Both the position numbers and the translations under genes were made by a program. A stretch of 64,000 nt of DNA from a virus. The stretch's first letter is position 1. The number at the start of each line of letters is the position of its first letter. This document shows, piece after piece, positions 1-64,000 of the stretch. A model generated the notes under the pieces. The model saw nothing but the letters and a program-made list of their open reading frames with translations. It was not told the DNA's origin and did no database searches. Location: the IMG/VR virus record IMGVR_UViG_3300028549_001461, positions 32,001-96,000 of that record; one strand, given 5' to 3'.

Positions 1-1
1 T

Positions 2-2866
2 ACAGGTAGTTATTTAAAGGAAGCTGAAAAAATAATGGGTATAAATCTCAATGTTTCTAAATATACAAAGGAAATCACAGGTAATAAGGAATTACTACAG
101 GAAGTGCTTTCTAAAGGACAAGCTATATATGGAGAAGGTTCTTCTCTTAATCAAATAGTAAGTCGTTCTGGGCCTATTGGTATTAAAAATTTAGTAGAAA
201 GTATAAGCAAAAATCGTGGTTTTGCCGATGGTGGTTTAGTTGATAAAAGAAATAAGTTACTTGCTAATATAGCTGCTTCTAATGATGATACCTCAAAGCA
301 TGTTTTTGAAAGTATGTCTGAAATATTGGATAAAAATCCAGAAGTTTTGGATTACTTGAGTGAGGTTAATATTTCTTCAAGTGCTAGTGTTAAGAAACCT
401 TCAGGAACAGCTGGTTTTGCAGGAAATTATCCTGGATCTCCAAAAACAGACCTTTGGTATAATAAAGATATTATTTCAGATGTTTTAAGTGGTACTAATA
501 AATTTAAATATCCAAAAGATATGGGGGGATCACCAAAAGAAATAATAAATAGTATTTTATCTCACGAAGTAGGTCATGCTGCTCTTAATGTTATGAAGGT
601 CAATCAACCCGAACTTGCTAAAAAATGGATAGCAGAATTATCTAAAGTACCTGCAAATAGTTTAACAGACTATAGTAAAAAATACAGAGATAATAGTTTA
701 AAAACTATACCAGGTAGAGATGAACATGAAACATTTGCTGAATTATTTAGATTACATAATGCTACAAATAGCAAAGTAGCTTTAGCCGATATGGATCCTA
801 AAGAAGCTATTAAACTTTTTACTAATAAAGAAGGGGTTGTTAATAAAGATACTAATACTACTACACCTGTAAATAAAGTTATACTATCTCGTGGCGCAGA
901 TTTAGCAAATTTATCAAGTTCCAGGTCATACCCACTAAATACTGAAAGTCGTATGGTACCAAAAGTTTCTATGGTTAGTGAATCTTTTGAGAGTCTTTTA
1001 GATAATGTGTCTACAGAAGCAAAAGCTAAAAAAAGTAACTTGTCCGATATAAATAAATTTAAAAAAGACCAAGCAAAAGTACAAATGCTTCAAACAACAG
1101 ATGATGAAGGTAGTTTTATAAAGCAAAATATTTTAGATACTTTGAAAAACACAATTGAAAGTAACAGACAAAGTATTGATATACATAATAGTAATATGGA
1201 TGTACCCACAAATAAGTTAATAGCCAAACAGTTTAATGCTACACATATAGGTAAAGCATTCACATCTGCTGGTTATGGCTCAAACGGCGGTGGAGCTGGT
1301 CTATCTATTATGAATGGTACCGGTAAAGGCAATGCTTTAGTAAGTAGTGCTACTGTAGCTAAAAATTTACCAAATTCATTTTCACAATTAAAAGATAGAT
1401 TATCATATGTTAGTAAAGATACACCAAGTAGAGCTGAGTATCTTAAAGGCTTATCCGAAGAAGAAAGAAATTCTTTCATGTCTTCATTAGATGTGAATAA
1501 AGCTACTTTAAACGCAATTGAAGAATCTGGTGGCTTTGAATACGCTATTCGTAGCCAAGAAGGTAACTTTTTGATGGAGAAGGCCAGACAAAACTTTATG
1601 CGGCATACTGGCGAGTTTTATTTTTATGATATTGGAGATAAAGCTAAAGAAAAATTTAATAAAAATGAAAATAGATACTTAAGAACTTACACGAGAGAAC
1701 AAGAAGTCGATATCTTTGCAAAGCAGTTAAAAAATGCTCAAACTGATAAAGAGCTTAATAAGAATTACTATGGGAGTGTACCTGGACAACCACATTTAAG
1801 TGAAGAAACTATACTTTTATGGGAACGTTTTAAAAAAGAACATCAAATTAAAGGTGAAAAAAGAACTTTAAACACAAACAATAATAGTAATAGAGTTTTC
1901 CATAACGGTGGTATAGCTAATAATACTGGTACTTACTTTCTGGAGCAAGGTGAAAGAGTTTTGCCTAAAAACTTTAAAGATGGGGGACAAGCCCTTTCCG
2001 ATGTTTCTAGTGCATCTATGTCAAGGCAGTCATACTCAGTTGAATTAGAAGGTTTAGATACTTTTGAAGAATTAGTTGACACATTTGAAGAAAGTATTTC
2101 TAAGCTGTCCTCTATTAAAATAGAAGGTTTAGATAAATTAACTAATATTAAAATAGAAAATATAGATAAATTAACTGATATCAAGATTGAAGGTATAAGT
2201 GAACTACGAGATATTAGTATAAAAGATGTTGATAAATTAACAGACATACATATAGAAGGTGTAGATAAACTTACTAATATTAAAATAGAAGGTTTGTCAG
2301 AATTAAGAAATATAAAGATAGAAGATGTTGATAAACTAACTTCTATAAAAATAGAAGGTATAGATCAACTTCGAGATTTAAGAATAGAAGGTATTGAGCA
2401 AATTCGTGATATAAAAGTAGAGGGTTTATCAGAACTTAAAAATATAAAAATAGAGGGTTCAGAGAATCTTAGAGATATAAAAATAATTGGTATAGAAGAA
2501 CTTAAAGATGTGAGTATAAATAGTAACAATCAAAGTTCTGTTGGTGCAGACACTAAGGATATGTTAACATCTGCTTTAAAGGATTTTGATTCACGAGTTT
2601 TGAATTTAGAAGAATCTTCTAGTAAGCAAATTGATATAATAAAAACTACAGTTACTGACCTAGTTAATGACTTACCTACTATATCAATGGTTCAAAAATC
2701 CGATATAGATAATTTAAAGAAAGAAATTACAGATACTAACTCTGAGATATCCAATCTTGCTTCTAGTATAAAAAGTTTAAATCAGGAATTATCTATAAAG
2801 GTAAAAGAAATAAATGATAAACAGAACACAGCTATGACACATATATATTCTATAAAGAGAAATTAA
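2..2866 (+). CDS. C-terminal part of a large tape-measure-like/injected virion protein with a zincin (HEXXH) metallopeptidase motif; 5'-truncated by the window
   Basis: Frame is open from base 2, upstream of the ATG at 35. ILSHEVGH (HEVGH at 563-577) is followed by HETFAELF. FADGG, FHNGG...LEQGERVLP and FKDGG motifs are typical of tape-measure C-terminal regions. Coiled-coil-like C-terminus; precedes tail-like genes. Confidence 0.6.
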   Translation, partial: TGSYLKEAEKIMGINLNVSKYTKEITGNKELLQEVLSKGQAIYGEGSSLNQIVSRSGPIGIKNLVESISKNRGFADGGLVDKRNKLLANIAASNDDTSKHVFESMSEILDKNPEVLDYLSEVNISSSASVKKPSGTAGFAGNYPGSPKTDLWYNKDIISDVLSGTNKFKYPKDMGGSPKEIINSILSHEVGHAALNVMKVNQPELAKKWIAELSKVPANSLTDYSKKYRDNSLKTIPGRDEHETFAELFRLHNATNSKVALADMDPKEAIKLFTNKEGVVNKDTNTTTPVNKVILSRGADLANLSSSRSYPLNTESRMVPKVSMVSESFESLLDNVSTEAKAKKSNLSDINKFKKDQAKVQMLQTTDDEGSFIKQNILDTLKNTIESNRQSIDIHNSNMDVPTNKLIAKQFNATHIGKAFTSAGYGSNGGGAGLSIMNGTGKGNALVSSATVAKNLPNSFSQLKDRLSYVSKDTPSRAEYLKGLSEEERNSFMSSLDVNKATLNAIEESGGFEYAIRSQEGNFLMEKARQNFMRHTGEFYFYDIGDKAKEKFNKNENRYLRTYTREQEVDIFAKQLKNAQTDKELNKNYYGSVPGQPHLSEETILLWERFKKEHQIKGEKRTLNTNNNSNRVFHNGGIANNTGTYFLEQGERVLPKNFKDGGQALSDVSSASMSRQSYSVELEGLDTFEELVDTFEESISKLSSIKIEGLDKLTNIKIENIDKLTDIKIEGISELRDISIKDVDKLTDIHIEGVDKLTNIKIEGLSELRNIKIEDVDKLTSIKIEGIDQLRDLRIEGIEQIRDIKVEGLSELKNIKIEGSENLRDIKIIGIEELKDVSINSNNQSSVGADTKDMLTSALKDFDSRVLNLEESSSKQIDIIKTTVTDLVNDLPTISMVQKSDIDNLKKEITDTNSEISNLASSIKSLNQELSIKVKEINDKQNTAMTHIYSIKRN
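2114..2509 (+). repeat. 12 tandem degenerate 33-nt (11-aa) coding repeats, consensus IKIEG(L/I)(D/S)(K/E)L(T/R)(D/N)
   Basis: Counted in the translation from IKIEGLDKLTN to IKIIGIEELKD: 12 x 11 aa = 396 nt. Confidence 0.95.
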
Positions 2867-2867
2867 T

Positions 2868-4907
2868 ATGGCTGATACAGAAGAACAAGAGGTAGGTGAT
2901 TTTTGGCCAGGCTTTCAAGTACTTTTTGAGATGCCTGCCACATCAAGTTTGGAGGGTGTGGCTAAAAATATCCTTGAATCCTTCCATATACCTTTTAATG
3001 GTAGTGTGGAGGGTGGATCATTGGCTAATGTTGACATAAAGAGAGCAGATGCTTTAGCTACTTTAAAGGCTTCTCTACTTGAAACTTTTGCAGAAGGTGA
3101 GGGATCTAAGTTAAAAGAGATAAGGATAAATCCAGAAGGAGAGGCTGAAATATATGATGTTGGTACAAATTCCTCTGATATACATCCTTACTACACTATA
3201 GAAGCTAGTACTTATATAAAACCTAAGGTTTCTGTTACAGTTACTGGTGCTAAACCGCAACAACAGCGCATTATATACCCTTGGTATGAACTGATTGGTT
3301 CAAAAGCTAAAGCAGAGAATAGGTGTACTTTGTTTGACACTTCTTACTTTAATTCAAGCTGTTTAAGTAATTTAGTTACACATGCCACAATAACTTATCA
3401 AGACCCATTTAGAAACACACCTAATAGTAATTGGAACAATGGTATAAAAGAAACATTTGAGCTCAATAGTCCATTTGAAAGATTTATAGGATTTTCTTGG
3501 AGAGTAACACCGCCCCAAGCCTTAGTAACACCTTATACAAAGATATATCAACAAAGCCAAGCTTCTGTTCCTGTGGCTTTAACAGGTGTTGACTGTAAAA
3601 TAGGAATGGATGGCCCCCATCCAAACATTGGTAAATTAGTTAGACGTAAGGTTATGTTGCCAGGGGTTGGTGTAGATATACAAAATTGTACTATTTTTGA
3701 TGGTGAATATAGAGAGTGTTCAGAAGACTCTGTAAAATTAAATATACCAATACTTGAAGGTCTAACTTATGACACTGTAAGAAAAACGACTGTTAGTAAG
3801 TTCTTGGGGGTATCAGGTGTTTTTGTTATAGGTATACCAATAAGAAATTGTTTTGGAGTACCAGCAGATGAAAAAGCAGCGCGTTTAGAGAACACAGCTT
3901 CAAATACTGTATTGTCAGTTTTTACATCTAATGTTTTTAGGACTATTATAAAACTTAACGAAGGTATACACTATGCCACATTATACCCTTCAACTGAGGA
4001 TGACCCTAACTTTGAAAATTTACCTTGTTTTCAATTTGTTAATAATTTAAGATACTATGATTATGCTAATGTTGGTACAGCGGTAAATTTTTATGTAAAC
4101 CCTTTAAGTGCTGAGTTAGATAAGTTATATGGTGAAGCAGAAGTAGCCATAGGTACCATTCTTCCTCTAGAAAATTTAAACGGTATTTTAGTTGAACAAG
4201 TGATAGCACAAGCTAATTTAGATACACCTTGTTTTGTTGTAACAGACCCTACGAAGAGTGTAAAAGAGATAGCCGAAAATCTTAAAGTAGAACTTTTAGC
4301 AATGGCTATAAGGGATCTGCCCTCTCCTATTTCAATAAATGGTAAATTAATAAATCAAGAAGACGGTATAGTAGATAATGACCCAACAACACAAGCACAA
4401 GAGTTACAAGAGACAGAAATGGAAAAAGCTTTGAATGAAATGGGATCAGGAAGAGCTATAAGTATAACTATGGCTTCTTTAAATGAAGACCATACTGTAC
4501 TTCTTTCACAAAAACTTTACGATATATTATCAGACGATAACGGAGCTATTTTTACACATACCTGTCCACCATCGGATAACCCTAAGGTTGGTGATAAAGG
4601 TAAAAACGGTGGTATTATAAATGTAATTGAATACTCTTACACTGACCAGGGTTCTTATCTTATAAATATTACAGAAGGTCCAGAATCTTTCGGTGATTTT
4701 TCAGGAATAGATGGTGGTATCTATCAAAAACAGACTGAGGAACTAACTACAAAAGGTACAATAATAGAAGATCTTGGAAATCACGTTCAATATAGAGTAC
4801 ATGTAGATGGTTACGGAGATATTTGGGCTATAAATGGTTGTGCAAGTGTATTAGGTCTAAGGGATCGTGTTTCTATAACTATTCATAATAACGCAGTGGA
4901 GAAATAA
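2868..4907 (+). CDS. Putative virion structural protein (tail/baseplate region), 679 aa
   Basis: Long ORF starting 1 nt after the tape-measure-like gene; no recognisable catalytic motif; function inferred from position. Confidence 0.5.
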   Translation: MADTEEQEVGDFWPGFQVLFEMPATSSLEGVAKNILESFHIPFNGSVEGGSLANVDIKRADALATLKASLLETFAEGEGSKLKEIRINPEGEAEIYDVGTNSSDIHPYYTIEASTYIKPKVSVTVTGAKPQQQRIIYPWYELIGSKAKAENRCTLFDTSYFNSSCLSNLVTHATITYQDPFRNTPNSNWNNGIKETFELNSPFERFIGFSWRVTPPQALVTPYTKIYQQSQASVPVALTGVDCKIGMDGPHPNIGKLVRRKVMLPGVGVDIQNCTIFDGEYRECSEDSVKLNIPILEGLTYDTVRKTTVSKFLGVSGVFVIGIPIRNCFGVPADEKAARLENTASNTVLSVFTSNVFRTIIKLNEGIHYATLYPSTEDDPNFENLPCFQFVNNLRYYDYANVGTAVNFYVNPLSAELDKLYGEAEVAIGTILPLENLNGILVEQVIAQANLDTPCFVVTDPTKSVKEIAENLKVELLAMAIRDLPSPISINGKLINQEDGIVDNDPTTQAQELQETEMEKALNEMGSGRAISITMASLNEDHTVLLSQKLYDILSDDNGAIFTHTCPPSDNPKVGDKGKNGGIINVIEYSYTDQGSYLINITEGPESFGDFSGIDGGIYQKQTEELTTKGTIIEDLGNHVQYRVHVDGYGDIWAINGCASVLGLRDRVSITIHNNAVEK

Positions 4908-5506
4908 TGTCTATTAAAAGTGTTCCTATAAGAGCTACAGTAACTTTTGGGGGTTTAACAGTATCTACACCTTATGTGCTTTCTTTCAATGTTACGAAAA
5001 CAAGAAATAGTAAATCTACTTTTTCAGCATCTTTGAAAGTAAAAGCTGAAGATTTATCTTCTTTAACTGATAATACAGTTACTATTTCAGCAGGCGAAAA
5101 GGGGAGTTTAATAAAAATATTTACAGGTTTTATACTTTCTTCCAGACCAAGTATTTGCTTTGATGATCCTAATTATACTGTTTTAAATATATCTGGAAGT
5201 GACATCCTTTTTAGGCTTGAAGGTGAAAAGTATACACGAAGACAAATGGACTCAAGATCAAGGTGGGCTATAATAGATAGTGTTATTAGACAAGCAGAAA
5301 AGGGTAGTCAATTTGCTTTAGTAAATGCCAATGTGCAGTTTAATGATGATGATATAACAGGTAATACTGAGAAGAAAAATAAAAGTAATGTTAACCCTGA
5401 TCTAACTTCTTTTGGTGTAAGTAATTTAGCTAGTGGTTTAATGTCTTTAAATTTTCAGTTTAGTGCTGTTACTAATGTACCAGAAACTACAAAACCTAGT
5501 AATTAA
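4907..5506 (+). CDS. Putative baseplate hub / tail-tip protein
   Basis: Pattern LSFNVTKTRNSKSTFSASL...IFTGFI...LNISGSDILFRL resembles the N-terminus of phage hub/late-control-D-like proteins; TAATG overlap with the upstream gene. Confidence 0.5.
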   Translation: MSIKSVPIRATVTFGGLTVSTPYVLSFNVTKTRNSKSTFSASLKVKAEDLSSLTDNTVTISAGEKGSLIKIFTGFILSSRPSICFDDPNYTVLNISGSDILFRLEGEKYTRRQMDSRSRWAIIDSVIRQAEKGSQFALVNANVQFNDDDITGNTEKKNKSNVNPDLTSFGVSNLASGLMSLNFQFSAVTNVPETTKPSN

Positions 5507-5523
5507 CCAGGGAGTAATAACTA

Positions 5524-5916
5524 ATGTTTTATAATGCAGCTACATTATCTATGCCTTCTGGAACATATATTGATATAAGTGTACCAGTTTTTCCTAAAGA
5601 AGGTCAAGGGGCTTTTCCTAAAAAAGCCACTGAGTTAGTTTCTATACATGGTGTTAAAACACCTCATATACTGGGTTTTGTTTCTGAAGATATTTCTGTT
5701 GGTACAATTACTGAATCACCCGATGCTGTAGGTTTAAAAGTACGTTATACTCATCTTGTAAGTAAGGAAAACCGTATTTACTTTTTTTCAGCAAATAATG
5801 ATGTTTATATAATATCTCTTATTTCTATACCGATACATACACATGAGTCAATTGAACAAGGTGGTCCAGCATATGGTACATATATGGCCGATATACCAAA
5901 AAAAGCTACTTCATAG
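5524..5916 (+). CDS. Hypothetical protein (tail module)
   Basis: ORF with upstream GGGAG site, in the co-oriented cluster. Confidence 0.6.
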   Translation: MFYNAATLSMPSGTYIDISVPVFPKEGQGAFPKKATELVSIHGVKTPHILGFVSEDISVGTITESPDAVGLKVRYTHLVSKENRIYFFSANNDVYIISLISIPIHTHESIEQGGPAYGTYMADIPKKATS

Positions 5917-5935
5917 TATATAAAGGATAATAGCC

Positions 5936-6559
5936 ATGGCAAAAACTACTTGTTGTAATTTAGTTGGTGACTTTGATATAACAGCCCCTGGTATACTTTC
6001 GATTACCTCACAAGGTTCCACACAAATGAATCTTATTTCGGCGAATAACGTAAATGCTTATACCATATCCGCTAGTACAGGGACAGTATCATTAACAGCT
6101 TATGCCTCTGCACTTAGATATAAAGGTTGTCCAGGGAGAGCTGGGGTAAGTATACCATGGATTGTAAAAAGTAATTGCGCAAAGAATATATATCTTTTTG
6201 GTGGTTACGGACGTTCTTATATATCAGGAGAAGTTGGGGATTACGCTAAATTTCCTTCTATAGCTGGTGTACCTAATCCTATAAGTGAGTATGATGTAGT
6301 AAGCGCTACAGCTGGTTCTGGCCCATCAGCTTTGTATGAAGACTCTACTCAAAAGGATGGTTATGGTTTGATATATAAAGGTAACCCTTGGGATATAGAT
6401 ACGTCTTCAGAGTCAGGTTGTTTAATTAATCTAACCTCCTATGGTATAGGAGGATATGGTTTGTGCATGCTTCAAAATATAAATATACAGTGTGTACCTG
6501 GACAGATTCCAATAGTCAATATGAGTTTTATATATTCCATAGATCCGGAGGATAAGTAA
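5936..6559 (+). CDS. Hypothetical virion protein, Gly/Ser/Cys-rich
   Basis: AAGGA site upstream; composition rich in beta-strand-favouring residues. Confidence 0.6.
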   Translation: MAKTTCCNLVGDFDITAPGILSITSQGSTQMNLISANNVNAYTISASTGTVSLTAYASALRYKGCPGRAGVSIPWIVKSNCAKNIYLFGGYGRSYISGEVGDYAKFPSIAGVPNPISEYDVVSATAGSGPSALYEDSTQKDGYGLIYKGNPWDIDTSSESGCLINLTSYGIGGYGLCMLQNINIQCVPGQIPIVNMSFIYSIDPEDK

Positions 6560-6835
6560 ATGGTTGATGTAGTAATTACAGGAACTACTTATAAATTACG
6601 TGCTGGATCTCCTATGCCAGTAGGTGGTTCTGCTTTTATTTTGCAAACTTTTATGGGTGAGGAATCTAAGGTAACAACTTATTTGTATACAGAATCTTTA
6701 CCTGGAAGCGAAGAATTTAGAGGACAAGGTGGTGATCTAGTTTCTGGTTCTTTTACTCGTATGTTAGATGTTAGTGGAGATGTATTTTCTGGCAATACTG
6801 TAAATGACCCGACATTTGTTGAAGAGCGCACCTAA
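6560..6835 (+). CDS. Hypothetical protein
   Basis: Abuts the upstream stop; TAATG coupling to the next gene. Confidence 0.6.
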   Translation: MVDVVITGTTYKLRAGSPMPVGGSAFILQTFMGEESKVTTYLYTESLPGSEEFRGQGGDLVSGSFTRMLDVSGDVFSGNTVNDPTFVEERT

Positions 6836-7086
6836 TGGCAACAACTACAGACCTGACTTGTGGTTTTATAGAATGTACTTCTCTTTCTGTTAGTTATGAT
6901 ATAATGGGTAGAGTTAGCGTATCCTATGTAGTAGTCCATAAAACTGCTGATTTTTGTTATACAAACACGATTGAAGCAGGCGGGCAAACATTTAAAGGAG
7001 AGGTAATGTCACTCTCTTTGAATCAAATAGTAGGTACAGTAGGTTGGTATGAAACACATGTAGTTTTAATTGCTACTACAAATTAA
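6835..7086 (+). CDS. Hypothetical protein (small, beta-rich, tail module)
   Basis: TAATG overlap with the upstream ORF. Confidence 0.6.
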   Translation: MATTTDLTCGFIECTSLSVSYDIMGRVSVSYVVVHKTADFCYTNTIEAGGQTFKGEVMSLSLNQIVGTVGWYETHVVLIATTN

Positions 7087-7097
7087 AGGAGTTTATT

Positions 7098-7304
7098 ATG
7101 GGTTGTGGTAGTTGCTCTAAGAGAAGTAAATATGCTAATAGGGTTTCTGATGTTAGCAAAGAACTTTTCGGCGATTATAAATATCTATCTAATGCTCAAA
7201 TAGAGGCTAGATTAGCTTCTTACAAAAGACATAATTGTACACAATGTGATAAAAGATATGAGTGTAACTACACTTCTTTTTTAATATGCAAACAAGGGGA
7301 ATAA
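7098..7304 (+). CDS. Small Cys-rich protein (MGCGSC...CxxC-x4-C-x7-C)
   Basis: Strong AAGGAG site; 6 Cys in 68 aa. Confidence 0.7.
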   Translation: MGCGSCSKRSKYANRVSDVSKELFGDYKYLSNAQIEARLASYKRHNCTQCDKRYECNYTSFLICKQGE

Positions 7305-7309
7305 AATAA

Positions 7310-7969
7310 ATGGGTATTATAATAGGAGCAGTAACTACAGTTAACTTTTCAGGGGGACACGCCACACAAGTTTCTTGGAGTGTAAATTCTAATGTACAAA
7401 GGGCTTATGTTTTGGGTAGTTGGGAACCTTATTCCCTTGCAAGTATAAAAAGCCCTTCAGAAACTTTAAATGTTACAGTATACTCACCTGGACCTACCTA
7501 TCCTACGTCACCTACAACTACTTGTACTTATGCTAATACTATATTAGCTTCAGTAGCTCCAGCAGGTTGTGGAGCAGGTTCTGAAGGCCCAAGTTCTATA
7601 GATTGGTATGTTACTAGCTATAACTACTCTAAAGGTGACGCCCGTTCTCCTGGCACGGAATCTTGGTCTATGATGAATTACGTAACATTAGGTGATAGTG
7701 CGGTAATGCTACCTACTTATGTTTTACGTGGTATATCCGAAGGTTCTGTTACTAGTTCAGACACTTTAGGACCTGCTCAATCTAAGACCGGAATTAATTT
7801 TGCTGGAACGGTTGACTCCGGTACTTCTGGTTCTGTTTCAGCTGGTCAAATTGGTAGGTCTGATTTTCAATACACAGGTGTTATCGATTCTGTAGGGGGT
7901 TCAACGGGTGGTTCTGGGGATGTAGGCAATGCTTCTTGCTCTATGCCATATACTCCTCTTTATATTTAA
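7310..7969 (+). CDS. Putative tail-tube-like virion protein
   Basis: TQVSWSVNSNVQRAYVLGSWEP...ETLNVT resembles tail-tube/Hcp-fold strand patterns; rich in Gly/Ser/Thr. Confidence 0.35.
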   Translation: MGIIIGAVTTVNFSGGHATQVSWSVNSNVQRAYVLGSWEPYSLASIKSPSETLNVTVYSPGPTYPTSPTTTCTYANTILASVAPAGCGAGSEGPSSIDWYVTSYNYSKGDARSPGTESWSMMNYVTLGDSAVMLPTYVLRGISEGSVTSSDTLGPAQSKTGINFAGTVDSGTSGSVSAGQIGRSDFQYTGVIDSVGGSTGGSGDVGNASCSMPYTPLYI

Positions 7970-7985
7970 CTATGGTATTTAAACT

Positions 7986-8414
7986 ATGCGCGATTTATTT
8001 TTATTAGGTGAAAAATATAGATTAGAGTTGTTATGGGATTCTGTGTCTTATTCTGATAATGTGTGCACTTTTTTAGGTGCTTATTTTTCAGGACCAGTTT
8101 TACAATTAGCTGAGAAAATAGAAAGTAACACTTTTATAATGTTAGATTTTTTTAGACAATACTTTGTATTAGTGGATAACGTATATATTGGTAAATTATC
8201 TTGGGGAGAAGTAACGTATAAAGAAGGTAAGATTCTTCTTAATGACTGTAAACTAACACATAAGTCAGAATTACATAAAGTTCCCAAGTTAAAAGATAAT
8301 GACATTCTTATAATTGATTGTAAGAATCATGATAGAGAAACACATGCCTTTTATACTACATATAAAACTTATGTGTCTAATGAAAATCTACATTTATATA
8401 ATTTTTTAAATTAA
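7986..8414 (+). CDS. Hypothetical protein
   Basis: ORF fills the gap in the + strand cluster. Confidence 0.6.
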   Translation: MRDLFLLGEKYRLELLWDSVSYSDNVCTFLGAYFSGPVLQLAEKIESNTFIMLDFFRQYFVLVDNVYIGKLSWGEVTYKEGKILLNDCKLTHKSELHKVPKLKDNDILIIDCKNHDRETHAFYTTYKTYVSNENLHLYNFLN

Positions 8415-8415
8415 T

Positions 8416-8700
8416 ATGGTTGACTATACTTGTGGTAATTTTCCAGAATATTTAGTAAATAATCATGTCGGCAAGTGTTATGCGCCTTGCCCGTTTGATA
8501 CAGAAGCTTCAGATATGAGAACAAGACATTTATTAAATATTCCATTTTCTGGTACTTTACCTTTAAAAACACCTCATATTGGGGATGATAACAAACATTA
8601 TTATATGAAAATAACTCATAGTGGTGATTGGGGATATGTATGTACGTACAGTGGCTGTTCTTATTTACTAGATTATGGCATACCATATTTTTGTAGGTAA
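8416..8700 (+). CDS. Small Cys/His/Tyr-rich hypothetical protein
   Basis: Starts 1 nt after the upstream stop; 6 Cys. Confidence 0.55.
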   Translation: MVDYTCGNFPEYLVNNHVGKCYAPCPFDTEASDMRTRHLLNIPFSGTLPLKTPHIGDDNKHYYMKITHSGDWGYVCTYSGCSYLLDYGIPYFCR

Positions 8701-8764
8701 TTACTTTCAACAAAATAAATTTTTTATTTTACTAATTATTATATTTTAAAAGGAGAACATATAT

Positions 8765-9736
8765 ATGTCAATTTCACTTGATGTGCAAAACCTTGAATTG
8801 TATCCTGGTGTAACAAAGAAAGTTACTTTGGACACAACTGTATTAGTGCCTACAGGTATGGAAGGTGATGAAAAATACATGATAACAGCCTCTACTACGG
8901 CTTATTCTGATTCTGTTGCTAGAACTAGTATACAAAGTCTTTATATTGCCAGTGGTAAAATAGGATGGACAAAAAGTTCAGGTTTTAAAGGAACAAATGG
9001 TAAGTTTGCGTTGGATTCTACTCACTGTGTTTTTGGTGTTAAATTGGACGCTACTGTTAGTGGTACTACTGGTAATACTTATTATGATATTACATTAGAA
9101 CACGAGAATGGTATATTAAGACGTGGTGAAGATATAGCACTGGATATGCAGAAAAAACTTCAAGCTTTAACTATGAATACTGCAGATACTGGTTTTAGAT
9201 TGGCCTATAAAAATTGTTCTGTTAAATTTACAGATAATAAGTTTTTTATATCTTCTGGTAGTATAGGTAACTATTTTACAGGTTCTATGCGTTCTTCAGC
9301 TAGAGTTGGTGGATCTCCAGCTAATGACTGCTCTGCTCTTTTAGGCTTTGATCAACAAGTAACCACTGAAGACTTATCAAGCATTACAGTTTTAGAAGCG
9401 CCTTTATTAAACAACTATACGGCTGATACCGCTTCTTTGGTTATTAATATGAATACTGGTATAAACATTGGTGATGCTCTTTGTATAACTGCTGGTCCCA
9501 GTAAAAAGGATTATTTTACAGTTTTAGATGTAGCTACCAATACATTAACAGTACCGACTTCAGGAACTAATGGTTTCGTGGGTATAAAAAACTCATATAC
9601 AACTACTGAAGGTGCATATATACAAGTTTTACAGAAGGGTGACCCAGATAATACACCAGATAGTTATCATAAAGATACTGATGAATTACTTAGGTATATG
9701 GCTAAAATAATGATTAATCAAATAGACTTTTCATAA
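8765..9736 (+). CDS. Putative virion structural protein, 323 aa
   Basis: AAGGAG site; Thr/Ser/Gly-rich; shares an F.I.SG...LGF module with ORFs 18082 and 25860. Confidence 0.65.
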   Translation: MSISLDVQNLELYPGVTKKVTLDTTVLVPTGMEGDEKYMITASTTAYSDSVARTSIQSLYIASGKIGWTKSSGFKGTNGKFALDSTHCVFGVKLDATVSGTTGNTYYDITLEHENGILRRGEDIALDMQKKLQALTMNTADTGFRLAYKNCSVKFTDNKFFISSGSIGNYFTGSMRSSARVGGSPANDCSALLGFDQQVTTEDLSSITVLEAPLLNNYTADTASLVINMNTGINIGDALCITAGPSKKDYFTVLDVATNTLTVPTSGTNGFVGIKNSYTTTEGAYIQVLQKGDPDNTPDSYHKDTDELLRYMAKIMINQIDFS

Positions 9737-10233
9737 TGGCTGAAATATTTGTTAAACATACCTTAAATCCTAGAAAGGCTATTAAGGTCAACTTAAATCT
9801 ACGTAAGTATGTTTTAACAGATACAGATGGAGAAGCTGTTTGGTTGTTAGAGGCAGGAACTACGGAGCCAGATAAAAATGGTTTTGACATACCTCCTAAA
9901 TTTGTACATAAAATTTTAGAAGCAAATATTGAAGATGAAATTAATAAGATAATTGCTGATATTTGTGACGTAATAGATTGGGGCGAAGTAGACATAGATA
10001 GATTCGCCCCAATTATTACAGATTGTTTACCTTCAGGTGATAATGCATTAATTACATCGAAAGTTACTTTTACTATTTCAGAAGATTTTCCTGCATCTGG
10101 TGTAGACTTATCAGACATGGTAGTTTTGTTAAATAATGGTGATGTTGACTTTGACATCACTTCAGAAGTACTTATTCAAGGGGACCCATATAAATACTTT
10201 ATTTATTGGGAACCTACAATTTTTTATGGGTAA
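9736..10233 (+). CDS. Virion protein with a C-terminal Ig-like segment
   Basis: APIITDCLP...VTFTISED...GVDLSDMVVLLN matches the Ig-like repeats at the C-terminus of ORF 14794; TAATG coupling. Confidence 0.55.
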   Translation: MAEIFVKHTLNPRKAIKVNLNLRKYVLTDTDGEAVWLLEAGTTEPDKNGFDIPPKFVHKILEANIEDEINKIIADICDVIDWGEVDIDRFAPIITDCLPSGDNALITSKVTFTISEDFPASGVDLSDMVVLLNNGDVDFDITSEVLIQGDPYKYFIYWEPTIFYG

Positions 10234-10238
10234 TACAC

Positions 10239-12086
10239 ATGGCGATAAATATAAGTTTACGTAAATCTAATTTTACAGTTGATGATGGCTACTTCTTTAC
10301 TTTTGACGAAGAACAGGATGCTTTGCTACAAAAAACAGATGATGGCAACACAGCTTTTTCTTATCCATGTGATACCCTATTAACTAATACTGTTAAATCT
10401 TTAGAATACGACGGGGTTAATTACTGGTCTTTAGAAACATCTGGTGTTAATTTACTTGTAAAGCGCTGGAGAATATCAAATTACTTAATAAAACTTCAGG
10501 AAACTTTTACAATAGCCTCTTCAGGGGCAGATACGTATAGTGCTGATTGTTTTACTGTGGAGCACTATCACACTAATTTAACTTCTTCTGTAGATCCAGG
10601 AGAAACTATTTTATATATTGATGATTATTCCAATAAGCCCGAAATTATAGCTGGTGTTACTTTACATATAGGTCCTAACATTAATGGTGAAGAAGAAGAC
10701 ATACCTATCTTAGAAACTATTTTTGGAGGAGTAATTTTAAGTAGTCCTGTAAGCTATAGTTATAGCGCAGGTGTGCATATAAATTTTCATAAATATATTT
10801 GGCTTTTTAATAATAATGATGGCACGGATACCACCACTGGTGCTTTGTATAAATTTAATTCTCATACTGGGGCGTTTATTAAAAAATTCTCAGGCGGTGC
10901 TTATAAAGCCATAACAGCATGTACCTATTATAAAATACAAGCTTTTGAAGATATAGGGCCCACAGATATGCTCTTATTTGCTAAAGGCACAAATACTTTA
11001 TTTGTAAATACTTCTGATTATAAACGTACTATTTTTGATGCGGATACAATGAATGATTCGTTTTCTTCTTTAGACGTAAGTAAATGGACCACAATTTCTG
11101 GTTCTCCAAGTATATCAAGTAGTAAGTTATATCTCGACCCAGGTGCTTTAACAGGTCATGAAGCTATACAATCTACTTATTATTTACCTGCAGATTTTGA
11201 TGTTTATATATCTGGAAATTTACTAAGTTATGAAAATTCTTATACTGGTTCAGCCTTTATGGAGAATTACATAAAAATTGTTTTTCATAATGAACAAGAT
11301 AGATTTTGTAAGATAGCTCGTGGTTATAGTTGTGAATTTGGTGGTGGGTTGCATCAAAATTTTTCAGTAAGTTACAGGAAAGGTACAGATGTAGTTTTTT
11401 CTACAGTTTCAGGTACTGAAGATGATATTCTTACAAATATAGATATCTATGGTTTACGTATAAAAAGAGTAGCAGAAGATATACATTTTTATTATAGAAC
11501 CACTACAGATGCAGCTTTCACAGCTTGGAGATATTTAGGTGTAATACAAATGTTTTCTTCAGATGCTACTTTAGTAGTTGGTTCTTATAATACTACAGAT
11601 ACTTCCATTATAAATACTTTTGACGACCTTATATTCGACTCTGGAACAATAGTTAAGATAACTTCTGCAGTTGAGTTGCCTTACTTTGGTTCAATGGTTA
11701 TGGACAACATATCATCAAATGTTCCTATAGCTTTACAAGATATGGCTGTTGATAGGGATAATTTATATCGTTTGCAGGGAAGTAGTACGTTTGATTACTT
11801 CTTATCTCCTTTAGAGTCTTTTGTTACTTCTATATCATTATCTGCATCTCCTGCTATTATAGCTGCTAATGGTTTGAGCACCACAGATATAAATGCTTGG
11901 GTTAAAGATCAATTTTTACAACCAGTAAAAAACAGAAGGGTTACTTTTTCAGAAGCTGGTGATGGTGCTATTACTGGTGGTGTAGAGCTTAATACAGATA
12001 GTAATGGTTTTGTTCAAACTGTTTATAGGGCGGGTGTCCTGGGTCAAGATGTACTCATTACTGCCACAGTACAGCAAACTAATTAA
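10239..12086 (+). CDS. Virion protein with a lectin-like insert and a C-terminal invasin/Big_1-type Ig domain (paralog 1)
   Basis: In-frame ATG at 10239 preferred over the TTG at 10206. C-terminal SISLSASPAIIAANG.STT.I.A.VKDQ..QPV....VTFS...TDSNG is the Big_1 pattern. Confidence 0.7.
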   Translation: MAINISLRKSNFTVDDGYFFTFDEEQDALLQKTDDGNTAFSYPCDTLLTNTVKSLEYDGVNYWSLETSGVNLLVKRWRISNYLIKLQETFTIASSGADTYSADCFTVEHYHTNLTSSVDPGETILYIDDYSNKPEIIAGVTLHIGPNINGEEEDIPILETIFGGVILSSPVSYSYSAGVHINFHKYIWLFNNNDGTDTTTGALYKFNSHTGAFIKKFSGGAYKAITACTYYKIQAFEDIGPTDMLLFAKGTNTLFVNTSDYKRTIFDADTMNDSFSSLDVSKWTTISGSPSISSSKLYLDPGALTGHEAIQSTYYLPADFDVYISGNLLSYENSYTGSAFMENYIKIVFHNEQDRFCKIARGYSCEFGGGLHQNFSVSYRKGTDVVFSTVSGTEDDILTNIDIYGLRIKRVAEDIHFYYRTTTDAAFTAWRYLGVIQMFSSDATLVVGSYNTTDTSIINTFDDLIFDSGTIVKITSAVELPYFGSMVMDNISSNVPIALQDMAVDRDNLYRLQGSSTFDYFLSPLESFVTSISLSASPAIIAANGLSTTDINAWVKDQFLQPVKNRRVTFSEAGDGAITGGVELNTDSNGFVQTVYRAGVLGQDVLITATVQQTN

Positions 12087-12094
12087 GGGGTTGT

Positions 12095-14791
12095 ATGTCT
12101 TACGAGAATATAAAATTTCATCAACCACATATGGTTGTGCAAGATGGTTATTTTTATCTTCTCGACTACACCCAAAGATTGATGTCACAGAAAACATCCA
12201 ATGGAGAAACTAGTTTTCAGTATCCTGTAGATATACCAAGTAGTTTTGGTAATAATTATGTAGTAGATCCAGTTACATGTCTTCAATATGATGGTTATAA
12301 TTTTTGGTCACTTCAAAAGATAACAGATGGTACAGGTTTAGTAATACGTTGTTGGACTATAACAAACTTTATATGTTTATTAACAAAACAATTTAATTAT
12401 ATCAATGACTCTTCACTAAAATATTCTGCTGATACATTTTCTGTTGAGTGCTATTCTACAAAATTATCTAATGATTATGGAGATGGCACTAGTATAATTA
12501 ATATAGATGAATTTTCTTCTTTTGCAATAACTTTTGGTACATTACTTGGTATAGGACCTAATAAGTTTGGTAACAGAGAAGTGGTTTTAGTTAGCGATAC
12601 AGATAATTTAGATATTATTTTAAATACTGGTTTAATACATACTTATCTATCAGGAGATCCTGTTGTTATAGTATCTGGTATATTTATATTTAATAAATAT
12701 ATATCAGGTACAGATGACTCAGTAGGAACATTACTTGTAATTGATCCAAATTCAGGTGAAATACTGAATAGGCAAGATTCTGTAGATTATCAGAATATTA
12801 AAGCCTCATCTTTTAAACGTTTAAAGAACATACTTAATGACTACGAAGATATACATACTTTAACTTTTGTATCTAACACTTCTTTAAAATTACAAGATAC
12901 CAGTAAATTAAAACGTTTTAAAGCGTCTATTATAGGAAATGACTCTTTTAATGATCCTTTTCTTGACTTATATAATAATGATCGTTGGATTGTTGATTTA
13001 GGTAATCCTAGTTTAATAAATGATTGTTTATATTTTAGCGCGGCTGGTTCAGAGCACGATAAACTTACTACCAGTTATTATTTGATAGATGATTATGAAG
13101 TACAAATTTCAGGTACTATATTTGGTTTGAACACTTACCCAGGACCAGAAATACCTTATTGCAATCATTATATAAAACCCAACTTTGAATCTGAATCTGC
13201 AGAAATTTATTTCGGTTTTAAATATAGTACTACTTATTATAAACCAGTCAGTGATGCGGATTTACTACTATATTTAAAATTTGATAATTCGATTTTAGAT
13301 TATTCTGGTGATGACGTTAATATCACAGTATATGGGACACCTCAGTTTACTAGTGGTTTCGATGAAACTGCTTCTTCTGCTATTATTTTAAATTCATATA
13401 ATTTTCTGGTTATTCCAAGAGAGTATACACAGTTTAAATTAATGTCGGAAGATCCTTTTACTGTCAATGAATTTTCAATTGTATTTTGGATTAAGGTACC
13501 AAGTGCTCCATATTTTGCTACCCACAATATTTTTAGGCCTGGTGTTGATCTTGATACTTGGGAAAGTAATCATTCTGAAGGACCATTTGTAACTTTTTAT
13601 GGAGGCAGCACTATAATTGATAGATTTATACAATGCCGCTTTCTTGGTGTGACAATTCATCCGGGAGAAGATGAACTTTCGGTTATGGATGATATTTATA
13701 TTACAGACCCAGTTACTGTTGATGTAGAACCAATTCCAGTTGATACTTGGGTATTTATTGCTTTTACAGCAGATGACAATCATTTAATAGGTTATATTAA
13801 TGGCGACTTTTGTCAGGCACAACAGATTGTTATTCGTCCAGATTCCAGAGATCACGACATCTGTATAGGCCCAGCAAATTTAAACTTTGAAATAACAGAT
13901 GATTACCACCACGACCCTATAGGAGATATAGATTTACATATAGACGAGTTTAGAGTATACAAAAGGAAACTTACGGCTTCTGATATAAGAGCAATATATG
14001 AAAAAGAAAAAGATGTACATTCTGAAATTAAAGACACTCCTATTATATGCTTGGAAAAAGATGGTTTTATAGAAAGTTACTATCCTTTGGCTTCGGGTAT
14101 AGATAACTTATCTTATAAGTTTAAGTTAAAAAAATTAGATAATAATTTAAATTTCGAATATAAAATTTGTTCCTTCGGTGAAGATCTTGCTGATTGGTCC
14201 TTAATGTATACCTTTAATGATTCATCACATAATACACTTTCTTTGGGGTTACACACACATTTAACTGTGGTTTCTGGTGCATACTTTGATGACTTTACTT
14301 TTACAAGTGGTTACGCGCAATATACTCCAAATTTAAATAATTATTATGGTACAATGAATTTAGAAAATATAAAAAAAAATCAATCAACAATAATACCAGT
14401 GTATGCTATAGATATTTATGAGGATAATTTATATAGACTTCAATTAGCAGCAACGTACTATGGTTCTGATATAACCTGGTCTACTTACAATTATCAAATA
14501 TCTCCTATAAGATCTTTTGTTGATTTTATAACTGTGGATTCTTCTACTGGTATACTACCAGCAACAGGGAGAAACACAGCAGTCATTAGATCAGTCACTT
14601 TAGACCAGTATGGCCAAGGTGTTATAAACAGACCAGTGTCTTTTAGTGACGATGATCCAATTGGTTTTATTACGTCTAAAACTGTATATACTGATATTTT
14701 TTATAACACAGGTAGTGCCAATACCGGATACACTTCAGGTACAGCACTTAGAGTTGTTAAAATAGACGCTTCTGTTACTCAACTGGACTAA
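12095..14791 (+). CDS. Virion protein with a LamG/concanavalin-A-like domain and a C-terminal Big_1-type Ig domain (paralog 2)
   Basis: LamG signature LLLYLKFDNSILDYSG...FSIVFWIK...WVFIAFT...YING...IDEFRVYKRKLTASDIRAIY; N- and C-termini align with ORF 10239. Confidence 0.75.
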   Translation: MSYENIKFHQPHMVVQDGYFYLLDYTQRLMSQKTSNGETSFQYPVDIPSSFGNNYVVDPVTCLQYDGYNFWSLQKITDGTGLVIRCWTITNFICLLTKQFNYINDSSLKYSADTFSVECYSTKLSNDYGDGTSIINIDEFSSFAITFGTLLGIGPNKFGNREVVLVSDTDNLDIILNTGLIHTYLSGDPVVIVSGIFIFNKYISGTDDSVGTLLVIDPNSGEILNRQDSVDYQNIKASSFKRLKNILNDYEDIHTLTFVSNTSLKLQDTSKLKRFKASIIGNDSFNDPFLDLYNNDRWIVDLGNPSLINDCLYFSAAGSEHDKLTTSYYLIDDYEVQISGTIFGLNTYPGPEIPYCNHYIKPNFESESAEIYFGFKYSTTYYKPVSDADLLLYLKFDNSILDYSGDDVNITVYGTPQFTSGFDETASSAIILNSYNFLVIPREYTQFKLMSEDPFTVNEFSIVFWIKVPSAPYFATHNIFRPGVDLDTWESNHSEGPFVTFYGGSTIIDRFIQCRFLGVTIHPGEDELSVMDDIYITDPVTVDVEPIPVDTWVFIAFTADDNHLIGYINGDFCQAQQIVIRPDSRDHDICIGPANLNFEITDDYHHDPIGDIDLHIDEFRVYKRKLTASDIRAIYEKEKDVHSEIKDTPIICLEKDGFIESYYPLASGIDNLSYKFKLKKLDNNLNFEYKICSFGEDLADWSLMYTFNDSSHNTLSLGLHTHLTVVSGAYFDDFTFTSGYAQYTPNLNNYYGTMNLENIKKNQSTIIPVYAIDIYEDNLYRLQLAATYYGSDITWSTYNYQISPIRSFVDFITVDSSTGILPATGRNTAVIRSVTLDQYGQGVINRPVSFSDDDPIGFITSKTVYTDIFYNTGSANTGYTSGTALRVVKIDASVTQLD

Positions 14792-14793
14792 TT

Positions 14794-17406
14794 ATGGCAC
14801 AAGAGAACTTAAGTTTAACACAGCCTAATTTTTGTATAGCACCTTTAATAGGCACTTTTGCTACTATAGATACAAGTAATAGTGCTTCTCAGTTACTTAT
14901 TAAAAATAGTACTGGTATAACTACAGTTGCATATACATTAAATCCAAGTTTACCACAAAATACTACTGTTTACTATTTTGATTACTTAGGTCCTAGAAAC
15001 TTGAATTCATTACAATCTGATATGCCTTTTATAACTATGGAGAGCAATTTAGTTTCTGGAGTACAAATTAAAAAATGGCATTTAGACCTTGATAATACTA
15101 GATTAAATTTAGAGAGTAATTTACAGGTCAACTCAAGTGGTTTTGATAGTATAGTTAGTAAGTCTATGGCTATAAATAGATTTTATACAACTCTTAATGC
15201 AACTAGTGATATAGGTACTGGTTTTGTAAGACTTTCCAGTGTAAACGACACTGTTATATCTGGTACAAAAATGTATCTAGGGCCTAGTTCTAATACTTCT
15301 TTTTTAGGTGCTTTTGAAGAAGTTACAATAACGTCTGTTTCTGGTACGTATGTTACAATCAGTTCTTCTCATGGTATACCACCTTTCAGTTATTTTAATT
15401 CAGGGGACCCTATAACTTGTGTTAGTGATATATATTTATTCAGTGATGTAGGTTTCTCAGCTGACAACACAAAAGGAGCCTTACTAGTATTGGATAGTAA
15501 TACTGGAAGTGTTTTAAGAAGAGATAATAATGCCTTATATAATAAAGTTACTACTGCTAATTACGGTACACCTTTTAGCAATACCGTAGCGTTAGTTAAA
15601 AATTCACAACTTCTTTACGTAGATATAAATGATTTCTCAATTGTAAGATCTATTAGATTAAATGTTACAAAACCTTTTAGTAATACTTGTCTTGTAGTTA
15701 GTAGTATAGCTCTTACATCTTCAAATATATTTAGGCTTCAAGGTGATAAAATTTTTAGAGATGATGACGGTTCTTATTCTACTATTGATTGGTCTACATA
15801 TAATTATCATGAAGATTTTGTAACGCGTTATTCAGATTGTATTAGTTTATCCACGAGTACCTTTACTTTGTCTAATCAAGAAACAATACTTATCACAGCA
15901 GTAGTTACAGACCAGTATGGTATGGGTATTTCTGGTAAAACTGTTAAGTTTTCAAAAGAATACGGAGATATGATAGGTGTTTGGGGTAATGTAAACTCCG
16001 AGGCTACCACAGATATAAATGGGATTGGTACTATAACTTATACAAGCGGTTGGTATAATCCTGCTTTTTTTACTTCAGCTAAAGAGGATATAAAGATATT
16101 TGCCAAAACCGATGGTTCTAGTATACTGATGGGAAGTATTTATATAGGGGCCTTTTTAATTTTAAAATTGAATGCTAAGTTTTTATTAGATCATCCTAGT
16201 GTCTCTGGCCTTGGTGTTAATTTAATTACACAAAAAATAAACTCTAAAGCTTCTGGATATGACCTTATACAACGTGAGAAGAGGACTTCTACGTTTGTTT
16301 TGAGAAGTTTGAGTAAATTTAAAATGCCAGGCGGCCATGTAGGTTTTGAATCCTTACCCCAGGCTCCAATTATTAAACAATTACGCAGTGTTGATTGCGA
16401 AATGGAGATTGTACAAGAATTAGAATTTTCAGGTACTTCTAAATTTAAGCAACTTATAGACTACGAAGGTAACTGTGCAGTAAGTCAGACGTTAGTTAGT
16501 AGACATTTACCTGTAGGTAGCAACACAGACACAGTTTTTATTGCACAATTTAAATTTCTTATTGATGCTGTCCCTGTTCCTTTTTCAAGTAAAAATAATG
16601 TCAATTCCACCATCTGGTTAAGATTAGCTCCGTATGGCTTTGACTTAGATAAAAATACATTAGTTTTTAAAGTCAGAGAAGTATCTTATGCTGGAGACAC
16701 TGGTTTTATAGATTTTGTTGGTACACCTTATCTACAGGTATTTGAGTTCGACGCTGGTGGTGGTTTAGTTGGTTTAGAGATTTTATACACACCTTTAGAA
16801 TATTTTCATAATGATGCTATAGTTTATGTGTACTTAGAAATATACGATGTAGCTTTGCCGCCTAATAGAATAGAATTTGATTATTGGTTTGCGGTTATAC
16901 CAGACTATAAATCACCCTATATAATAAATGAATTGCCGCAAAGAGATTCGATAAACATTGATATAACTACCGATATTACTTTTGATATAATTGATAATGA
17001 AGTAGGTGTAAATATAACTTCTTTAGAAATATACATAAATAATAGAGAAAAAACTTTTATTTACATCCCCATAGATGGTGGTTACAGAGTAGTGTTTTTC
17101 AATGATTATACTTTTTACTATGGCCAAACTATAGAGATAGCTGTATTTGTTGAAGACTCTTCAGGTCAAAGTAATCCTTTATACGATATGTGGAAATTTA
17201 AGTTAATACATAGCGACCCGCCATATGTAGATGCAGAGAGTTTCTATCCAACAACTTGTTCCAGAGGTTTGCCTACAAGAACCACTAAAGTAATTTTTAA
17301 TGTTTTTGACGAGAATACAGGAATAGACGTATCTAGTATTGGTTTAATTGTTGATAATATTACTCGTATTTTTAAAGTAACTCCTATAGTTAAGAGACTA
17401 CAATAA
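14794..17406 (+). CDS. Virion protein with a Big_1-type and further Ig-like domains (paralog 3)
   Basis: ITAVVTDQYGMGISGKTVKFS...ATTDINGIGTITYTSG; shares NxSL..PNF, MYLGPS...EEV and NIFRLQ blocks with the two upstream genes. Confidence 0.7.
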   Translation: MAQENLSLTQPNFCIAPLIGTFATIDTSNSASQLLIKNSTGITTVAYTLNPSLPQNTTVYYFDYLGPRNLNSLQSDMPFITMESNLVSGVQIKKWHLDLDNTRLNLESNLQVNSSGFDSIVSKSMAINRFYTTLNATSDIGTGFVRLSSVNDTVISGTKMYLGPSSNTSFLGAFEEVTITSVSGTYVTISSSHGIPPFSYFNSGDPITCVSDIYLFSDVGFSADNTKGALLVLDSNTGSVLRRDNNALYNKVTTANYGTPFSNTVALVKNSQLLYVDINDFSIVRSIRLNVTKPFSNTCLVVSSIALTSSNIFRLQGDKIFRDDDGSYSTIDWSTYNYHEDFVTRYSDCISLSTSTFTLSNQETILITAVVTDQYGMGISGKTVKFSKEYGDMIGVWGNVNSEATTDINGIGTITYTSGWYNPAFFTSAKEDIKIFAKTDGSSILMGSIYIGAFLILKLNAKFLLDHPSVSGLGVNLITQKINSKASGYDLIQREKRTSTFVLRSLSKFKMPGGHVGFESLPQAPIIKQLRSVDCEMEIVQELEFSGTSKFKQLIDYEGNCAVSQTLVSRHLPVGSNTDTVFIAQFKFLIDAVPVPFSSKNNVNSTIWLRLAPYGFDLDKNTLVFKVREVSYAGDTGFIDFVGTPYLQVFEFDAGGGLVGLEILYTPLEYFHNDAIVYVYLEIYDVALPPNRIEFDYWFAVIPDYKSPYIINELPQRDSINIDITTDITFDIIDNEVGVNITSLEIYINNREKTFIYIPIDGGYRVVFFNDYTFYYGQTIEIAVFVEDSSGQSNPLYDMWKFKLIHSDPPYVDAESFYPTTCSRGLPTRTTKVIFNVFDENTGIDVSSIGLIVDNITRIFKVTPIVKRLQ

Positions 17407-17440
17407 ATAATCTAACTATGAAATTATATACAAGATAAAT

Positions 17441-18052
17441 ATGAGCTTATACATAACTAATTTTTCTATACCCGAAGGAGAGACACAATATTTTACTTCT
17501 TTAGTTGATTTTTCAGTAGATATTACGGACGATTTGTATGATGTAACTACTTCGGGAACATATGTTTTAGTTAATAGTAATATACCTGACTATAGTTTGA
17601 CAAGTATATTTGGTGGATATAGACTTTCAAGTTCTGTTGTCCCTAGTGGGATCACAGATATAAAAGTTTTCGCACAAAACACAAATAATGATTTTTTAAA
17701 TGATACTTTTGTAATACAAAATGGATTTGAAATTGTTTGGGAGGAAGTATCTTATTGGGGACCAGATAAAGAAGTACCAATATCGGTTATAGTTAGCAAT
17801 ACTGTTGAGGCTCCAGGTACTAATTATTTCTCTACTTTTTTTAAAACAACACATTACAGAGAACTTAATTTAGAAGCAACTATAGCAGCAAATGGTTCTG
17901 GATATAATGAACTTGGTTGTTATATAAAACCTCAAAATAAATATTTTATGTACGGTAAAAATTTTACAGTAACTGTGTCAGGTGTGAAAGATTTTAGTGG
18001 TAATATAACCCCACCTAAAACGTATAGCTTTAAAATAGAAGAAAAAATGTAG
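17441..18052 (+). CDS. Virion protein with Ig-like segments
   Basis: IFGGYRL and YGKNFTVTVSGVKDFSGN...YSFKI resemble Big_5-type Ig strands. Confidence 0.55.
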   Translation: MSLYITNFSIPEGETQYFTSLVDFSVDITDDLYDVTTSGTYVLVNSNIPDYSLTSIFGGYRLSSSVVPSGITDIKVFAQNTNNDFLNDTFVIQNGFEIVWEEVSYWGPDKEVPISVIVSNTVEAPGTNYFSTFFKTTHYRELNLEATIAANGSGYNELGCYIKPQNKYFMYGKNFTVTVSGVKDFSGNITPPKTYSFKIEEKM

Positions 18053-18081
18053 TTTATTAATTATACATAGGAGAAAAATAT

Positions 18082-19632
18082 ATGGCTGCAATAACAAGAT
18101 GGGTACAATACGACCCTTCAGCAAATGGTACTATAGGTATGGGAAGAGGTGCTGGTTGTAAAGGTAAAAGAGGTTACTCTGTGGGTACTTCTAGTGTTAC
18201 TGACGTTTTTACTATAGGACCGACTACAAATAAATTATACATGAGTGTGGATGGAGATCCTGGTCCATACATTACGTTGTACTCAGGTACTGGTTTAGAC
18301 CCAAGATTTGTAGCAAAAGACATAACTGAGAAGATGCGTAACTTGGGCAAGAACGATGAAAGATGGAACAATGCAATATGTAGTTGGGAAAACACCCCCG
18401 ATCAAGGTAACAGATTTAAAATATATTCTGGCACTTTAGGTGTAGCTTCTTCTGTAGCAGTATCTACTGTAGGTTCAGAAAGCGCCCACGCTGTTCTAGG
18501 ATTTTCAACTGTCTCAGAAGTAGGCGGTGCAGCTTCTACAAACAATTTTCAAGGTACTGTTAACATCACTGGTACTTATAGAGGAATGGAACCTGAAGTT
18601 TATAAAGTAGTTATAACAAACGATAACGATGCTCCAAGAGGTATTGGTACACCTGTAAAAAATATAGCCTATGACGGTGTAATGACCACTGGTGGTGTTT
18701 ATAATCACACAAGTGATACTACCTACACAGTTACTATAAATGTAACTAACGGTACTACTATGGCTGGTGGTTCGGGCAATGTACCTACAATGACTTGGAC
18801 AGCCTCACCTTCTGTGGATGATTCATCTGTTTCTACAGAGTTATTATACCCTGGTTATTGGTATAACGTTGGAACAAGGGGGTTAATGGTTAAATTTACT
18901 GATGCTGTATTTACAGCTGGTTACTGGACAGTTCCATGTTACAAGCCTGATTACACCAGTGGTACAAATGTTACAGACGCCCCCGGTAATGCCATCATGT
19001 CTTATAGTTCTACTAGGGGAGATATGGGTGCTGGAGTAGTGACACCTGTTTCAGGTACAACTACTAATTTAGGTAGCCGTGGTTTAAACATAGGTTTTGT
19101 ACCAAATGATGGTGCTGATTATTTAGGTATACGAGATGAATTCTATGTAATGTGTCATGGACCAAAACCACTAAATTACAATATATCCAGTATAAATTTT
19201 GGTAATGTCACTGTATCTACTGAATCAACAGTAAGATGTGTAACCTTTGAAATTGAATCGGGTGCTTATCAACTAAGTTCCGTAAAATTTGGTTTGCAGA
19301 GTCATGGGTCTTTTCAACATCATTATGCCGGTAATAGTGATACGATGTTTCGTTTTGGTACTGTTGGTCCAGGAAATAAAGCTGGATCTGGCGTAGAAAA
19401 TGGTGTAGAATGGTATTCTGGAATTTCTTCTGGGGATATAGATAGTGATATAGCTCCTACATATCTTTATTCTACAAAAGCTAATTTAGCTGTTGTAGCT
19501 ACTGCTGATGACTCACAAGCTGTAGGTAACACTTTCCTAGTGGCAGACCCGGTATGGTTTAATATAAAATTAGGTAGTTCAGAAACAGGAGCAAGTACCT
19601 GTAATTATAGAACTTTTTTTGATTATTCATGA
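18082..19632 (+). CDS. Putative abundant virion structural protein, 516 aa (Gly/Thr/Ser-rich)
   Basis: Strong AGGAG site; composition typical of tail/sheath-associated proteins; no specific family recognised. Confidence 0.55.
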   Translation: MAAITRWVQYDPSANGTIGMGRGAGCKGKRGYSVGTSSVTDVFTIGPTTNKLYMSVDGDPGPYITLYSGTGLDPRFVAKDITEKMRNLGKNDERWNNAICSWENTPDQGNRFKIYSGTLGVASSVAVSTVGSESAHAVLGFSTVSEVGGAASTNNFQGTVNITGTYRGMEPEVYKVVITNDNDAPRGIGTPVKNIAYDGVMTTGGVYNHTSDTTYTVTINVTNGTTMAGGSGNVPTMTWTASPSVDDSSVSTELLYPGYWYNVGTRGLMVKFTDAVFTAGYWTVPCYKPDYTSGTNVTDAPGNAIMSYSSTRGDMGAGVVTPVSGTTTNLGSRGLNIGFVPNDGADYLGIRDEFYVMCHGPKPLNYNISSINFGNVTVSTESTVRCVTFEIESGAYQLSSVKFGLQSHGSFQHHYAGNSDTMFRFGTVGPGNKAGSGVENGVEWYSGISSGDIDSDIAPTYLYSTKANLAVVATADDSQAVGNTFLVADPVWFNIKLGSSETGASTCNYRTFFDYS

Positions 19633-19667
19633 CCTAACTACTTGAAATGTCTAAAAATATTTAGGGA

Positions 19668-19709
19668 CAGTCTCGACGGAGATTGAGAAGGTGCCTATTA
19701 CACCTTCTC
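19668..19709 (+). promoter_or_regulatory. Two adjacent GC-rich stem-loops in the intergenic gap
   Basis: cagtctc-GACG-gagattg (19668-19685, one G:U pair) and gagaaggtg-CCTATTA-caccttctc (19685-19709, perfect 9-bp stem). Confidence 0.7.
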
Positions 19710-19746
19710 TAACCATATGTTTTATAACTTTAATAGGGAGTATAAA

Positions 19747-19791
19747 ATGGTTAACGACTATAAAGTAAAAGTATTTAGGAATACAAAGTAA
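19747..19791 (+). CDS. 14-aa mini-ORF MVNDYKVKVFRNTK, translationally coupled to the next gene
   Basis: AGGGAG site 6 nt upstream of ATG 19747; its TAA overlaps the ATG at 19791 (TAATG). Confidence 0.45.
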   Translation: MVNDYKVKVFRNTK

Positions 19792-22700
19792 TGGCTTATA
19801 CAAGAAATCCCAGACCTATAAATAGGTGTCAATATTGGGTTGAAAAAGAACCTATTCAGTGTGTTTATTGGGATAAGGATAGAACTGTTTGTATTTTTGA
19901 AAAAGAAGTAAAAACTAAATACAATAACATAGAAACTGTCTTTACACAGCGTGGTGACTTATACCCATTCTGTAATTATATCGGCACTGCAAAATTTACT
20001 TGTACTAAATATGCTGTTGTTTTACCACCAGAAGATGGTGAAGAACCAGCAGATCCTCCTGAAGAAGTCATAGCTCCTCGTTGTGTTTTACCAGACCCTT
20101 ATAGACATAAATCCAAGTCTCCTAATTGTACTAAGTGGGTAGTTCCTAAGATGTTTACTCCTACTGAAACTGGAGGACCACCTGAAGAATTAGAACCAAT
20201 GGACTATTCTGGTATTACTGGTTATAATGAGGGTGCTTGTAATTTTAAAAAGGGCGATGATAAGACTGGTGGAACTGACGTAGCTTGTGAAGGATTTGCA
20301 CCGCATCATTTAGGTTTTGGCATCGTACCTTTTCAAGATTTATGTACTATTAGTGGAGTTACTGCTAGCGGCACTATTAATAAAGTAGCAGGTTTTCCAA
20401 GCGGGCCGAATAAACCCATGAATTACGATGTCCTAAATTTAAGAGCCTTATTAGGTAGATGTAGATGGTGGGATAGTGATGACTATCTATTTGTTTTAGA
20501 ACAAGATGAAGATGGTAAGCTTACTATTGTTCCTCCAGATTTTAAATGTACTAATACAAGTCCATTAGTTACACCATTTGCAAACTTTTTTAATGACAAA
20601 GAAAATTTATACACCAGACCACCTTGTAACGGTGCCATGCCGGACTGCCCTAAGTATACAGGTAACTTGGCTTCTTCTGGTTTTATGCCTTATTTAAGTA
20701 GTATATATCTAAGATCTGGTGATAAAGTTTTAGCAGAGCAGATATTAGAAATTAGATATAATATTAGAAAAGATACTTGGGATGTAGAAGATTATAAAAC
20801 ATACTTTGGTTTAGAAGCAATACTTTACGCTAATGAAGGATCCCCACCAACTATTGTGTATAAAGGCGCTGTTATAAAAGATTACAGTCTAAAGGCTATT
20901 AAAACTGAAATAGATAATTTTCTATGTTTTTCCATTAAAAAAACACAGGTACTTCTTACTAAAGGTACTACTGCAGACTCACTTCTTCCAAAATTTCCTA
21001 CTTTAATAAAGGAATTAAAAAATATTTTATTAGAGCCTATTATTAGGTCTATATTTGACACTGAGTATAATTATACAAAAACTGACATTGTCAGTAAAAG
21101 TAATGAAGAACGCATATTTGAAACGGCTTTATCAGATCATGAAGAATTATTAATAATTGGTGAATACTTTGGTAATAACTCAAACTTGTTTGCTATAAAT
21201 ATAGACGACCCAAGTATGGATTTTCCATTTAATAACCTCATAAAATGCAAGAACATGTATGAGTATAAGGAGCTTTTTGGAAAAGTTATAGAAGATAAAA
21301 ATCTTGCACAGAGTCAGTTCGAAGTTGCCCACAGAAACTTAGCTTGTTACTTTAAATTATTAAGAGAAATATCCTCTGATAAAATGTATTTTAATGAGTG
21401 GTCAACTTCTTGCGCAGCTTTTTCTATAGGCGTTAAAACTTTTTTTGGAAGAAATAGGATTTTTGTTTTTGATACAAGTACAGATATCTATACTTTTGCA
21501 GCCATAACAGTTAGAAAAATATTTTGTGGGGGTTTAGTTGCACAAACAGCTTTTGAGGTTTCAACAGAACAAAAAGAAATGAGTTCATTGTTCGATTTTG
21601 AAATGCAAACATGCTTTCCTGCTTTCTCGCCTAAAATAAAATATGAATTTAAGCCTTTTAAAAGTTCAGATAATAAAGTTGGGGCTCTACCTTATCATAC
21701 TTATTTAGATACAAGGGTAATAGTGCCTCCTGGAGGTACTTCTACATTTAGTGAAACTTCTACTTATTTTCTAGGTTATAAATTATATAAAATAAAAGTC
21801 ATGGAGCCTTTTGTTATAGATTCCTCTTGTGATGACGAAGAAGATGGTAGACTTGTTTTTTTAGGAAATGAGGGTCATGTACTTGTTTACATAAATGATA
21901 AATTTAAACTTCATTCAGTAATTCGTAATTGGGACAGCGGTGAAGTTAATGACGCTGGTGATCCTATAGCTATGACTTTTTTCTTAAAAGGTAAAAATTG
22001 CAATGAGGAAGATGTATCTATTGAAATGGTAATATTGGAACAAAGTTCAAAAAGATTAGAAGTAAATCAGATAATACTAAAACCTAAAAATACAAATACT
22101 TATGTTAGAGTATACGACCCTTTTATTGAATTTAAATATGGTTTATATATTTATGAACGTTGGAGTTTTGAAAGAACACCTCCTAAAAATTACGAGGAGA
22201 TAAGAGACAATTACCCAGATAAAGATGTTAACGTAATTGTAGCTGCTGCTGCTCTTGAAGGAAGTCTATCCTCAGGTGATTATACAATAACTTCTTTACC
22301 AACTACACCTATAGTTGCAGCTATTATGTTTAAGGGTGCTAATTCTGGTAGAATAAAAGGACAAGTTAAGTCTGACCTACTTGTTTGGATAAAAAAACCT
22401 TTCTGCAGTGATGTTGAGATTATGTACTCTTGGCAAGCTAATTATCAAGAAACATTATTACTACCTAATGGTTACTGTTTTGTTGCCCATATAGACACCA
22501 GAAAAATAAAAACTTATGTTGGTGGTAGTGCTCCTAGATGTGGTGACCATCAGTTTGGTAGATATACTACTCGACCAAACCCGATGTGGTACCCTTATAA
22601 CGCTTGTGATAGGTATGCTGTTTATGGCTTAGCCAGTGGAAATTATGAAAACGATAATAGCGCTCCCATGGAATTTTGGACAAATAGTGTAGGTAGACCA

Positions 22701-25463
22701 GACTTTGCTAATACGACACATGGTTCAGATGATTTAAGAATGTTAGGTCCTTCAAAACATTACGGTTATACAGTAGATGCTCATGCAAGAATATGGGCGT
22801 GTAGTTGTGACTACACATATCATAATAGTGATATGATATCTACACCTTGGTTTGCCGGTTGGGCCAGAATAAGAGGTGGTATAGAAGGTGAGGCTTATTA
22901 TTACTTAGTTCAAAATGGTGGTACATCACCTAAATTTGGTAATAAACATAGACCTTACCTGCTGAGCTATAGGTCTAATGCAGCTATGCATTATCAACTT
23001 GTAAACGACTCTGGTGGTGTGTCTATACATAAAAAATGGATGCCTTCTTATGAAGCTTTTTCGGATCTTGGTTTAAGAGAAGTATTTAAAGAATCTCTAT
23101 GGAAGAACTATTTTAACGAATCAGATAATTTTTCTTTATATTATAGTCAACTTGGTCTTCTAAAAGCGAGTTCTACAGTTAATAAAATACCAGTAAATGA
23201 GAAGTTAGTAAGAGAAACAAGTGATGATACTAACACTAAATTAAAACGATATAGCTTTGATGAAGTATTTATTCCTCATTTTCTTTATAATGCTTTAGCT
23301 TACCCAGAACCTCGTAAAGTTTATTATAGAGGGAAAGATAATCCTAAACCAATAACTGCTTGGCTTACTTACAAAGATTACTCAGACGTATCTGAAAAAT
23401 CTACTTTTTCAAGAGATTTTGGTGGAGGAGGTGCCAGCGGTGATTGGGACGTACCTTCCCCAGGGTCTTCCCCTATAGACTTTCAAGAAAGCGCTGGTAA
23501 AGCTATACAGTGGGCTTGGAGAGAACAATGGTCACCTTTAGAAAGAGAACTTCTTGACATAAGAAATATTTTAAGAGACCTACCTTTAGATACTTGTAAC
23601 ACAGTAGTTGTGCATTCTAATTACTTAAGTTTTTTGAATATCTATTATTTAAACTATACATATGATTTTAGATTAAAAGAATATCGTCGTATCCCTTTAG
23701 AAGGATTAATAAAAATTAGCTGGGAACCCTCAGTTTATGAAAAAGAGGGCGATGAAGAAACTTCTTCAAAAAACAAACCACCAGTTCATTTCTTAGTACG
23801 TTTAAATAATGGTCCAGCTAGAGTTTTAAATACTAAGTTAGAAGTAATAACTGAAGCTTCTGATTTAGAGGAAGGTATAGAATTTAAATCTTTGTCAAGA
23901 TCTGAGACTGTTAGTCATATTGAATTTTATAAAATATGCTCATCTTCTTTTTGGATAAATAGTGCTACTAGTGTTACAGATTTAGAAACAATGTCTCTTG
24001 CTACTAAAGCAACAAGTGGTTTTATATTATACGACCCTGAGACTGAAGTGGTTAGCTCGGAAGATGCTGCAAAAGAAAAAGCCGATTTAGCTGAAAGAAA
24101 AGTTGCCTATTACGAGGATGGCGAAGAAAAATATTTATATTTTAACAGAGGGTTATATTTAAATATAAATGACGCCATGACTAAGTATGTACCAAAGAAA
24201 CTTGAAATTATTAAATTACCTTACGAAATAAAACTTTCAAGACCCTCGAACGACGATACAGACTACTCTATCATAGATACAAATTTATTTTATCCCGCTA
24301 TGGAATCTTTTGGTATAAAATATATATTTCAAGCAGAAACAGTTACTATAATATTCAAATTTGAAAATCCAGTGAATGTAGGGCAATTGGATATAGTTTA
24401 TTTTAAAGGTCTGGAAAGAGAGGAAGTTACAATAGATGAAAAGGTTTTCGATTTTATAAACTACTATCATATACCAGAAGTTACTTTAAGTAGATCAACT
24501 GATGGTGTTACCTTTACAGAAGTGCAAAATTTCCCATTCGAATCTGCCGATACTACTACAGAGAAGGAATTTTCTGTAAAATACTATAACATAACAAATA
24601 TAGACCAGCAATACATGTCAGAACCAAGTACACATTTCAGTGTTACTTTTAATTTTTCAGAAGATAAAGTTACCTTTACTAATGAACCAGCTAAATTTTT
24701 TCATTTTATTTATATTGAAACTATTAAGTTGCATAGTATTCATTATACAGAACAAGAGGAATACGTACAGATACATGAAAGAAAATATCATATTTCTGTA
24801 GGATCTTATGGTACTTATCCTGTCCATGGTTTTGAAGATCAGGGTTCTTTACTATATCCTAGTATTTCTGAACTATCTACATTATACCAATATGATACTT
24901 CTTATGGTATGGCTGGTATGTCAGATAGTGCTGGAGATTTTACTTCTGGTGGCAAAACAAGGGATAGAATAGCAAGACCTATACAAGTAGATATGACACC
25001 TTTAGAGGGGTCTTACTTAGATTTTGAAGCTAAACAAAAAGAGCTATATGATGATATAGCTTTGTCAGGTTCAGACACTATAACTTTTACTTCGGTTACT
25101 TCTGAGATTTTTAAAGAAACTATGAGTACTATAGGAGTTACTACTTTTCCAGAATGGACTTGTGAATTTAAAAATAATCTAATGATTCCTTTAATGCCAG
25201 TTAAAGAAAAAGAATTGTACTACCCTGAAGGGCATAATTGGACTTGGGATACAAAGAGTTTTAAGGATGTTTTTAATTGCGGAGGTGGTGGTTTAAGAAG
25301 AATGGCTACTACTTTCGCTTATAAATGGGGTAGGGTTTCTGGTATATATGGTTATGTACATGAAAGAGATATTTTTGATTTATACTCTTATGGTTTGTCA
25401 GATGTACTAACAAGAATGGCCAATCCAGCTGAAACTATTGCAGAGAGATTAAATAATTCTTAG
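19791..25463 (+). CDS. Very large putative virion protein, 1890 aa, with a Cys-rich N-terminal region
   Basis: Uninterrupted 5.7-kb ORF in the structural module; dense Cys in the first ~290 aa; discoidin-like segment (FKFENPVNVGQLDI...SRSTDGVTFTEV) near the C-terminus. Confidence 0.6.
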   Translation: MAYTRNPRPINRCQYWVEKEPIQCVYWDKDRTVCIFEKEVKTKYNNIETVFTQRGDLYPFCNYIGTAKFTCTKYAVVLPPEDGEEPADPPEEVIAPRCVLPDPYRHKSKSPNCTKWVVPKMFTPTETGGPPEELEPMDYSGITGYNEGACNFKKGDDKTGGTDVACEGFAPHHLGFGIVPFQDLCTISGVTASGTINKVAGFPSGPNKPMNYDVLNLRALLGRCRWWDSDDYLFVLEQDEDGKLTIVPPDFKCTNTSPLVTPFANFFNDKENLYTRPPCNGAMPDCPKYTGNLASSGFMPYLSSIYLRSGDKVLAEQILEIRYNIRKDTWDVEDYKTYFGLEAILYANEGSPPTIVYKGAVIKDYSLKAIKTEIDNFLCFSIKKTQVLLTKGTTADSLLPKFPTLIKELKNILLEPIIRSIFDTEYNYTKTDIVSKSNEERIFETALSDHEELLIIGEYFGNNSNLFAINIDDPSMDFPFNNLIKCKNMYEYKELFGKVIEDKNLAQSQFEVAHRNLACYFKLLREISSDKMYFNEWSTSCAAFSIGVKTFFGRNRIFVFDTSTDIYTFAAITVRKIFCGGLVAQTAFEVSTEQKEMSSLFDFEMQTCFPAFSPKIKYEFKPFKSSDNKVGALPYHTYLDTRVIVPPGGTSTFSETSTYFLGYKLYKIKVMEPFVIDSSCDDEEDGRLVFLGNEGHVLVYINDKFKLHSVIRNWDSGEVNDAGDPIAMTFFLKGKNCNEEDVSIEMVILEQSSKRLEVNQIILKPKNTNTYVRVYDPFIEFKYGLYIYERWSFERTPPKNYEEIRDNYPDKDVNVIVAAAALEGSLSSGDYTITSLPTTPIVAAIMFKGANSGRIKGQVKSDLLVWIKKPFCSDVEIMYSWQANYQETLLLPNGYCFVAHIDTRKIKTYVGGSAPRCGDHQFGRYTTRPNPMWYPYNACDRYAVYGLASGNYENDNSAPMEFWTNSVGRPDFANTTHGSDDLRMLGPSKHYGYTVDAHARIWACSCDYTYHNSDMISTPWFAGWARIRGGIEGEAYYYLVQNGGTSPKFGNKHRPYLLSYRSNAAMHYQLVNDSGGVSIHKKWMPSYEAFSDLGLREVFKESLWKNYFNESDNFSLYYSQLGLLKASSTVNKIPVNEKLVRETSDDTNTKLKRYSFDEVFIPHFLYNALAYPEPRKVYYRGKDNPKPITAWLTYKDYSDVSEKSTFSRDFGGGGASGDWDVPSPGSSPIDFQESAGKAIQWAWREQWSPLERELLDIRNILRDLPLDTCNTVVVHSNYLSFLNIYYLNYTYDFRLKEYRRIPLEGLIKISWEPSVYEKEGDEETSSKNKPPVHFLVRLNNGPARVLNTKLEVITEASDLEEGIEFKSLSRSETVSHIEFYKICSSSFWINSATSVTDLETMSLATKATSGFILYDPETEVVSSEDAAKEKADLAERKVAYYEDGEEKYLYFNRGLYLNINDAMTKYVPKKLEIIKLPYEIKLSRPSNDDTDYSIIDTNLFYPAMESFGIKYIFQAETVTIIFKFENPVNVGQLDIVYFKGLEREEVTIDEKVFDFINYYHIPEVTLSRSTDGVTFTEVQNFPFESADTTTEKEFSVKYYNITNIDQQYMSEPSTHFSVTFNFSEDKVTFTNEPAKFFHFIYIETIKLHSIHYTEQEEYVQIHERKYHISVGSYGTYPVHGFEDQGSLLYPSISELSTLYQYDTSYGMAGMSDSAGDFTSGGKTRDRIARPIQVDMTPLEGSYLDFEAKQKELYDDIALSGSDTITFTSVTSEIFKETMSTIGVTTFPEWTCEFKNNLMIPLMPVKEKELYYPEGHNWTWDTKSFKDVFNCGGGGLRRMATTFAYKWGRVSGIYGYVHERDIFDLYSYGLSDVLTRMANPAETIAERLNNS

Positions 25464-25474
25464 GAGGTTTACGT

Positions 25475-25870
25475 ATGTTTCCAATAATGTGTGATATTTG
25501 TGGTAACAGTTTATTTTTTGATTACCATACAACTATCGAGGAGTATCTTCCCAAGGTTAATTACATGCAGAATACTCTAAAAGATATTTGTGATGTCGCT
25601 CTCGATTCTCACTTAAGTTATAATTGTACTCATTGTGCTGAAAAGTTCAAATATACTTTTAAAGAAGTGGAACTAAAACTTATAGATACTATAAAAAAAG
25701 ATGTAAAAAGATATAGAAAGATATATGTATTTAAAAATATAATCAACCCTATGAACATAGACCCAGATAATGGCTTGGTTTTTTGTGGTATTTGTGATGG
25801 TGTGGATAATTTAGGTAATTGCTATAATGACATAAAAAATGTATGCCCTTTGGTAAAAAATGAGCTATAA
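25475..25870 (+). CDS. Zinc-ribbon-containing protein
   Basis: AGGAGG site; CDIC, CTHC and CGIC motifs plus further Cys. Confidence 0.7.
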   Translation: MFPIMCDICGNSLFFDYHTTIEEYLPKVNYMQNTLKDICDVALDSHLSYNCTHCAEKFKYTFKEVELKLIDTIKKDVKRYRKIYVFKNIINPMNIDPDNGLVFCGICDGVDNLGNCYNDIKNVCPLVKNEL

Positions 25871-28800
25871 TTTTCTTAAAGATGCTAAATCAATTAATAA
25901 CTCTACCCTTTGTAGATATGATTCTAATAGTGGTTATTTTACTGATTTCTCAAATAATGGGAATGTAAATGGTTGGACTATATACAACAACATATATATG
26001 TACGGTTGTTGGAATAATATATTATTTGGGTCTGCATATCTACCAGAATGTTACATAGGTAGAACAGAAGTATTTCTCTCGGTTAATGCTGAGAACTATT
26101 TTTTTATAGAATTTATTCTTAAAGTAGTGGACGAAAACCCTTCTAAAGTAGTTAAAGGATTAAAGAGGGGAAAAATAATGTGGCAACGTACAGACGATAT
26201 CACGTGGGCTGAAGATCGTACTATTTATTTTGATATAACAGGTATAAATACTTGGGAATACTACAAGTTAAATTTAGGTCCTTATAAATGGTGGCAAGGT
26301 GATATAAATAACTTACGTTTCTACCCTTTTGTTGATGCTCATACAGGTGATAAATTTTTTTTAAAGACTTTAAAAATTGTATCTGAAGATTATTGGATGT
26401 GTGTAAACACTTCCTGTTCGTATTACCAATTTTATGACCACCCTTGCCAAGGGGCTGGTAGAAGATTTTTTTGTGAATCTGTCGCTAAACTGCCTTTGTA
26501 TAATATTTTAAAAGGTACAAATAGTGAATTGCTTATTGATATTGATAACTATGGTATAGAAAGAATTGAGTTAGGTAACCATGTTAATATCTCAGGTAAT
26601 GATTTAGCCAGAGTGATTGGTAATAGTTTAAGTATGATTAATTTAGGTGGTTATTCTTTTGCGCAGGTTGACTATACAGATAATAATACATTTAAAATTT
26701 ACAGTGGTACAAATAGATTTGATAGTAGTGTAGTTTTGGTATATTCAGAGGCTGCCGAAGAACTTGGTTTTTTTAACTCAAAGAAAGAAAGCATTTACTA
26801 CACAGAAGTCGGGGAAGACCCTGCAACTGGCTTTGATTATGCTAGTACTAAATTATTACAAACATTCGAAATTAATGCCTTAGTTAATGGATCTAGTGAC
26901 ATAGCTTACATTCACAATCCTTCACAATATTCTGTAGAGGGTGGTAGGCGAGATTTCAATGAGATAGGTACTTCTAATCTTATATCTGAGTTAAATGATG
27001 TTACAGGATATGTGTCGTTCGATAATACAGGTAAAACCATTATAGACTTATCTAAAAAAATAGATAATAATGGTAAAATATCACATTTTTGGGTATACGG
27101 AAAACTTTACACTGGTGCATCTTTAAAAATACTGCGTCCGCATAATGATGGTAGCTTTTCTGTTGTGCATAGCATAAATCTACCAATGGAAGATCCTACT
27201 AAACTTTACACATCAAACCCAATTGTATCACGTGTTGATTGTGATGTTTTAGTTAATAAAGGAGATATTCTTGGAGTTTATAGTGTTGATATTTATGTAG
27301 GTCAAACAGCTTCAAACTTACCTGATGCGACGTTTATACAATTTAATGGAGATGTTAGTGGTAGAATTTATCCGGACATATCTTATTCATATGGTGTGGG
27401 TGGTTTTGCTATCTACGCCAGAGGGGATTTAAAACAAAATAATACTATTTTAGATATTGATTTAGGTTATAGATTAAATGTATCTGAATTTACAGTTTCG
27501 GGCGAAGAATTAGAAGGTTTTTATGAATTTAATTTAGCTTCTTGTTTAGATGTCACATGGTCTGTAGATCTTTTCGGAGAGACACACAATCATTCTGGTA
27601 TTTACTTATACACAGGTTATGGTTGGACAGATACACACACAAATATATATTATGGTAAATCTTGCCTTGATGATTTAATAGTAACAGCTGATAATGGCAA
27701 AGCTGGGGATATTTACACACAAGACAATGGTCTTGCTACATCAGGAGATCATTCTTACTTCTATGTCAACGGTGATTGCGAGTGGCCTTATAGTTTAGAG
27801 TGTACAGGTCTTACAGAGTATTGCGGAGGGAAATTACCACAAGGTGGAGCGTATAATTATACTACAGACCCAATATCTTTTACTTTATTTTTTCCAGCAG
27901 AACATGAATTTGATGTTCATAAAAGTATAATGTATTTTAAAGAAGAAAATAATTTTAAAAATATTGCCCTTTCTACTTATGGTGGTTCTTATCATTTTTC
28001 TGGAAATGCTGATAAAATTGAGTACGACCTTATCCCAGAATATAAGTATATTTATATAAATGGTGTTAGGTATTCTCTCGGAGATAATGATAACATAGAT
28101 AGGTATCTTTTCAAAAACCCAGCATCTAATGATTTATATAGTTCGTATTACACAGATGAAAGTAAGACAGCTGATCACATAGCTACTCATTTTGTTGATT
28201 GGAATATACTATCTCATGAGTTTGAGCCCATAAAATGTAAAGGTTTTAGAATATACTGCAACAACCACAATAGTACTAAAATTACAGAACTTGAGGTATA
28301 TTCAAGGATAGAAAATGATGTTTCTATGGTAGATAACACAATACTTCATTTTTCGGATTACAAAGATATATGGAGAACAACAGGTTTTAAAAAAATTGAT
28401 GCAAAAACTACTAGTGCCTTTATAGGAGGAACACCTAGATATTTTAGAGTTTATTTGGAATCTCAAACAGTTTTTAATATGAGAGAACTTATTATATCAA
28501 CTACTGAACAAAATTACGCAGATAATGATTTAGTTTTACTTGAAGATACACGCCAAGGTACCTTTGGAAATAGTAGGGCTTTACAAGTTACTAATACTTA
28601 TGATAAGGCGTTTGATTTAACTATAGACATACCAAGAGACTTAGTTAACAATAATAATATTGTTTTTTGGAATACACTAAATTCTTTGGAAGCTTTGAAA
28701 GATTCAGAATTTGGGCCATCATGTTTGCTATATAAAAACTTGGACTATCCAATTGTTTATAGCAGGGGTCAATGTGCAAATAACTGCTTTAGTTATGCTT

Positions 28801-31800
28801 TAAATAACATTGCTAGTGGTAAAAGTGCCTATTATAGTTATAACAACTATGATTGGTTCTACTACGGTACTGTTTCTTCGGGCATCCCCTTGAATTTTGA
28901 CAACACTACCTATCAAGGTAGAAATAATTATGAGGGGGCTATAACACCAGTTTCCAGTAAATTTTGGAGATTTGTATTATTAAATTCGGATAGAGTTATT
29001 GTTTTAAATGATATTCTTGTTTTTTACCAATCTACTCGTATACCTATTAATAAAATTTTATTACCTGATTTAACACCAGGATATGGTACGTCATACATCT
29101 CTTCTGATGGTTCTAATATACCTACTTTTTATATTTTAAAAGACTCTTTTTCTCTTGGTACTTGGGATGAATTTAGTATTTTTGGAAGTAAGAATCCAAC
29201 GGTTTCTATTTCAAATAATACTTATATGCATATTCTTGGTAGGACTGGTGATATAAATTTATCTACTTATGTTTTTGAAGGTACTAATAATTTTGAATTT
29301 AATATACATTATAAAATACCCTATGCTACCACAGTTAATATACCAGATGATAGTAGTTGTAAATTTGAATTCTACAATAATGTTTCTCGTAAAGTTTTTT
29401 ATTTAGTTTGGGCTACAACCTCTGCAGTAGCTAATTCATCCTGTAATAGTTCTGCTCACACGTTTAAAATATTTTTTGAAGACACTCAGGTCTATTCTAA
29501 TAATTCATTAGGGTGTTATTTTAACACAGCGCAGATAAACAAAATCTGTCTTAGAAAAGCTGGTAATTGGGTTTCTTTATATTTAGGAGAACATATATAC
29601 ATCACAACTTTTGCATATACCGGTTCTGATATTATAACATCCTTCTACTTTAGAGTTAGTTCTCAGATAACTTCTATTGATATTTATCGTTTAGATTTTA
29701 TATATAAAGTGCTTTTAAGTAAAAATTCATGGGTATCTATTGAGTTAAAAGACAACACACCTTTAGACAAACTTCAATTGATTGCTACGGGTGCTACACT
29801 AACTTTAGATACTCAAACTAGTACTAATAATATTAGTTATTCTTCTAATAATACCATTGTACTATCTAAATATGATATGTTTATTAGATTTGTACTTGAC
29901 TTAGTTAATAGACATAGTTTATCTATTGTAAGAAATTACGGTATAGGGGAGTTATTTGACATTTCTATACATTTGGACACAATTTTTTCTAATACTTCTG
30001 GTTTTATTTCACAGGCTATTTTTAATTCTACTTATATGGATTGTAGATGGTTATGTATAAAAATACAGTGCTCTGATAATATAATAAAATCTATTGAAAA
30101 ATTAGGTGTATACACAGATATAACAAAAATGTATTGTTTAAATGGTGGTTATAATAATACATGGAGCAATCTTCCTACAAATTTAACTACATATACACCT
30201 ATTATTAATATAGCACTTAATTCAACGGTATCTGGCACTACGTTTTATAATGATAACATACCAGAAAAAGTTAATGATGGTATGTTTACTGATTATACAA
30301 CGGATGCTTGTTGGGCTTTTGAAAAAGGCACAAACCCTAAAATATATTTTGAATTCGGTGCTGAGTATAATGTTGGATCTTTTTCTATACATCCTGGGTA
30401 TTCTCCGTCAATACCTAAAGGTTTTATCAAGTCTTATAAATTTAGTTTGGACAATACTCCTTCTGGAACTTCCAGAACCTGGAGTAATATTTGTCAAGTA
30501 AATGACATAACTACTTCTTCTAAAATAACTTATAATTTTAATTATAGGTATGCCAGAAGAGCTTTAGTAGAAATTTTGGACTTTGATGCTGTACCAGTTT
30601 TTCTTAATGATTATAATTCTTTTGCTACTAATATTTTTCTAGGATACATAAGAGAAATAGAAATTTTCTCAAAGGAACCTTTAGTATATATTAGTAGCGA
30701 AGATTATCCTATAGTATGCTTGGATTTGAGAGACACTTTTCAAGTAGTTGATGTTAAACTTTATAACTCTTTGGTTCAGGGTAGTAACGATCTAACTAAT
30801 ATAAATAATAACTATTGGGATAATAATAGTGAGTTTATAAGTTATTCAGATAGTTTAGTTGACATACCTCATAAGGCTCAATTTATGAGAGGGCAAGATT
30901 ACTCCATAGAATATGAAAATAATATTGATACTGGAGATTTGCAATACTCTATAAAATACTTAATAGATACGTCTATTTTTATAGCCAAAGGACATCATTA
31001 TCTTGATTGGTACGCTTATTATGCTACTAATGTAGAGAGCGTTAGTATTGATTTAGAAGGCTCTGTAACGATTACTTTGTATGCCACTAATTACGGAAGC
31101 GGCTGGAAAAAGCAGACTAGCGAGTTCTTTATTGATTCAGAAGGTTATTTTAATATATATGCAAGACAGAATGTGGACGCTGAGGCTTCGTGGGGAGTTA
31201 AGGATATTTTAATGTATCGTCTTTTTGGACTTACAAAGTGGGTAGCTGTTGTAAGAGATACAGCTACAAATTATTCATATGATTTCCAAGAAGGTAAGTT
31301 TGGTCCTGATTTTTTGGATAAAATAGAAGTGTACGGAGGAGATAAATATGTACCTACAGAGTATTGGTGGTGGTGGAGATCTGATTTAGCTATTTTGTCT
31401 AACGACAGTGTATATACCAAAGTAGGTAAAAGATCTCTTAAAATAAACTATCCAGCAGCTTCTTCTATGGATTTCTTAAGGCTTATAGAGGCAGATCATT
31501 TTGGACAAGATTATGGTTGGTCTCTTTCAGATTCTTTAAGTTTTTACCTATTTATAGATAACATTAATAATATTGATGTTACTTTTGGAAAAATTACATT
31601 AGGTTCTATAAATGGAACAACCTCTGATTTTTATTATTGGTGGGATATAAGTAATCTTAATCTGATTACAGGCTGGAATAAAGTTGTACTTAATTTTTAT
31701 GACTATTCAGGTGTATACCCTATAAATACTACAGGTTACTACACATATATAAAATCTGAATTGAATTTACAAAACAACGGTCGTAATATAACTACGTTTA

Positions 31801-32669
31801 ATATTATGTACAGGGGTACAGGAAATCCTTTAACTATGTTTTTAGACCATATTCATATAAAAAGAAACACGTTTGAAACAACTGTTAAATACTCTAAAGG
31901 GTTGTGCTTAACATATCACGACTATCTCGCAGTGCCTTTATCTAACATTAATTTAGATAAGGGTTCTTTAGAATTTTGGGTTAGAATGGGTGTTGATACT
32001 TTAGGAAGAGATTCTTTTGGTAATATACATTCAGCCACACTATTCACATTAAGTAGTAATAATAACGATATGATGTCTTTACGGATAAAGCCAGGAAATT
32101 GGTTTGAAATATTTGCCGGTAATATAAGAAAACAAAGCTTATTTAATATTGAAAATTTACCCGCTAAAGCATATGTAAAGCGTGGGAGTTTAATACATAT
32201 AGGTATTGTTTGGAGTAATGATGGTGCTGGTAACCCTTATGGTAGGACTATACAATTGTTTATAAACGGTCTTGCTACGATGGTAAGTACAACTCAGTGG
32301 CAGGTTTCAGATACTAAATTATCTTTCTTTAAATTAGGTGGAGGTGTAACACAAACCTCACAAATATTTGATACACAAAGCAATTTTGTTTTTGAGAATA
32401 TAAAAATATATAATTATTGCAAAGAAAGTTTTTCTATAAATACACAAAATATAGATGAAGAGTACCTACTCACACCGGAGCATTTTATAGAGTTATCTAA
32501 AGATGGTCTTTCTTTTGTTGGTGTAGGCTCTACTGAATTACCTTTTATATATGAACAAGTTCCTAGTAAGGACTCTATAACGCTGCATGTTAGAACAAAT
32601 AAATATGGTAAATTTAAATCTAGTGCAAGCAACGCACAAGTATTAGTAAATTGGTTAATAACAGTATAG
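25860..32669 (+). CDS. Giant multidomain virion/tail protein, 2269 aa, with discoidin (F5/8C)-like and C-terminal LamG-like domains
   Basis: INIALNSTVSG...PEKVNDG...CW...YFEFG.EYNV...YARRALVEI...IREIEIF is discoidin-like. GSLEFWV...HIGIVWS...LFING...FENIKIYNY is LamG-like. Confidence 0.7.
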   Translation: MSYNFLKDAKSINNSTLCRYDSNSGYFTDFSNNGNVNGWTIYNNIYMYGCWNNILFGSAYLPECYIGRTEVFLSVNAENYFFIEFILKVVDENPSKVVKGLKRGKIMWQRTDDITWAEDRTIYFDITGINTWEYYKLNLGPYKWWQGDINNLRFYPFVDAHTGDKFFLKTLKIVSEDYWMCVNTSCSYYQFYDHPCQGAGRRFFCESVAKLPLYNILKGTNSELLIDIDNYGIERIELGNHVNISGNDLARVIGNSLSMINLGGYSFAQVDYTDNNTFKIYSGTNRFDSSVVLVYSEAAEELGFFNSKKESIYYTEVGEDPATGFDYASTKLLQTFEINALVNGSSDIAYIHNPSQYSVEGGRRDFNEIGTSNLISELNDVTGYVSFDNTGKTIIDLSKKIDNNGKISHFWVYGKLYTGASLKILRPHNDGSFSVVHSINLPMEDPTKLYTSNPIVSRVDCDVLVNKGDILGVYSVDIYVGQTASNLPDATFIQFNGDVSGRIYPDISYSYGVGGFAIYARGDLKQNNTILDIDLGYRLNVSEFTVSGEELEGFYEFNLASCLDVTWSVDLFGETHNHSGIYLYTGYGWTDTHTNIYYGKSCLDDLIVTADNGKAGDIYTQDNGLATSGDHSYFYVNGDCEWPYSLECTGLTEYCGGKLPQGGAYNYTTDPISFTLFFPAEHEFDVHKSIMYFKEENNFKNIALSTYGGSYHFSGNADKIEYDLIPEYKYIYINGVRYSLGDNDNIDRYLFKNPASNDLYSSYYTDESKTADHIATHFVDWNILSHEFEPIKCKGFRIYCNNHNSTKITELEVYSRIENDVSMVDNTILHFSDYKDIWRTTGFKKIDAKTTSAFIGGTPRYFRVYLESQTVFNMRELIISTTEQNYADNDLVLLEDTRQGTFGNSRALQVTNTYDKAFDLTIDIPRDLVNNNNIVFWNTLNSLEALKDSEFGPSCLLYKNLDYPIVYSRGQCANNCFSYALNNIASGKSAYYSYNNYDWFYYGTVSSGIPLNFDNTTYQGRNNYEGAITPVSSKFWRFVLLNSDRVIVLNDILVFYQSTRIPINKILLPDLTPGYGTSYISSDGSNIPTFYILKDSFSLGTWDEFSIFGSKNPTVSISNNTYMHILGRTGDINLSTYVFEGTNNFEFNIHYKIPYATTVNIPDDSSCKFEFYNNVSRKVFYLVWATTSAVANSSCNSSAHTFKIFFEDTQVYSNNSLGCYFNTAQINKICLRKAGNWVSLYLGEHIYITTFAYTGSDIITSFYFRVSSQITSIDIYRLDFIYKVLLSKNSWVSIELKDNTPLDKLQLIATGATLTLDTQTSTNNISYSSNNTIVLSKYDMFIRFVLDLVNRHSLSIVRNYGIGELFDISIHLDTIFSNTSGFISQAIFNSTYMDCRWLCIKIQCSDNIIKSIEKLGVYTDITKMYCLNGGYNNTWSNLPTNLTTYTPIINIALNSTVSGTTFYNDNIPEKVNDGMFTDYTTDACWAFEKGTNPKIYFEFGAEYNVGSFSIHPGYSPSIPKGFIKSYKFSLDNTPSGTSRTWSNICQVNDITTSSKITYNFNYRYARRALVEILDFDAVPVFLNDYNSFATNIFLGYIREIEIFSKEPLVYISSEDYPIVCLDLRDTFQVVDVKLYNSLVQGSNDLTNINNNYWDNNSEFISYSDSLVDIPHKAQFMRGQDYSIEYENNIDTGDLQYSIKYLIDTSIFIAKGHHYLDWYAYYATNVESVSIDLEGSVTITLYATNYGSGWKKQTSEFFIDSEGYFNIYARQNVDAEASWGVKDILMYRLFGLTKWVAVVRDTATNYSYDFQEGKFGPDFLDKIEVYGGDKYVPTEYWWWWRSDLAILSNDSVYTKVGKRSLKINYPAASSMDFLRLIEADHFGQDYGWSLSDSLSFYLFIDNINNIDVTFGKITLGSINGTTSDFYYWWDISNLNLITGWNKVVLNFYDYSGVYPINTTGYYTYIKSELNLQNNGRNITTFNIMYRGTGNPLTMFLDHIHIKRNTFETTVKYSKGLCLTYHDYLAVPLSNINLDKGSLEFWVRMGVDTLGRDSFGNIHSATLFTLSSNNNDMMSLRIKPGNWFEIFAGNIRKQSLFNIENLPAKAYVKRGSLIHIGIVWSNDGAGNPYGRTIQLFINGLATMVSTTQWQVSDTKLSFFKLGGGVTQTSQIFDTQSNFVFENIKIYNYCKESFSINTQNIDEEYLLTPEHFIELSKDGLSFVGVGSTELPFIYEQVPSKDSITLHVRTNKYGKFKSSASNAQVLVNWLITV

Positions 32670-32678
32670 GGGATATTA

Positions 32679-35600
32679 ATGGCTACATATAATATGATTA
32701 AAAATAGTTTCTTAACTTCTACAATTGTATCTGGTACTGGAAATTTATTTTTAACATCTGAAGAACTTAATTCTTTAATAAACAATAATATTACATCTTC
32801 TATGATTTCTTTAGAAGATACTGATGTTTTGTTTTTAGACGTAGATTTAGGTTACAGATTAAAGATTGACACCATATTTTTATATACTTCGGATTTAACT
32901 AAATTAGCTAATGTTAATTTTTATTTTAAGAATAATTCAGAGGAAGTTTACACTATATGTTCAAAGGATACTTCATCCACAGCTTACTTGGGAATTTTGC
33001 CCAGCCCTAAAGCACCAAGATACATAAGATGTACTGTTAGCGGTGTTGCTATGGATCTATATGAATTTCAAATATTAAACAATGATAATATAGTAGGTTT
33101 TGGGGAAGATGGTAATAGTACAGAAACTTTATTAAACGACGCTCCTCAAGGGTTTTTAGGAGAAATACAAGCTATAGATATATTTAATAATACTTTAGAA
33201 GACGAACCAGCAAATGCTTATGTGTGTGTGGATTACACAGCCACAGATGATGATACATATATAGATATTGCTGCTTCTTCTTCAGGCCCTTTTGTAAATA
33301 TATTAGATGGTACTATTACTAATTTTACTACAAAAGGTGTACATAATAATACAAAATCAGTTATTTTTAATGCGAAAGAATCTATTCAGATAGATTTAAA
33401 AACACCTATAGACAATACACATCCTTATTACATAGGACAACTTCCACTAACTACTTGTGATTATCCTTCTACTCCTCTTGGTTTTAGACACGCTACAACA
33501 TATGACCATATAAATAAACGTATTTATACTGCCTTTTGGCTTGGAGATAGTGATACTGGTGCCGCTATTAATTTATGGTATTACAATATACTTCTTAATA
33601 CATGGGTGTTTAGAGGTAGCTTGGCTAGTGCAAGTTGGCATGCCTCTTTTACAAAAATTTGTTGTGATGCTTCTAAAGTTTACTTTGTTAGCGGCCTCGA
33701 ATACACCTCTTTAGCTGTTTATTATCATGAATTGTCTGGAGAATTGAATAATTTAACAAAACTTGTTGATCTACCAGATCTTTTTAATACTTCTACAGCA
33801 ACAGCTGTGTCTGATTTTAATAATAATTTATATGTACTATTCAATAGTAATCCTTACTATAACCAACGGAAATTTATAAAAATTGATGCTACTACTGGTG
33901 CTATAACAGATTTAAGCACCAGTTATATAGCTCCTCAATATGACGCTACTGCGTCTTTAATAACATATGATTATGTAAGTAATAAAATTTACGTATTAAT
34001 AGCTTATTTTATGGGTGGTGATTCTGTAACTAATAATTACTATATACAAGAATACACTGTAGCCAGTAATACGTGGATAACCCAGTTTTTTAATTATGGT
34101 GACAGAATTTACAGAGATCATGAACTCATTTATTTTTTCTGTCATAATAGAAGCCTATATTTTTATTCACATAAATACAACGGTAAAGTATATAAATATA
34201 ATATGTTAACTGATATTGTTACATATATAAATACCGAGATTGTTTTGTCCTCGTCATCGAGTAATTGTGCTGGTTTTGTAGTTACAGAAGCGCAAGATTC
34301 TTTGTCCGACGTGTCTTTTTATATTTTGGGCGGCACAGTTACAATGCCCTTTTCATTATACGGTTATAATACTACATTCTCACTTTTAGGTTCTAACGCT
34401 TTCTATGTAAACAGGTCTGGTATTTACACATCTGATATTATATCTTTGGCTGATAAAAATTTAGCAAGTTATTTTTGTATTAGAAACACCTCTTTATTAG
34501 GTAAAACTAGTGTTAGTACAGACGTTAACTTACATGATGGTTTGATAGAGATTAGAAGTAGTGACATACCCCCAACGCCCAAAAATATTGTTATGTGGCT
34601 TGTTAGACAGCCAAGTTCACATAGCGCTTTTAAAGTGCTTATATATGACACAAATACAAATCAGACAAGTGTTACTTCCGCGACTTTATCTATGTCTGGT
34701 TGGAGTGATGATACCGGTAAATTATGTGTAAATCAAAGTACAGGAAATTTTGTATTTGTCCAATCCTACTCCACTACAATTAATGTTAGGTTTTTGGATC
34801 GCACGGGCTCTTATTTCAGATCTTTTAATTTCGAGACAACAAGTTCTTCCCCTGATGTTGACTATGATATTGATCCATTGGATGGTGTATGGGTATTTCA
34901 AAAAACTAATTTTTCATTTTATCACTACACTACTTGGGGCTCATCAATAGGTTCTAAAGTTATTGCTGGTTTGTACCATTTTTCTGCATGTAAAATTTCT
35001 GACGGTATTTGGTTTGTTGATAGTGTAGCTAAAGCGCTGGTAAAAGCAGATAGATATCTTAATGCTATATACACTATAAATTTGTTGGGCTTGGGGAGAG
35101 TGTGCACTAATTATGATGATAGTTGTTGGGTTATAGATAACGCTGATGTTGTTTATAAAAATACTGTAAAACATTATAGCGCTGAAGGTGAGTTACAACA
35201 TACTATTTCTACAGATGTTGCTTTTTCTTTAATATCTACAGATTTTGATGGAGGTTTTTATGCTTTAAGTACGAGTAGCACACCTCCTGTTTTAAAACAC
35301 TATGATGGCAATGGTAATCTACTTATGACGGTTTCTGGATTAACTTATGATACCAGTATATGTGGAGGTCGTTATGGTGTTGTACTTCATTCTTCTAGTT
35401 TACTTAGAATTAGATATATTTCAAATGCTACTAAATCTATAATATGGACTAAATGGTATTCAGAATTATACACAGGTAGTGACTCTTACACCTTGAGTTA
35501 TGTTCCAGCTATTCTTTCTTTTGCGTTAGAAGACCAGAATAATTTTTTAGACGCTCCTAAAATTATACCGCAAAGTACCGAAGTTTACTGGGGTAATAGT

Positions 35601-35870
35601 GAGGACTCATTAGATTGGCAAATAGTACCTAAAGATGGCTATTTTTTACCTAAGGTTAGATACCATCAGCTTAGACTTACTTTAAGAAATTTTGATGGTA
35701 TCAGTACACCTATTGTACACAGTATAGTTTTAGCACCAGCTGTATTGATTTCAGATATTCCACCACAACAGAGTAAGCCTTTATTTATTAGATCCAATAT
35801 TCCAGCTGGTCAGCCAATTTCTCAACTAAACACAAGGATTAAAGTTTGGTGGGATGTGAAAGAAAATTAA
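32679..35870 (+). CDS. Virion/tail protein with beta-propeller (kelch/NHL-like) regions, 1063 aa
   Basis: Repeating YD....KIY / YN...NTW blades and DG.W..D / HY...G.L blades; scaffold shared with ORF 25860. Confidence 0.6.
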   Translation: MATYNMIKNSFLTSTIVSGTGNLFLTSEELNSLINNNITSSMISLEDTDVLFLDVDLGYRLKIDTIFLYTSDLTKLANVNFYFKNNSEEVYTICSKDTSSTAYLGILPSPKAPRYIRCTVSGVAMDLYEFQILNNDNIVGFGEDGNSTETLLNDAPQGFLGEIQAIDIFNNTLEDEPANAYVCVDYTATDDDTYIDIAASSSGPFVNILDGTITNFTTKGVHNNTKSVIFNAKESIQIDLKTPIDNTHPYYIGQLPLTTCDYPSTPLGFRHATTYDHINKRIYTAFWLGDSDTGAAINLWYYNILLNTWVFRGSLASASWHASFTKICCDASKVYFVSGLEYTSLAVYYHELSGELNNLTKLVDLPDLFNTSTATAVSDFNNNLYVLFNSNPYYNQRKFIKIDATTGAITDLSTSYIAPQYDATASLITYDYVSNKIYVLIAYFMGGDSVTNNYYIQEYTVASNTWITQFFNYGDRIYRDHELIYFFCHNRSLYFYSHKYNGKVYKYNMLTDIVTYINTEIVLSSSSSNCAGFVVTEAQDSLSDVSFYILGGTVTMPFSLYGYNTTFSLLGSNAFYVNRSGIYTSDIISLADKNLASYFCIRNTSLLGKTSVSTDVNLHDGLIEIRSSDIPPTPKNIVMWLVRQPSSHSAFKVLIYDTNTNQTSVTSATLSMSGWSDDTGKLCVNQSTGNFVFVQSYSTTINVRFLDRTGSYFRSFNFETTSSSPDVDYDIDPLDGVWVFQKTNFSFYHYTTWGSSIGSKVIAGLYHFSACKISDGIWFVDSVAKALVKADRYLNAIYTINLLGLGRVCTNYDDSCWVIDNADVVYKNTVKHYSAEGELQHTISTDVAFSLISTDFDGGFYALSTSSTPPVLKHYDGNGNLLMTVSGLTYDTSICGGRYGVVLHSSSLLRIRYISNATKSIIWTKWYSELYTGSDSYTLSYVPAILSFALEDQNNFLDAPKIIPQSTEVYWGNSEDSLDWQIVPKDGYFLPKVRYHQLRLTLRNFDGISTPIVHSIVLAPAVLISDIPPQQSKPLFIRSNIPAGQPISQLNTRIKVWWDVKEN

Positions 35871-35904
35871 TATGAGTATATTTAAAATTATACGTATATA
35901 AACT

Positions 35905-38781
35905 ATGACATCATATAGACCACCCACTGGTAGTTTATTTTTTAATTTTACAGATTCTGGTTATACACCACCGGACTTTTTAAATATTAATTTTACGTAT
36001 ATATCTGAAAAGACTTCAGATTTACAGGCAGCTATAACAGTATCACAGCTTTATAATGATTCTACTCACACATATGTTAAATCATGTAGAAAAATAGTTG
36101 TTGGTTATTCAAATGCTGGTGTACAGACTATAACACTGCCTTGTTTATTTGGTGGTATAAGAGACTTAGCTTCATACATCCAGGTATCAGGAGACATATA
36201 TTCTGGTTCTTTAGATTTGAATATAGATATTTTCGCAAAAGTGTTTTACACATTTGATTTAGAAGCTAATATTTTTAGTAAGCCTTTTTACACATTTGAT
36301 TTAAGCTCTATAATTAAACCACAAAAAAGAAGTTCTTTTTCTTTGGAATCTATTTTAAATATTATAGAACTGAGAGATCTACCAACCAGCATTAGATCAC
36401 AGAGACAAAGTTTATATGACTTGATAGCGAGTGTTGCACCACAAAAAAGAGATTACTATGATTTAACTTCCAGTTTGAACATAATAGAAATAAAAAATCT
36501 ACCTGTAAGTGTCAGGGCACTAAGAAAATCTCACTATAATTTACTTGCAGGTATTAGATCACAAAAACAAGGCTTACATGATTTACTTTCAAGTATTAAA
36601 CCACAGAAGAGAAGCTACTATGACTTAAATTCTGATTTAAATATTATAGAGTTAAGGAATTTACCAGCAAGTGTCAGGGCACTTAGAAAAAGTGTGTTCA
36701 ACTTACTAGCTGGTATTAGAACTCAGAAACAAGATTTGTATGATTTGAGTGCACTTGTTGACACACAAAAGAGAAGTTTCCATGATTTAACTTCCGCTTT
36801 AAATATTATAGAGTTAAGGAATTTACCTGCGAGTATAAGAGCTCGTATTAAAGCTTTGTTTGATTTACAAGCAAATGTAGCACCAGCGTATCCTTATGAT
36901 TTAAATGCTATTTTAAATGTAATAGAACTACGTGATTTACCAACAAGTATTAGAGTGCAAAAAAGAGGTTTATTTAATTTACTTGCTGGTATTAGGCCAC
37001 AAAAACAAGCCTTATATGATTTAATTGCAGGTATTAGAGTACAGAAAAAAGGCGCCTACGACTTATTAACATATACTAGTATAACACAACCTGTAGATTT
37101 ACTATCTTTTTTAAATATTATAGAATTAAGAGATTTGCAAAGTAGTATTATTGGTATTTTATTTAAAGGCACTTCTGATTTAACTGCAGGTTTTGGTAGA
37201 ATAACGTTTAAAAATAGGTCTAATTTATTAGCCAATGTGAGAGGTTGGTCTATAAATGACTTGCCTTCTTTTATAGGTTCAGTACATGCAGATGATTTAG
37301 AAACTCATATTTTTGGTTTTTATAGAGTTTTTAAAAATTTACCTAGTTATGTTGTAAGCATACCTCCTGCAAATTTAAGAGTTGATTTGCATAGTTACGA
37401 CTTAGCTAATTTGAATGCTTTTACTATTGTAGGTTATCAACCAAATGATTTACCTGCAAATATTACAACAGTAAAACCTAAAGAATTAATAGCCTACATT
37501 TACGGCTTAGCCGCTTCAAGTGTTTCTGTAGATCTACAGGCAACTATACATGGATTTTTTATTAGGGATTTAACAACATATATAGGCGCTATTTCTGCAG
37601 CTAATCTATATGCTGATATAAATGCTGTTGGTAAATACCTAGACTTAATAGCTTACATAGTTCCTAAAACTATTAACATAAAAAAAATACTAAGTATTTC
37701 TTTGTATGAACATTATGATTTGAAAGCCAGTATAAATTATAATTGTTTAAAATCTAGTTTTTCTGATTTCTCTGTTTCTTTATATCCTATTAATAGGTTA
37801 GATTTAAAAGCTTATATTATAGGTTGGTTTGGTGATAAGGCCGATAATTTGTTGGATTTGAGAGCTTATATAAATTTTTCAGATTACCAGGAAACTAACT
37901 ATATAAACATACATGCAGATATATATGAAAAAAATGCTTTATTCATAAACCACTCTATTAAGATAAAAGATCAAACTAAATTTTATAAAGTTACTGACAC
38001 ACATTCTATAAACTTATTAAACTCTTCTCATATTTTATCTGCTTATATTAAGGGTATACTAGAAAGTAAAGATTTGTTAGGGTATATTACAGCCCTTCCT
38101 ATAGCTAATTTCACCACACTCCCTAGTTGGGTAAATCCTCAAACCTATGAAGTATTAATTAATCTAAATAGATTTGAAGAACGTTGGTACAGATTTGTTG
38201 AAATGATGTTTTTTACAAATTCTGAAAATGAATATCATTTCTTCTATGTACCAGAAGAAGATAAGGTTTATAAACTTGATAGAAATAGAACTTGGAAAAT
38301 ACAGCTTTTAGGTTTTTCTGAAGATACTGAGAATATTTACTTTAGAAATAAGACTATTAAAAAATTTCTTTTTAAATTAGACAACTATGCTACTTTTGAT
38401 GAAGCTTTAAGTGATTTAATTGACAGAGTATCCGTGAATAAGTACACTGATTTAACAGCTTATTTACAAACGTATACATACCCATCCTCAGATTTAAGTA
38501 CCACCATAAATGTTAAAAAAATACGTTCTTGGTCATTGTCGTGCAAGGCAGTTGTTAAATGTAATCAACGTTCACATACTGTTTTGTTTTCACAAATTAC
38601 ACCTGAACTAAACCACGGGTTAAATAATCTAACTGCTTCTATAGTAGGTAAAGCTTACGAACCACCAGCAGACCCAACAAATATAAAATTTATTTTTGAT
38701 GATGATACTTTTGTTGCTCCTGGATCGTATAATAATATGAATTGGACTTATAAACAAGCAGAAGATTTTTGGAAGGAATAG
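35905..38781 (+). CDS. Repeat-rich putative fibre/structural protein, 958 aa
   Basis: Dozens of 12-14-aa (D/N)L-x-(A/S)-x-(I/V) units. Confidence 0.6.
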   Translation: MTSYRPPTGSLFFNFTDSGYTPPDFLNINFTYISEKTSDLQAAITVSQLYNDSTHTYVKSCRKIVVGYSNAGVQTITLPCLFGGIRDLASYIQVSGDIYSGSLDLNIDIFAKVFYTFDLEANIFSKPFYTFDLSSIIKPQKRSSFSLESILNIIELRDLPTSIRSQRQSLYDLIASVAPQKRDYYDLTSSLNIIEIKNLPVSVRALRKSHYNLLAGIRSQKQGLHDLLSSIKPQKRSYYDLNSDLNIIELRNLPASVRALRKSVFNLLAGIRTQKQDLYDLSALVDTQKRSFHDLTSALNIIELRNLPASIRARIKALFDLQANVAPAYPYDLNAILNVIELRDLPTSIRVQKRGLFNLLAGIRPQKQALYDLIAGIRVQKKGAYDLLTYTSITQPVDLLSFLNIIELRDLQSSIIGILFKGTSDLTAGFGRITFKNRSNLLANVRGWSINDLPSFIGSVHADDLETHIFGFYRVFKNLPSYVVSIPPANLRVDLHSYDLANLNAFTIVGYQPNDLPANITTVKPKELIAYIYGLAASSVSVDLQATIHGFFIRDLTTYIGAISAANLYADINAVGKYLDLIAYIVPKTINIKKILSISLYEHYDLKASINYNCLKSSFSDFSVSLYPINRLDLKAYIIGWFGDKADNLLDLRAYINFSDYQETNYINIHADIYEKNALFINHSIKIKDQTKFYKVTDTHSINLLNSSHILSAYIKGILESKDLLGYITALPIANFTTLPSWVNPQTYEVLINLNRFEERWYRFVEMMFFTNSENEYHFFYVPEEDKVYKLDRNRTWKIQLLGFSEDTENIYFRNKTIKKFLFKLDNYATFDEALSDLIDRVSVNKYTDLTAYLQTYTYPSSDLSTTINVKKIRSWSLSCKAVVKCNQRSHTVLFSQITPELNHGLNNLTASIVGKAYEPPADPTNIKFIFDDDTFVAPGSYNNMNWTYKQAEDFWKE
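36355..37150 (+). repeat. Higher-order coding repeats (six LN(I/V)IE(L/I)(R/K)(D/N)L blocks)
   Basis: Exact 30-nt copy tttaaatattatagagttaaggaatttacc at 36636 and 36798 (162 nt = 54 aa apart), plus degenerate copies. Confidence 0.9.
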
Positions 38782-38788
38782 GGGACAT

Positions 38789-40447
38789 ATGAGTTTACTT
38801 TTTTTTGATAGTTTTAAAAATTATACTTTCTTACCCTTGAAATGGGATGACACAACTACTTTTTGTCAATTCTCCATAAAAAACTCTATGGGTAGAAAAG
38901 GTGGCCAAGCTTTAGCCTTAACTCGCGGCTATACTGAAATATTACGAGATTACTTAGGTAAGATTTTAGACACTAATCATCAAGAACTTATTGTTGGTTT
39001 TGCTTTTAAAAGATTCGATAATGTTGGTGATTTTTTGGAAGTGTCTTTTTGTGAAGATGGTACGTATCAAGAAGTAGTGTATATACACAGCAATGGTGTG
39101 AGTTGCTCAACTAATTTTTATTCTAAAGCTTCAGGTGTTTTTTACGGTTTTAAAGCTAATGTTTGGTATTATATAGAAATTAAAATTAAATGTCATCCTA
39201 CAGCTGGAGAAGTTGTTGTTAAAGTAAATGAGCATACAGTATTACATTATATGGATTTAAACACAGCTTCTTCTACTAATGCATATTGCAATGAAGTAAG
39301 GCTTAGTGTTAATATACAGACTATAACTAATTTAGATTTTGCATGCATTGAAGACATATACATAGCTAACACAGCTGGTTCAGTGAACAATGATTTTCTG
39401 GGTAACTGCGAAATTAAAGTTTCTTATCCTATTGGCCAAGGAAGTTTTTATGACTTTCTTCCCTCACCTTCTTTTTCAGGTTCGGCGAATTATGCCATAG
39501 TTAATAATGCCGTTCATACAAGCGACCTTACTAAATACTCCAGTATTTTTTATGAGTACGATAGTTTAGATGATGGTAGTTATATGTGGCAACAACCAGA
39601 CCATACATTCAATAACACTTCTACCATGGTTCCTAGTACTACTTGTTATATAAATAGTGGTTATATAAGTACTTCTTATCAATGGTTTAGGTTTTCTAAT
39701 ATTAATATACCGAAAAATGCTAAGATAAGTCAAGCTTACTTAATTTTGAATTTAGTAAATGACCCTTTTGGTAGCGGTTCAGCTTTAACACAGAATATTT
39801 ATTTACATAAAAGTGGTTTACCTGCTTCTCAGATTTTATCTCATACTGACCTTTTTAATAGACCATACACATACATAAAATATACTGCAAATACAACGTT
39901 TTCTATATCAAATAAAGACATAAGTAGTTCTTTACAAGAGCTGGTAGACTTACCAGATTGGCAACAAAACGATAATAGTATATTAGTTGTAGCAGATATT
40001 AGATACTATACTAATAACTTGGGTAATTATACTAAACAATTTACTTCTTATGACGCTAATAATAACCCATATCATAGTAATTCTCCTAAGTTTTTTGTAG
40101 AGTGGTACATTCCTGGTGAAGACAGTGGTAAATATTTGTATACAGGTGATTTTAACATCACAGATACGTACACAATGTCAACATGTTCTGGTGTGACTGA
40201 TATTAAGGCTATTGGTCTTAATACACTAACCAGAAGAGATTTTGATTTAGATACATTTAATGATAAGTATTTAAGGTCTACCGTAATTTCAGGTTCAAAT
40301 ACTTATCTTGGTTCAAACAAGTTACCTTCTAATATCTCATATAAATTTTCTCAAAATGTTTTAGAAGAAGACCCTGTAGTTTATGCACCCTGGCAGGATA
40401 ATTTTTTAGAAGATAAAGAATTTGGTTTTACAACTGTATCAGGTTAA
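38789..40447 (+). CDS. Putative tail-associated protein with a lectin-like N-terminus and an inserted module
   Basis: MSLLFFDSF...WYYIEIK...GEVVVKVN...IEDIYI...NNDFLG is a recurrent phage minor-tail pattern; internal FRFSNINIPKNAKISQAYL insert. Confidence 0.55.
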   Translation: MSLLFFDSFKNYTFLPLKWDDTTTFCQFSIKNSMGRKGGQALALTRGYTEILRDYLGKILDTNHQELIVGFAFKRFDNVGDFLEVSFCEDGTYQEVVYIHSNGVSCSTNFYSKASGVFYGFKANVWYYIEIKIKCHPTAGEVVVKVNEHTVLHYMDLNTASSTNAYCNEVRLSVNIQTITNLDFACIEDIYIANTAGSVNNDFLGNCEIKVSYPIGQGSFYDFLPSPSFSGSANYAIVNNAVHTSDLTKYSSIFYEYDSLDDGSYMWQQPDHTFNNTSTMVPSTTCYINSGYISTSYQWFRFSNINIPKNAKISQAYLILNLVNDPFGSGSALTQNIYLHKSGLPASQILSHTDLFNRPYTYIKYTANTTFSISNKDISSSLQELVDLPDWQQNDNSILVVADIRYYTNNLGNYTKQFTSYDANNNPYHSNSPKFFVEWYIPGEDSGKYLYTGDFNITDTYTMSTCSGVTDIKAIGLNTLTRRDFDLDTFNDKYLRSTVISGSNTYLGSNKLPSNISYKFSQNVLEEDPVVYAPWQDNFLEDKEFGFTTVSG

Positions 40448-40450
40448 TAA

Positions 40451-40888
40451 ATGGAAAATATAAAAATTTCTAAATCTGATTTAGAGATACTACATGATAA
40501 TAAAGATTTAGTTGATAGTTCTACATATATTTCTGATTTTAACTTAGAGATTTTAAATGACTCAACTGAATTATATGCAACTTCAGTTTACACTTCTAAT
40601 TTTAGTATAGAAATTTTACATAAAGGGGAATACATAGAATATGAGGAGACTGATAATACATTAGGCTTCTTTGCTGGCATTGTTTTCGACAAAGAATTAC
40701 CTGTTAGAAGAAAACTTTTTGCTTTTGATAGTATTACTAAGTTACTTGTAGGTTCTTGTATTTCTAATAACGATGGTAATTTTTTATTACACACTACAAT
40801 TAGTGGTTCTTGTTATATAGTGTGCGCTTCAGAAGATTTGGTGTACAACCATTTGGTGGCTGCTTCAGTTATTCCAGCTCTGATTTAA
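40451..40888 (+). CDS. Small tail-associated protein
   Basis: Three S.(L/F).(L/I)EIL repeats; C-terminal PVRRKLFAFD..T..LVG...S..DGNF module also ends ORF 40911. Confidence 0.55.
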   Translation: MENIKISKSDLEILHDNKDLVDSSTYISDFNLEILNDSTELYATSVYTSNFSIEILHKGEYIEYEETDNTLGFFAGIVFDKELPVRRKLFAFDSITKLLVGSCISNNDGNFLLHTTISGSCYIVCASEDLVYNHLVAASVIPALI

Positions 40889-40910
40889 TTTATAATAAGG
40901 GAAATAAAGT

Positions 40911-43694
40911 ATGAAATTACCTGGCTGGGAAAATTCAAATAGACTTCAATTCTCAATAGATAAAAGTGATGTTATAGAGGATATTAATCTATTACCATTT
41001 ATTTTTAGATTAGGTACTGATTCAGGTAATAATTTAGTAGATACTACTTTTATATTTGATTTTTTAACTGTCGGTGGAAGTAGTTTTGGTAGTAGGAAGA
41101 AGGTGGCATTTTCTCAGTTAGTAGGCGGCGAAGAAGTGCAACTGTTTGCTGAGTTAGATTTCTGGGACTCAGTTTTAAAAAAAGCTATATTTTGGATAAA
41201 ACCTATAGAGTTATCTTACAAGCATATCAATGTTTTTTATTTTTATTACGACAGTTCTAAACTTCCTAATGAGAATTATATATCAGACGCAGGGCAGAGC
41301 GCTATGCGTCTTATGATGCCTCTAAGTTCTCAGGGAACTTATGATAAAACACAAGTTTTTCCTTTTAGTCTAGTAAAGATCGATAATTTATATAAAATAT
41401 GGTATTTAGGTAAAGACGCCACAGTATCTCAAACAAGACGTATATTATATTGTGAGTCCACTGACTTAATAAACTTCTCTAATTACCACGTGGCGATCAG
41501 TCTTACACATACATTCGACACAGGTACACATGGTAAAGGTACTGTTTTATTTATAAGTGGTATATATAAAATGTGGTTTTGTGGTAATACTAATGCCACA
41601 AGTACTGTAGGTTATAAAATAGGTTACTGCACATCTTCTGATGGTTTAAATTGGGGTAGTTTTACCCAATGTACAGGTTTAAATATTTCAGGGGTAACTG
41701 ATGCAACACAAGAAGATTGTTCTGTAATATACGATGGTACTAAATATAAAATCTGGTTTAAAACTGGTATAGCTGGCCATGGTATTTACAAAATTTACTA
41801 TGCAGAATCTGTAAATGGTATTGCTTGGACAAATGTTACTAAAGTACTGGAGGCCTCTATGTTGACTTTTACTGATGTCGCCAGTGTATTTTTTTGTAAT
41901 ACTTTCTATAAGAATAATAAGTATGTTATGTGGTTTACTTTAAGTGACACTGGTAATAGTGGTATGTTTGTTTGTGACTCTTTAGATGGTATTTCATTTA
42001 GTAACTTTTCAAGTTTTTTAGATACGGGCGTAGAAGGTGAGTATGACTTAGATGGTTATCAAGGGTTAGCTTTATTGGACGACTTAGATAAGTACATATT
42101 TATTTATGGCGCTCCTAAAAACAGTAATTACAATTATAATCTTTTAATAGCTGACTCTACAAATTATTACAGACCACTAACACCTTCTCAGTATGTATGG
42201 GAAGATTTATTTACATCAGTAAATCATTTTAATCCTAACTACGGTTTTAAAAATTCCGTAAGTATGACAAATTCTTCAGTTACTATCAGCGAAACTGTTT
42301 CTTCCACAAAGAGCACTATAGGTGCGTATGCCTTAAATTTTAATAGTAACACTAGTTTTGCTAACTTAGGCGGTAGTTATAGAAATACTTTACCTAATTT
42401 TAGCCAATGTATAATTAATGCTAGACTTATTTCAGGTAATAGCATAATATATAAAGGTACCTACTCCTATATGAGTTATTTTTTGTACTATCAACAGCAA
42501 GCACCTGTTTTTAGATCTAATTATAATGATAATTTTGATGGAGTTGATGACTCTTTGCCTGATACGTACTTATGGCAAATTACCGCTGGTAATTCCAGAA
42601 TTTATAATAATAGTTTGAAATATTCATCTGGACTAATAGAGGAAATTACTTCTAACTTTTACATAGGTTCTAATTTTGATATCAGTTTTTCTTTTACAAT
42701 AGATGATTGTTCTCTTACTTCTTCTTGGTCTTTTGGAGTTAAATTAGTATCTGAGTCACATCTAACACTTGATTACGTTGTTCGCATATATAAAAATCCA
42801 TCTAATTCTATTTGTTATATAGAATGCACTAGGATGAACAAAAACACATATACTGTTTATGGCACAACTACTTATACAGTTTATGAAGAAGATATTTACA
42901 ATGGATCTTTTAGAATTTATAAATTAACTAATGATTTAAAGGTTACTTGTACCATAAATAATAATTTTTCTTATTCGTTTCCTCAGCTTTTTAATACACT
43001 TACCGAAGATGCCATATACCGAGTTTTATTTTTTAAACAAGATACTATAGTTAGAGACACTACTAAATTTTATATTACAGATTTTACAACATTAACTAAT
43101 AATACATTTATTAACTTAAGAAACTCCGACAAAAATAATTCCTTGGCTCTTGATTACAGATGCGGTGATATAACTTATTCACATGCTCCTATTACTTACA
43201 CATTAAATACTGATTGGGAAGTTTATGGCTTTGGTTTAAGTAATAATAACTATTTAAATGTTTTTTTAGGAGATATGTTTAATGGTTTTGTTTATTCCGA
43301 CAATGTAGATGTACTTAAAGCTAGTTCAAAAAGTACTATTTTAGGTGGAGAGACTAACAGTATGTTAGGTACTTACTCTGAGATTTTTTTTACAAAGAAC
43401 TTTTTTTCACCTTCTATGTTATCTTTTTTAAATCTTAGTTTGAAGGATTCACTTATAAAGATAGGTACTAATTATGTTAGAGGATACACTACTATCTATG
43501 GAGTTCCTTTTCAAACAAAGCTATTGGTCTATGATGAAGATACTGGAGATTTAATAGGTGGCGCTACCTCAAGTCATAGTAATGGTTTTTATTATACCGA
43601 AGTACCATTTGTTGAAAATTGCTTTATTATTGGTATTGGTAATGACTCCTATAATCATTTTATTTTAGATAAAGTTACTTTACAAGCTGTATAA
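40911..43694 (+). CDS. Putative receptor-binding/tail protein: DUF2341-like N-terminus, five-bladed glycosidase-like beta-propeller, lectin-like modules
   Basis: QLFAELDFWD....AIFWIK...FYFYYD is DUF2341-like. Repeated YK(I/M)W(Y/F).G...I.Y..S.DG..W blades. Confidence 0.7.
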   Translation: MKLPGWENSNRLQFSIDKSDVIEDINLLPFIFRLGTDSGNNLVDTTFIFDFLTVGGSSFGSRKKVAFSQLVGGEEVQLFAELDFWDSVLKKAIFWIKPIELSYKHINVFYFYYDSSKLPNENYISDAGQSAMRLMMPLSSQGTYDKTQVFPFSLVKIDNLYKIWYLGKDATVSQTRRILYCESTDLINFSNYHVAISLTHTFDTGTHGKGTVLFISGIYKMWFCGNTNATSTVGYKIGYCTSSDGLNWGSFTQCTGLNISGVTDATQEDCSVIYDGTKYKIWFKTGIAGHGIYKIYYAESVNGIAWTNVTKVLEASMLTFTDVASVFFCNTFYKNNKYVMWFTLSDTGNSGMFVCDSLDGISFSNFSSFLDTGVEGEYDLDGYQGLALLDDLDKYIFIYGAPKNSNYNYNLLIADSTNYYRPLTPSQYVWEDLFTSVNHFNPNYGFKNSVSMTNSSVTISETVSSTKSTIGAYALNFNSNTSFANLGGSYRNTLPNFSQCIINARLISGNSIIYKGTYSYMSYFLYYQQQAPVFRSNYNDNFDGVDDSLPDTYLWQITAGNSRIYNNSLKYSSGLIEEITSNFYIGSNFDISFSFTIDDCSLTSSWSFGVKLVSESHLTLDYVVRIYKNPSNSICYIECTRMNKNTYTVYGTTTYTVYEEDIYNGSFRIYKLTNDLKVTCTINNNFSYSFPQLFNTLTEDAIYRVLFFKQDTIVRDTTKFYITDFTTLTNNTFINLRNSDKNNSLALDYRCGDITYSHAPITYTLNTDWEVYGFGLSNNNYLNVFLGDMFNGFVYSDNVDVLKASSKSTILGGETNSMLGTYSEIFFTKNFFSPSMLSFLNLSLKDSLIKIGTNYVRGYTTIYGVPFQTKLLVYDEDTGDLIGGATSSHSNGFYYTEVPFVENCFIIGIGNDSYNHFILDKVTLQAV

Positions 43695-43697
43695 GTA

Positions 43698-43726
43698 TTG
43701 ACATGCGTGAATGTATGTGGTATAGT
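43698..43726 (+). promoter_or_regulatory. sigma70-type promoter for the replication module
   Basis: TTGACA (43698-43703), 17-nt spacer, TATAGT (43721-43726) with extended -10 TGn; AAGGAAGGAG site before dnaN. Confidence 0.9.
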
Positions 43727-43773
43727 ATGTGAAATAATTTTTTATCACTTTAAAATTTAAGGAAGGAGTTACT

Positions 43774-44907
43774 ATGGAATTTACAGTAGACCTGCTCGAT
43801 TTACAAAAAGCTTTTAAGTTTATAAGTACCGTAGCAAAACAGAACGATGAAGACGCTGAAGGACATATTCTACTAAATGCAAGATCTTCAGGAGAATTGG
43901 TGTTACTATCTAGTAGTGGTAATCTATCAATAACCCATACAGTACCAAATTGTCAAGTTGTAACAGAGGGTATTTTAGCAGTATCTTTTAAGAAACTAAG
44001 CTCTTTTATTGTTGCTTTTACCTATCTAAAGGAAGGTGTTGGTTCAAGTGTTGTTAAATTTAAAGGTTTAAAGAATGACCTATCTTTGTCTATTGATAGC
44101 TTTACTTTAAATGGTAAAAAATCAACACATAAACTTAAGTTACGTCAAGAAGTAGCACAAAAAGTAGCAATACCTTCACCCTTTAATGTAACGACTTTCG
44201 AAATTAACGCAGCTACTTTACGCTTAGCTATTTCAAAAGTAATATACGCGGTGAATCCTTCCTCTATAAGAGATTTTTTACAAGGAGTTAACATTAATTT
44301 TGATAAAGATTTCATATATTTTGTAGGTACAGACGCGCAAAAATTATCAGAGTATAAAACCCCAAATACCAGTAAATTACAAGAAGGCACTTTTACAGTT
44401 AACTACTCTTTTATTAATGCTTTAAAAAGAGTTATAGACGATGAGAGTTTAGTAAGTTTTAGTATTGATTCTCATAAAATTAAAGCACGTATAAATAATA
44501 CTGTCCTTCATGGAACTATTTTAATAGGTGATACTTACCCAGATTATAGAAAAGCTCTACAAGATTTTAAACATTCATTGGTTATAAATAAAGATGAATT
44601 TTTAGGAAGTTTAGCCCCTTTGTTACCTACCTTAGATAAGGAAGATCATAATAGACTAACTATTAAAATTGAAGATAATAAATTATCGCTAAATAATGAT
44701 TATGCAGATGCTGAATACGGTGGAGAAATTTCTTTTGATGGCACATTTATTATGGATTTAAACGGTATTTATCTATTAAGTACACTAACTGCAATAATGG
44801 ATGATTTAATTTGTTTTAAATTTTCTACTGAAACTAGTCCATTAATTTTTGATTCTTTTAGATTTTCTAATCAAAAGGCACTTATCACACCGGTAAGAAG
44901 ACATTAA
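43774..44907 (+). CDS. dnaN: DNA polymerase III beta subunit (sliding clamp)
   Basis: 377 aa; LQGVNI, FVGTDAQKL (cf. VATDGHRL), GDTYPDYR, MDLNGIYL and C-terminal ALITPVR. Confidence 0.9.
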   Translation: MEFTVDLLDLQKAFKFISTVAKQNDEDAEGHILLNARSSGELVLLSSSGNLSITHTVPNCQVVTEGILAVSFKKLSSFIVAFTYLKEGVGSSVVKFKGLKNDLSLSIDSFTLNGKKSTHKLKLRQEVAQKVAIPSPFNVTTFEINAATLRLAISKVIYAVNPSSIRDFLQGVNINFDKDFIYFVGTDAQKLSEYKTPNTSKLQEGTFTVNYSFINALKRVIDDESLVSFSIDSHKIKARINNTVLHGTILIGDTYPDYRKALQDFKHSLVINKDEFLGSLAPLLPTLDKEDHNRLTIKIEDNKLSLNNDYADAEYGGEISFDGTFIMDLNGIYLLSTLTAIMDDLICFKFSTETSPLIFDSFRFSNQKALITPVRRH

Positions 44908-45482
44908 TGAACACTCTTGATACTTTAATTGGTTGCATAAAAAATCTTGAAAATCCTGGGTTTTTAAAGGACCATTTACTACTAGATGCTGTGGAAGAAG
45001 CATGTGCTTCTTACCTTAAATCTATTGGTTACAAAGTTTCTAAAAATACGGACTATTATAAAATAAATACAATTGATGAACTTGTAGATTTTTTTTATAA
45101 TTGTTTAGATTACTACCATAGTGAGGTTTGTTCTTTAGTATCCAATAGACAGAAAGACAGAGCACTGTTTTCTAAGTTTATATCTAATAGACAAAGTGAG
45201 TTAGGGTGTTCCTTTAAAGATGGTTTACAGGACTGCGCTAATATAGTGAAGGCCTTATTTATTTACGAAGATGAATTAGCTCTTACACTTCCTATTGGCA
45301 CTTGGGTTTTTGGAAGTGAAAAATGTAAATGGCTAACAGATAAAGTAATAAATATACTTAATAATAATTTAGAAAGTGTAAATGAGCAAAAAGTAGTTAA
45401 GATGATAGAAGACAATGAACGTAACTCGGATGATTACATTGGATTCGATTTTGAAAAATTAAGGAGGATGTATGGTGAGTAA
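44907..45482 (+). CDS. Hypothetical protein
   Basis: TAATG-coupled to dnaN; overlaps the recA start. Confidence 0.65.
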   Translation: MNTLDTLIGCIKNLENPGFLKDHLLLDAVEEACASYLKSIGYKVSKNTDYYKINTIDELVDFFYNCLDYYHSEVCSLVSNRQKDRALFSKFISNRQSELGCSFKDGLQDCANIVKALFIYEDELALTLPIGTWVFGSEKCKWLTDKVINILNNNLESVNEQKVVKMIEDNERNSDDYIGFDFEKLRRMYGE

Positions 45483-46551
45483 GAAAGCAGATGATGTTCA
45501 GGAAAAGGAAAGCAAAGTTACTTCTTTTGATATTGCTTTAAAGTCCATAAATAAAAAGTTTGGTGAGGCTGTAAAACCTATGAGTGAAAAACCACTCATA
45601 ATCAATACTATATCTACAAGAAGTTTAGGATTAGACGCAGCTTTAGGAAGAGGTGGTGTAGCTAAAGGTAGATTATACGAAATATATGGTCCACCAAGCG
45701 CAGGAAAAACCACATTAGCTATGTCTATAATTGCTGAAGGTCAGCGTAGAGGTATGAACTGTGTTTTTGTTGACGCAGAACATAGTGCTGATCCTAAACT
45801 ATTTAGTAGTATGGGTGTAGATGTATCAAGACTTCATGTGGTAGAGTTATACACAGGTGAAGATAATTTAGCAGCCGCTGAAACGTTAATGAAAACAAAA
45901 GCAGTTGACCTATTAGTTATTGACTCTGTTACTTCTCTTATACCTAAAGTAGCTGCAGACTCAGAGTTAGAAGACAACAACATTGCTTTACTTGCTCGAC
46001 TAATGAGTAAAACTACTCTTAGGTTTGTTCCTATAGCTGCAGAGACTGACACTTGTGTTATTTTTATTAATCAAACTAGAAACAAGATTGGCGGTTATGG
46101 TAATCCTGAAACTACTACCGGTGGAGATGCATTACCTTTTTATGCTACAGGGAGGATTAGAGTTTCTGGCGTTGGCGCTAAAGCAAATCGTATTGTAGAT
46201 GGTAAAGGTAAAGTTATAGGTCATAGAACAGAATTTGAAACTATAAAAAATAAACTTGCTTGTCCATTTGTTAAATCAGAAACAGATCTTATCTACGGTG
46301 TTGGTTATGATATGGTTGGCGAAGTTGTAAAAATAGCTACAGATTTAGGTGTATTGAGTAAAGCTGGCAGTTGGTACAAGTATAGTGGTGAAAATGTTGG
46401 CCAAGGAGAAATGGGTGTAAGAAAGTTTTTCGAAGATCAGCCTGATGTAGCTTTAGTAATAAAAGAAGAAATTACAAGATTAATGGGTGTAGATGTTTAC
46501 TATAGGGCCCAGGAAGAATATGATAAAGTTAGAAAAGGTCTTGTTAGTTAA
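45472..46551 (+). CDS. recA: Recombinase RecA
   Basis: LDAALGRGG, EIYGPPSAGKTT, FVDAEH, VIDSV, IFINQTR, GNPETTTGG, KAGSWY. Confidence 0.97.
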   Translation: MVSKKADDVQEKESKVTSFDIALKSINKKFGEAVKPMSEKPLIINTISTRSLGLDAALGRGGVAKGRLYEIYGPPSAGKTTLAMSIIAEGQRRGMNCVFVDAEHSADPKLFSSMGVDVSRLHVVELYTGEDNLAAAETLMKTKAVDLLVIDSVTSLIPKVAADSELEDNNIALLARLMSKTTLRFVPIAAETDTCVIFINQTRNKIGGYGNPETTTGGDALPFYATGRIRVSGVGAKANRIVDGKGKVIGHRTEFETIKNKLACPFVKSETDLIYGVGYDMVGEVVKIATDLGVLSKAGSWYKYSGENVGQGEMGVRKFFEDQPDVALVIKEEITRLMGVDVYYRAQEEYDKVRKGLVS

Positions 46552-46896
46552 ATGAGTAAAATAGCCGATAGTGTTTATGAGATATTAAAGGAAGAATTCA
46601 TTTTTACTACTATCGAAAAAGAGTACTATATAAATTATAGAAATACAAGATTACTTTTTGATTTCTATGTTAAATCTTTAGGTATTTTAATTGAGTGTCA
46701 AGGGAGACAGCATACTGAATTTGTTAAGCATTTCCATGGACAAGTAGAAAATTTCTACGCTCAAAAGAGACGAGATAATTTAAAAGTAGAATATTGTGAA
46801 GAAAATAATTTGACTTTAGTATATTTTTATGATACTATAGATGTTATAACAAATAAATTAATTTTAGATAGGATATATGAGGCAATGAATGATTAA
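46552..46896 (+). CDS. Small PD-(D/E)XK (Vsr/DUF559-like) endonuclease
   Basis: LFDFYV...ILIECQGRQH...QKRRDNLK..YC motif. Confidence 0.75.
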   Translation: MSKIADSVYEILKEEFIFTTIEKEYYINYRNTRLLFDFYVKSLGILIECQGRQHTEFVKHFHGQVENFYAQKRRDNLKVEYCEENNLTLVYFYDTIDVITNKLILDRIYEAMND

Positions 46897-47140
46897 TTTG
46901 ATTAATGTTAATAATAAAAAATATTGTAAAGATTGTGCTGATTGGACACCTCTCAAGGACGGTACTAAGACAGGGGATCCAAAGTACTGCGACTTAAGCC
47001 AACTTTGTAAACAGATTGGCATGAAAACTGATTGGTATAATTTTTTTAATTACGAAACTATGGAATACGACTTTGACTATTTTTGCACAGGATTTTATTG
47101 TACAGAAGAAAATAAAAGAGATGATGATGAGGTATCTTAA
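46889..47140 (+). CDS. Small Cys-containing hypothetical protein
   Basis: CKDC plus 4 further Cys; overlaps both neighbours. Confidence 0.6.
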   Translation: MINLINVNNKKYCKDCADWTPLKDGTKTGDPKYCDLSQLCKQIGMKTDWYNFFNYETMEYDFDYFCTGFYCTEENKRDDDEVS

Positions 47141-47595
47141 TGGATTTAAATTTATTATTGTATCAGAAATGCAAACCAGAAAGTTCTTTAGTAGAACAAA
47201 TATTTTCCTACGATGTACGTGATTTAGAACAGACTGATGATACTTTTATTAGCAAAGCTGTTATAGCGTTATCTCAGTATTTAGTTTATTTTAAATCCCA
47301 ACTAAATACTACACAAGCCTCTCTCACCATGAAAGAACGTGTATTGGAAGGTGTTCTATTTGATTTAATAACACCAGATATTATTAAAAAATATAAAACT
47401 AAAAAAGATGCAAGGTTTGGTCTTGTGTATTCTAACGAAACACTAAATAACTTACAATTAGAAATTGATTCTCTGGGTGATGAGCTATTACTACTAGACG
47501 GTGTTGATAAAACTATAATGGAATTAATAGCTGCTTTTAAACGTGAATTAACAAGGAGAGAAAATGAATTATACCAGAGGAAACATTATAAGTAA
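47140..47595 (+). CDS. Hypothetical coiled-coil protein
   Basis: Helical, charged sequence between recA and dnaB; TAATG coupling. Confidence 0.6.
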   Translation: MDLNLLLYQKCKPESSLVEQIFSYDVRDLEQTDDTFISKAVIALSQYLVYFKSQLNTTQASLTMKERVLEGVLFDLITPDIIKKYKTKKDARFGLVYSNETLNNLQLEIDSLGDELLLLDGVDKTIMELIAAFKRELTRRENELYQRKHYK

Positions 47596-49033
47596 CACAG
47601 CATCTTCTAATAGTTATAATTTTTGCGATGCTTCAAATGAACGTAGTATATTAGCTATTATATCGCACAATGAAGATGCTTTTTTTAGTGTTTTATCCAG
47701 AGTAACAGAAAATGATTTTTTAGCTCCAGAATCTAAAGCTTACTTTTCTATACTTTGTTTGTTGAATTCTTCTGGGTACAGTAAATTTACAAAAATGTTG
47801 TTAATAAAAACTTCTGCAGATTTAGGTTATACTGACTTATGCAGTGAATCTTTTGTAGATGCTATTTTAAATGTACCACCGGCTTTTGATAATTTGAATA
47901 ACTTTATAAATAAACTAGTTGATGATAGTACTAAGTATCAATTATTTATGAATTTAACAACACATACAGATGCGGTCTTAACAAACGCTTGTGCTATTGG
48001 TACTAAATCTAGTGATGATTTAATTAATACATTACAATCAGACCTTATATCTTTATCTATACATAGTGAAGCTATATCAGAGCCTAAACATATATCTGAA
48101 GGTTTAACAGAATATTTAGAAAGTATTATGGACGTACATACACCTGTTATAGGTCTATCAACAGGATTTCCAATATTAGATAAAGTTATAGATGGACTTA
48201 TTCCAGGAACACTAATGATTGTAGCTGCAAGAAAAAAGATGGGTAAGTCTACTGTACTAACCAATATAGCTGCCAATGTCGCTGTAAACGATGGTTTACC
48301 CACCTTATATGTCGATACCGAGATGACATTTAAAGAGTGGCGTGATAGGGTTTTGGGCATTATAAGTGGTGTTCAAGAACGTACTATAAAACACGGTGGT
48401 TTTAAGAATGATAAGGAGGTTTTAAAAAGAATATTTGACGCCGCTAAGTATTTAGAGAAAAGTAAACTTTTTCATCATTACTTACCTGGTTATAATTTAG
48501 AGAAAATAACCTCTTTATATAAAAAGTACAAGTTTAAAGAGGATATTAAACTAGGTGTTTTTGATTATATTAAAGAACCTGAATCTTCAAGTATAGAAGC
48601 TGGTAGAAAGGAATACCAGATTTTAGGTGACGTAACCACAAGACTTAAAGATCTTTCAGGTCAGCTTAATATACCTTTTATAGCTGCTGTACAAGTAAAT
48701 AGATCTGGCGATGTTGCCGACTCCGATAGAGTAGCAAGGTATGGAGATATTGTTGCCTTTTGGGGTTTACGAGATTTAAAAAGAGCCGAAGAAGAAGCGA
48801 TAGATTTAGATTTAGCTGGTCATTACAGCCTATGCATAAGAGATACTCGTAGAGGAGGTACGACAGGTGAGTGGGGTATAGGCTTTAAATTTAAGAAAAC
48901 CAAACTTAAAATACTTGAAGTAAGCCAAGAAAACCAGATTGAGACTTTTGATTATCTTTCAGATATGAAGATAGATTTAGGAAGTAGTTTAAATAATAAT
49001 GAGGATTTATACGCAGATGGCTCACTCCTTTAA
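47564..49033 (+). CDS. dnaB: Replicative DNA helicase, DnaB family
   Basis: AGGAG site; N-terminal NERSILA...LFxxPE-like region; GLSTGFPILD, Walker A AARKKMGKST, DTEM, VFDY, LNIPFIAAVQVNR. Confidence 0.92.
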   Translation: MNYTRGNIISNTASSNSYNFCDASNERSILAIISHNEDAFFSVLSRVTENDFLAPESKAYFSILCLLNSSGYSKFTKMLLIKTSADLGYTDLCSESFVDAILNVPPAFDNLNNFINKLVDDSTKYQLFMNLTTHTDAVLTNACAIGTKSSDDLINTLQSDLISLSIHSEAISEPKHISEGLTEYLESIMDVHTPVIGLSTGFPILDKVIDGLIPGTLMIVAARKKMGKSTVLTNIAANVAVNDGLPTLYVDTEMTFKEWRDRVLGIISGVQERTIKHGGFKNDKEVLKRIFDAAKYLEKSKLFHHYLPGYNLEKITSLYKKYKFKEDIKLGVFDYIKEPESSSIEAGRKEYQILGDVTTRLKDLSGQLNIPFIAAVQVNRSGDVADSDRVARYGDIVAFWGLRDLKRAEEEAIDLDLAGHYSLCIRDTRRGGTTGEWGIGFKFKKTKLKILEVSQENQIETFDYLSDMKIDLGSSLNNNEDLYADGSLL

Positions 49034-50045
49034 TAGTACTGATATACAAATACTCAAAGAAAGTGTAGACTTGGTTATGTTGGTCAGTTCTCTAGGTTTC
49101 AATATAACACATGAAAATACCAGAGAAATAAGAGCAGCATGTGTTATTCATGGCGGGGACAATAAGAGCGCCTTTAGGCTGAATAAGGATACACGTACTT
49201 GGCAGTGTTTTACTAATAAGTGTCATATAGAACATGGTTATGACTTAATAGGTCTTATAAAAGCTGTACTAAAGATAGATTTTATAGCAGCAGTTAATTA
49301 CTTGAGGGACCTTGTAGGTGATATATCATTTAATGCCAAGTTTGCGTCTGACCGTCTTTTTTCTAGAGATAAGGATGCTTTTATACGTAGTTATTCTAAA
49401 CCCAAGATGCCAGAGTATGTTTCTGAGGGTCATTTAATATCCTATAGACCTTTAAGATCTACTCTGTTTAATAAAAAAGGTAATTTTTCTAACGCTACTT
49501 TAAATTACTTTGAAGTTTCTGGTGGATTTACTGATAATTTTGGTATACTGCGTGATATAATTCCTATAAGGGACGCTGAAGGTAGTTTAAAAGCCTACTC
49601 TTTACGTGATACTAGGTTGAATCCTCCTGATGAACATCATAAATATATAATAACTTCTGGGTTTTTAAAAGACACTGTGTTATATAACTTGCATAATGCT
49701 AAAATATATGGTAATATACTTCCATTAATAGTTGTAGAGGGTTTTAAATCTGTTTGGCGACTTTATGACTACGGTATTTATAATGTAGTTTGTGTTATGG
49801 GGTCTTTTTTAAGTCCTGGTCAACTACAACTTCTAAAAACATACGCTTTAAAAGGTGTTTTACTAATGTTTGATGCAGATAAAGCAGGTAGAGGGGGCGC
49901 AAAACTTGCTTATGATAGTTTGGATGAAGAGCATATACCTGTAGTTGATCTTGATATCAGCGACAAAGTTATGAAAACAACAGATGGCCCCGCTGAACTA
50001 TCATCAGAGGATATATATAGTTATGTATACCAGTATATTAGGTGA
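49017..50045 (+). CDS. dnaG: DNA primase (CHC2 zinc finger + TOPRIM)
   Basis: CVIH...WQCFTNKC; IVVEGF; MFDADKAG. Start at ATG 49017 or 48999. Confidence 0.88.
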   Translation: MAHSFNSTDIQILKESVDLVMLVSSLGFNITHENTREIRAACVIHGGDNKSAFRLNKDTRTWQCFTNKCHIEHGYDLIGLIKAVLKIDFIAAVNYLRDLVGDISFNAKFASDRLFSRDKDAFIRSYSKPKMPEYVSEGHLISYRPLRSTLFNKKGNFSNATLNYFEVSGGFTDNFGILRDIIPIRDAEGSLKAYSLRDTRLNPPDEHHKYIITSGFLKDTVLYNLHNAKIYGNILPLIVVEGFKSVWRLYDYGIYNVVCVMGSFLSPGQLQLLKTYALKGVLLMFDADKAGRGGAKLAYDSLDEEHIPVVDLDISDKVMKTTDGPAELSSEDIYSYVYQYIR

Positions 50046-50343
50046 AAATATAGTTAAACTCATAGGTAAGATAAGCTACAAAGAAGTTAATACCTATGGG
50101 GATAGAATAAATTTTAGATGTAAATTAGCTGTACCTATTGAAGAAGCTTTTCAATATATAAAAATATCTGCTTGGGGTAAAATGGCAGAGGCTTTAGGTG
50201 AATTACCTAATGGTACTTATATAAAGTTGTTTGGTCATATAGAAGAATCTTCTTTTACTACAAATTGTAAGTATTGTAAAGGTCCTTCTACAACGTATTG
50301 GACTTCTGTTAGTGTTGATAATTTTGTTGTTGTTTCTTATTAA
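50023..50343 (+). CDS. Single-stranded DNA-binding protein (OB fold); start uncertain
   Basis: NIVKLIGKI...YIKISAWGKMAE.L..L..G..IKLFGHI is the SSB pattern. Confidence 0.75.
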   Translation: MYTSILGENIVKLIGKISYKEVNTYGDRINFRCKLAVPIEEAFQYIKISAWGKMAEALGELPNGTYIKLFGHIEESSFTTNCKYCKGPSTTYWTSVSVDNFVVVSY

Positions 50344-50374
50344 TTTTTAAAACATAAATGAGTGAGGTAAAAGA

Positions 50375-50722
50375 ATGAGTGAAACTCCTGAAGAAAAAGA
50401 TGTAGTTTATGCAATGCCCACATTGGCAATGCTTCCCGCTAATAATTTTAAAATACATATTGACGGTAATAAACATATAATAGAATTGCCATGTTCTGGT
50501 TCTTATAAAGAAATAGATCCAGAATTCTTTTCTGATGATGATGGTACTTTTATCTTATTCGAAAATGATACATTGTTTGTGTCTTCTATAACAAAAGTAC
50601 TTTTTGCTGTTTCTAAATACCCACGTTTAGCAGACAATCAACTTTTTTGTCCTATAACTATCACTAAAAAAGATGATAAGCTTGTAATATGTGGTCAAGT
50701 GGTAACTATGATAGGAGAATAA
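50375..50722 (+). CDS. Hypothetical protein
   Basis: GAGG site; fills the gap in the operon. Confidence 0.6.
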   Translation: MSETPEEKDVVYAMPTLAMLPANNFKIHIDGNKHIIELPCSGSYKEIDPEFFSDDDGTFILFENDTLFVSSITKVLFAVSKYPRLADNQLFCPITITKKDDKLVICGQVVTMIGE

Positions 50723-50725
50723 AAA

Positions 50726-51508
50726 ATGAGCAATTACTATGACGTTCTAGGTGTAAGTAGAACAGCTACTGAAGAAGAAATTAAAAAGGCTTTTAGAAAA
50801 TTAGCTTTAGAACATCATCCTGATAAGAATAATGGTGATGATAGTAAGTTTAAAGAAATAAATGAAGCCTACCAAGTTTTATCTGATAGTAAAAAAAGAA
50901 GAGACTATGATAATCCTGGCTTTTCTTCAGGTTCTTTTGGTAGATCTCCCTTCGACGTACACGACTTTTTTAGAGAACATTTTAATATGAACATGGGTGG
51001 GGCCGGTTCCAGAAATTTCCCACAAAAAGGACAAGACGTTAGTTTAGTTTTACCAGTATCTTTATATGAAGCCGTAGTAGGTATTGATAAACCTATAAAA
51101 TTTAATTTAGAAGACACTTGTATTAAGTGTGATGGTACAGGATTTTTAGATAGGATTACTTGTAAAGTTTGTAATGGTGCTGGGGTAAGAGCTCAAACAG
51201 TTCAACACCATAATATGCACATGATGTCACACGTTCCGTGTGATGCATGTGCCGGTAAAGGTTTTACATCTAATTCAAAATGCACTGTTTGTACATTAGG
51301 TAAAGTGGTAACAAATAAAGATTTTATAGCTACTGTACCTAAAGGTATCACCCATGGTACTACATTACAATTTCCTGGTAAGGGTGGTGTGGGTAAATTC
51401 GGAGGTCCAAATGGTGGTGTGTTTATTAGGGTGCATATTAATTTACCTAATGCGGATGCGTTAACTCCTGAACAATTAAATGTTTTAAGAGATATAAGTG
51501 CTAAATAG
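50726..51508 (+). CDS. dnaJ: DnaJ-family co-chaperone (J domain, CxxCxGxG zinc finger, shortened C-terminal domain)
   Basis: YYDVLGV...HHPDKN...FKEINEAY; [31 protein letters not shown]. Confidence 0.92.
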
Positions 51509-52025
51509 TATACTAAGTTTAGATATATCAGCATCATCTACAGGGTGGTGCTACACAGACACGGGTGCTTCTTTTATTTCTGGTACTATAAAAAGTAATC
51601 CTAAGGATTCAAGAGGTACCCGATTAGTTAACTTTGGATCGGAGCTGGAGAATTTGTTATTGAAATTGACTCCTACTTACATAGTACAAGAGGATACTTT
51701 TTCAGGTAAAAATGTTAGAACTTTAAAAATTTTATCAGAATTCTCAGGCGTGTCTAAATATATTTGCATGAAAACCCTTAATATAGACCCCTTTATTGTG
51801 GCTAATACTTCTGTTAAATCTTACTTTAAGAGTGCTACTAAAGATATTCTATTTGATTTTATCTGTGAGCTGTTCGATTTAGTTGACACATCTTTTGCTT
51901 TAAACAATGATGCTGTTGACGCTCAAGCACAATTATTGTATTATGCTGACGAGATTTTAAATTTGTATAAATATAGATATGATAAAGATTATGGATATCT
52001 TTATTTGGAGGATACAAGTGAGTAA
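51498..52025 (+). CDS. RuvC-like Holliday junction resolvase
   Basis: [18 protein letters not shown] and NDAVDA acidic triad; GTG start. Confidence 0.8.
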
Positions 52026-53196
52026 ACAAATTAAATTAAGTGCTACAAGAGTAAATACTTTTCTTCAATGTAAGCAACGTTATTGGTTTTCTTATGAAGA
52101 GCGCGTAGAAAAATTATCTAACCCTGTTTTCAAATTAGGTTTGGCTTGCCATGACACGTTAGAGAAAGCAGGTAGAGTTTGGAAAAAGAATGATCTTCAA
52201 AAGTTCTCTCAAGAACAGATTGAAGAATTATTAGTTTACTACGACGAGGCTTCTGTAAATCATGGTATAGAAGATTACGCAGACCATTTGGTAGGTAAAG
52301 ATATTGTAAAAAGCAAATTATCTAAATTTAAAATAGGCGAACGTATTGTTGGTATAGAGGATAAATTTGGTTTCGAAGGTGCCCAGGTTATAACTACTGA
52401 AAAAGGTGTTGAGCTTATAGGCGCAATAGATAAAACAGTAGAAATTGACGCTAATACAATTGCTATTGTTGATTATAAAACATCTAAAACTATACCAGAT
52501 GCTGATAAATTGCGTACTGATATACAACTTTCCATGTATGATTTGGTTGCTAGAAAGTTATATCCACAGTATAGCAAAGTTATATTGTGCCTGGACATGT
52601 TAAGAACTGGTGACTTGGTCTATACGTATAGAACAGATAGTGAGCGTGTGGATTTTGAAGACTATTTATTTGAAGTACATACTCAAATGTCTAATCTTAC
52701 TAAAGAGGACGCCAAACCATCAATTAACTTTTTGTGCGCTTGGTGTGACCATACTAATGTTTGCTCAAAATACCAAGAATTGTGTCTAAAAAAGGACTAC
52801 GCTTTTTTGAATGTTAATTCTTTATCCGATGATGCTTTAGTTGAAGAGTGGGATAATGTTAGGACAGTGCAAAAGATATTAGAACTACGTGAAAGAGAAA
52901 TAGCTGATGTAATTATAAATAAATTAAAGATACAAGAACAACCTGTAATCTCTGGTGACAAGGAACTAGTTTTAAGACAAAAAGCTACTACATCTTTTAA
53001 TGCCGTCAAGTTAAGTAGTTATATACCTAATGAGGATTTTGTGTCTCTAGTTTCTGTTTCTTCATCTAAATTAAAAAAATATCTAGAAAAAAATCCTAGT
53101 ATATTGCCTATTATGCCTGAAATTAGTGAGACAAATTTTTCAAGTTCTTATTTGGCTGCCAAAAAGAATAAACCTATAAAACAAAAAAAGGATTAA
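52018..53196 (+). CDS. RecB/Cas4-like PD-(D/E)XK exonuclease with Fe-S cysteines
   Basis: LSAT...LQC, G...H..LE, GAID, IVDYKT, QLSMY, CAWC...C; GTG start at 52018 after GGAGG. Confidence 0.85.
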   Translation: MSKQIKLSATRVNTFLQCKQRYWFSYEERVEKLSNPVFKLGLACHDTLEKAGRVWKKNDLQKFSQEQIEELLVYYDEASVNHGIEDYADHLVGKDIVKSKLSKFKIGERIVGIEDKFGFEGAQVITTEKGVELIGAIDKTVEIDANTIAIVDYKTSKTIPDADKLRTDIQLSMYDLVARKLYPQYSKVILCLDMLRTGDLVYTYRTDSERVDFEDYLFEVHTQMSNLTKEDAKPSINFLCAWCDHTNVCSKYQELCLKKDYAFLNVNSLSDDALVEEWDNVRTVQKILELREREIADVIINKLKIQEQPVISGDKELVLRQKATTSFNAVKLSSYIPNEDFVSLVSVSSSKLKKYLEKNPSILPIMPEISETNFSSSYLAAKKNKPIKQKKD

Positions 53197-53198
53197 TT

Positions 53199-54482
53199 AT
53201 GAAGAAAAAAATATTATGCTACTGTGATAGCCCTACATGTGCTACTGGTTTTGGTACTGTTAGTCGTAATGTATTGGAGCACTTGTATAGAAGTGGTGAT
53301 TATGAAATAGATATCTTTGGTATAAATTATCATGGTTTACCTCATAATTTTCCTTACAGAATTTGGCCAGCTATGGATTATCAGGCTGGTGATCCCTACG
53401 GTAGAAGAAAATTCTGTTACTTTGCTTTGGAACATGACTTTGATATTCTATGGGTATTACAAGATACTTTCATAGTAGATTTTCTTCCTGAACTTATACA
53501 TCATTTGAAAGCAAATAGAACAAAACCTTTTAGAACAATTATGTATTACCCCATAGATAGTACTTTGAAAAAAGACTGGTATAATAATATAAATGTTGTT
53601 GACAGATTAGTAGCTTATACTGATTTTGGTAGACAAGCTTTTTTAAAACAGGCAGCAGAGAATGGGCCCTCAGATGCTAAAGACAGAACAATAGATGTTA
53701 TATACCATGGTGTAGATACCAATATATTTAAAGTTTTACCAGAGACTGCTGTAACTGACTTTAAAGCAAACTATTTTTCTAAAGCTAATAAAGATAAATT
53801 TGTTTTTACAAACATTAATAGGAACCAACAAAGAAAGGACATACCAAGAACTTTACAAGCTTTTAAAGCATTTAATAAGCTTGTCCCAGAATCTATATTA
53901 TATCTGCACATGTGCCCAATAGATCAGGGTTGGGATATACCACAACTACTACCAGAAATGGGGTTAACTTTAGGTAAAGAAGTTGTTTTACCGGAGAAAA
54001 TGGAACCAAATCAAGGGTACCCTTTAGATGTTGTTAACTATCTTTACAATATTAGTGACTGTGTTATAAGCACAACTTTAGGTGAGGGTTTTGGTATTAG
54101 TTGGTTGGAAGCTATGGCTTGTAAAGTACCCGTTATAATGCCTGACAATACAGCTATGTCAGAATTGATATCTGAAGATCGCGGATATCTTACAAAAAGT
54201 GGTAGTAATCTAAGTCTATGGACAGTAATACCTAATGATAATAATCTACCCAGACCGTTAGTAGATGTTGATGACATGTTAAATCAGATGTTGCATGTTT
54301 ATAATAATCGTAGTGAAGTTACGTTAAAAGTGGAAGCTGCTTACAAATGGGTAAATTCAGAAATGCGGTGGGGAGCTAAAATAGCTAAACAGTGGCTGCG
54401 TGTTTTTGAGGAAGAGTGTAAATTGATAGGTACTAAGTCATCTGTGAGTGGTACTAAAGTTATATCAGCAGAACAAATTTAA
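53199..54482 (+). CDS. Glycosyltransferase, GT-B fold (GT4-like)
   Basis: TGFGTVSRN, IYHGVD, NRNQQRKDIP, GEGFGISWLEAMACKVPVI. Confidence 0.92.
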   Translation: MKKKILCYCDSPTCATGFGTVSRNVLEHLYRSGDYEIDIFGINYHGLPHNFPYRIWPAMDYQAGDPYGRRKFCYFALEHDFDILWVLQDTFIVDFLPELIHHLKANRTKPFRTIMYYPIDSTLKKDWYNNINVVDRLVAYTDFGRQAFLKQAAENGPSDAKDRTIDVIYHGVDTNIFKVLPETAVTDFKANYFSKANKDKFVFTNINRNQQRKDIPRTLQAFKAFNKLVPESILYLHMCPIDQGWDIPQLLPEMGLTLGKEVVLPEKMEPNQGYPLDVVNYLYNISDCVISTTLGEGFGISWLEAMACKVPVIMPDNTAMSELISEDRGYLTKSGSNLSLWTVIPNDNNLPRPLVDVDDMLNQMLHVYNNRSEVTLKVEAAYKWVNSEMRWGAKIAKQWLRVFEEECKLIGTKSSVSGTKVISAEQI

Positions 54483-54490
54483 AATAACTA

Positions 54491-54519
54491 TTGCAATAAA
54501 AAGTTTAATTGTGTATACT
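54491..54519 (+). promoter_or_regulatory. sigma70-type promoter upstream of thyX
   Basis: TTGCAA (54491-54496), 17-nt spacer, TATACT (54514-54519); AGGAGG site downstream. Confidence 0.75.
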
Positions 54520-54541
54520 TTTATGTACACAATTAAACTTT
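54500..54541. repeat. Perfect 16-bp inverted repeat with a 10-nt spacer
   Basis: aaagtttaattgtgta (54500-54515) / tacacaattaaacttt (54526-54541). Confidence 0.95.
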
Positions 54542-54563
54542 ATTAATTTTAGGAGGATTAAGT

Positions 54564-55319
54564 ATGAAAGTAAAGTTATTATCCGTAACACCTAATGCCA
54601 AAGAATTAATTTTTGCTGCCGGGAGACAATGTTACACTGAAGGTTGGGTAGGAGACTCCTGGGAAATACAAGATAACAATATCGTTATTAAAGATCTAAA
54701 CGATGGTCATACTTGTTCTGATAAAGAGATAGAAAGATTAGTTAATTATTTAAAAGAGTCTGGACATACCAGTGTCTTAGAACATGCTAAATTTACATTT
54801 GCTATCGATGGTGTTTCCAGAGCACTAACTCACCAACTTGTTAGACATAGACTTGCTTCATACTCTCAACAAAGTCAAAGATATGTAGATTTAAATGTAC
54901 AATTTTCTATTGATAATTTTGTTGTACCTCCTAAGATTCTCAAAAATGAAAAAGCTTATTTAGAATATGTTGATCTTCTTTCTAAAATACAAGATGTTTA
55001 TAATGCCTTAATTAATTTAGATATTCCTGCCGAAGATGCTAGATATGTTTTGCCTAATGCTGCTAAAACAAGAATTGTTGTGACTATGAATTGTGTGGCT
55101 CTTCTACATTTTTTTGGTTTAAGGTCTTGTACTTTAGCTCAATGGGAAATTAGAAATTTATCTAACAAACTATTGGCTATATGTAAGGAAAATTTACCTT
55201 GTGTTTTTAATAATGCAGGAAGTAGATGTGAAAATTTAGGTTATTGCCCAGAAAGTTCAAAACGATCTTGTGGTAAATATCCTACTAAAGATCAAGTTCT
55301 AGCAGAGGGACTCCATTGA
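54564..55319 (+). CDS. thyX: FAD-dependent thymidylate synthase
   Basis: GHTSVLEH, SRALTHQLVRHRLASYSQQSQRY, EDARYVLP, AQWEIR. Confidence 0.97.
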   Translation: MKVKLLSVTPNAKELIFAAGRQCYTEGWVGDSWEIQDNNIVIKDLNDGHTCSDKEIERLVNYLKESGHTSVLEHAKFTFAIDGVSRALTHQLVRHRLASYSQQSQRYVDLNVQFSIDNFVVPPKILKNEKAYLEYVDLLSKIQDVYNALINLDIPAEDARYVLPNAAKTRIVVTMNCVALLHFFGLRSCTLAQWEIRNLSNKLLAICKENLPCVFNNAGSRCENLGYCPESSKRSCGKYPTKDQVLAEGLH

Positions 55320-55699
55320 AACAATATGTAATAGGTATCATTTTTAATAACACTGTTGAAAAAGTACTGCTTATAAGGAAAAATAGACCTAAATGGCAGT
55401 CCGGTAGATTAAATGGTGTAGGTGGAAAGGTAGAAGAAGTTGAATCTTCTTATGAAGCTATGATAAGAGAATGTCAAGAAGAGTGTGGTCTTTTACTACA
55501 TAATTGGTTACTAGTAGACACCTATACGGATGGGGTAAATTTTACAATTGACTATTTTATAATTAAAACACCATCCATAGAAAAAGCCGAAACATTAACA
55601 GATGAATTAATAGAAATTTGGTCTATCAATAATTTGCAATTTACTGATGTAGTTGAGCCTACTCTGGATTTTATACATAGAGTTAAATATAAAATATAG
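55316..55699 (+). CDS. NUDIX hydrolase
   Basis: Complete Nudix box G-x5-E-x7-RE-x2-EE-x-G-L (GGKVEEVESSYEAMIRECQEECGL); TTG start overlapping the thyX stop. Confidence 0.9.
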   Translation: MKQYVIGIIFNNTVEKVLLIRKNRPKWQSGRLNGVGGKVEEVESSYEAMIRECQEECGLLLHNWLLVDTYTDGVNFTIDYFIIKTPSIEKAETLTDELIEIWSINNLQFTDVVEPTLDFIHRVKYKI

Positions 55700-55712
55700 T
55701 GGAGTTTATAGC

Positions 55713-56837
55713 ATGAAGATAACAGGGATTAAATATATAGGCCCGGTTCTAGACAATTCGGGATACGCAAAAGCTAGTAGAAATGATATATTAGCTTTGT
55801 TAACACAGGATGTGCCTTTAACATTACAACCAGTATCTTTTGAAAAATCTAATCCAGATTTAGGAGAAACTGGTGAAATACTTAAAGAACTAATAAACAA
55901 GGATATACCATATAATGTAGTTATGATAAGAACTACACCTGAATTTTGGGAAAAGTTTAAAGAACCAGGAAAGCTGATGATTAATCATACTATATGGGAA
56001 ACTACAAAACTTCATCCTGATTGGGTGCCTTATATAAATGATAATGCAGATAAACTTTTAGTAGCCACAGATTGGAATGCAGAAGTTTTTAGAGATAGTG
56101 GTATTACAATACCTATTGGTGTTGTACCTCACTGTTTAGATATAGACATCGATAAAAAAAATATTACCCCCTATAAGGTCGCAGATATAGAAAGTGACAC
56201 ATTTACATTTGGCTTTGTAGGACAGTGGGTAGAGAGAAAAGACCCTCTGTCTCTCCTTAAATCTTATTTTTATGCTTTTAGAAACAAAGAGAATGTAGCT
56301 TTAATTTTAAAAACATACAGGTCCAATTACTCGGAGCAAGAAAAACAAATCATTAGAACTACAATAAAACATTTAAAAAATGGTATGGTTTTTGATAATT
56401 TTCCAAAAATATATTTTGTTTCAGATATGTTAACTGATGCTGAGATAGATGGTTTTTACAAAGGAATTGATTGTTATGTGTCTTTGGATAGAGGTGAGGG
56501 TTGGGGATTAGGCCCGTTTCAGGCAGGAGCCGCTGGTAAACCTGTTATTGCCACAGGTTTTGGAGGAGTAAACGCTTTTTTGAAACCTGATAATAGTTAT
56601 TTAGTAAATTATACTTTAGCACCTACCCACGGCATGCCTTATTCACCGTGGTACAAATCAGAGCAACTTTGGGCCCAAGCAGATATAAAACATGGTGCTG
56701 ATCTTATGCAAGAAGTTTTTAACGATAGAGCCGGAGCAAAAGAAAAGGGACTTAAATTAAAAGAATATATAAAAGATACTTTTTCTTATACAAAAGTTGG
56801 CGCCATGATGGTTAAAGAAATTGAGGATATGCTATGA
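55713..56837 (+). CDS. Glycosyltransferase, GT-B fold (GT4-like)
   Basis: SGYAKASR, TIWETT, VGQWVERKD, RGEGWGLGPFQAGAAGKPVIAT; ATG 55713 after GGAG. Confidence 0.92.
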   Translation: MKITGIKYIGPVLDNSGYAKASRNDILALLTQDVPLTLQPVSFEKSNPDLGETGEILKELINKDIPYNVVMIRTTPEFWEKFKEPGKLMINHTIWETTKLHPDWVPYINDNADKLLVATDWNAEVFRDSGITIPIGVVPHCLDIDIDKKNITPYKVADIESDTFTFGFVGQWVERKDPLSLLKSYFYAFRNKENVALILKTYRSNYSEQEKQIIRTTIKHLKNGMVFDNFPKIYFVSDMLTDAEIDGFYKGIDCYVSLDRGEGWGLGPFQAGAAGKPVIATGFGGVNAFLKPDNSYLVNYTLAPTHGMPYSPWYKSEQLWAQADIKHGADLMQEVFNDRAGAKEKGLKLKEYIKDTFSYTKVGAMMVKEIEDML

Positions 56838-57313
56838 GAAGAACATTGAATGTAGGCTGCGGTGAAAGGGTGTATAAAATTTACCCAGAAGGATATGTGT
56901 GTGTAAATTTTGATGAACGTTCTTTGGATGGTGTTGATGTAGTAGGAGATGTCAAGGATTTATCTCAATTTTGCGATGGATATTTTTCTTATATACTCGC
57001 TTCTGACATTTTAGAGCACTTTCCTATAGACAAAAGCTTGGGTATTTTACGTGAGTGGCAGCGTGTTTTAGAAAAAGGAGGACGTATTGAATTTAGAGTA
57101 CCTAATTTAAAAACTATCTGTGCACAGTACGATGGAAAAAATGCCAAATTCATTAGTTGGCTACTCTACGGAGCTCAAAACTACTCAGGAAATTTCCATT
57201 ATGTTTGTTTTGACAGAATGCTATTAGAAGAATATTGTACTTTAGTAGGTTTGAGACCTATTGAATACAGAGAAGAGGGCAACAACTTTATATTGCTAGC
57301 CATTAAAGATTGA
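56834..57313 (+). CDS. Class I SAM-dependent methyltransferase
   Basis: LNVGCG, ASDILEHF, EWQRVLEKGG. Confidence 0.88.
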   Translation: MRRTLNVGCGERVYKIYPEGYVCVNFDERSLDGVDVVGDVKDLSQFCDGYFSYILASDILEHFPIDKSLGILREWQRVLEKGGRIEFRVPNLKTICAQYDGKNAKFISWLLYGAQNYSGNFHYVCFDRMLLEEYCTLVGLRPIEYREEGNNFILLAIKD

Positions 57314-57458
57314 TACCTATTTAAATTGCTTATTTTACCTTCTGTGAGTACTTACTAATTGTTGGTAGCTTTCCATATCTATACATATAAAAAGTTACTG
57401 TAGAGCATTCTGAGACTTTTTACGCGTATTAAATATCTAATAGAGTAGCGGAGGATTA

Positions 57459-58025
57459 ATGTCTGATTTTAAAAAAAAGTTCGTGCATAATTTACTAGAA
57501 AATGTTATAATTTCTGAAATGCTAAAAGAATTCGGTGAAGATTTATATGATAAATGCATTATGGACGTGAGCTTTGGTTGTAATTTGCATGATTTTTATC
57601 TTAATCATCTTCAGGCATCTTTAGTTACAAGCACCTCTTTACCTGATTCGGAGGTTGATACTTTGTTAGACTACCGTTTGGACGTACTTAATCTTGACCT
57701 ACATGATCGTGTAGGTGCTTTTAGTAGCCAATACGATATTGTTGTCGCCTATGATACTTTTAATGTGTACCTATCTGATATAAACTGGCAAGCTACTCTT
57801 GAGAATTTACTTTTTTATATAAAACCAGGGGGTCTTTGTATAGTAAACGGTACTTTTCCTACTATTACTTTAGATGATTCTATTCGTTCCAGATCTAAAG
57901 GTGTTTGGCGAGCTTTAATTAAAAAATGTAATTGTTCAATAATTACTTTACTTGATAATAGCTCTAACTACTTTTTTGTAAACGACAAAATAATGGTAAT
58001 TCAAAAATGCAAGAAATTAAATTAA
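57459..58025 (+). CDS. Methyltransferase-like protein (degenerate motif I)
   Basis: IMDVSFGC, YDIVVAYD and LLFYIKPGG; GGAGG site. Confidence 0.6.
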   Translation: MSDFKKKFVHNLLENVIISEMLKEFGEDLYDKCIMDVSFGCNLHDFYLNHLQASLVTSTSLPDSEVDTLLDYRLDVLNLDLHDRVGAFSSQYDIVVAYDTFNVYLSDINWQATLENLLFYIKPGGLCIVNGTFPTITLDDSIRSRSKGVWRALIKKCNCSIITLLDNSSNYFFVNDKIMVIQKCKKLN

Positions 58026-58453
58026 TCGTATCTGAGATAGATGGTGTTATAACTACAGGTGTAGATCCTGTAGATGAGCTTGGTAATGTTTTATTTAAAA
58101 ACTTTTTTATCCCTGATTTTGAAGCTATTAATAAATTAAAGGCTATATGTCCTTTTGTATTTCTATCTTCCGATAATTCAGTTAGTTACAATCTAACTAG
58201 GAGAAAAAATATCCCTTTTTATTGGACAAATAAATCAGATAAGTTAAGTATTTTACAACAAATACTAATGCGCTATAATGTTACATCTGACGAGACTCTT
58301 TATGTGGGTAGTAAATTATCTGACATACCATGTATGCAGATGGTTCCTGCTTCATTTTGTACTAACACTACTCTCGGTTTTCCTACATTTTCTTGCAAAG
58401 CTGGTGAAGGTATTTTAACTGAATTGTATATTAAATATTTTAAAAAGAATTAA
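58007..58453 (+). CDS. KdsC/YrbI-like HAD-superfamily phosphatase with altered catalytic residues
   Basis: IKLIVSEIDGVIT, K.F...D..AI, DKL and LYVGSKLSDIPCM follow the KdsC layout. Confidence 0.75.
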   Translation: MQEIKLIVSEIDGVITTGVDPVDELGNVLFKNFFIPDFEAINKLKAICPFVFLSSDNSVSYNLTRRKNIPFYWTNKSDKLSILQQILMRYNVTSDETLYVGSKLSDIPCMQMVPASFCTNTTLGFPTFSCKAGEGILTELYIKYFKKN

Positions 58454-58467
58454 TAGGGGTAGATTGT

Positions 58468-59532
58468 ATGCTTATAAGAAGAGAAACTAACAATGGTGCT
58501 AATAGTTTTTTAACTGTATATCGACCTTGTACAGTAGATGAATTTTTAGGAAGTGCAGCTGTTAAAAATCTAGTGAGTAGTTATTTGGCAAAAAATACTT
58601 TACCCCATGTACTTTTAATAACTGGGGATGCCGGTTTAGGCAAAACTACTTTAGCCAGGGTGATAGCCTTAAAATTAAATTGTGAAAATCCAGATGGAGA
58701 GAAGCCATGTTTAAAATGTAGTTCGTGTGTATCCATACTGAATGCTAATAGTATAGACGTTCATGAAATTAATGTAGGTAGTAGTAGTGGAAAGGACGCA
58801 GTGGATGGTCTTATTCATAACTTATCGTCTGCACCATTTAGTTCAAAGTATAAGATCCTTATATTTGACGAGGCTCATAGATTATCTTCAGCAGCACAAG
58901 CACTTTTGTTGAAACCATTAGAAGATTGTTATTCACATGTGTTTCTTATTTTTTGTACTAACGAGCCTGAAAAATTAGTAAATAAACTTTCGGATGACCA
59001 ACCTTTTTTAGATAGATGTAAAATATTGCATTTAACTTCTTTATCGGATGAAGAAGTATTTCAAATGCTAGAAAACGTATCTCAGTTTGAAGGGGTTAAT
59101 TATAATACAGATGTATTAAAGTACATATGCGATCTTTCTTTTGGTGTACCTAGAAAAGCTTTAAATTTCTTAGACTCTGTTATAACCGAAGGATCTTGGA
59201 ACATTGAAAATATTAAACCTCTTTTAAGTGGTATTATTCTTGACGAGGATGATGTGGGGGTATTAGAATTAAGTAAAGCACTTATAAAACGTGATTTTGG
59301 TAGTGCTTGTATTTTATTTGAACAACTTAGTAAGAAATTTCCTGTTGAAAGTATACGCGTGGCTGTATGTGGATTTTTTGTAGGTTGTTTAAAAAGAAGT
59401 AGTTTAAAGTCCGGTAAGGGTATATCTAATGCTTTAACACAGTTGACAACTCCGATATACTTAACAGGTAAACCAGCTGAACATCTTTTTTACAATATAA
59501 TGTTTAAAGTAACATCTTTAATTGAGGGTTAA
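58468..59532 (+). CDS. dnaX: Clamp loader AAA+ subunit, DNA polymerase III gamma/tau-like
   Basis: YRPCT, GDAGLGKTTLAR, LNCE...PCLKCSSC, ILIFDEAH.LS..AQ..LLK.LE, DRC. Confidence 0.9.
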   Translation: MLIRRETNNGANSFLTVYRPCTVDEFLGSAAVKNLVSSYLAKNTLPHVLLITGDAGLGKTTLARVIALKLNCENPDGEKPCLKCSSCVSILNANSIDVHEINVGSSSGKDAVDGLIHNLSSAPFSSKYKILIFDEAHRLSSAAQALLLKPLEDCYSHVFLIFCTNEPEKLVNKLSDDQPFLDRCKILHLTSLSDEEVFQMLENVSQFEGVNYNTDVLKYICDLSFGVPRKALNFLDSVITEGSWNIENIKPLLSGIILDEDDVGVLELSKALIKRDFGSACILFEQLSKKFPVESIRVAVCGFFVGCLKRSSLKSGKGISNALTQLTTPIYLTGKPAEHLFYNIMFKVTSLIEG

Positions 59533-59534
59533 TA

Positions 59535-61472
59535 ATGGCTAATTTAGTGTCTTTCGTTGATTTACCTGAGTTGCCAATTCCTACATACGAATATGTTAAG
59601 GATGAATTTAGAGCAAGAGAAATTCTTTCTATACTTGATAATTACCCCGTACTTGAGGTCGATACTGAAGGTACCTCTTTAGACCCATTTGGTTGTAGAA
59701 CCACATTAATACAGATAGGCATACCTAATATGGCTTATGTTTTTGATGTGCGTAGTGACTTACCTGATATAACAATACACGGAAGCTTATTTAAAGGTAT
59801 ACTCACAGATAAAAGAATATTGAAACTTTTACAGAACGCCAATTACGATATGAAGGTACTTAAAGTTCAGTATGGTTTTTATATAGAGAATGTCTACGAT
59901 ACTATGTTAACTGAAATATTACTTTATCTTGGTATACAGGAATCAGGTTTTAGTTTAGCTAAGTTAGTAGAAAAATATTTAGGTATGGTTATGAATAAAG
60001 AGCCGAGGGGAACTTTTGAAGCTTATGACCAAGAGTTTTCAGACAAACAGATAGCTTATGCAGCTAATGACGTTTGTGTTCTTGATTTTATAAGAAACAT
60101 GCAGAAGCCACGTCTTGAAAAGTACAATCTACAGGAAGTACATAAGTTAGAAATGTCCTTTATAAAACCTCTTGTAGAGATGGAACTGAATGGTGTTAAG
60201 TTAGATGTTGTTAAATGGCGTATTATGATGTCGGAGTTTGCAAAAGAGCTAGAGGTATTTAAATCCTTCATAGAAGATAGTTTACAAGTTACACAAGATC
60301 AACTATCCTTATTTGATGTACCTACTGTTAATATAGCAAGTCCAGTACAATTAAAAACAGCTTTAAATAGATTGGGTATAAAGGTTGAATCTACGTCTAA
60401 TGACGTACTAAAGAAATACTCACATCATAAAGTTATTGAAAATTTATTATCATATAGAAAAAATTCTAAATTGGTTAATACTTATGGTGAAGCTTTAATA
60501 GATAGAATACATCCAAAAACAGGTCGTTTACATACTGAGTTTAAGCAGATGGTTTCAACTGGTAGACTATCTTCCAATAACCCAAATTTACAGAATATTC
60601 CAGGGAAACAAAAGTTTAGATCCTGTTTTATAGCTGACTATAAAATGTGTTTAATAACAGTGGATCAGAATTCTGCTGAGTTAGTAATAATGGGGGCAAT
60701 GTCGGGAGAACCTAACTTCATAGATACTTATGAAAAGGGACTAGATTTACACACAGTGAATGCTTCCCGTATTTATGGTGTGCCGTATGATAAAGTTACT
60801 CCAGAACAAAGAAAGGCTTCAAAAGCAATATCGTTCGGTTTAGCTTATGGTATATCAGCAGTTGGTTTAGGCAAGCGTTTAGGTATTCCTAAAGAAGCTG
60901 CACAAAAACTTATTGATGCCTATTTTAAAGCAAATAATGTATTGTGTTCTTGGTTGAATAAAGCAGCTAAAGATGCTGTAAGAACACATAGTAGTGTTAC
61001 TATTACTGGTAGACATCGTTTTTATAATATACCATCGATGAGTGACCCAGCTAGAAAAGCCATCATTGGTTCAGTAGAACGGGCTTCTAAGAATCACAAA
61101 ATTCAAGGTTCAGACAGTGACACAATTAAATTAGCTATGATTTTATGTGTCGATAGATTGGAAGAACTGAATGTTGGCGCAAGATTACTTTTATCTGTGC
61201 ACGATGAAATTGTTGTTGAGTCTCCTATAGAGCATGCAGAAGAAGTAGCTAAGGTCGTAGTTAGTGCTGTGGATGATGCCTTTAACTACTACTTTCCTAT
61301 AATGCCTATGAAAACATCTCCAGTAATTGGACCATGTTGGATTAAAGGTGAGTGCGAGGCGAAAAATACAGAAACAGGTAAGAAGTGTGAACATAATGTT
61401 ATGCAATTTATTGAAGATACACACTATGGTTCTAAGCTAGTTTGTGCTAAATGTGGTGCTCCACAAGAATAA
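59535..61472 (+). CDS. polA: Family A DNA polymerase with 3'-5' exonuclease and no 5'-3' nuclease domain
   Basis: ExoI VDTEG, ExoII NANYD, ExoIII YAAND; TGRLSSNNPNLQNIP; motif B RKASKAISFGLAYG; motif C VHDEIV. Confidence 0.95.
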   Translation: MANLVSFVDLPELPIPTYEYVKDEFRAREILSILDNYPVLEVDTEGTSLDPFGCRTTLIQIGIPNMAYVFDVRSDLPDITIHGSLFKGILTDKRILKLLQNANYDMKVLKVQYGFYIENVYDTMLTEILLYLGIQESGFSLAKLVEKYLGMVMNKEPRGTFEAYDQEFSDKQIAYAANDVCVLDFIRNMQKPRLEKYNLQEVHKLEMSFIKPLVEMELNGVKLDVVKWRIMMSEFAKELEVFKSFIEDSLQVTQDQLSLFDVPTVNIASPVQLKTALNRLGIKVESTSNDVLKKYSHHKVIENLLSYRKNSKLVNTYGEALIDRIHPKTGRLHTEFKQMVSTGRLSSNNPNLQNIPGKQKFRSCFIADYKMCLITVDQNSAELVIMGAMSGEPNFIDTYEKGLDLHTVNASRIYGVPYDKVTPEQRKASKAISFGLAYGISAVGLGKRLGIPKEAAQKLIDAYFKANNVLCSWLNKAAKDAVRTHSSVTITGRHRFYNIPSMSDPARKAIIGSVERASKNHKIQGSDSDTIKLAMILCVDRLEELNVGARLLLSVHDEIVVESPIEHAEEVAKVVVSAVDDAFNYYFPIMPMKTSPVIGPCWIKGECEAKNTETGKKCEHNVMQFIEDTHYGSKLVCAKCGAPQE

Positions 61473-61486
61473 TAAGAGAGGTTGTA

Positions 61487-61867
61487 ATGGTTGAAGTTGG
61501 TAATAATATAAAAATTATATTTACAAGATTTAATAAGCATGTTATAATAGATGACATTGGTGGTGAATTACTTTTATATAATCACTCCTATATTTGCGAT
61601 TTTGAAGATGCCTATTCTATTGATATGCTGAAAAAATACATTTTCACAGGAGTAAAATTAGAAAAGCTCCATGATACAGTGGTCATGCGCCTTCAAGATT
61701 TATATGGTGACCCTGTAGAATATATAATATACAATGGTTTTATATTCGTAAAGCGTACTAGTACAACAGATACTGATGAGCCAGTGTGTGTAGTTAGTTT
61801 TGTTAGTAAGAATACTACATTATTTAATAAGCAGTTTTATGCAATTTTTATTGAAAAAGTAAATTAA
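61487..61867 (+). CDS. Hypothetical protein
   Basis: ATG 61487 after GAGG preferred over the overlapping upstream start. Confidence 0.6.
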   Translation: MVEVGNNIKIIFTRFNKHVIIDDIGGELLLYNHSYICDFEDAYSIDMLKKYIFTGVKLEKLHDTVVMRLQDLYGDPVEYIIYNGFIFVKRTSTTDTDEPVCVVSFVSKNTTLFNKQFYAIFIEKVN

Positions 61868-61881
61868 AAAGAGAGGTTTAT

Positions 61882-62121
61882 ATGAAAATATTTAAAACTG
61901 AACAACTTGCTTTACAGTCTCTTGTAGAAAAAGAAATGTACTATTTAAATGGCTTTTGCCCCTATACTGAGTGTGGTAAAGTTGTTGATAGATTGTGTGG
62001 AAATTGGTGTGCTTTATTTTATTATGACAAAGGTAATGAGAATACTAGTCCCTATGTTATTTTAGGTTGTAAAGCAGGTGAAAAATATCTTTATGTTGAA
62101 AAATTAGTGGAGGAAGTATGA
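61882..62121 (+). CDS. Small Cys-rich hypothetical protein
   Basis: GAGG site; FCPY..C...CGNWCALF motif. Confidence 0.65.
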   Translation: MKIFKTEQLALQSLVEKEMYYLNGFCPYTECGKVVDRLCGNWCALFYYDKGNENTSPYVILGCKAGEKYLYVEKLVEEV

Positions 62122-62582
62122 TAGCAAATGTGTGTGGTTGTTCTAATGACGCTTTAGATATTAAAATTAAATATCATAGTAAAGACATTAATGATGTAGC
62201 TAAGATTAGAGTCGGTGACTGGATTGATCTTAGATCTGCTGAATATGTTGAAATGAAAATGTTTGATTTTAAATTTATATCCTTAGGTATTTCTATGGAG
62301 ATACCAGAAGGTTACGAAATGCTACTCGCTCCAAGAGGTAGTACTTTTAAAAATTTTGGAATTATACAACCCAATAGCCCAGGTGTTATTGATAATTCTT
62401 ACTGTGGTGATGACGATATTATAAAAATGCCAGCACTTGCTATGCGTGATACTATAATAAATATTAATGACCGGATTTGTCAGTTTAGATTACTACCTAA
62501 TCAAAAAACACTAAATTTTATAGTAGTGGATTCTTTGAGTAATAGTAATCGCGGAGGATTTGGTTCTTCTGGCAAAAATTAA
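62118..62582 (+). CDS. dut: dUTPase (trimeric family)
   Basis: WIDLRS, APRGST, GVIDNSYCG, DRICQF, RGGFGSSG. Confidence 0.95.
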   Translation: MIANVCGCSNDALDIKIKYHSKDINDVAKIRVGDWIDLRSAEYVEMKMFDFKFISLGISMEIPEGYEMLLAPRGSTFKNFGIIQPNSPGVIDNSYCGDDDIIKMPALAMRDTIININDRICQFRLLPNQKTLNFIVVDSLSNSNRGGFGSSGKN

Positions 62583-62593
62583 TAGGAGACCTT

Positions 62594-64000
62594 ATGTTAT
62601 CAATTGATACACTAAATTTAATTAAATATGAAAATGTGAAAAATATATCTAGTAAGGAATATTTTTCTAAAGATGAATATGCTCATAGCATGTTTGATAC
62701 AAAATACTGTATTAGATGGGATGAATTTGGAAAAGTAATTTCTGATACTAAACTACCTTATGCTGTTATAGAAACACCAGCAGATGTTTTTTGGCGTGTA
62801 GCTTCTGGTTTAGCTTCTGTAGAATCTTCGGATTATAATAGAGATTTATACAGTAGACATTGGTTTGCTCTTATGTGGTTGGGTTGGTTTCGTCCAGGTG
62901 GAAGTGTTATGGCTGGTGTAGGGGCACCTTCACTTAAATCCCTTCTAAATTGTACTACATTACCTTTATCGGAAGATTCCTTGGAGGGCATTAATAAAAT
63001 CGATTACGATATAATGAAATGTGCCGCTTTTAGACAGGGTTTAGGTTTTGATGGATCTACACTAAGACCCAGAGGTGCTAAAGTAAATAATGCTGCTGAA
63101 GAGAGTACTGGTAGTGTACCATGGATTGAAAAGCTGGTAGATAATGGTGAATGGGTTGGACAGAAGGGACGAAAACCAGCTATTTTGGTTAGTTTAAAAG
63201 ATCATCATCCTGATATATTTGAATTTGTTTGTTCTAAGACTGAGAAAGGCAAGCTTGAGAATGCCAATATATCTGTTCAGATCTCAAATAAATTTATAGA
63301 AGCAGTAAAAAATAATTCTACTTGGGAACTATTTTTTGAATTTTCAGGTGATAGCTCATATGAACGTATTTCAAAAACTGTACTTGCCCAAGATTTATTT
63401 AATTTAATTGCAGAGAAAGCTTTTAAGCATGGTGAGCCAGGAGTACAGTTTATAGATCTATTGCGTGAAGGATCTATGGTACATCAGATTTACTTAGATA
63501 CTGCTGATGGTAGATTTAAAATTATTTCTACAAATGCATGTAGTGAGAAGAGTTTGCCACCTTATGGTGTATGTAACTTACTTTCTCCAAACCATGCTAT
63601 GTTTTCATCTCTACCAGAGATTTATAAACAAGAATTGGCTTTTATTGTACCCTATATGGTACGTATGTCCGACAATGTTGTAAGCTACGAATTAGTAAAT
63701 AAGTTATCGCCTTTAAAAGAACAGGCTTGGATTTTAGAGCAGACTCGTGAGGTAGGTTTAGGTATAACAAATATTCACGGCTGGTTATTAGCCCAAGATC
63801 TGGCTTATGACTCTGACGAAGCTATACAAGCCGTAGGTGATTTCTTTAAGAACTACTCTTGTGCTGTTTTTAAAGCCTCAATTGAGTTGGGTAATGAGAA
63901 AGGAAGTGCCCCGTCTTTTGATATAGTTTCAGATGTAAAGGTTTTTATGGGGTCTTCTTATTTTAATAATGTAGTTAATGAGCTTTTCAACGGTGATTAT
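62594..64000 (+). CDS. nrdJ: Ribonucleotide reductase large subunit, probably class II (B12-dependent); 3'-truncated by the window
   Basis: Absent from the ORF track; translated by hand from ATG 62594 (AGGAG site): ETPADVFWRVA, FRPGG, SLLNC, DSLEGI, LRPRGA, HPDIFEF, NANISV, GEPGVQFID, TNACSE, CNL, REVGLG. Confidence 0.85.
   Translation, partial: MLSIDTLNLIKYENVKNISSKEYFSKDEYAHSMFDTKYCIRWDEFGKVISDTKLPYAVIETPADVFWRVASGLASVESSDYNRDLYSRHWFALMWLGWFRPGGSVMAGVGAPSLKSLLNCTTLPLSEDSLEGINKIDYDIMKCAAFRQGLGFDGSTLRPRGAKVNNAAEESTGSVPWIEKLVDNGEWVGQKGRKPAILVSLKDHHPDIFEFVCSKTEKGKLENANISVQISNKFIEAVKNNSTWELFFEFSGDSSYERISKTVLAQDLFNLIAEKAFKHGEPGVQFIDLLREGSMVHQIYLDTADGRFKIISTNACSEKSLPPYGVCNLLSPNHAMFSSLPEIYKQELAFIVPYMVRMSDNVVSYELVNKLSPLKEQAWILEQTREVGLGITNIHGWLLAQDLAYDSDEAIQAVGDFFKNYSCAVFKASIELGNEKGSAPSFDIVSDVKVFMGSSYFNNVVNELFNGDY

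Follow-up and report, generated by a model that had tools for sequence, protein, structure and literature searches.

A family A DNA polymerase with a putative clamp-binding motif in its thumb loop, encoded together with a sliding clamp and a loader ATPase by an uncultivated giant phage

Introduction

To our knowledge, the processivity of Pol I-type phage replicases has been solved only for T7, which uses thioredoxin, while for T5- and SPO1-type enzymes processivity has been argued from built-in inserts. T7 gp5 is a family A replicase whose processivity handle, an insert of about 70 aa for host thioredoxin, lies in the thumb, in the loop that joins helix H to the FNxxS helix. The phage polymerase described here carries its putative handle at the same place, but as a 16-aa loop with a 5-residue peptide that would serve a loader-dependent ring clamp. 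The two inserts are without sequence similarity, so that the loop does not qualify as a T7-type thioredoxin-binding domain and the likeness is a positional analogy only.

Replicases composed of PolA, polIII-beta and polIII-gamma were predicted in the phages Ma-LMM01 and RSL1, with beta proposed as the processivity factor of PolA (Kazlauskas & Venclovas 2011, PMC3201878). The composition of the loader was left open for these phages, and the clamp-binding site of their PolA was unmapped (PMC3201878), whereas a candidate site can be named here. Our locus resembles theirs in that a large phage (>150 kb) encodes a family A polymerase, a beta homologue and a single gamma-like subunit, but it belongs to a separate, uncultivated clade. 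The cultured Streptococcus phage Dp-1 (NC_015274), in which gp10 is annotated as DnaN, gp17-19 as clamp loader and gp71 as polymerase, shares DnaN, a clamp loader, DnaB and DnaG with our locus, and its polymerase likewise belongs to family A. Dp-1 has three loader genes compared to one here, and its clamp-binding-like peptide (MAQKGLFGA) is found at the extreme N-terminus rather than in the thumb loop. The combination of PolA, beta and gamma is thus not new, given Ma-LMM01 and RSL1 (PMC3201878) as well as the Dp-1 annotation. Among bacterial enzymes, the actinobacterial family A polymerase PolA2 (APEX) carries QxxLF at an internal position, in an unstructured loop modelled into the beta-clamp pocket (NAR 2026, PMC12926913). 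PolA2 is a low-fidelity enzyme and has its motif in a vestigial exonuclease domain (PMC12926913), whereas the one described here is in the thumb of a phage replicase predicted to proofread. Our searches of the open-access literature did not turn up a phage PolA for which a clamp motif had been described in the thumb loop.

Results

The window analysed here, a stretch of 64,000 nt (positions 32,001 to 96,000 of IMG/VR record IMGVR_UViG_3300028549_001461), comes from an uncultivated giant phage. The source record comprises 161,221 bp and is about 61% complete; the full genome would be about 260 kb. All features are given in window coordinates and lie on the + strand. The replication block (43774-61472) opens with dnaN and has a dnaX-like gene and polA at its far end. 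In agreement with a preliminary description made from the sequence alone, dnaN (43774..44907) is the first gene of the block, and the dnaX-like gene is located directly upstream of polA, its stop lying 2 nt before it. Further genes of the block encode a RecA-type recombinase (45472..46551; Pfam RecA, E 2.5e-73), a DnaB-type replicative helicase (47564..49033; Pfam DnaB_C, E 1.1e-30) and a DnaG-like primase with a Toprim domain (48999..50045; Pfam Toprim_4, E 3.1e-10, as well as a weak DNAG_N match). The ORF at 49984..50343 is a lead only for a small OB-fold SSB-like protein, based on language-model features: its atlas feature match to viral clusters is 0.97, and 17-22% of the cluster members carry Pfam SSB, while a Pfam SSB search gave no match, this ORF included. 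Hence, where the preliminary description had DnaB, DnaG and SSB complete a self-contained replisome, helicase and primase are borne out by Pfam and the SSB is a weak lead.

PolA (59535..61472; 645 aa) is assigned by Pfam to the family A DNA polymerases, with a polymerase domain (DNA_pol_A PF00476, E 6.6e-86) and a 3'-5' exonuclease domain (PF01612, E 1.5e-26); Pfam detected no 5'-nuclease domain in it. Taq and Klenow match the protein at E 1e-64 to 1e-68, and its AF2 model has a mean pLDDT of 94.4. The catalytic residues of both exonuclease and polymerase are invariant across 65 homologues, including D377, E382, H556, D557 and E558 on the polymerase side; the conserved exonuclease residues are D43, E45, D105, Y175 and D179. 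The presence of polymerase motifs A, B and C with their catalytic carboxylates, together with intact acidic residues of Exo I-III, indicates at the sequence level a family A enzyme that is probably capable of proofreading. A zinc-ribbon-like Cys4 tail forms its C-terminus (aa 606-640; 61350..61454), with four Cys conserved in close relatives and beta strands at 622-637 in the AF2 model.

DnaN (377 aa, pI 6.3, which is intermediate) contains three Pfam beta-clamp domains, and residues 1-375 of a profile built from 37 homologues align with solved beta clamps (E 7e-65), as expected for a putative clamp of three tandem domains and about 370 aa. Its phage relatives are few, with 5 weak matches at 22-25% identity among 50,697 phage records. 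A hydrophobic pocket, situated between domains II and III and comprising the C-terminal strand, appears to be retained: L191, P256, Y258 and N330 do not vary, T186 and P373 reach at least 90% conservation, and no columns of the phage clamp family are better conserved than those of the pocket.

The product of the dnaX-like gene (58468..59532; 354 aa; PF13177, E 1.7e-27) is predicted to be a gamma-type clamp-loader ATPase with an AAA+ module, comprising Walker A (GDAGLGKT), Walker B (IFDEAH), a Cys4 zinc module (C-x11-C-x2-C-x2-C) and an arginine finger that reads DRC instead of SRC. A homologue is present in all 30 clade records, and the gene directly precedes polA here and in the four relatives whose coordinates were compared. 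The 161-kb record holds a single PF13177 match, which is DnaX, and no separate PF06144 match. A search for delta and delta' in five near-complete relatives returned one significant PF13177 match each, with a second one at E 0.09 in G025. Of the phage clamp loader put forward in the preliminary description, the gamma-like DnaX homologue therefore stands, while a self-contained loader is unsupported, as delta and delta' were undetectable in these genomes; a pentameric loader with delta and delta' or their equivalents might include divergent or host subunits.

The preliminary description had noted the absence of Pol III alpha from the window. This absence extends to the whole 161,221-bp record, which contains neither DNA_pol3_alpha nor PolB, and to five relatives carrying the same module, of which two are 100% and three 86-89% complete; likewise, the proposed search for a dnaE elsewhere in the genome found none in the record, at about 61% completeness, or in these five relatives. 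It is very improbable that a C-family polymerase uses the clamp and loader, be it host Pol III or a phage DnaE encoded in the ~39% of the genome that the record lacks, and that PolA only fills gaps. Beta clamps normally serve Pol III and the record is only 61% complete, but no alternative polymerase of these families was found in the relatives with the same module. Moreover, the 354 aa of the DnaX homologue match the length of domains I-III only and thus leave no room for the tau C-terminal domains, which bind Pol III alpha in E. coli. With a phage clamp, a loader ATPase and PolA as the only polymerase, the phage therefore probably replicates with a PolA/clamp pairing.

The codons caa cta tcc tta ttt at 60300..60314 encode QLSLF, a clamp-binding-type pentapeptide at PolA aa 256-260, and VNIASPVQL begins 5 residues on; the codons and the ORF 59535-61472 thus confirm the reported position of the motif in front of VNIASPVQL. 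The peptide predicted to bind the clamp is TQDQLSLFDVPT. QLSLF fits the QL[SD]LF consensus exactly. In 51,760 aa of non-overlapping ORFs this consensus is expected 0.11 times and was observed once, in PolA, and only 0.08% of shuffled PolA sequences contain it. Relaxed motifs for other clamp clients occur in the proteome at or below chance level (Q..[LM]F: 4 observed, 7.2 expected).

The motif is part of the thumb H-H1 loop, an accessory insertion of 16 aa (PolA aa 254-269; 60294..60341), which the AF2 model shows as coil between thumb helices H and H1 with a pLDDT of 82-85 and flanks of 93-98. Aligned to T7 gp5, the T7 insert (about residues 262-333) occupies the same loop, directly before FNPSS, in line with the earlier claim that the motif sits at the thioredoxin-insert site. 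Bacterial Pol I lacks the accessory loop, as do the PolAs of Bacillus and Listeria phages, and the loop is thus dispensable for the fold. The confidence values of the loop exceed the low ones typical for fully disordered motifs. A phmmer alignment that equated the QLSLF segment with SRDQLERVLFD of Taq was rejected, since multiple alignments pair VNIASPVQL with FNLNSRDQL.

A complex of the two proteins, as the preliminary description had suggested modelling, was predicted from one DnaN protomer and the PolA thumb fragment 200-345 alone. The model scored 0.67 and the best of 3 controls 0.00; 58 of the 80 solved complexes and 2 of the 110 mismatched pairs attain the mark for this score. At least 93% of contacts are shared between the runs, and the pLDDT is at least 68 for the PolA partner and about 90 for the DnaN chain. 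PolA residues 254-260 and 262-266 contact DnaN residues 186-191, 256-261, 330, 354-356 and 372-377, which we take to be the counterparts of E. coli beta T172-L177, P242-V247, N320 and the C-terminal M362-L366. In the model, the phage DnaN thus receives PolA residues 254-266 in its canonical binding pocket, although the predictor may have reproduced known structures, among which clamp-peptide complexes are common.

None of 14 relatives, with identities down to 45%, deviates at Q256 or F260. Of the 65 homologues (30-83% identity), 41 keep Q, 55 have L or M and 44 have F. When 209 homologues were anchored on NxxSxxQ, 126 had Q-x-x-[LMI]-[FWL] within 40 aa upstream of the anchor, compared to 5.6% of random windows, and position 3 was mostly T, S, D or N. 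The distance between motif and anchor varies from 4 to 14 residues across homologues, a pattern typical of linear motifs that float within variable loops. Both the match to the consensus and the conservation among orthologues suggest a clamp-binding motif. A scan of the RSL1 and Ma-LMM01 PolAs yielded neither QxxLF nor the NxxSxxQ anchor, and the idea that these two enzymes share the motif was rejected.

The conserved Q-x-x-L-F could also have a structural role within the loop or be a contact site for another partner, such as the helicase-primase or SSB, and resemble a clamp-binding motif by coincidence. LFG persists in some homologues that have lost the Q (such as DLFG and DLWG), the loop has a fairly confident model (pLDDT 82-85), and the T7 thumb insert also contacts gp4. 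Furthermore, the motif occurs in phages without a clamp of their own and, being independent of it, could serve another conserved role. We consider this explanation unlikely, however, because the variable spacing to the flanking helices and the missing loop in many active PolAs argue against a core role, the preferences at all five positions fit the clamp-binding consensus, and the docking took place in the canonical pocket with all controls at 0.00.

The preliminary description had proposed to test whether the thumb motif co-occurs with dnaN, and in one direction it does: all 25 related records with dnaN (23 of the 30 clade records and two complete ~296-kb phages) carry the motif, and the clade records without dnaN are exclusively fragments of at most 54% completeness. 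In the other direction it does not, as about 60% of related phage PolAs have the motif, including those of complete ~88-kb phages without dnaN and of a crAss-like phage, whose PolA loop reads QGNLF. The presence of the motif in the complete phages G036, G038 and G041, without detectable dnaN or dnaX, means that it is not tied to a phage clamp, and motif-bearing phages without dnaN may use the host clamp. By extension, the motif of our PolA might bind the host beta clamp, alone or besides the phage's, and DnaN and DnaX might function mainly in recombination-dependent replication, repair or late transcription. This would suit both the retention of the motif in complete ~88-kb phages and a crAss-like phage without dnaN and dnaX and the gene order, as dnaN everywhere precedes a conserved gene of the ORF191 type followed by recA. 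Nevertheless, we regard it as improbable, since every dnaN-bearing record has the motif, the phage clamp retains the conserved pocket into which the motif was modelled, and no other phage polymerase was found that could use the clamp.

Discussion

Our comparison suggests that the sole phage polymerase, a family A PolA with predicted proofreading activity, displays QLSLF on its thumb loop and gains processivity when the phage DnaN captures this peptide, a reading to which we assign a probability of about 0.7. In such a replisome, a loader built around the gamma-like DnaX ATPase would load the DnaN ring at primer ends, and the ring would encircle the product duplex behind PolA. The pocket between domains II and III of DnaN would then capture the thumb peptide and tether PolA to DNA, giving it the processivity that a genome of about 260 kb demands. 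Binding of PolA by DnaN, clamp loading and the processivity gain are what we infer, and the genes, the motif with its conservation and loop position, and the lack of another polymerase are what we observe. As to the preliminary interpretation as a whole, the motif, its thumb site, the gene set and the absence of another polymerase have held up, while a complete loader and the SSB have not; the motif is not exclusive to phages with a clamp, and the combination of PolA, beta and gamma was known before.

The predicted docking site of a ring clamp is herewith narrowed to one short, mutable peptide in the loop equivalent to that of T7, and the proposal made in 2011 that beta serves PolA in large phages becomes directly testable. 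The motif in clamp-less phages, crAss-like ones included, suggests that dependence on a captured host clamp may be common, which has not been described before and would matter for host range and for inhibitors that target the clamp. It is possible, though we rate it somewhat below an even chance, that the thumb QxxLF is old and widespread in phage PolAs and hijacks host beta, and that giant phages later acquired the clamp together with a minimal loader of one gene, perhaps with the ORF191 product as a new accessory subunit. If true, many phages would make PolA processive via host beta at the site where T7 binds thioredoxin. Moreover, a single-gene loader raises the question of what constitutes the minimal bacterial-type clamp loader.

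ORF191 itself (44907..45482; 191 aa) overlaps the dnaN stop by 1 nt, and a homologue sits between dnaN and recA in all 12 relatives checked. Searches of Pfam, PHROG and the atlas gave no match for its product, which is modelled as an all-alpha protein with a mean pLDDT of 75; at this confidence, Foldseek matched the model to no PDB entry at E<=0.001. In some relatives, a QxxLF-like patch is present near the N-terminus of the ORF191 product.

The replication module

The window corresponds to bases 32001–96000 of a 161,221-bp IMG/VR viral record with a GC content of 33% and an estimated completeness of 61%. All genes at 43774–61472 lie on the plus strand. A DnaN-like clamp is followed by a 191-aa unknown, RecA, an HNH-like ORF, DnaB, a DnaG-like Toprim primase and small unknowns, and then by DnaJ, a RuvC-like resolvase, a PD-(D/E)XK nuclease, two GT4 glycosyltransferases, ThyX, a NUDIX protein, methyltransferases, a DnaX-like ATPase (58468–59532, plus strand) and the family-A polymerase PolA (59535–61472, plus strand), which starts 2 nt past the end of the DnaX-like gene. 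The preliminary description agrees with the sequence in its coordinates, its gene order and the lack of Pol III alpha. A search for dnaE beyond the window gave none in the record or in five relatives that are 86–100% complete: neither DNA_pol3_alpha nor PolB was found in the 161,221 bp or in these relatives with the same module (two 100% complete, three 86–89%), each of which has a single clamp and a single significant DnaX-like gene.

Two further features of this region are the full DnaJ homologue amid the replication genes (50726–51508; J domain, zinc-finger region and C-terminal domain) and the genes at 53199–58025, between the nuclease genes and dnaX. The latter comprise the two GT4 glycosyltransferases, ThyX, the NUDIX protein and two methyltransferase-like genes, and could form a DNA or nucleotide modification cassette.

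A conserved motif in the PolA thumb loop

PolA combines a 3′–5′ exonuclease with a polymerase domain, and no 5′-nuclease domain was found in it. Its QLSLF sequence (residues 256–260, nt 60300–60314) is the only match to QL[SD]LF in the 51,760 aa of the record's non-overlapping ORFs (0.11 expected), and the pattern arises in 0.08% of shuffled PolA sequences. QLSLF is unchanged in five relatives of 79–83% identity, and Q256 and F260 are invariant across 14 relatives with identities down to 45%. Among 65 homologues (30–83% identity), the motif columns hold Q in 41, L or M in 55 and F in 44; the third position is mainly S, T, D or N, and the residue after F is G, E or D. A Q-x-x-[LMI]-[FWL] pattern occurs within 40 residues upstream of the NxxSxxQ anchor in 126 of the 209 homologues with a recognisable anchor, compared to 5.6% of random windows, at a spacing of 4 to 14 residues. 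A short pattern that stays conserved while floating in a loop of variable length is what linear docking motifs usually look like.

In an AlphaFold2 model of PolA (mean pLDDT 94.4), residues 254–269 form a coil between a long helix (225–253) and a short one (270–279), with pLDDT values of 82–85 in the loop versus 93–98 in its flanks. The preliminary description had placed the motif where T7 polymerase carries its processivity insert. This is correct, since alignment with T7 gp5, taken from the T7 genome record, puts the T7 insert (about residues 262–333) in exactly this loop, immediately ahead of FNPSS. The helix runs straight into the anchor, without a motif loop, in bacterial Pol I and in Bacillus and Listeria phage PolAs, and one phage PolA subfamily has a different long insert (IPVKTKK type) that lacks the motif. 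The motif loop is an accessory element of PolA.

Several other features of PolA were observed. A Cys4 zinc-ribbon-like tail (aa 606–640, window 61350–61454) extends beyond the usual C-terminus of the polymerase domain and is kept in close relatives and one 49%-identical homologue. Motif A (aa 376–384, about 60660–60686) reads VDQNSAELV rather than the usual DYSQIELR, with the catalytic D and E retained, and DMSSAELR in more distant clade members. Many of the closest homologues (P0004–P0012, P0028, P0037 and others) span 770–1,500 aa and align as two or three separate segments with breaks near residues 437 and 526. Such breaks are consistent with inteins inserted into the polymerase domain; the window's own PolA is free of intein-like insertions.

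Predicted binding to the phage clamp

The phage DnaN homologue is a complete beta clamp with three domains (profile match to solved clamps over positions 1–375, E 7e-65), whose most conserved columns include L191, P256, Y258, N330, T186 and P373. When DnaN was co-folded with PolA 200–345, with alignments for both, the model scored 0.67 and the best of three controls 0.00; 58 of 80 solved complexes pass the mark used, as do 2 of 110 mismatched pairs. Contact agreement across runs was at least 93% and partner pLDDT at least 68. PolA residues 254–260 and 262–266 contact DnaN 186–191, 256–261, 330, 354–356 and 372–377, the counterparts of T172–L177, P242–V247, N320 and the C-terminal M362–L366 of E. 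coli beta, which form the canonical pocket. The model favours binding of the PolA motif to DnaN without showing it. Solved structures include many clamp-peptide complexes, so the model's pass may reflect likeness to these and is no proof that the two proteins bind.

Distribution across phages

We sampled 48 viral records with related PolAs, 30 of which form a giant-phage clade (PolA at least 45% identical; near-complete members 228–269 kb). A dnaX-like gene is present in 30/30 clade records and lies directly upstream of polA in our record and the four relatives whose coordinates were compared; dnaN is found in 23, and is absent only in fragments at most 54% complete. Both genes also occur in two complete phages of about 296 kb whose PolAs are more distant. 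In one relative (G023:C1:124565–124975), the dnaX-like match falls within a 665-aa open frame, versus the usual 353–383 aa, which could be a fusion or extension.

The proposed co-occurrence of thumb motif and dnaN held in one direction: the motif is present in all 25 records that have dnaN, three of them with a K-for-Q variant, but it is also present in complete phages in which dnaN was not detected. Three complete phages of about 88 kb (G036, G038 and G041), in which neither dnaN nor dnaX was detected, have VQLDMF, FQTDMF or VQANMF in the same PolA loop, and QGNLF occupies this place in the crAss-like phage cr111_1. The motif is thus a trait of the PolA family and not peculiar to clamp-encoding phages. 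The simplest reading, which we infer, is that clamp-less phages would employ the host clamp.

Loader, accessory candidates and known systems

The preliminary description also credited the phage with its own clamp loader and SSB. The DnaX homologue has Walker A, Walker B, an arginine finger (DRC) and a zinc module, and its 354 aa leave no room for the tau C-terminal domains. Since delta and delta′ were undetectable in the record and in near-complete relatives, the recognisable loader amounts to one gamma-like subunit, as noted for Ma-LMM01 and RSL1 (PMC3201878). The SSB is a lead only: a small OB-fold-like protein just past the primase gene (49984–50343) has a language-model likeness of 0.97 to viral SSB clusters, but its Pfam SSB search was negative and it lacks an acidic C-terminal tail. 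The all-alpha 191-aa ORF (44907–45482; loci L108–L119) shares 1 nt with the dnaN stop. It keeps its place between dnaN and recA in 12 of 12 relatives, one of them a distant 298-kb phage. Close to the N-terminus, the proteins of several relatives show a patch resembling QxxLF (LEQRDLF, DQTNLF, VQNDFL), which reads LENPGFL in the window copy. We regard this ORF as a candidate accessory factor, although family and fold searches gave no match.

A computational study of 2011 described a PolA, beta and gamma set for Ma-LMM01 and RSL1, suggested that beta serves PolA and mapped no site (PMC3201878); unlike the window PolA, those polymerases lack the motif. Phage Dp-1 has an annotated DnaN, three loader genes and a family-A polymerase with the N-terminus MAQKGLFGA. 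A 2026 survey places a QxxLF of actinobacterial PolA2 in an exonuclease-domain loop (PMC12926913), and we found no description of a thumb-loop motif in phage PolAs in the open-access literature. The QLSLF motif and its module are confirmed, and their interpretation as a self-contained, clamp-tethered replisome is partly supported. A clamp tether through the PolA thumb loop is the most likely mechanism, with a probability of roughly seven in ten; it is directly testable and may reach to host-clamp capture by many phages.

Outside the module, window positions 2–2866 are the tail of a 7,659-aa ORF that starts upstream of the window (G000:11887), and a short 355-aa gene of the adenylosuccinate synthetase family (Pfam) lies about 3.7 kb past the window end (G000:C1:99726–100790).
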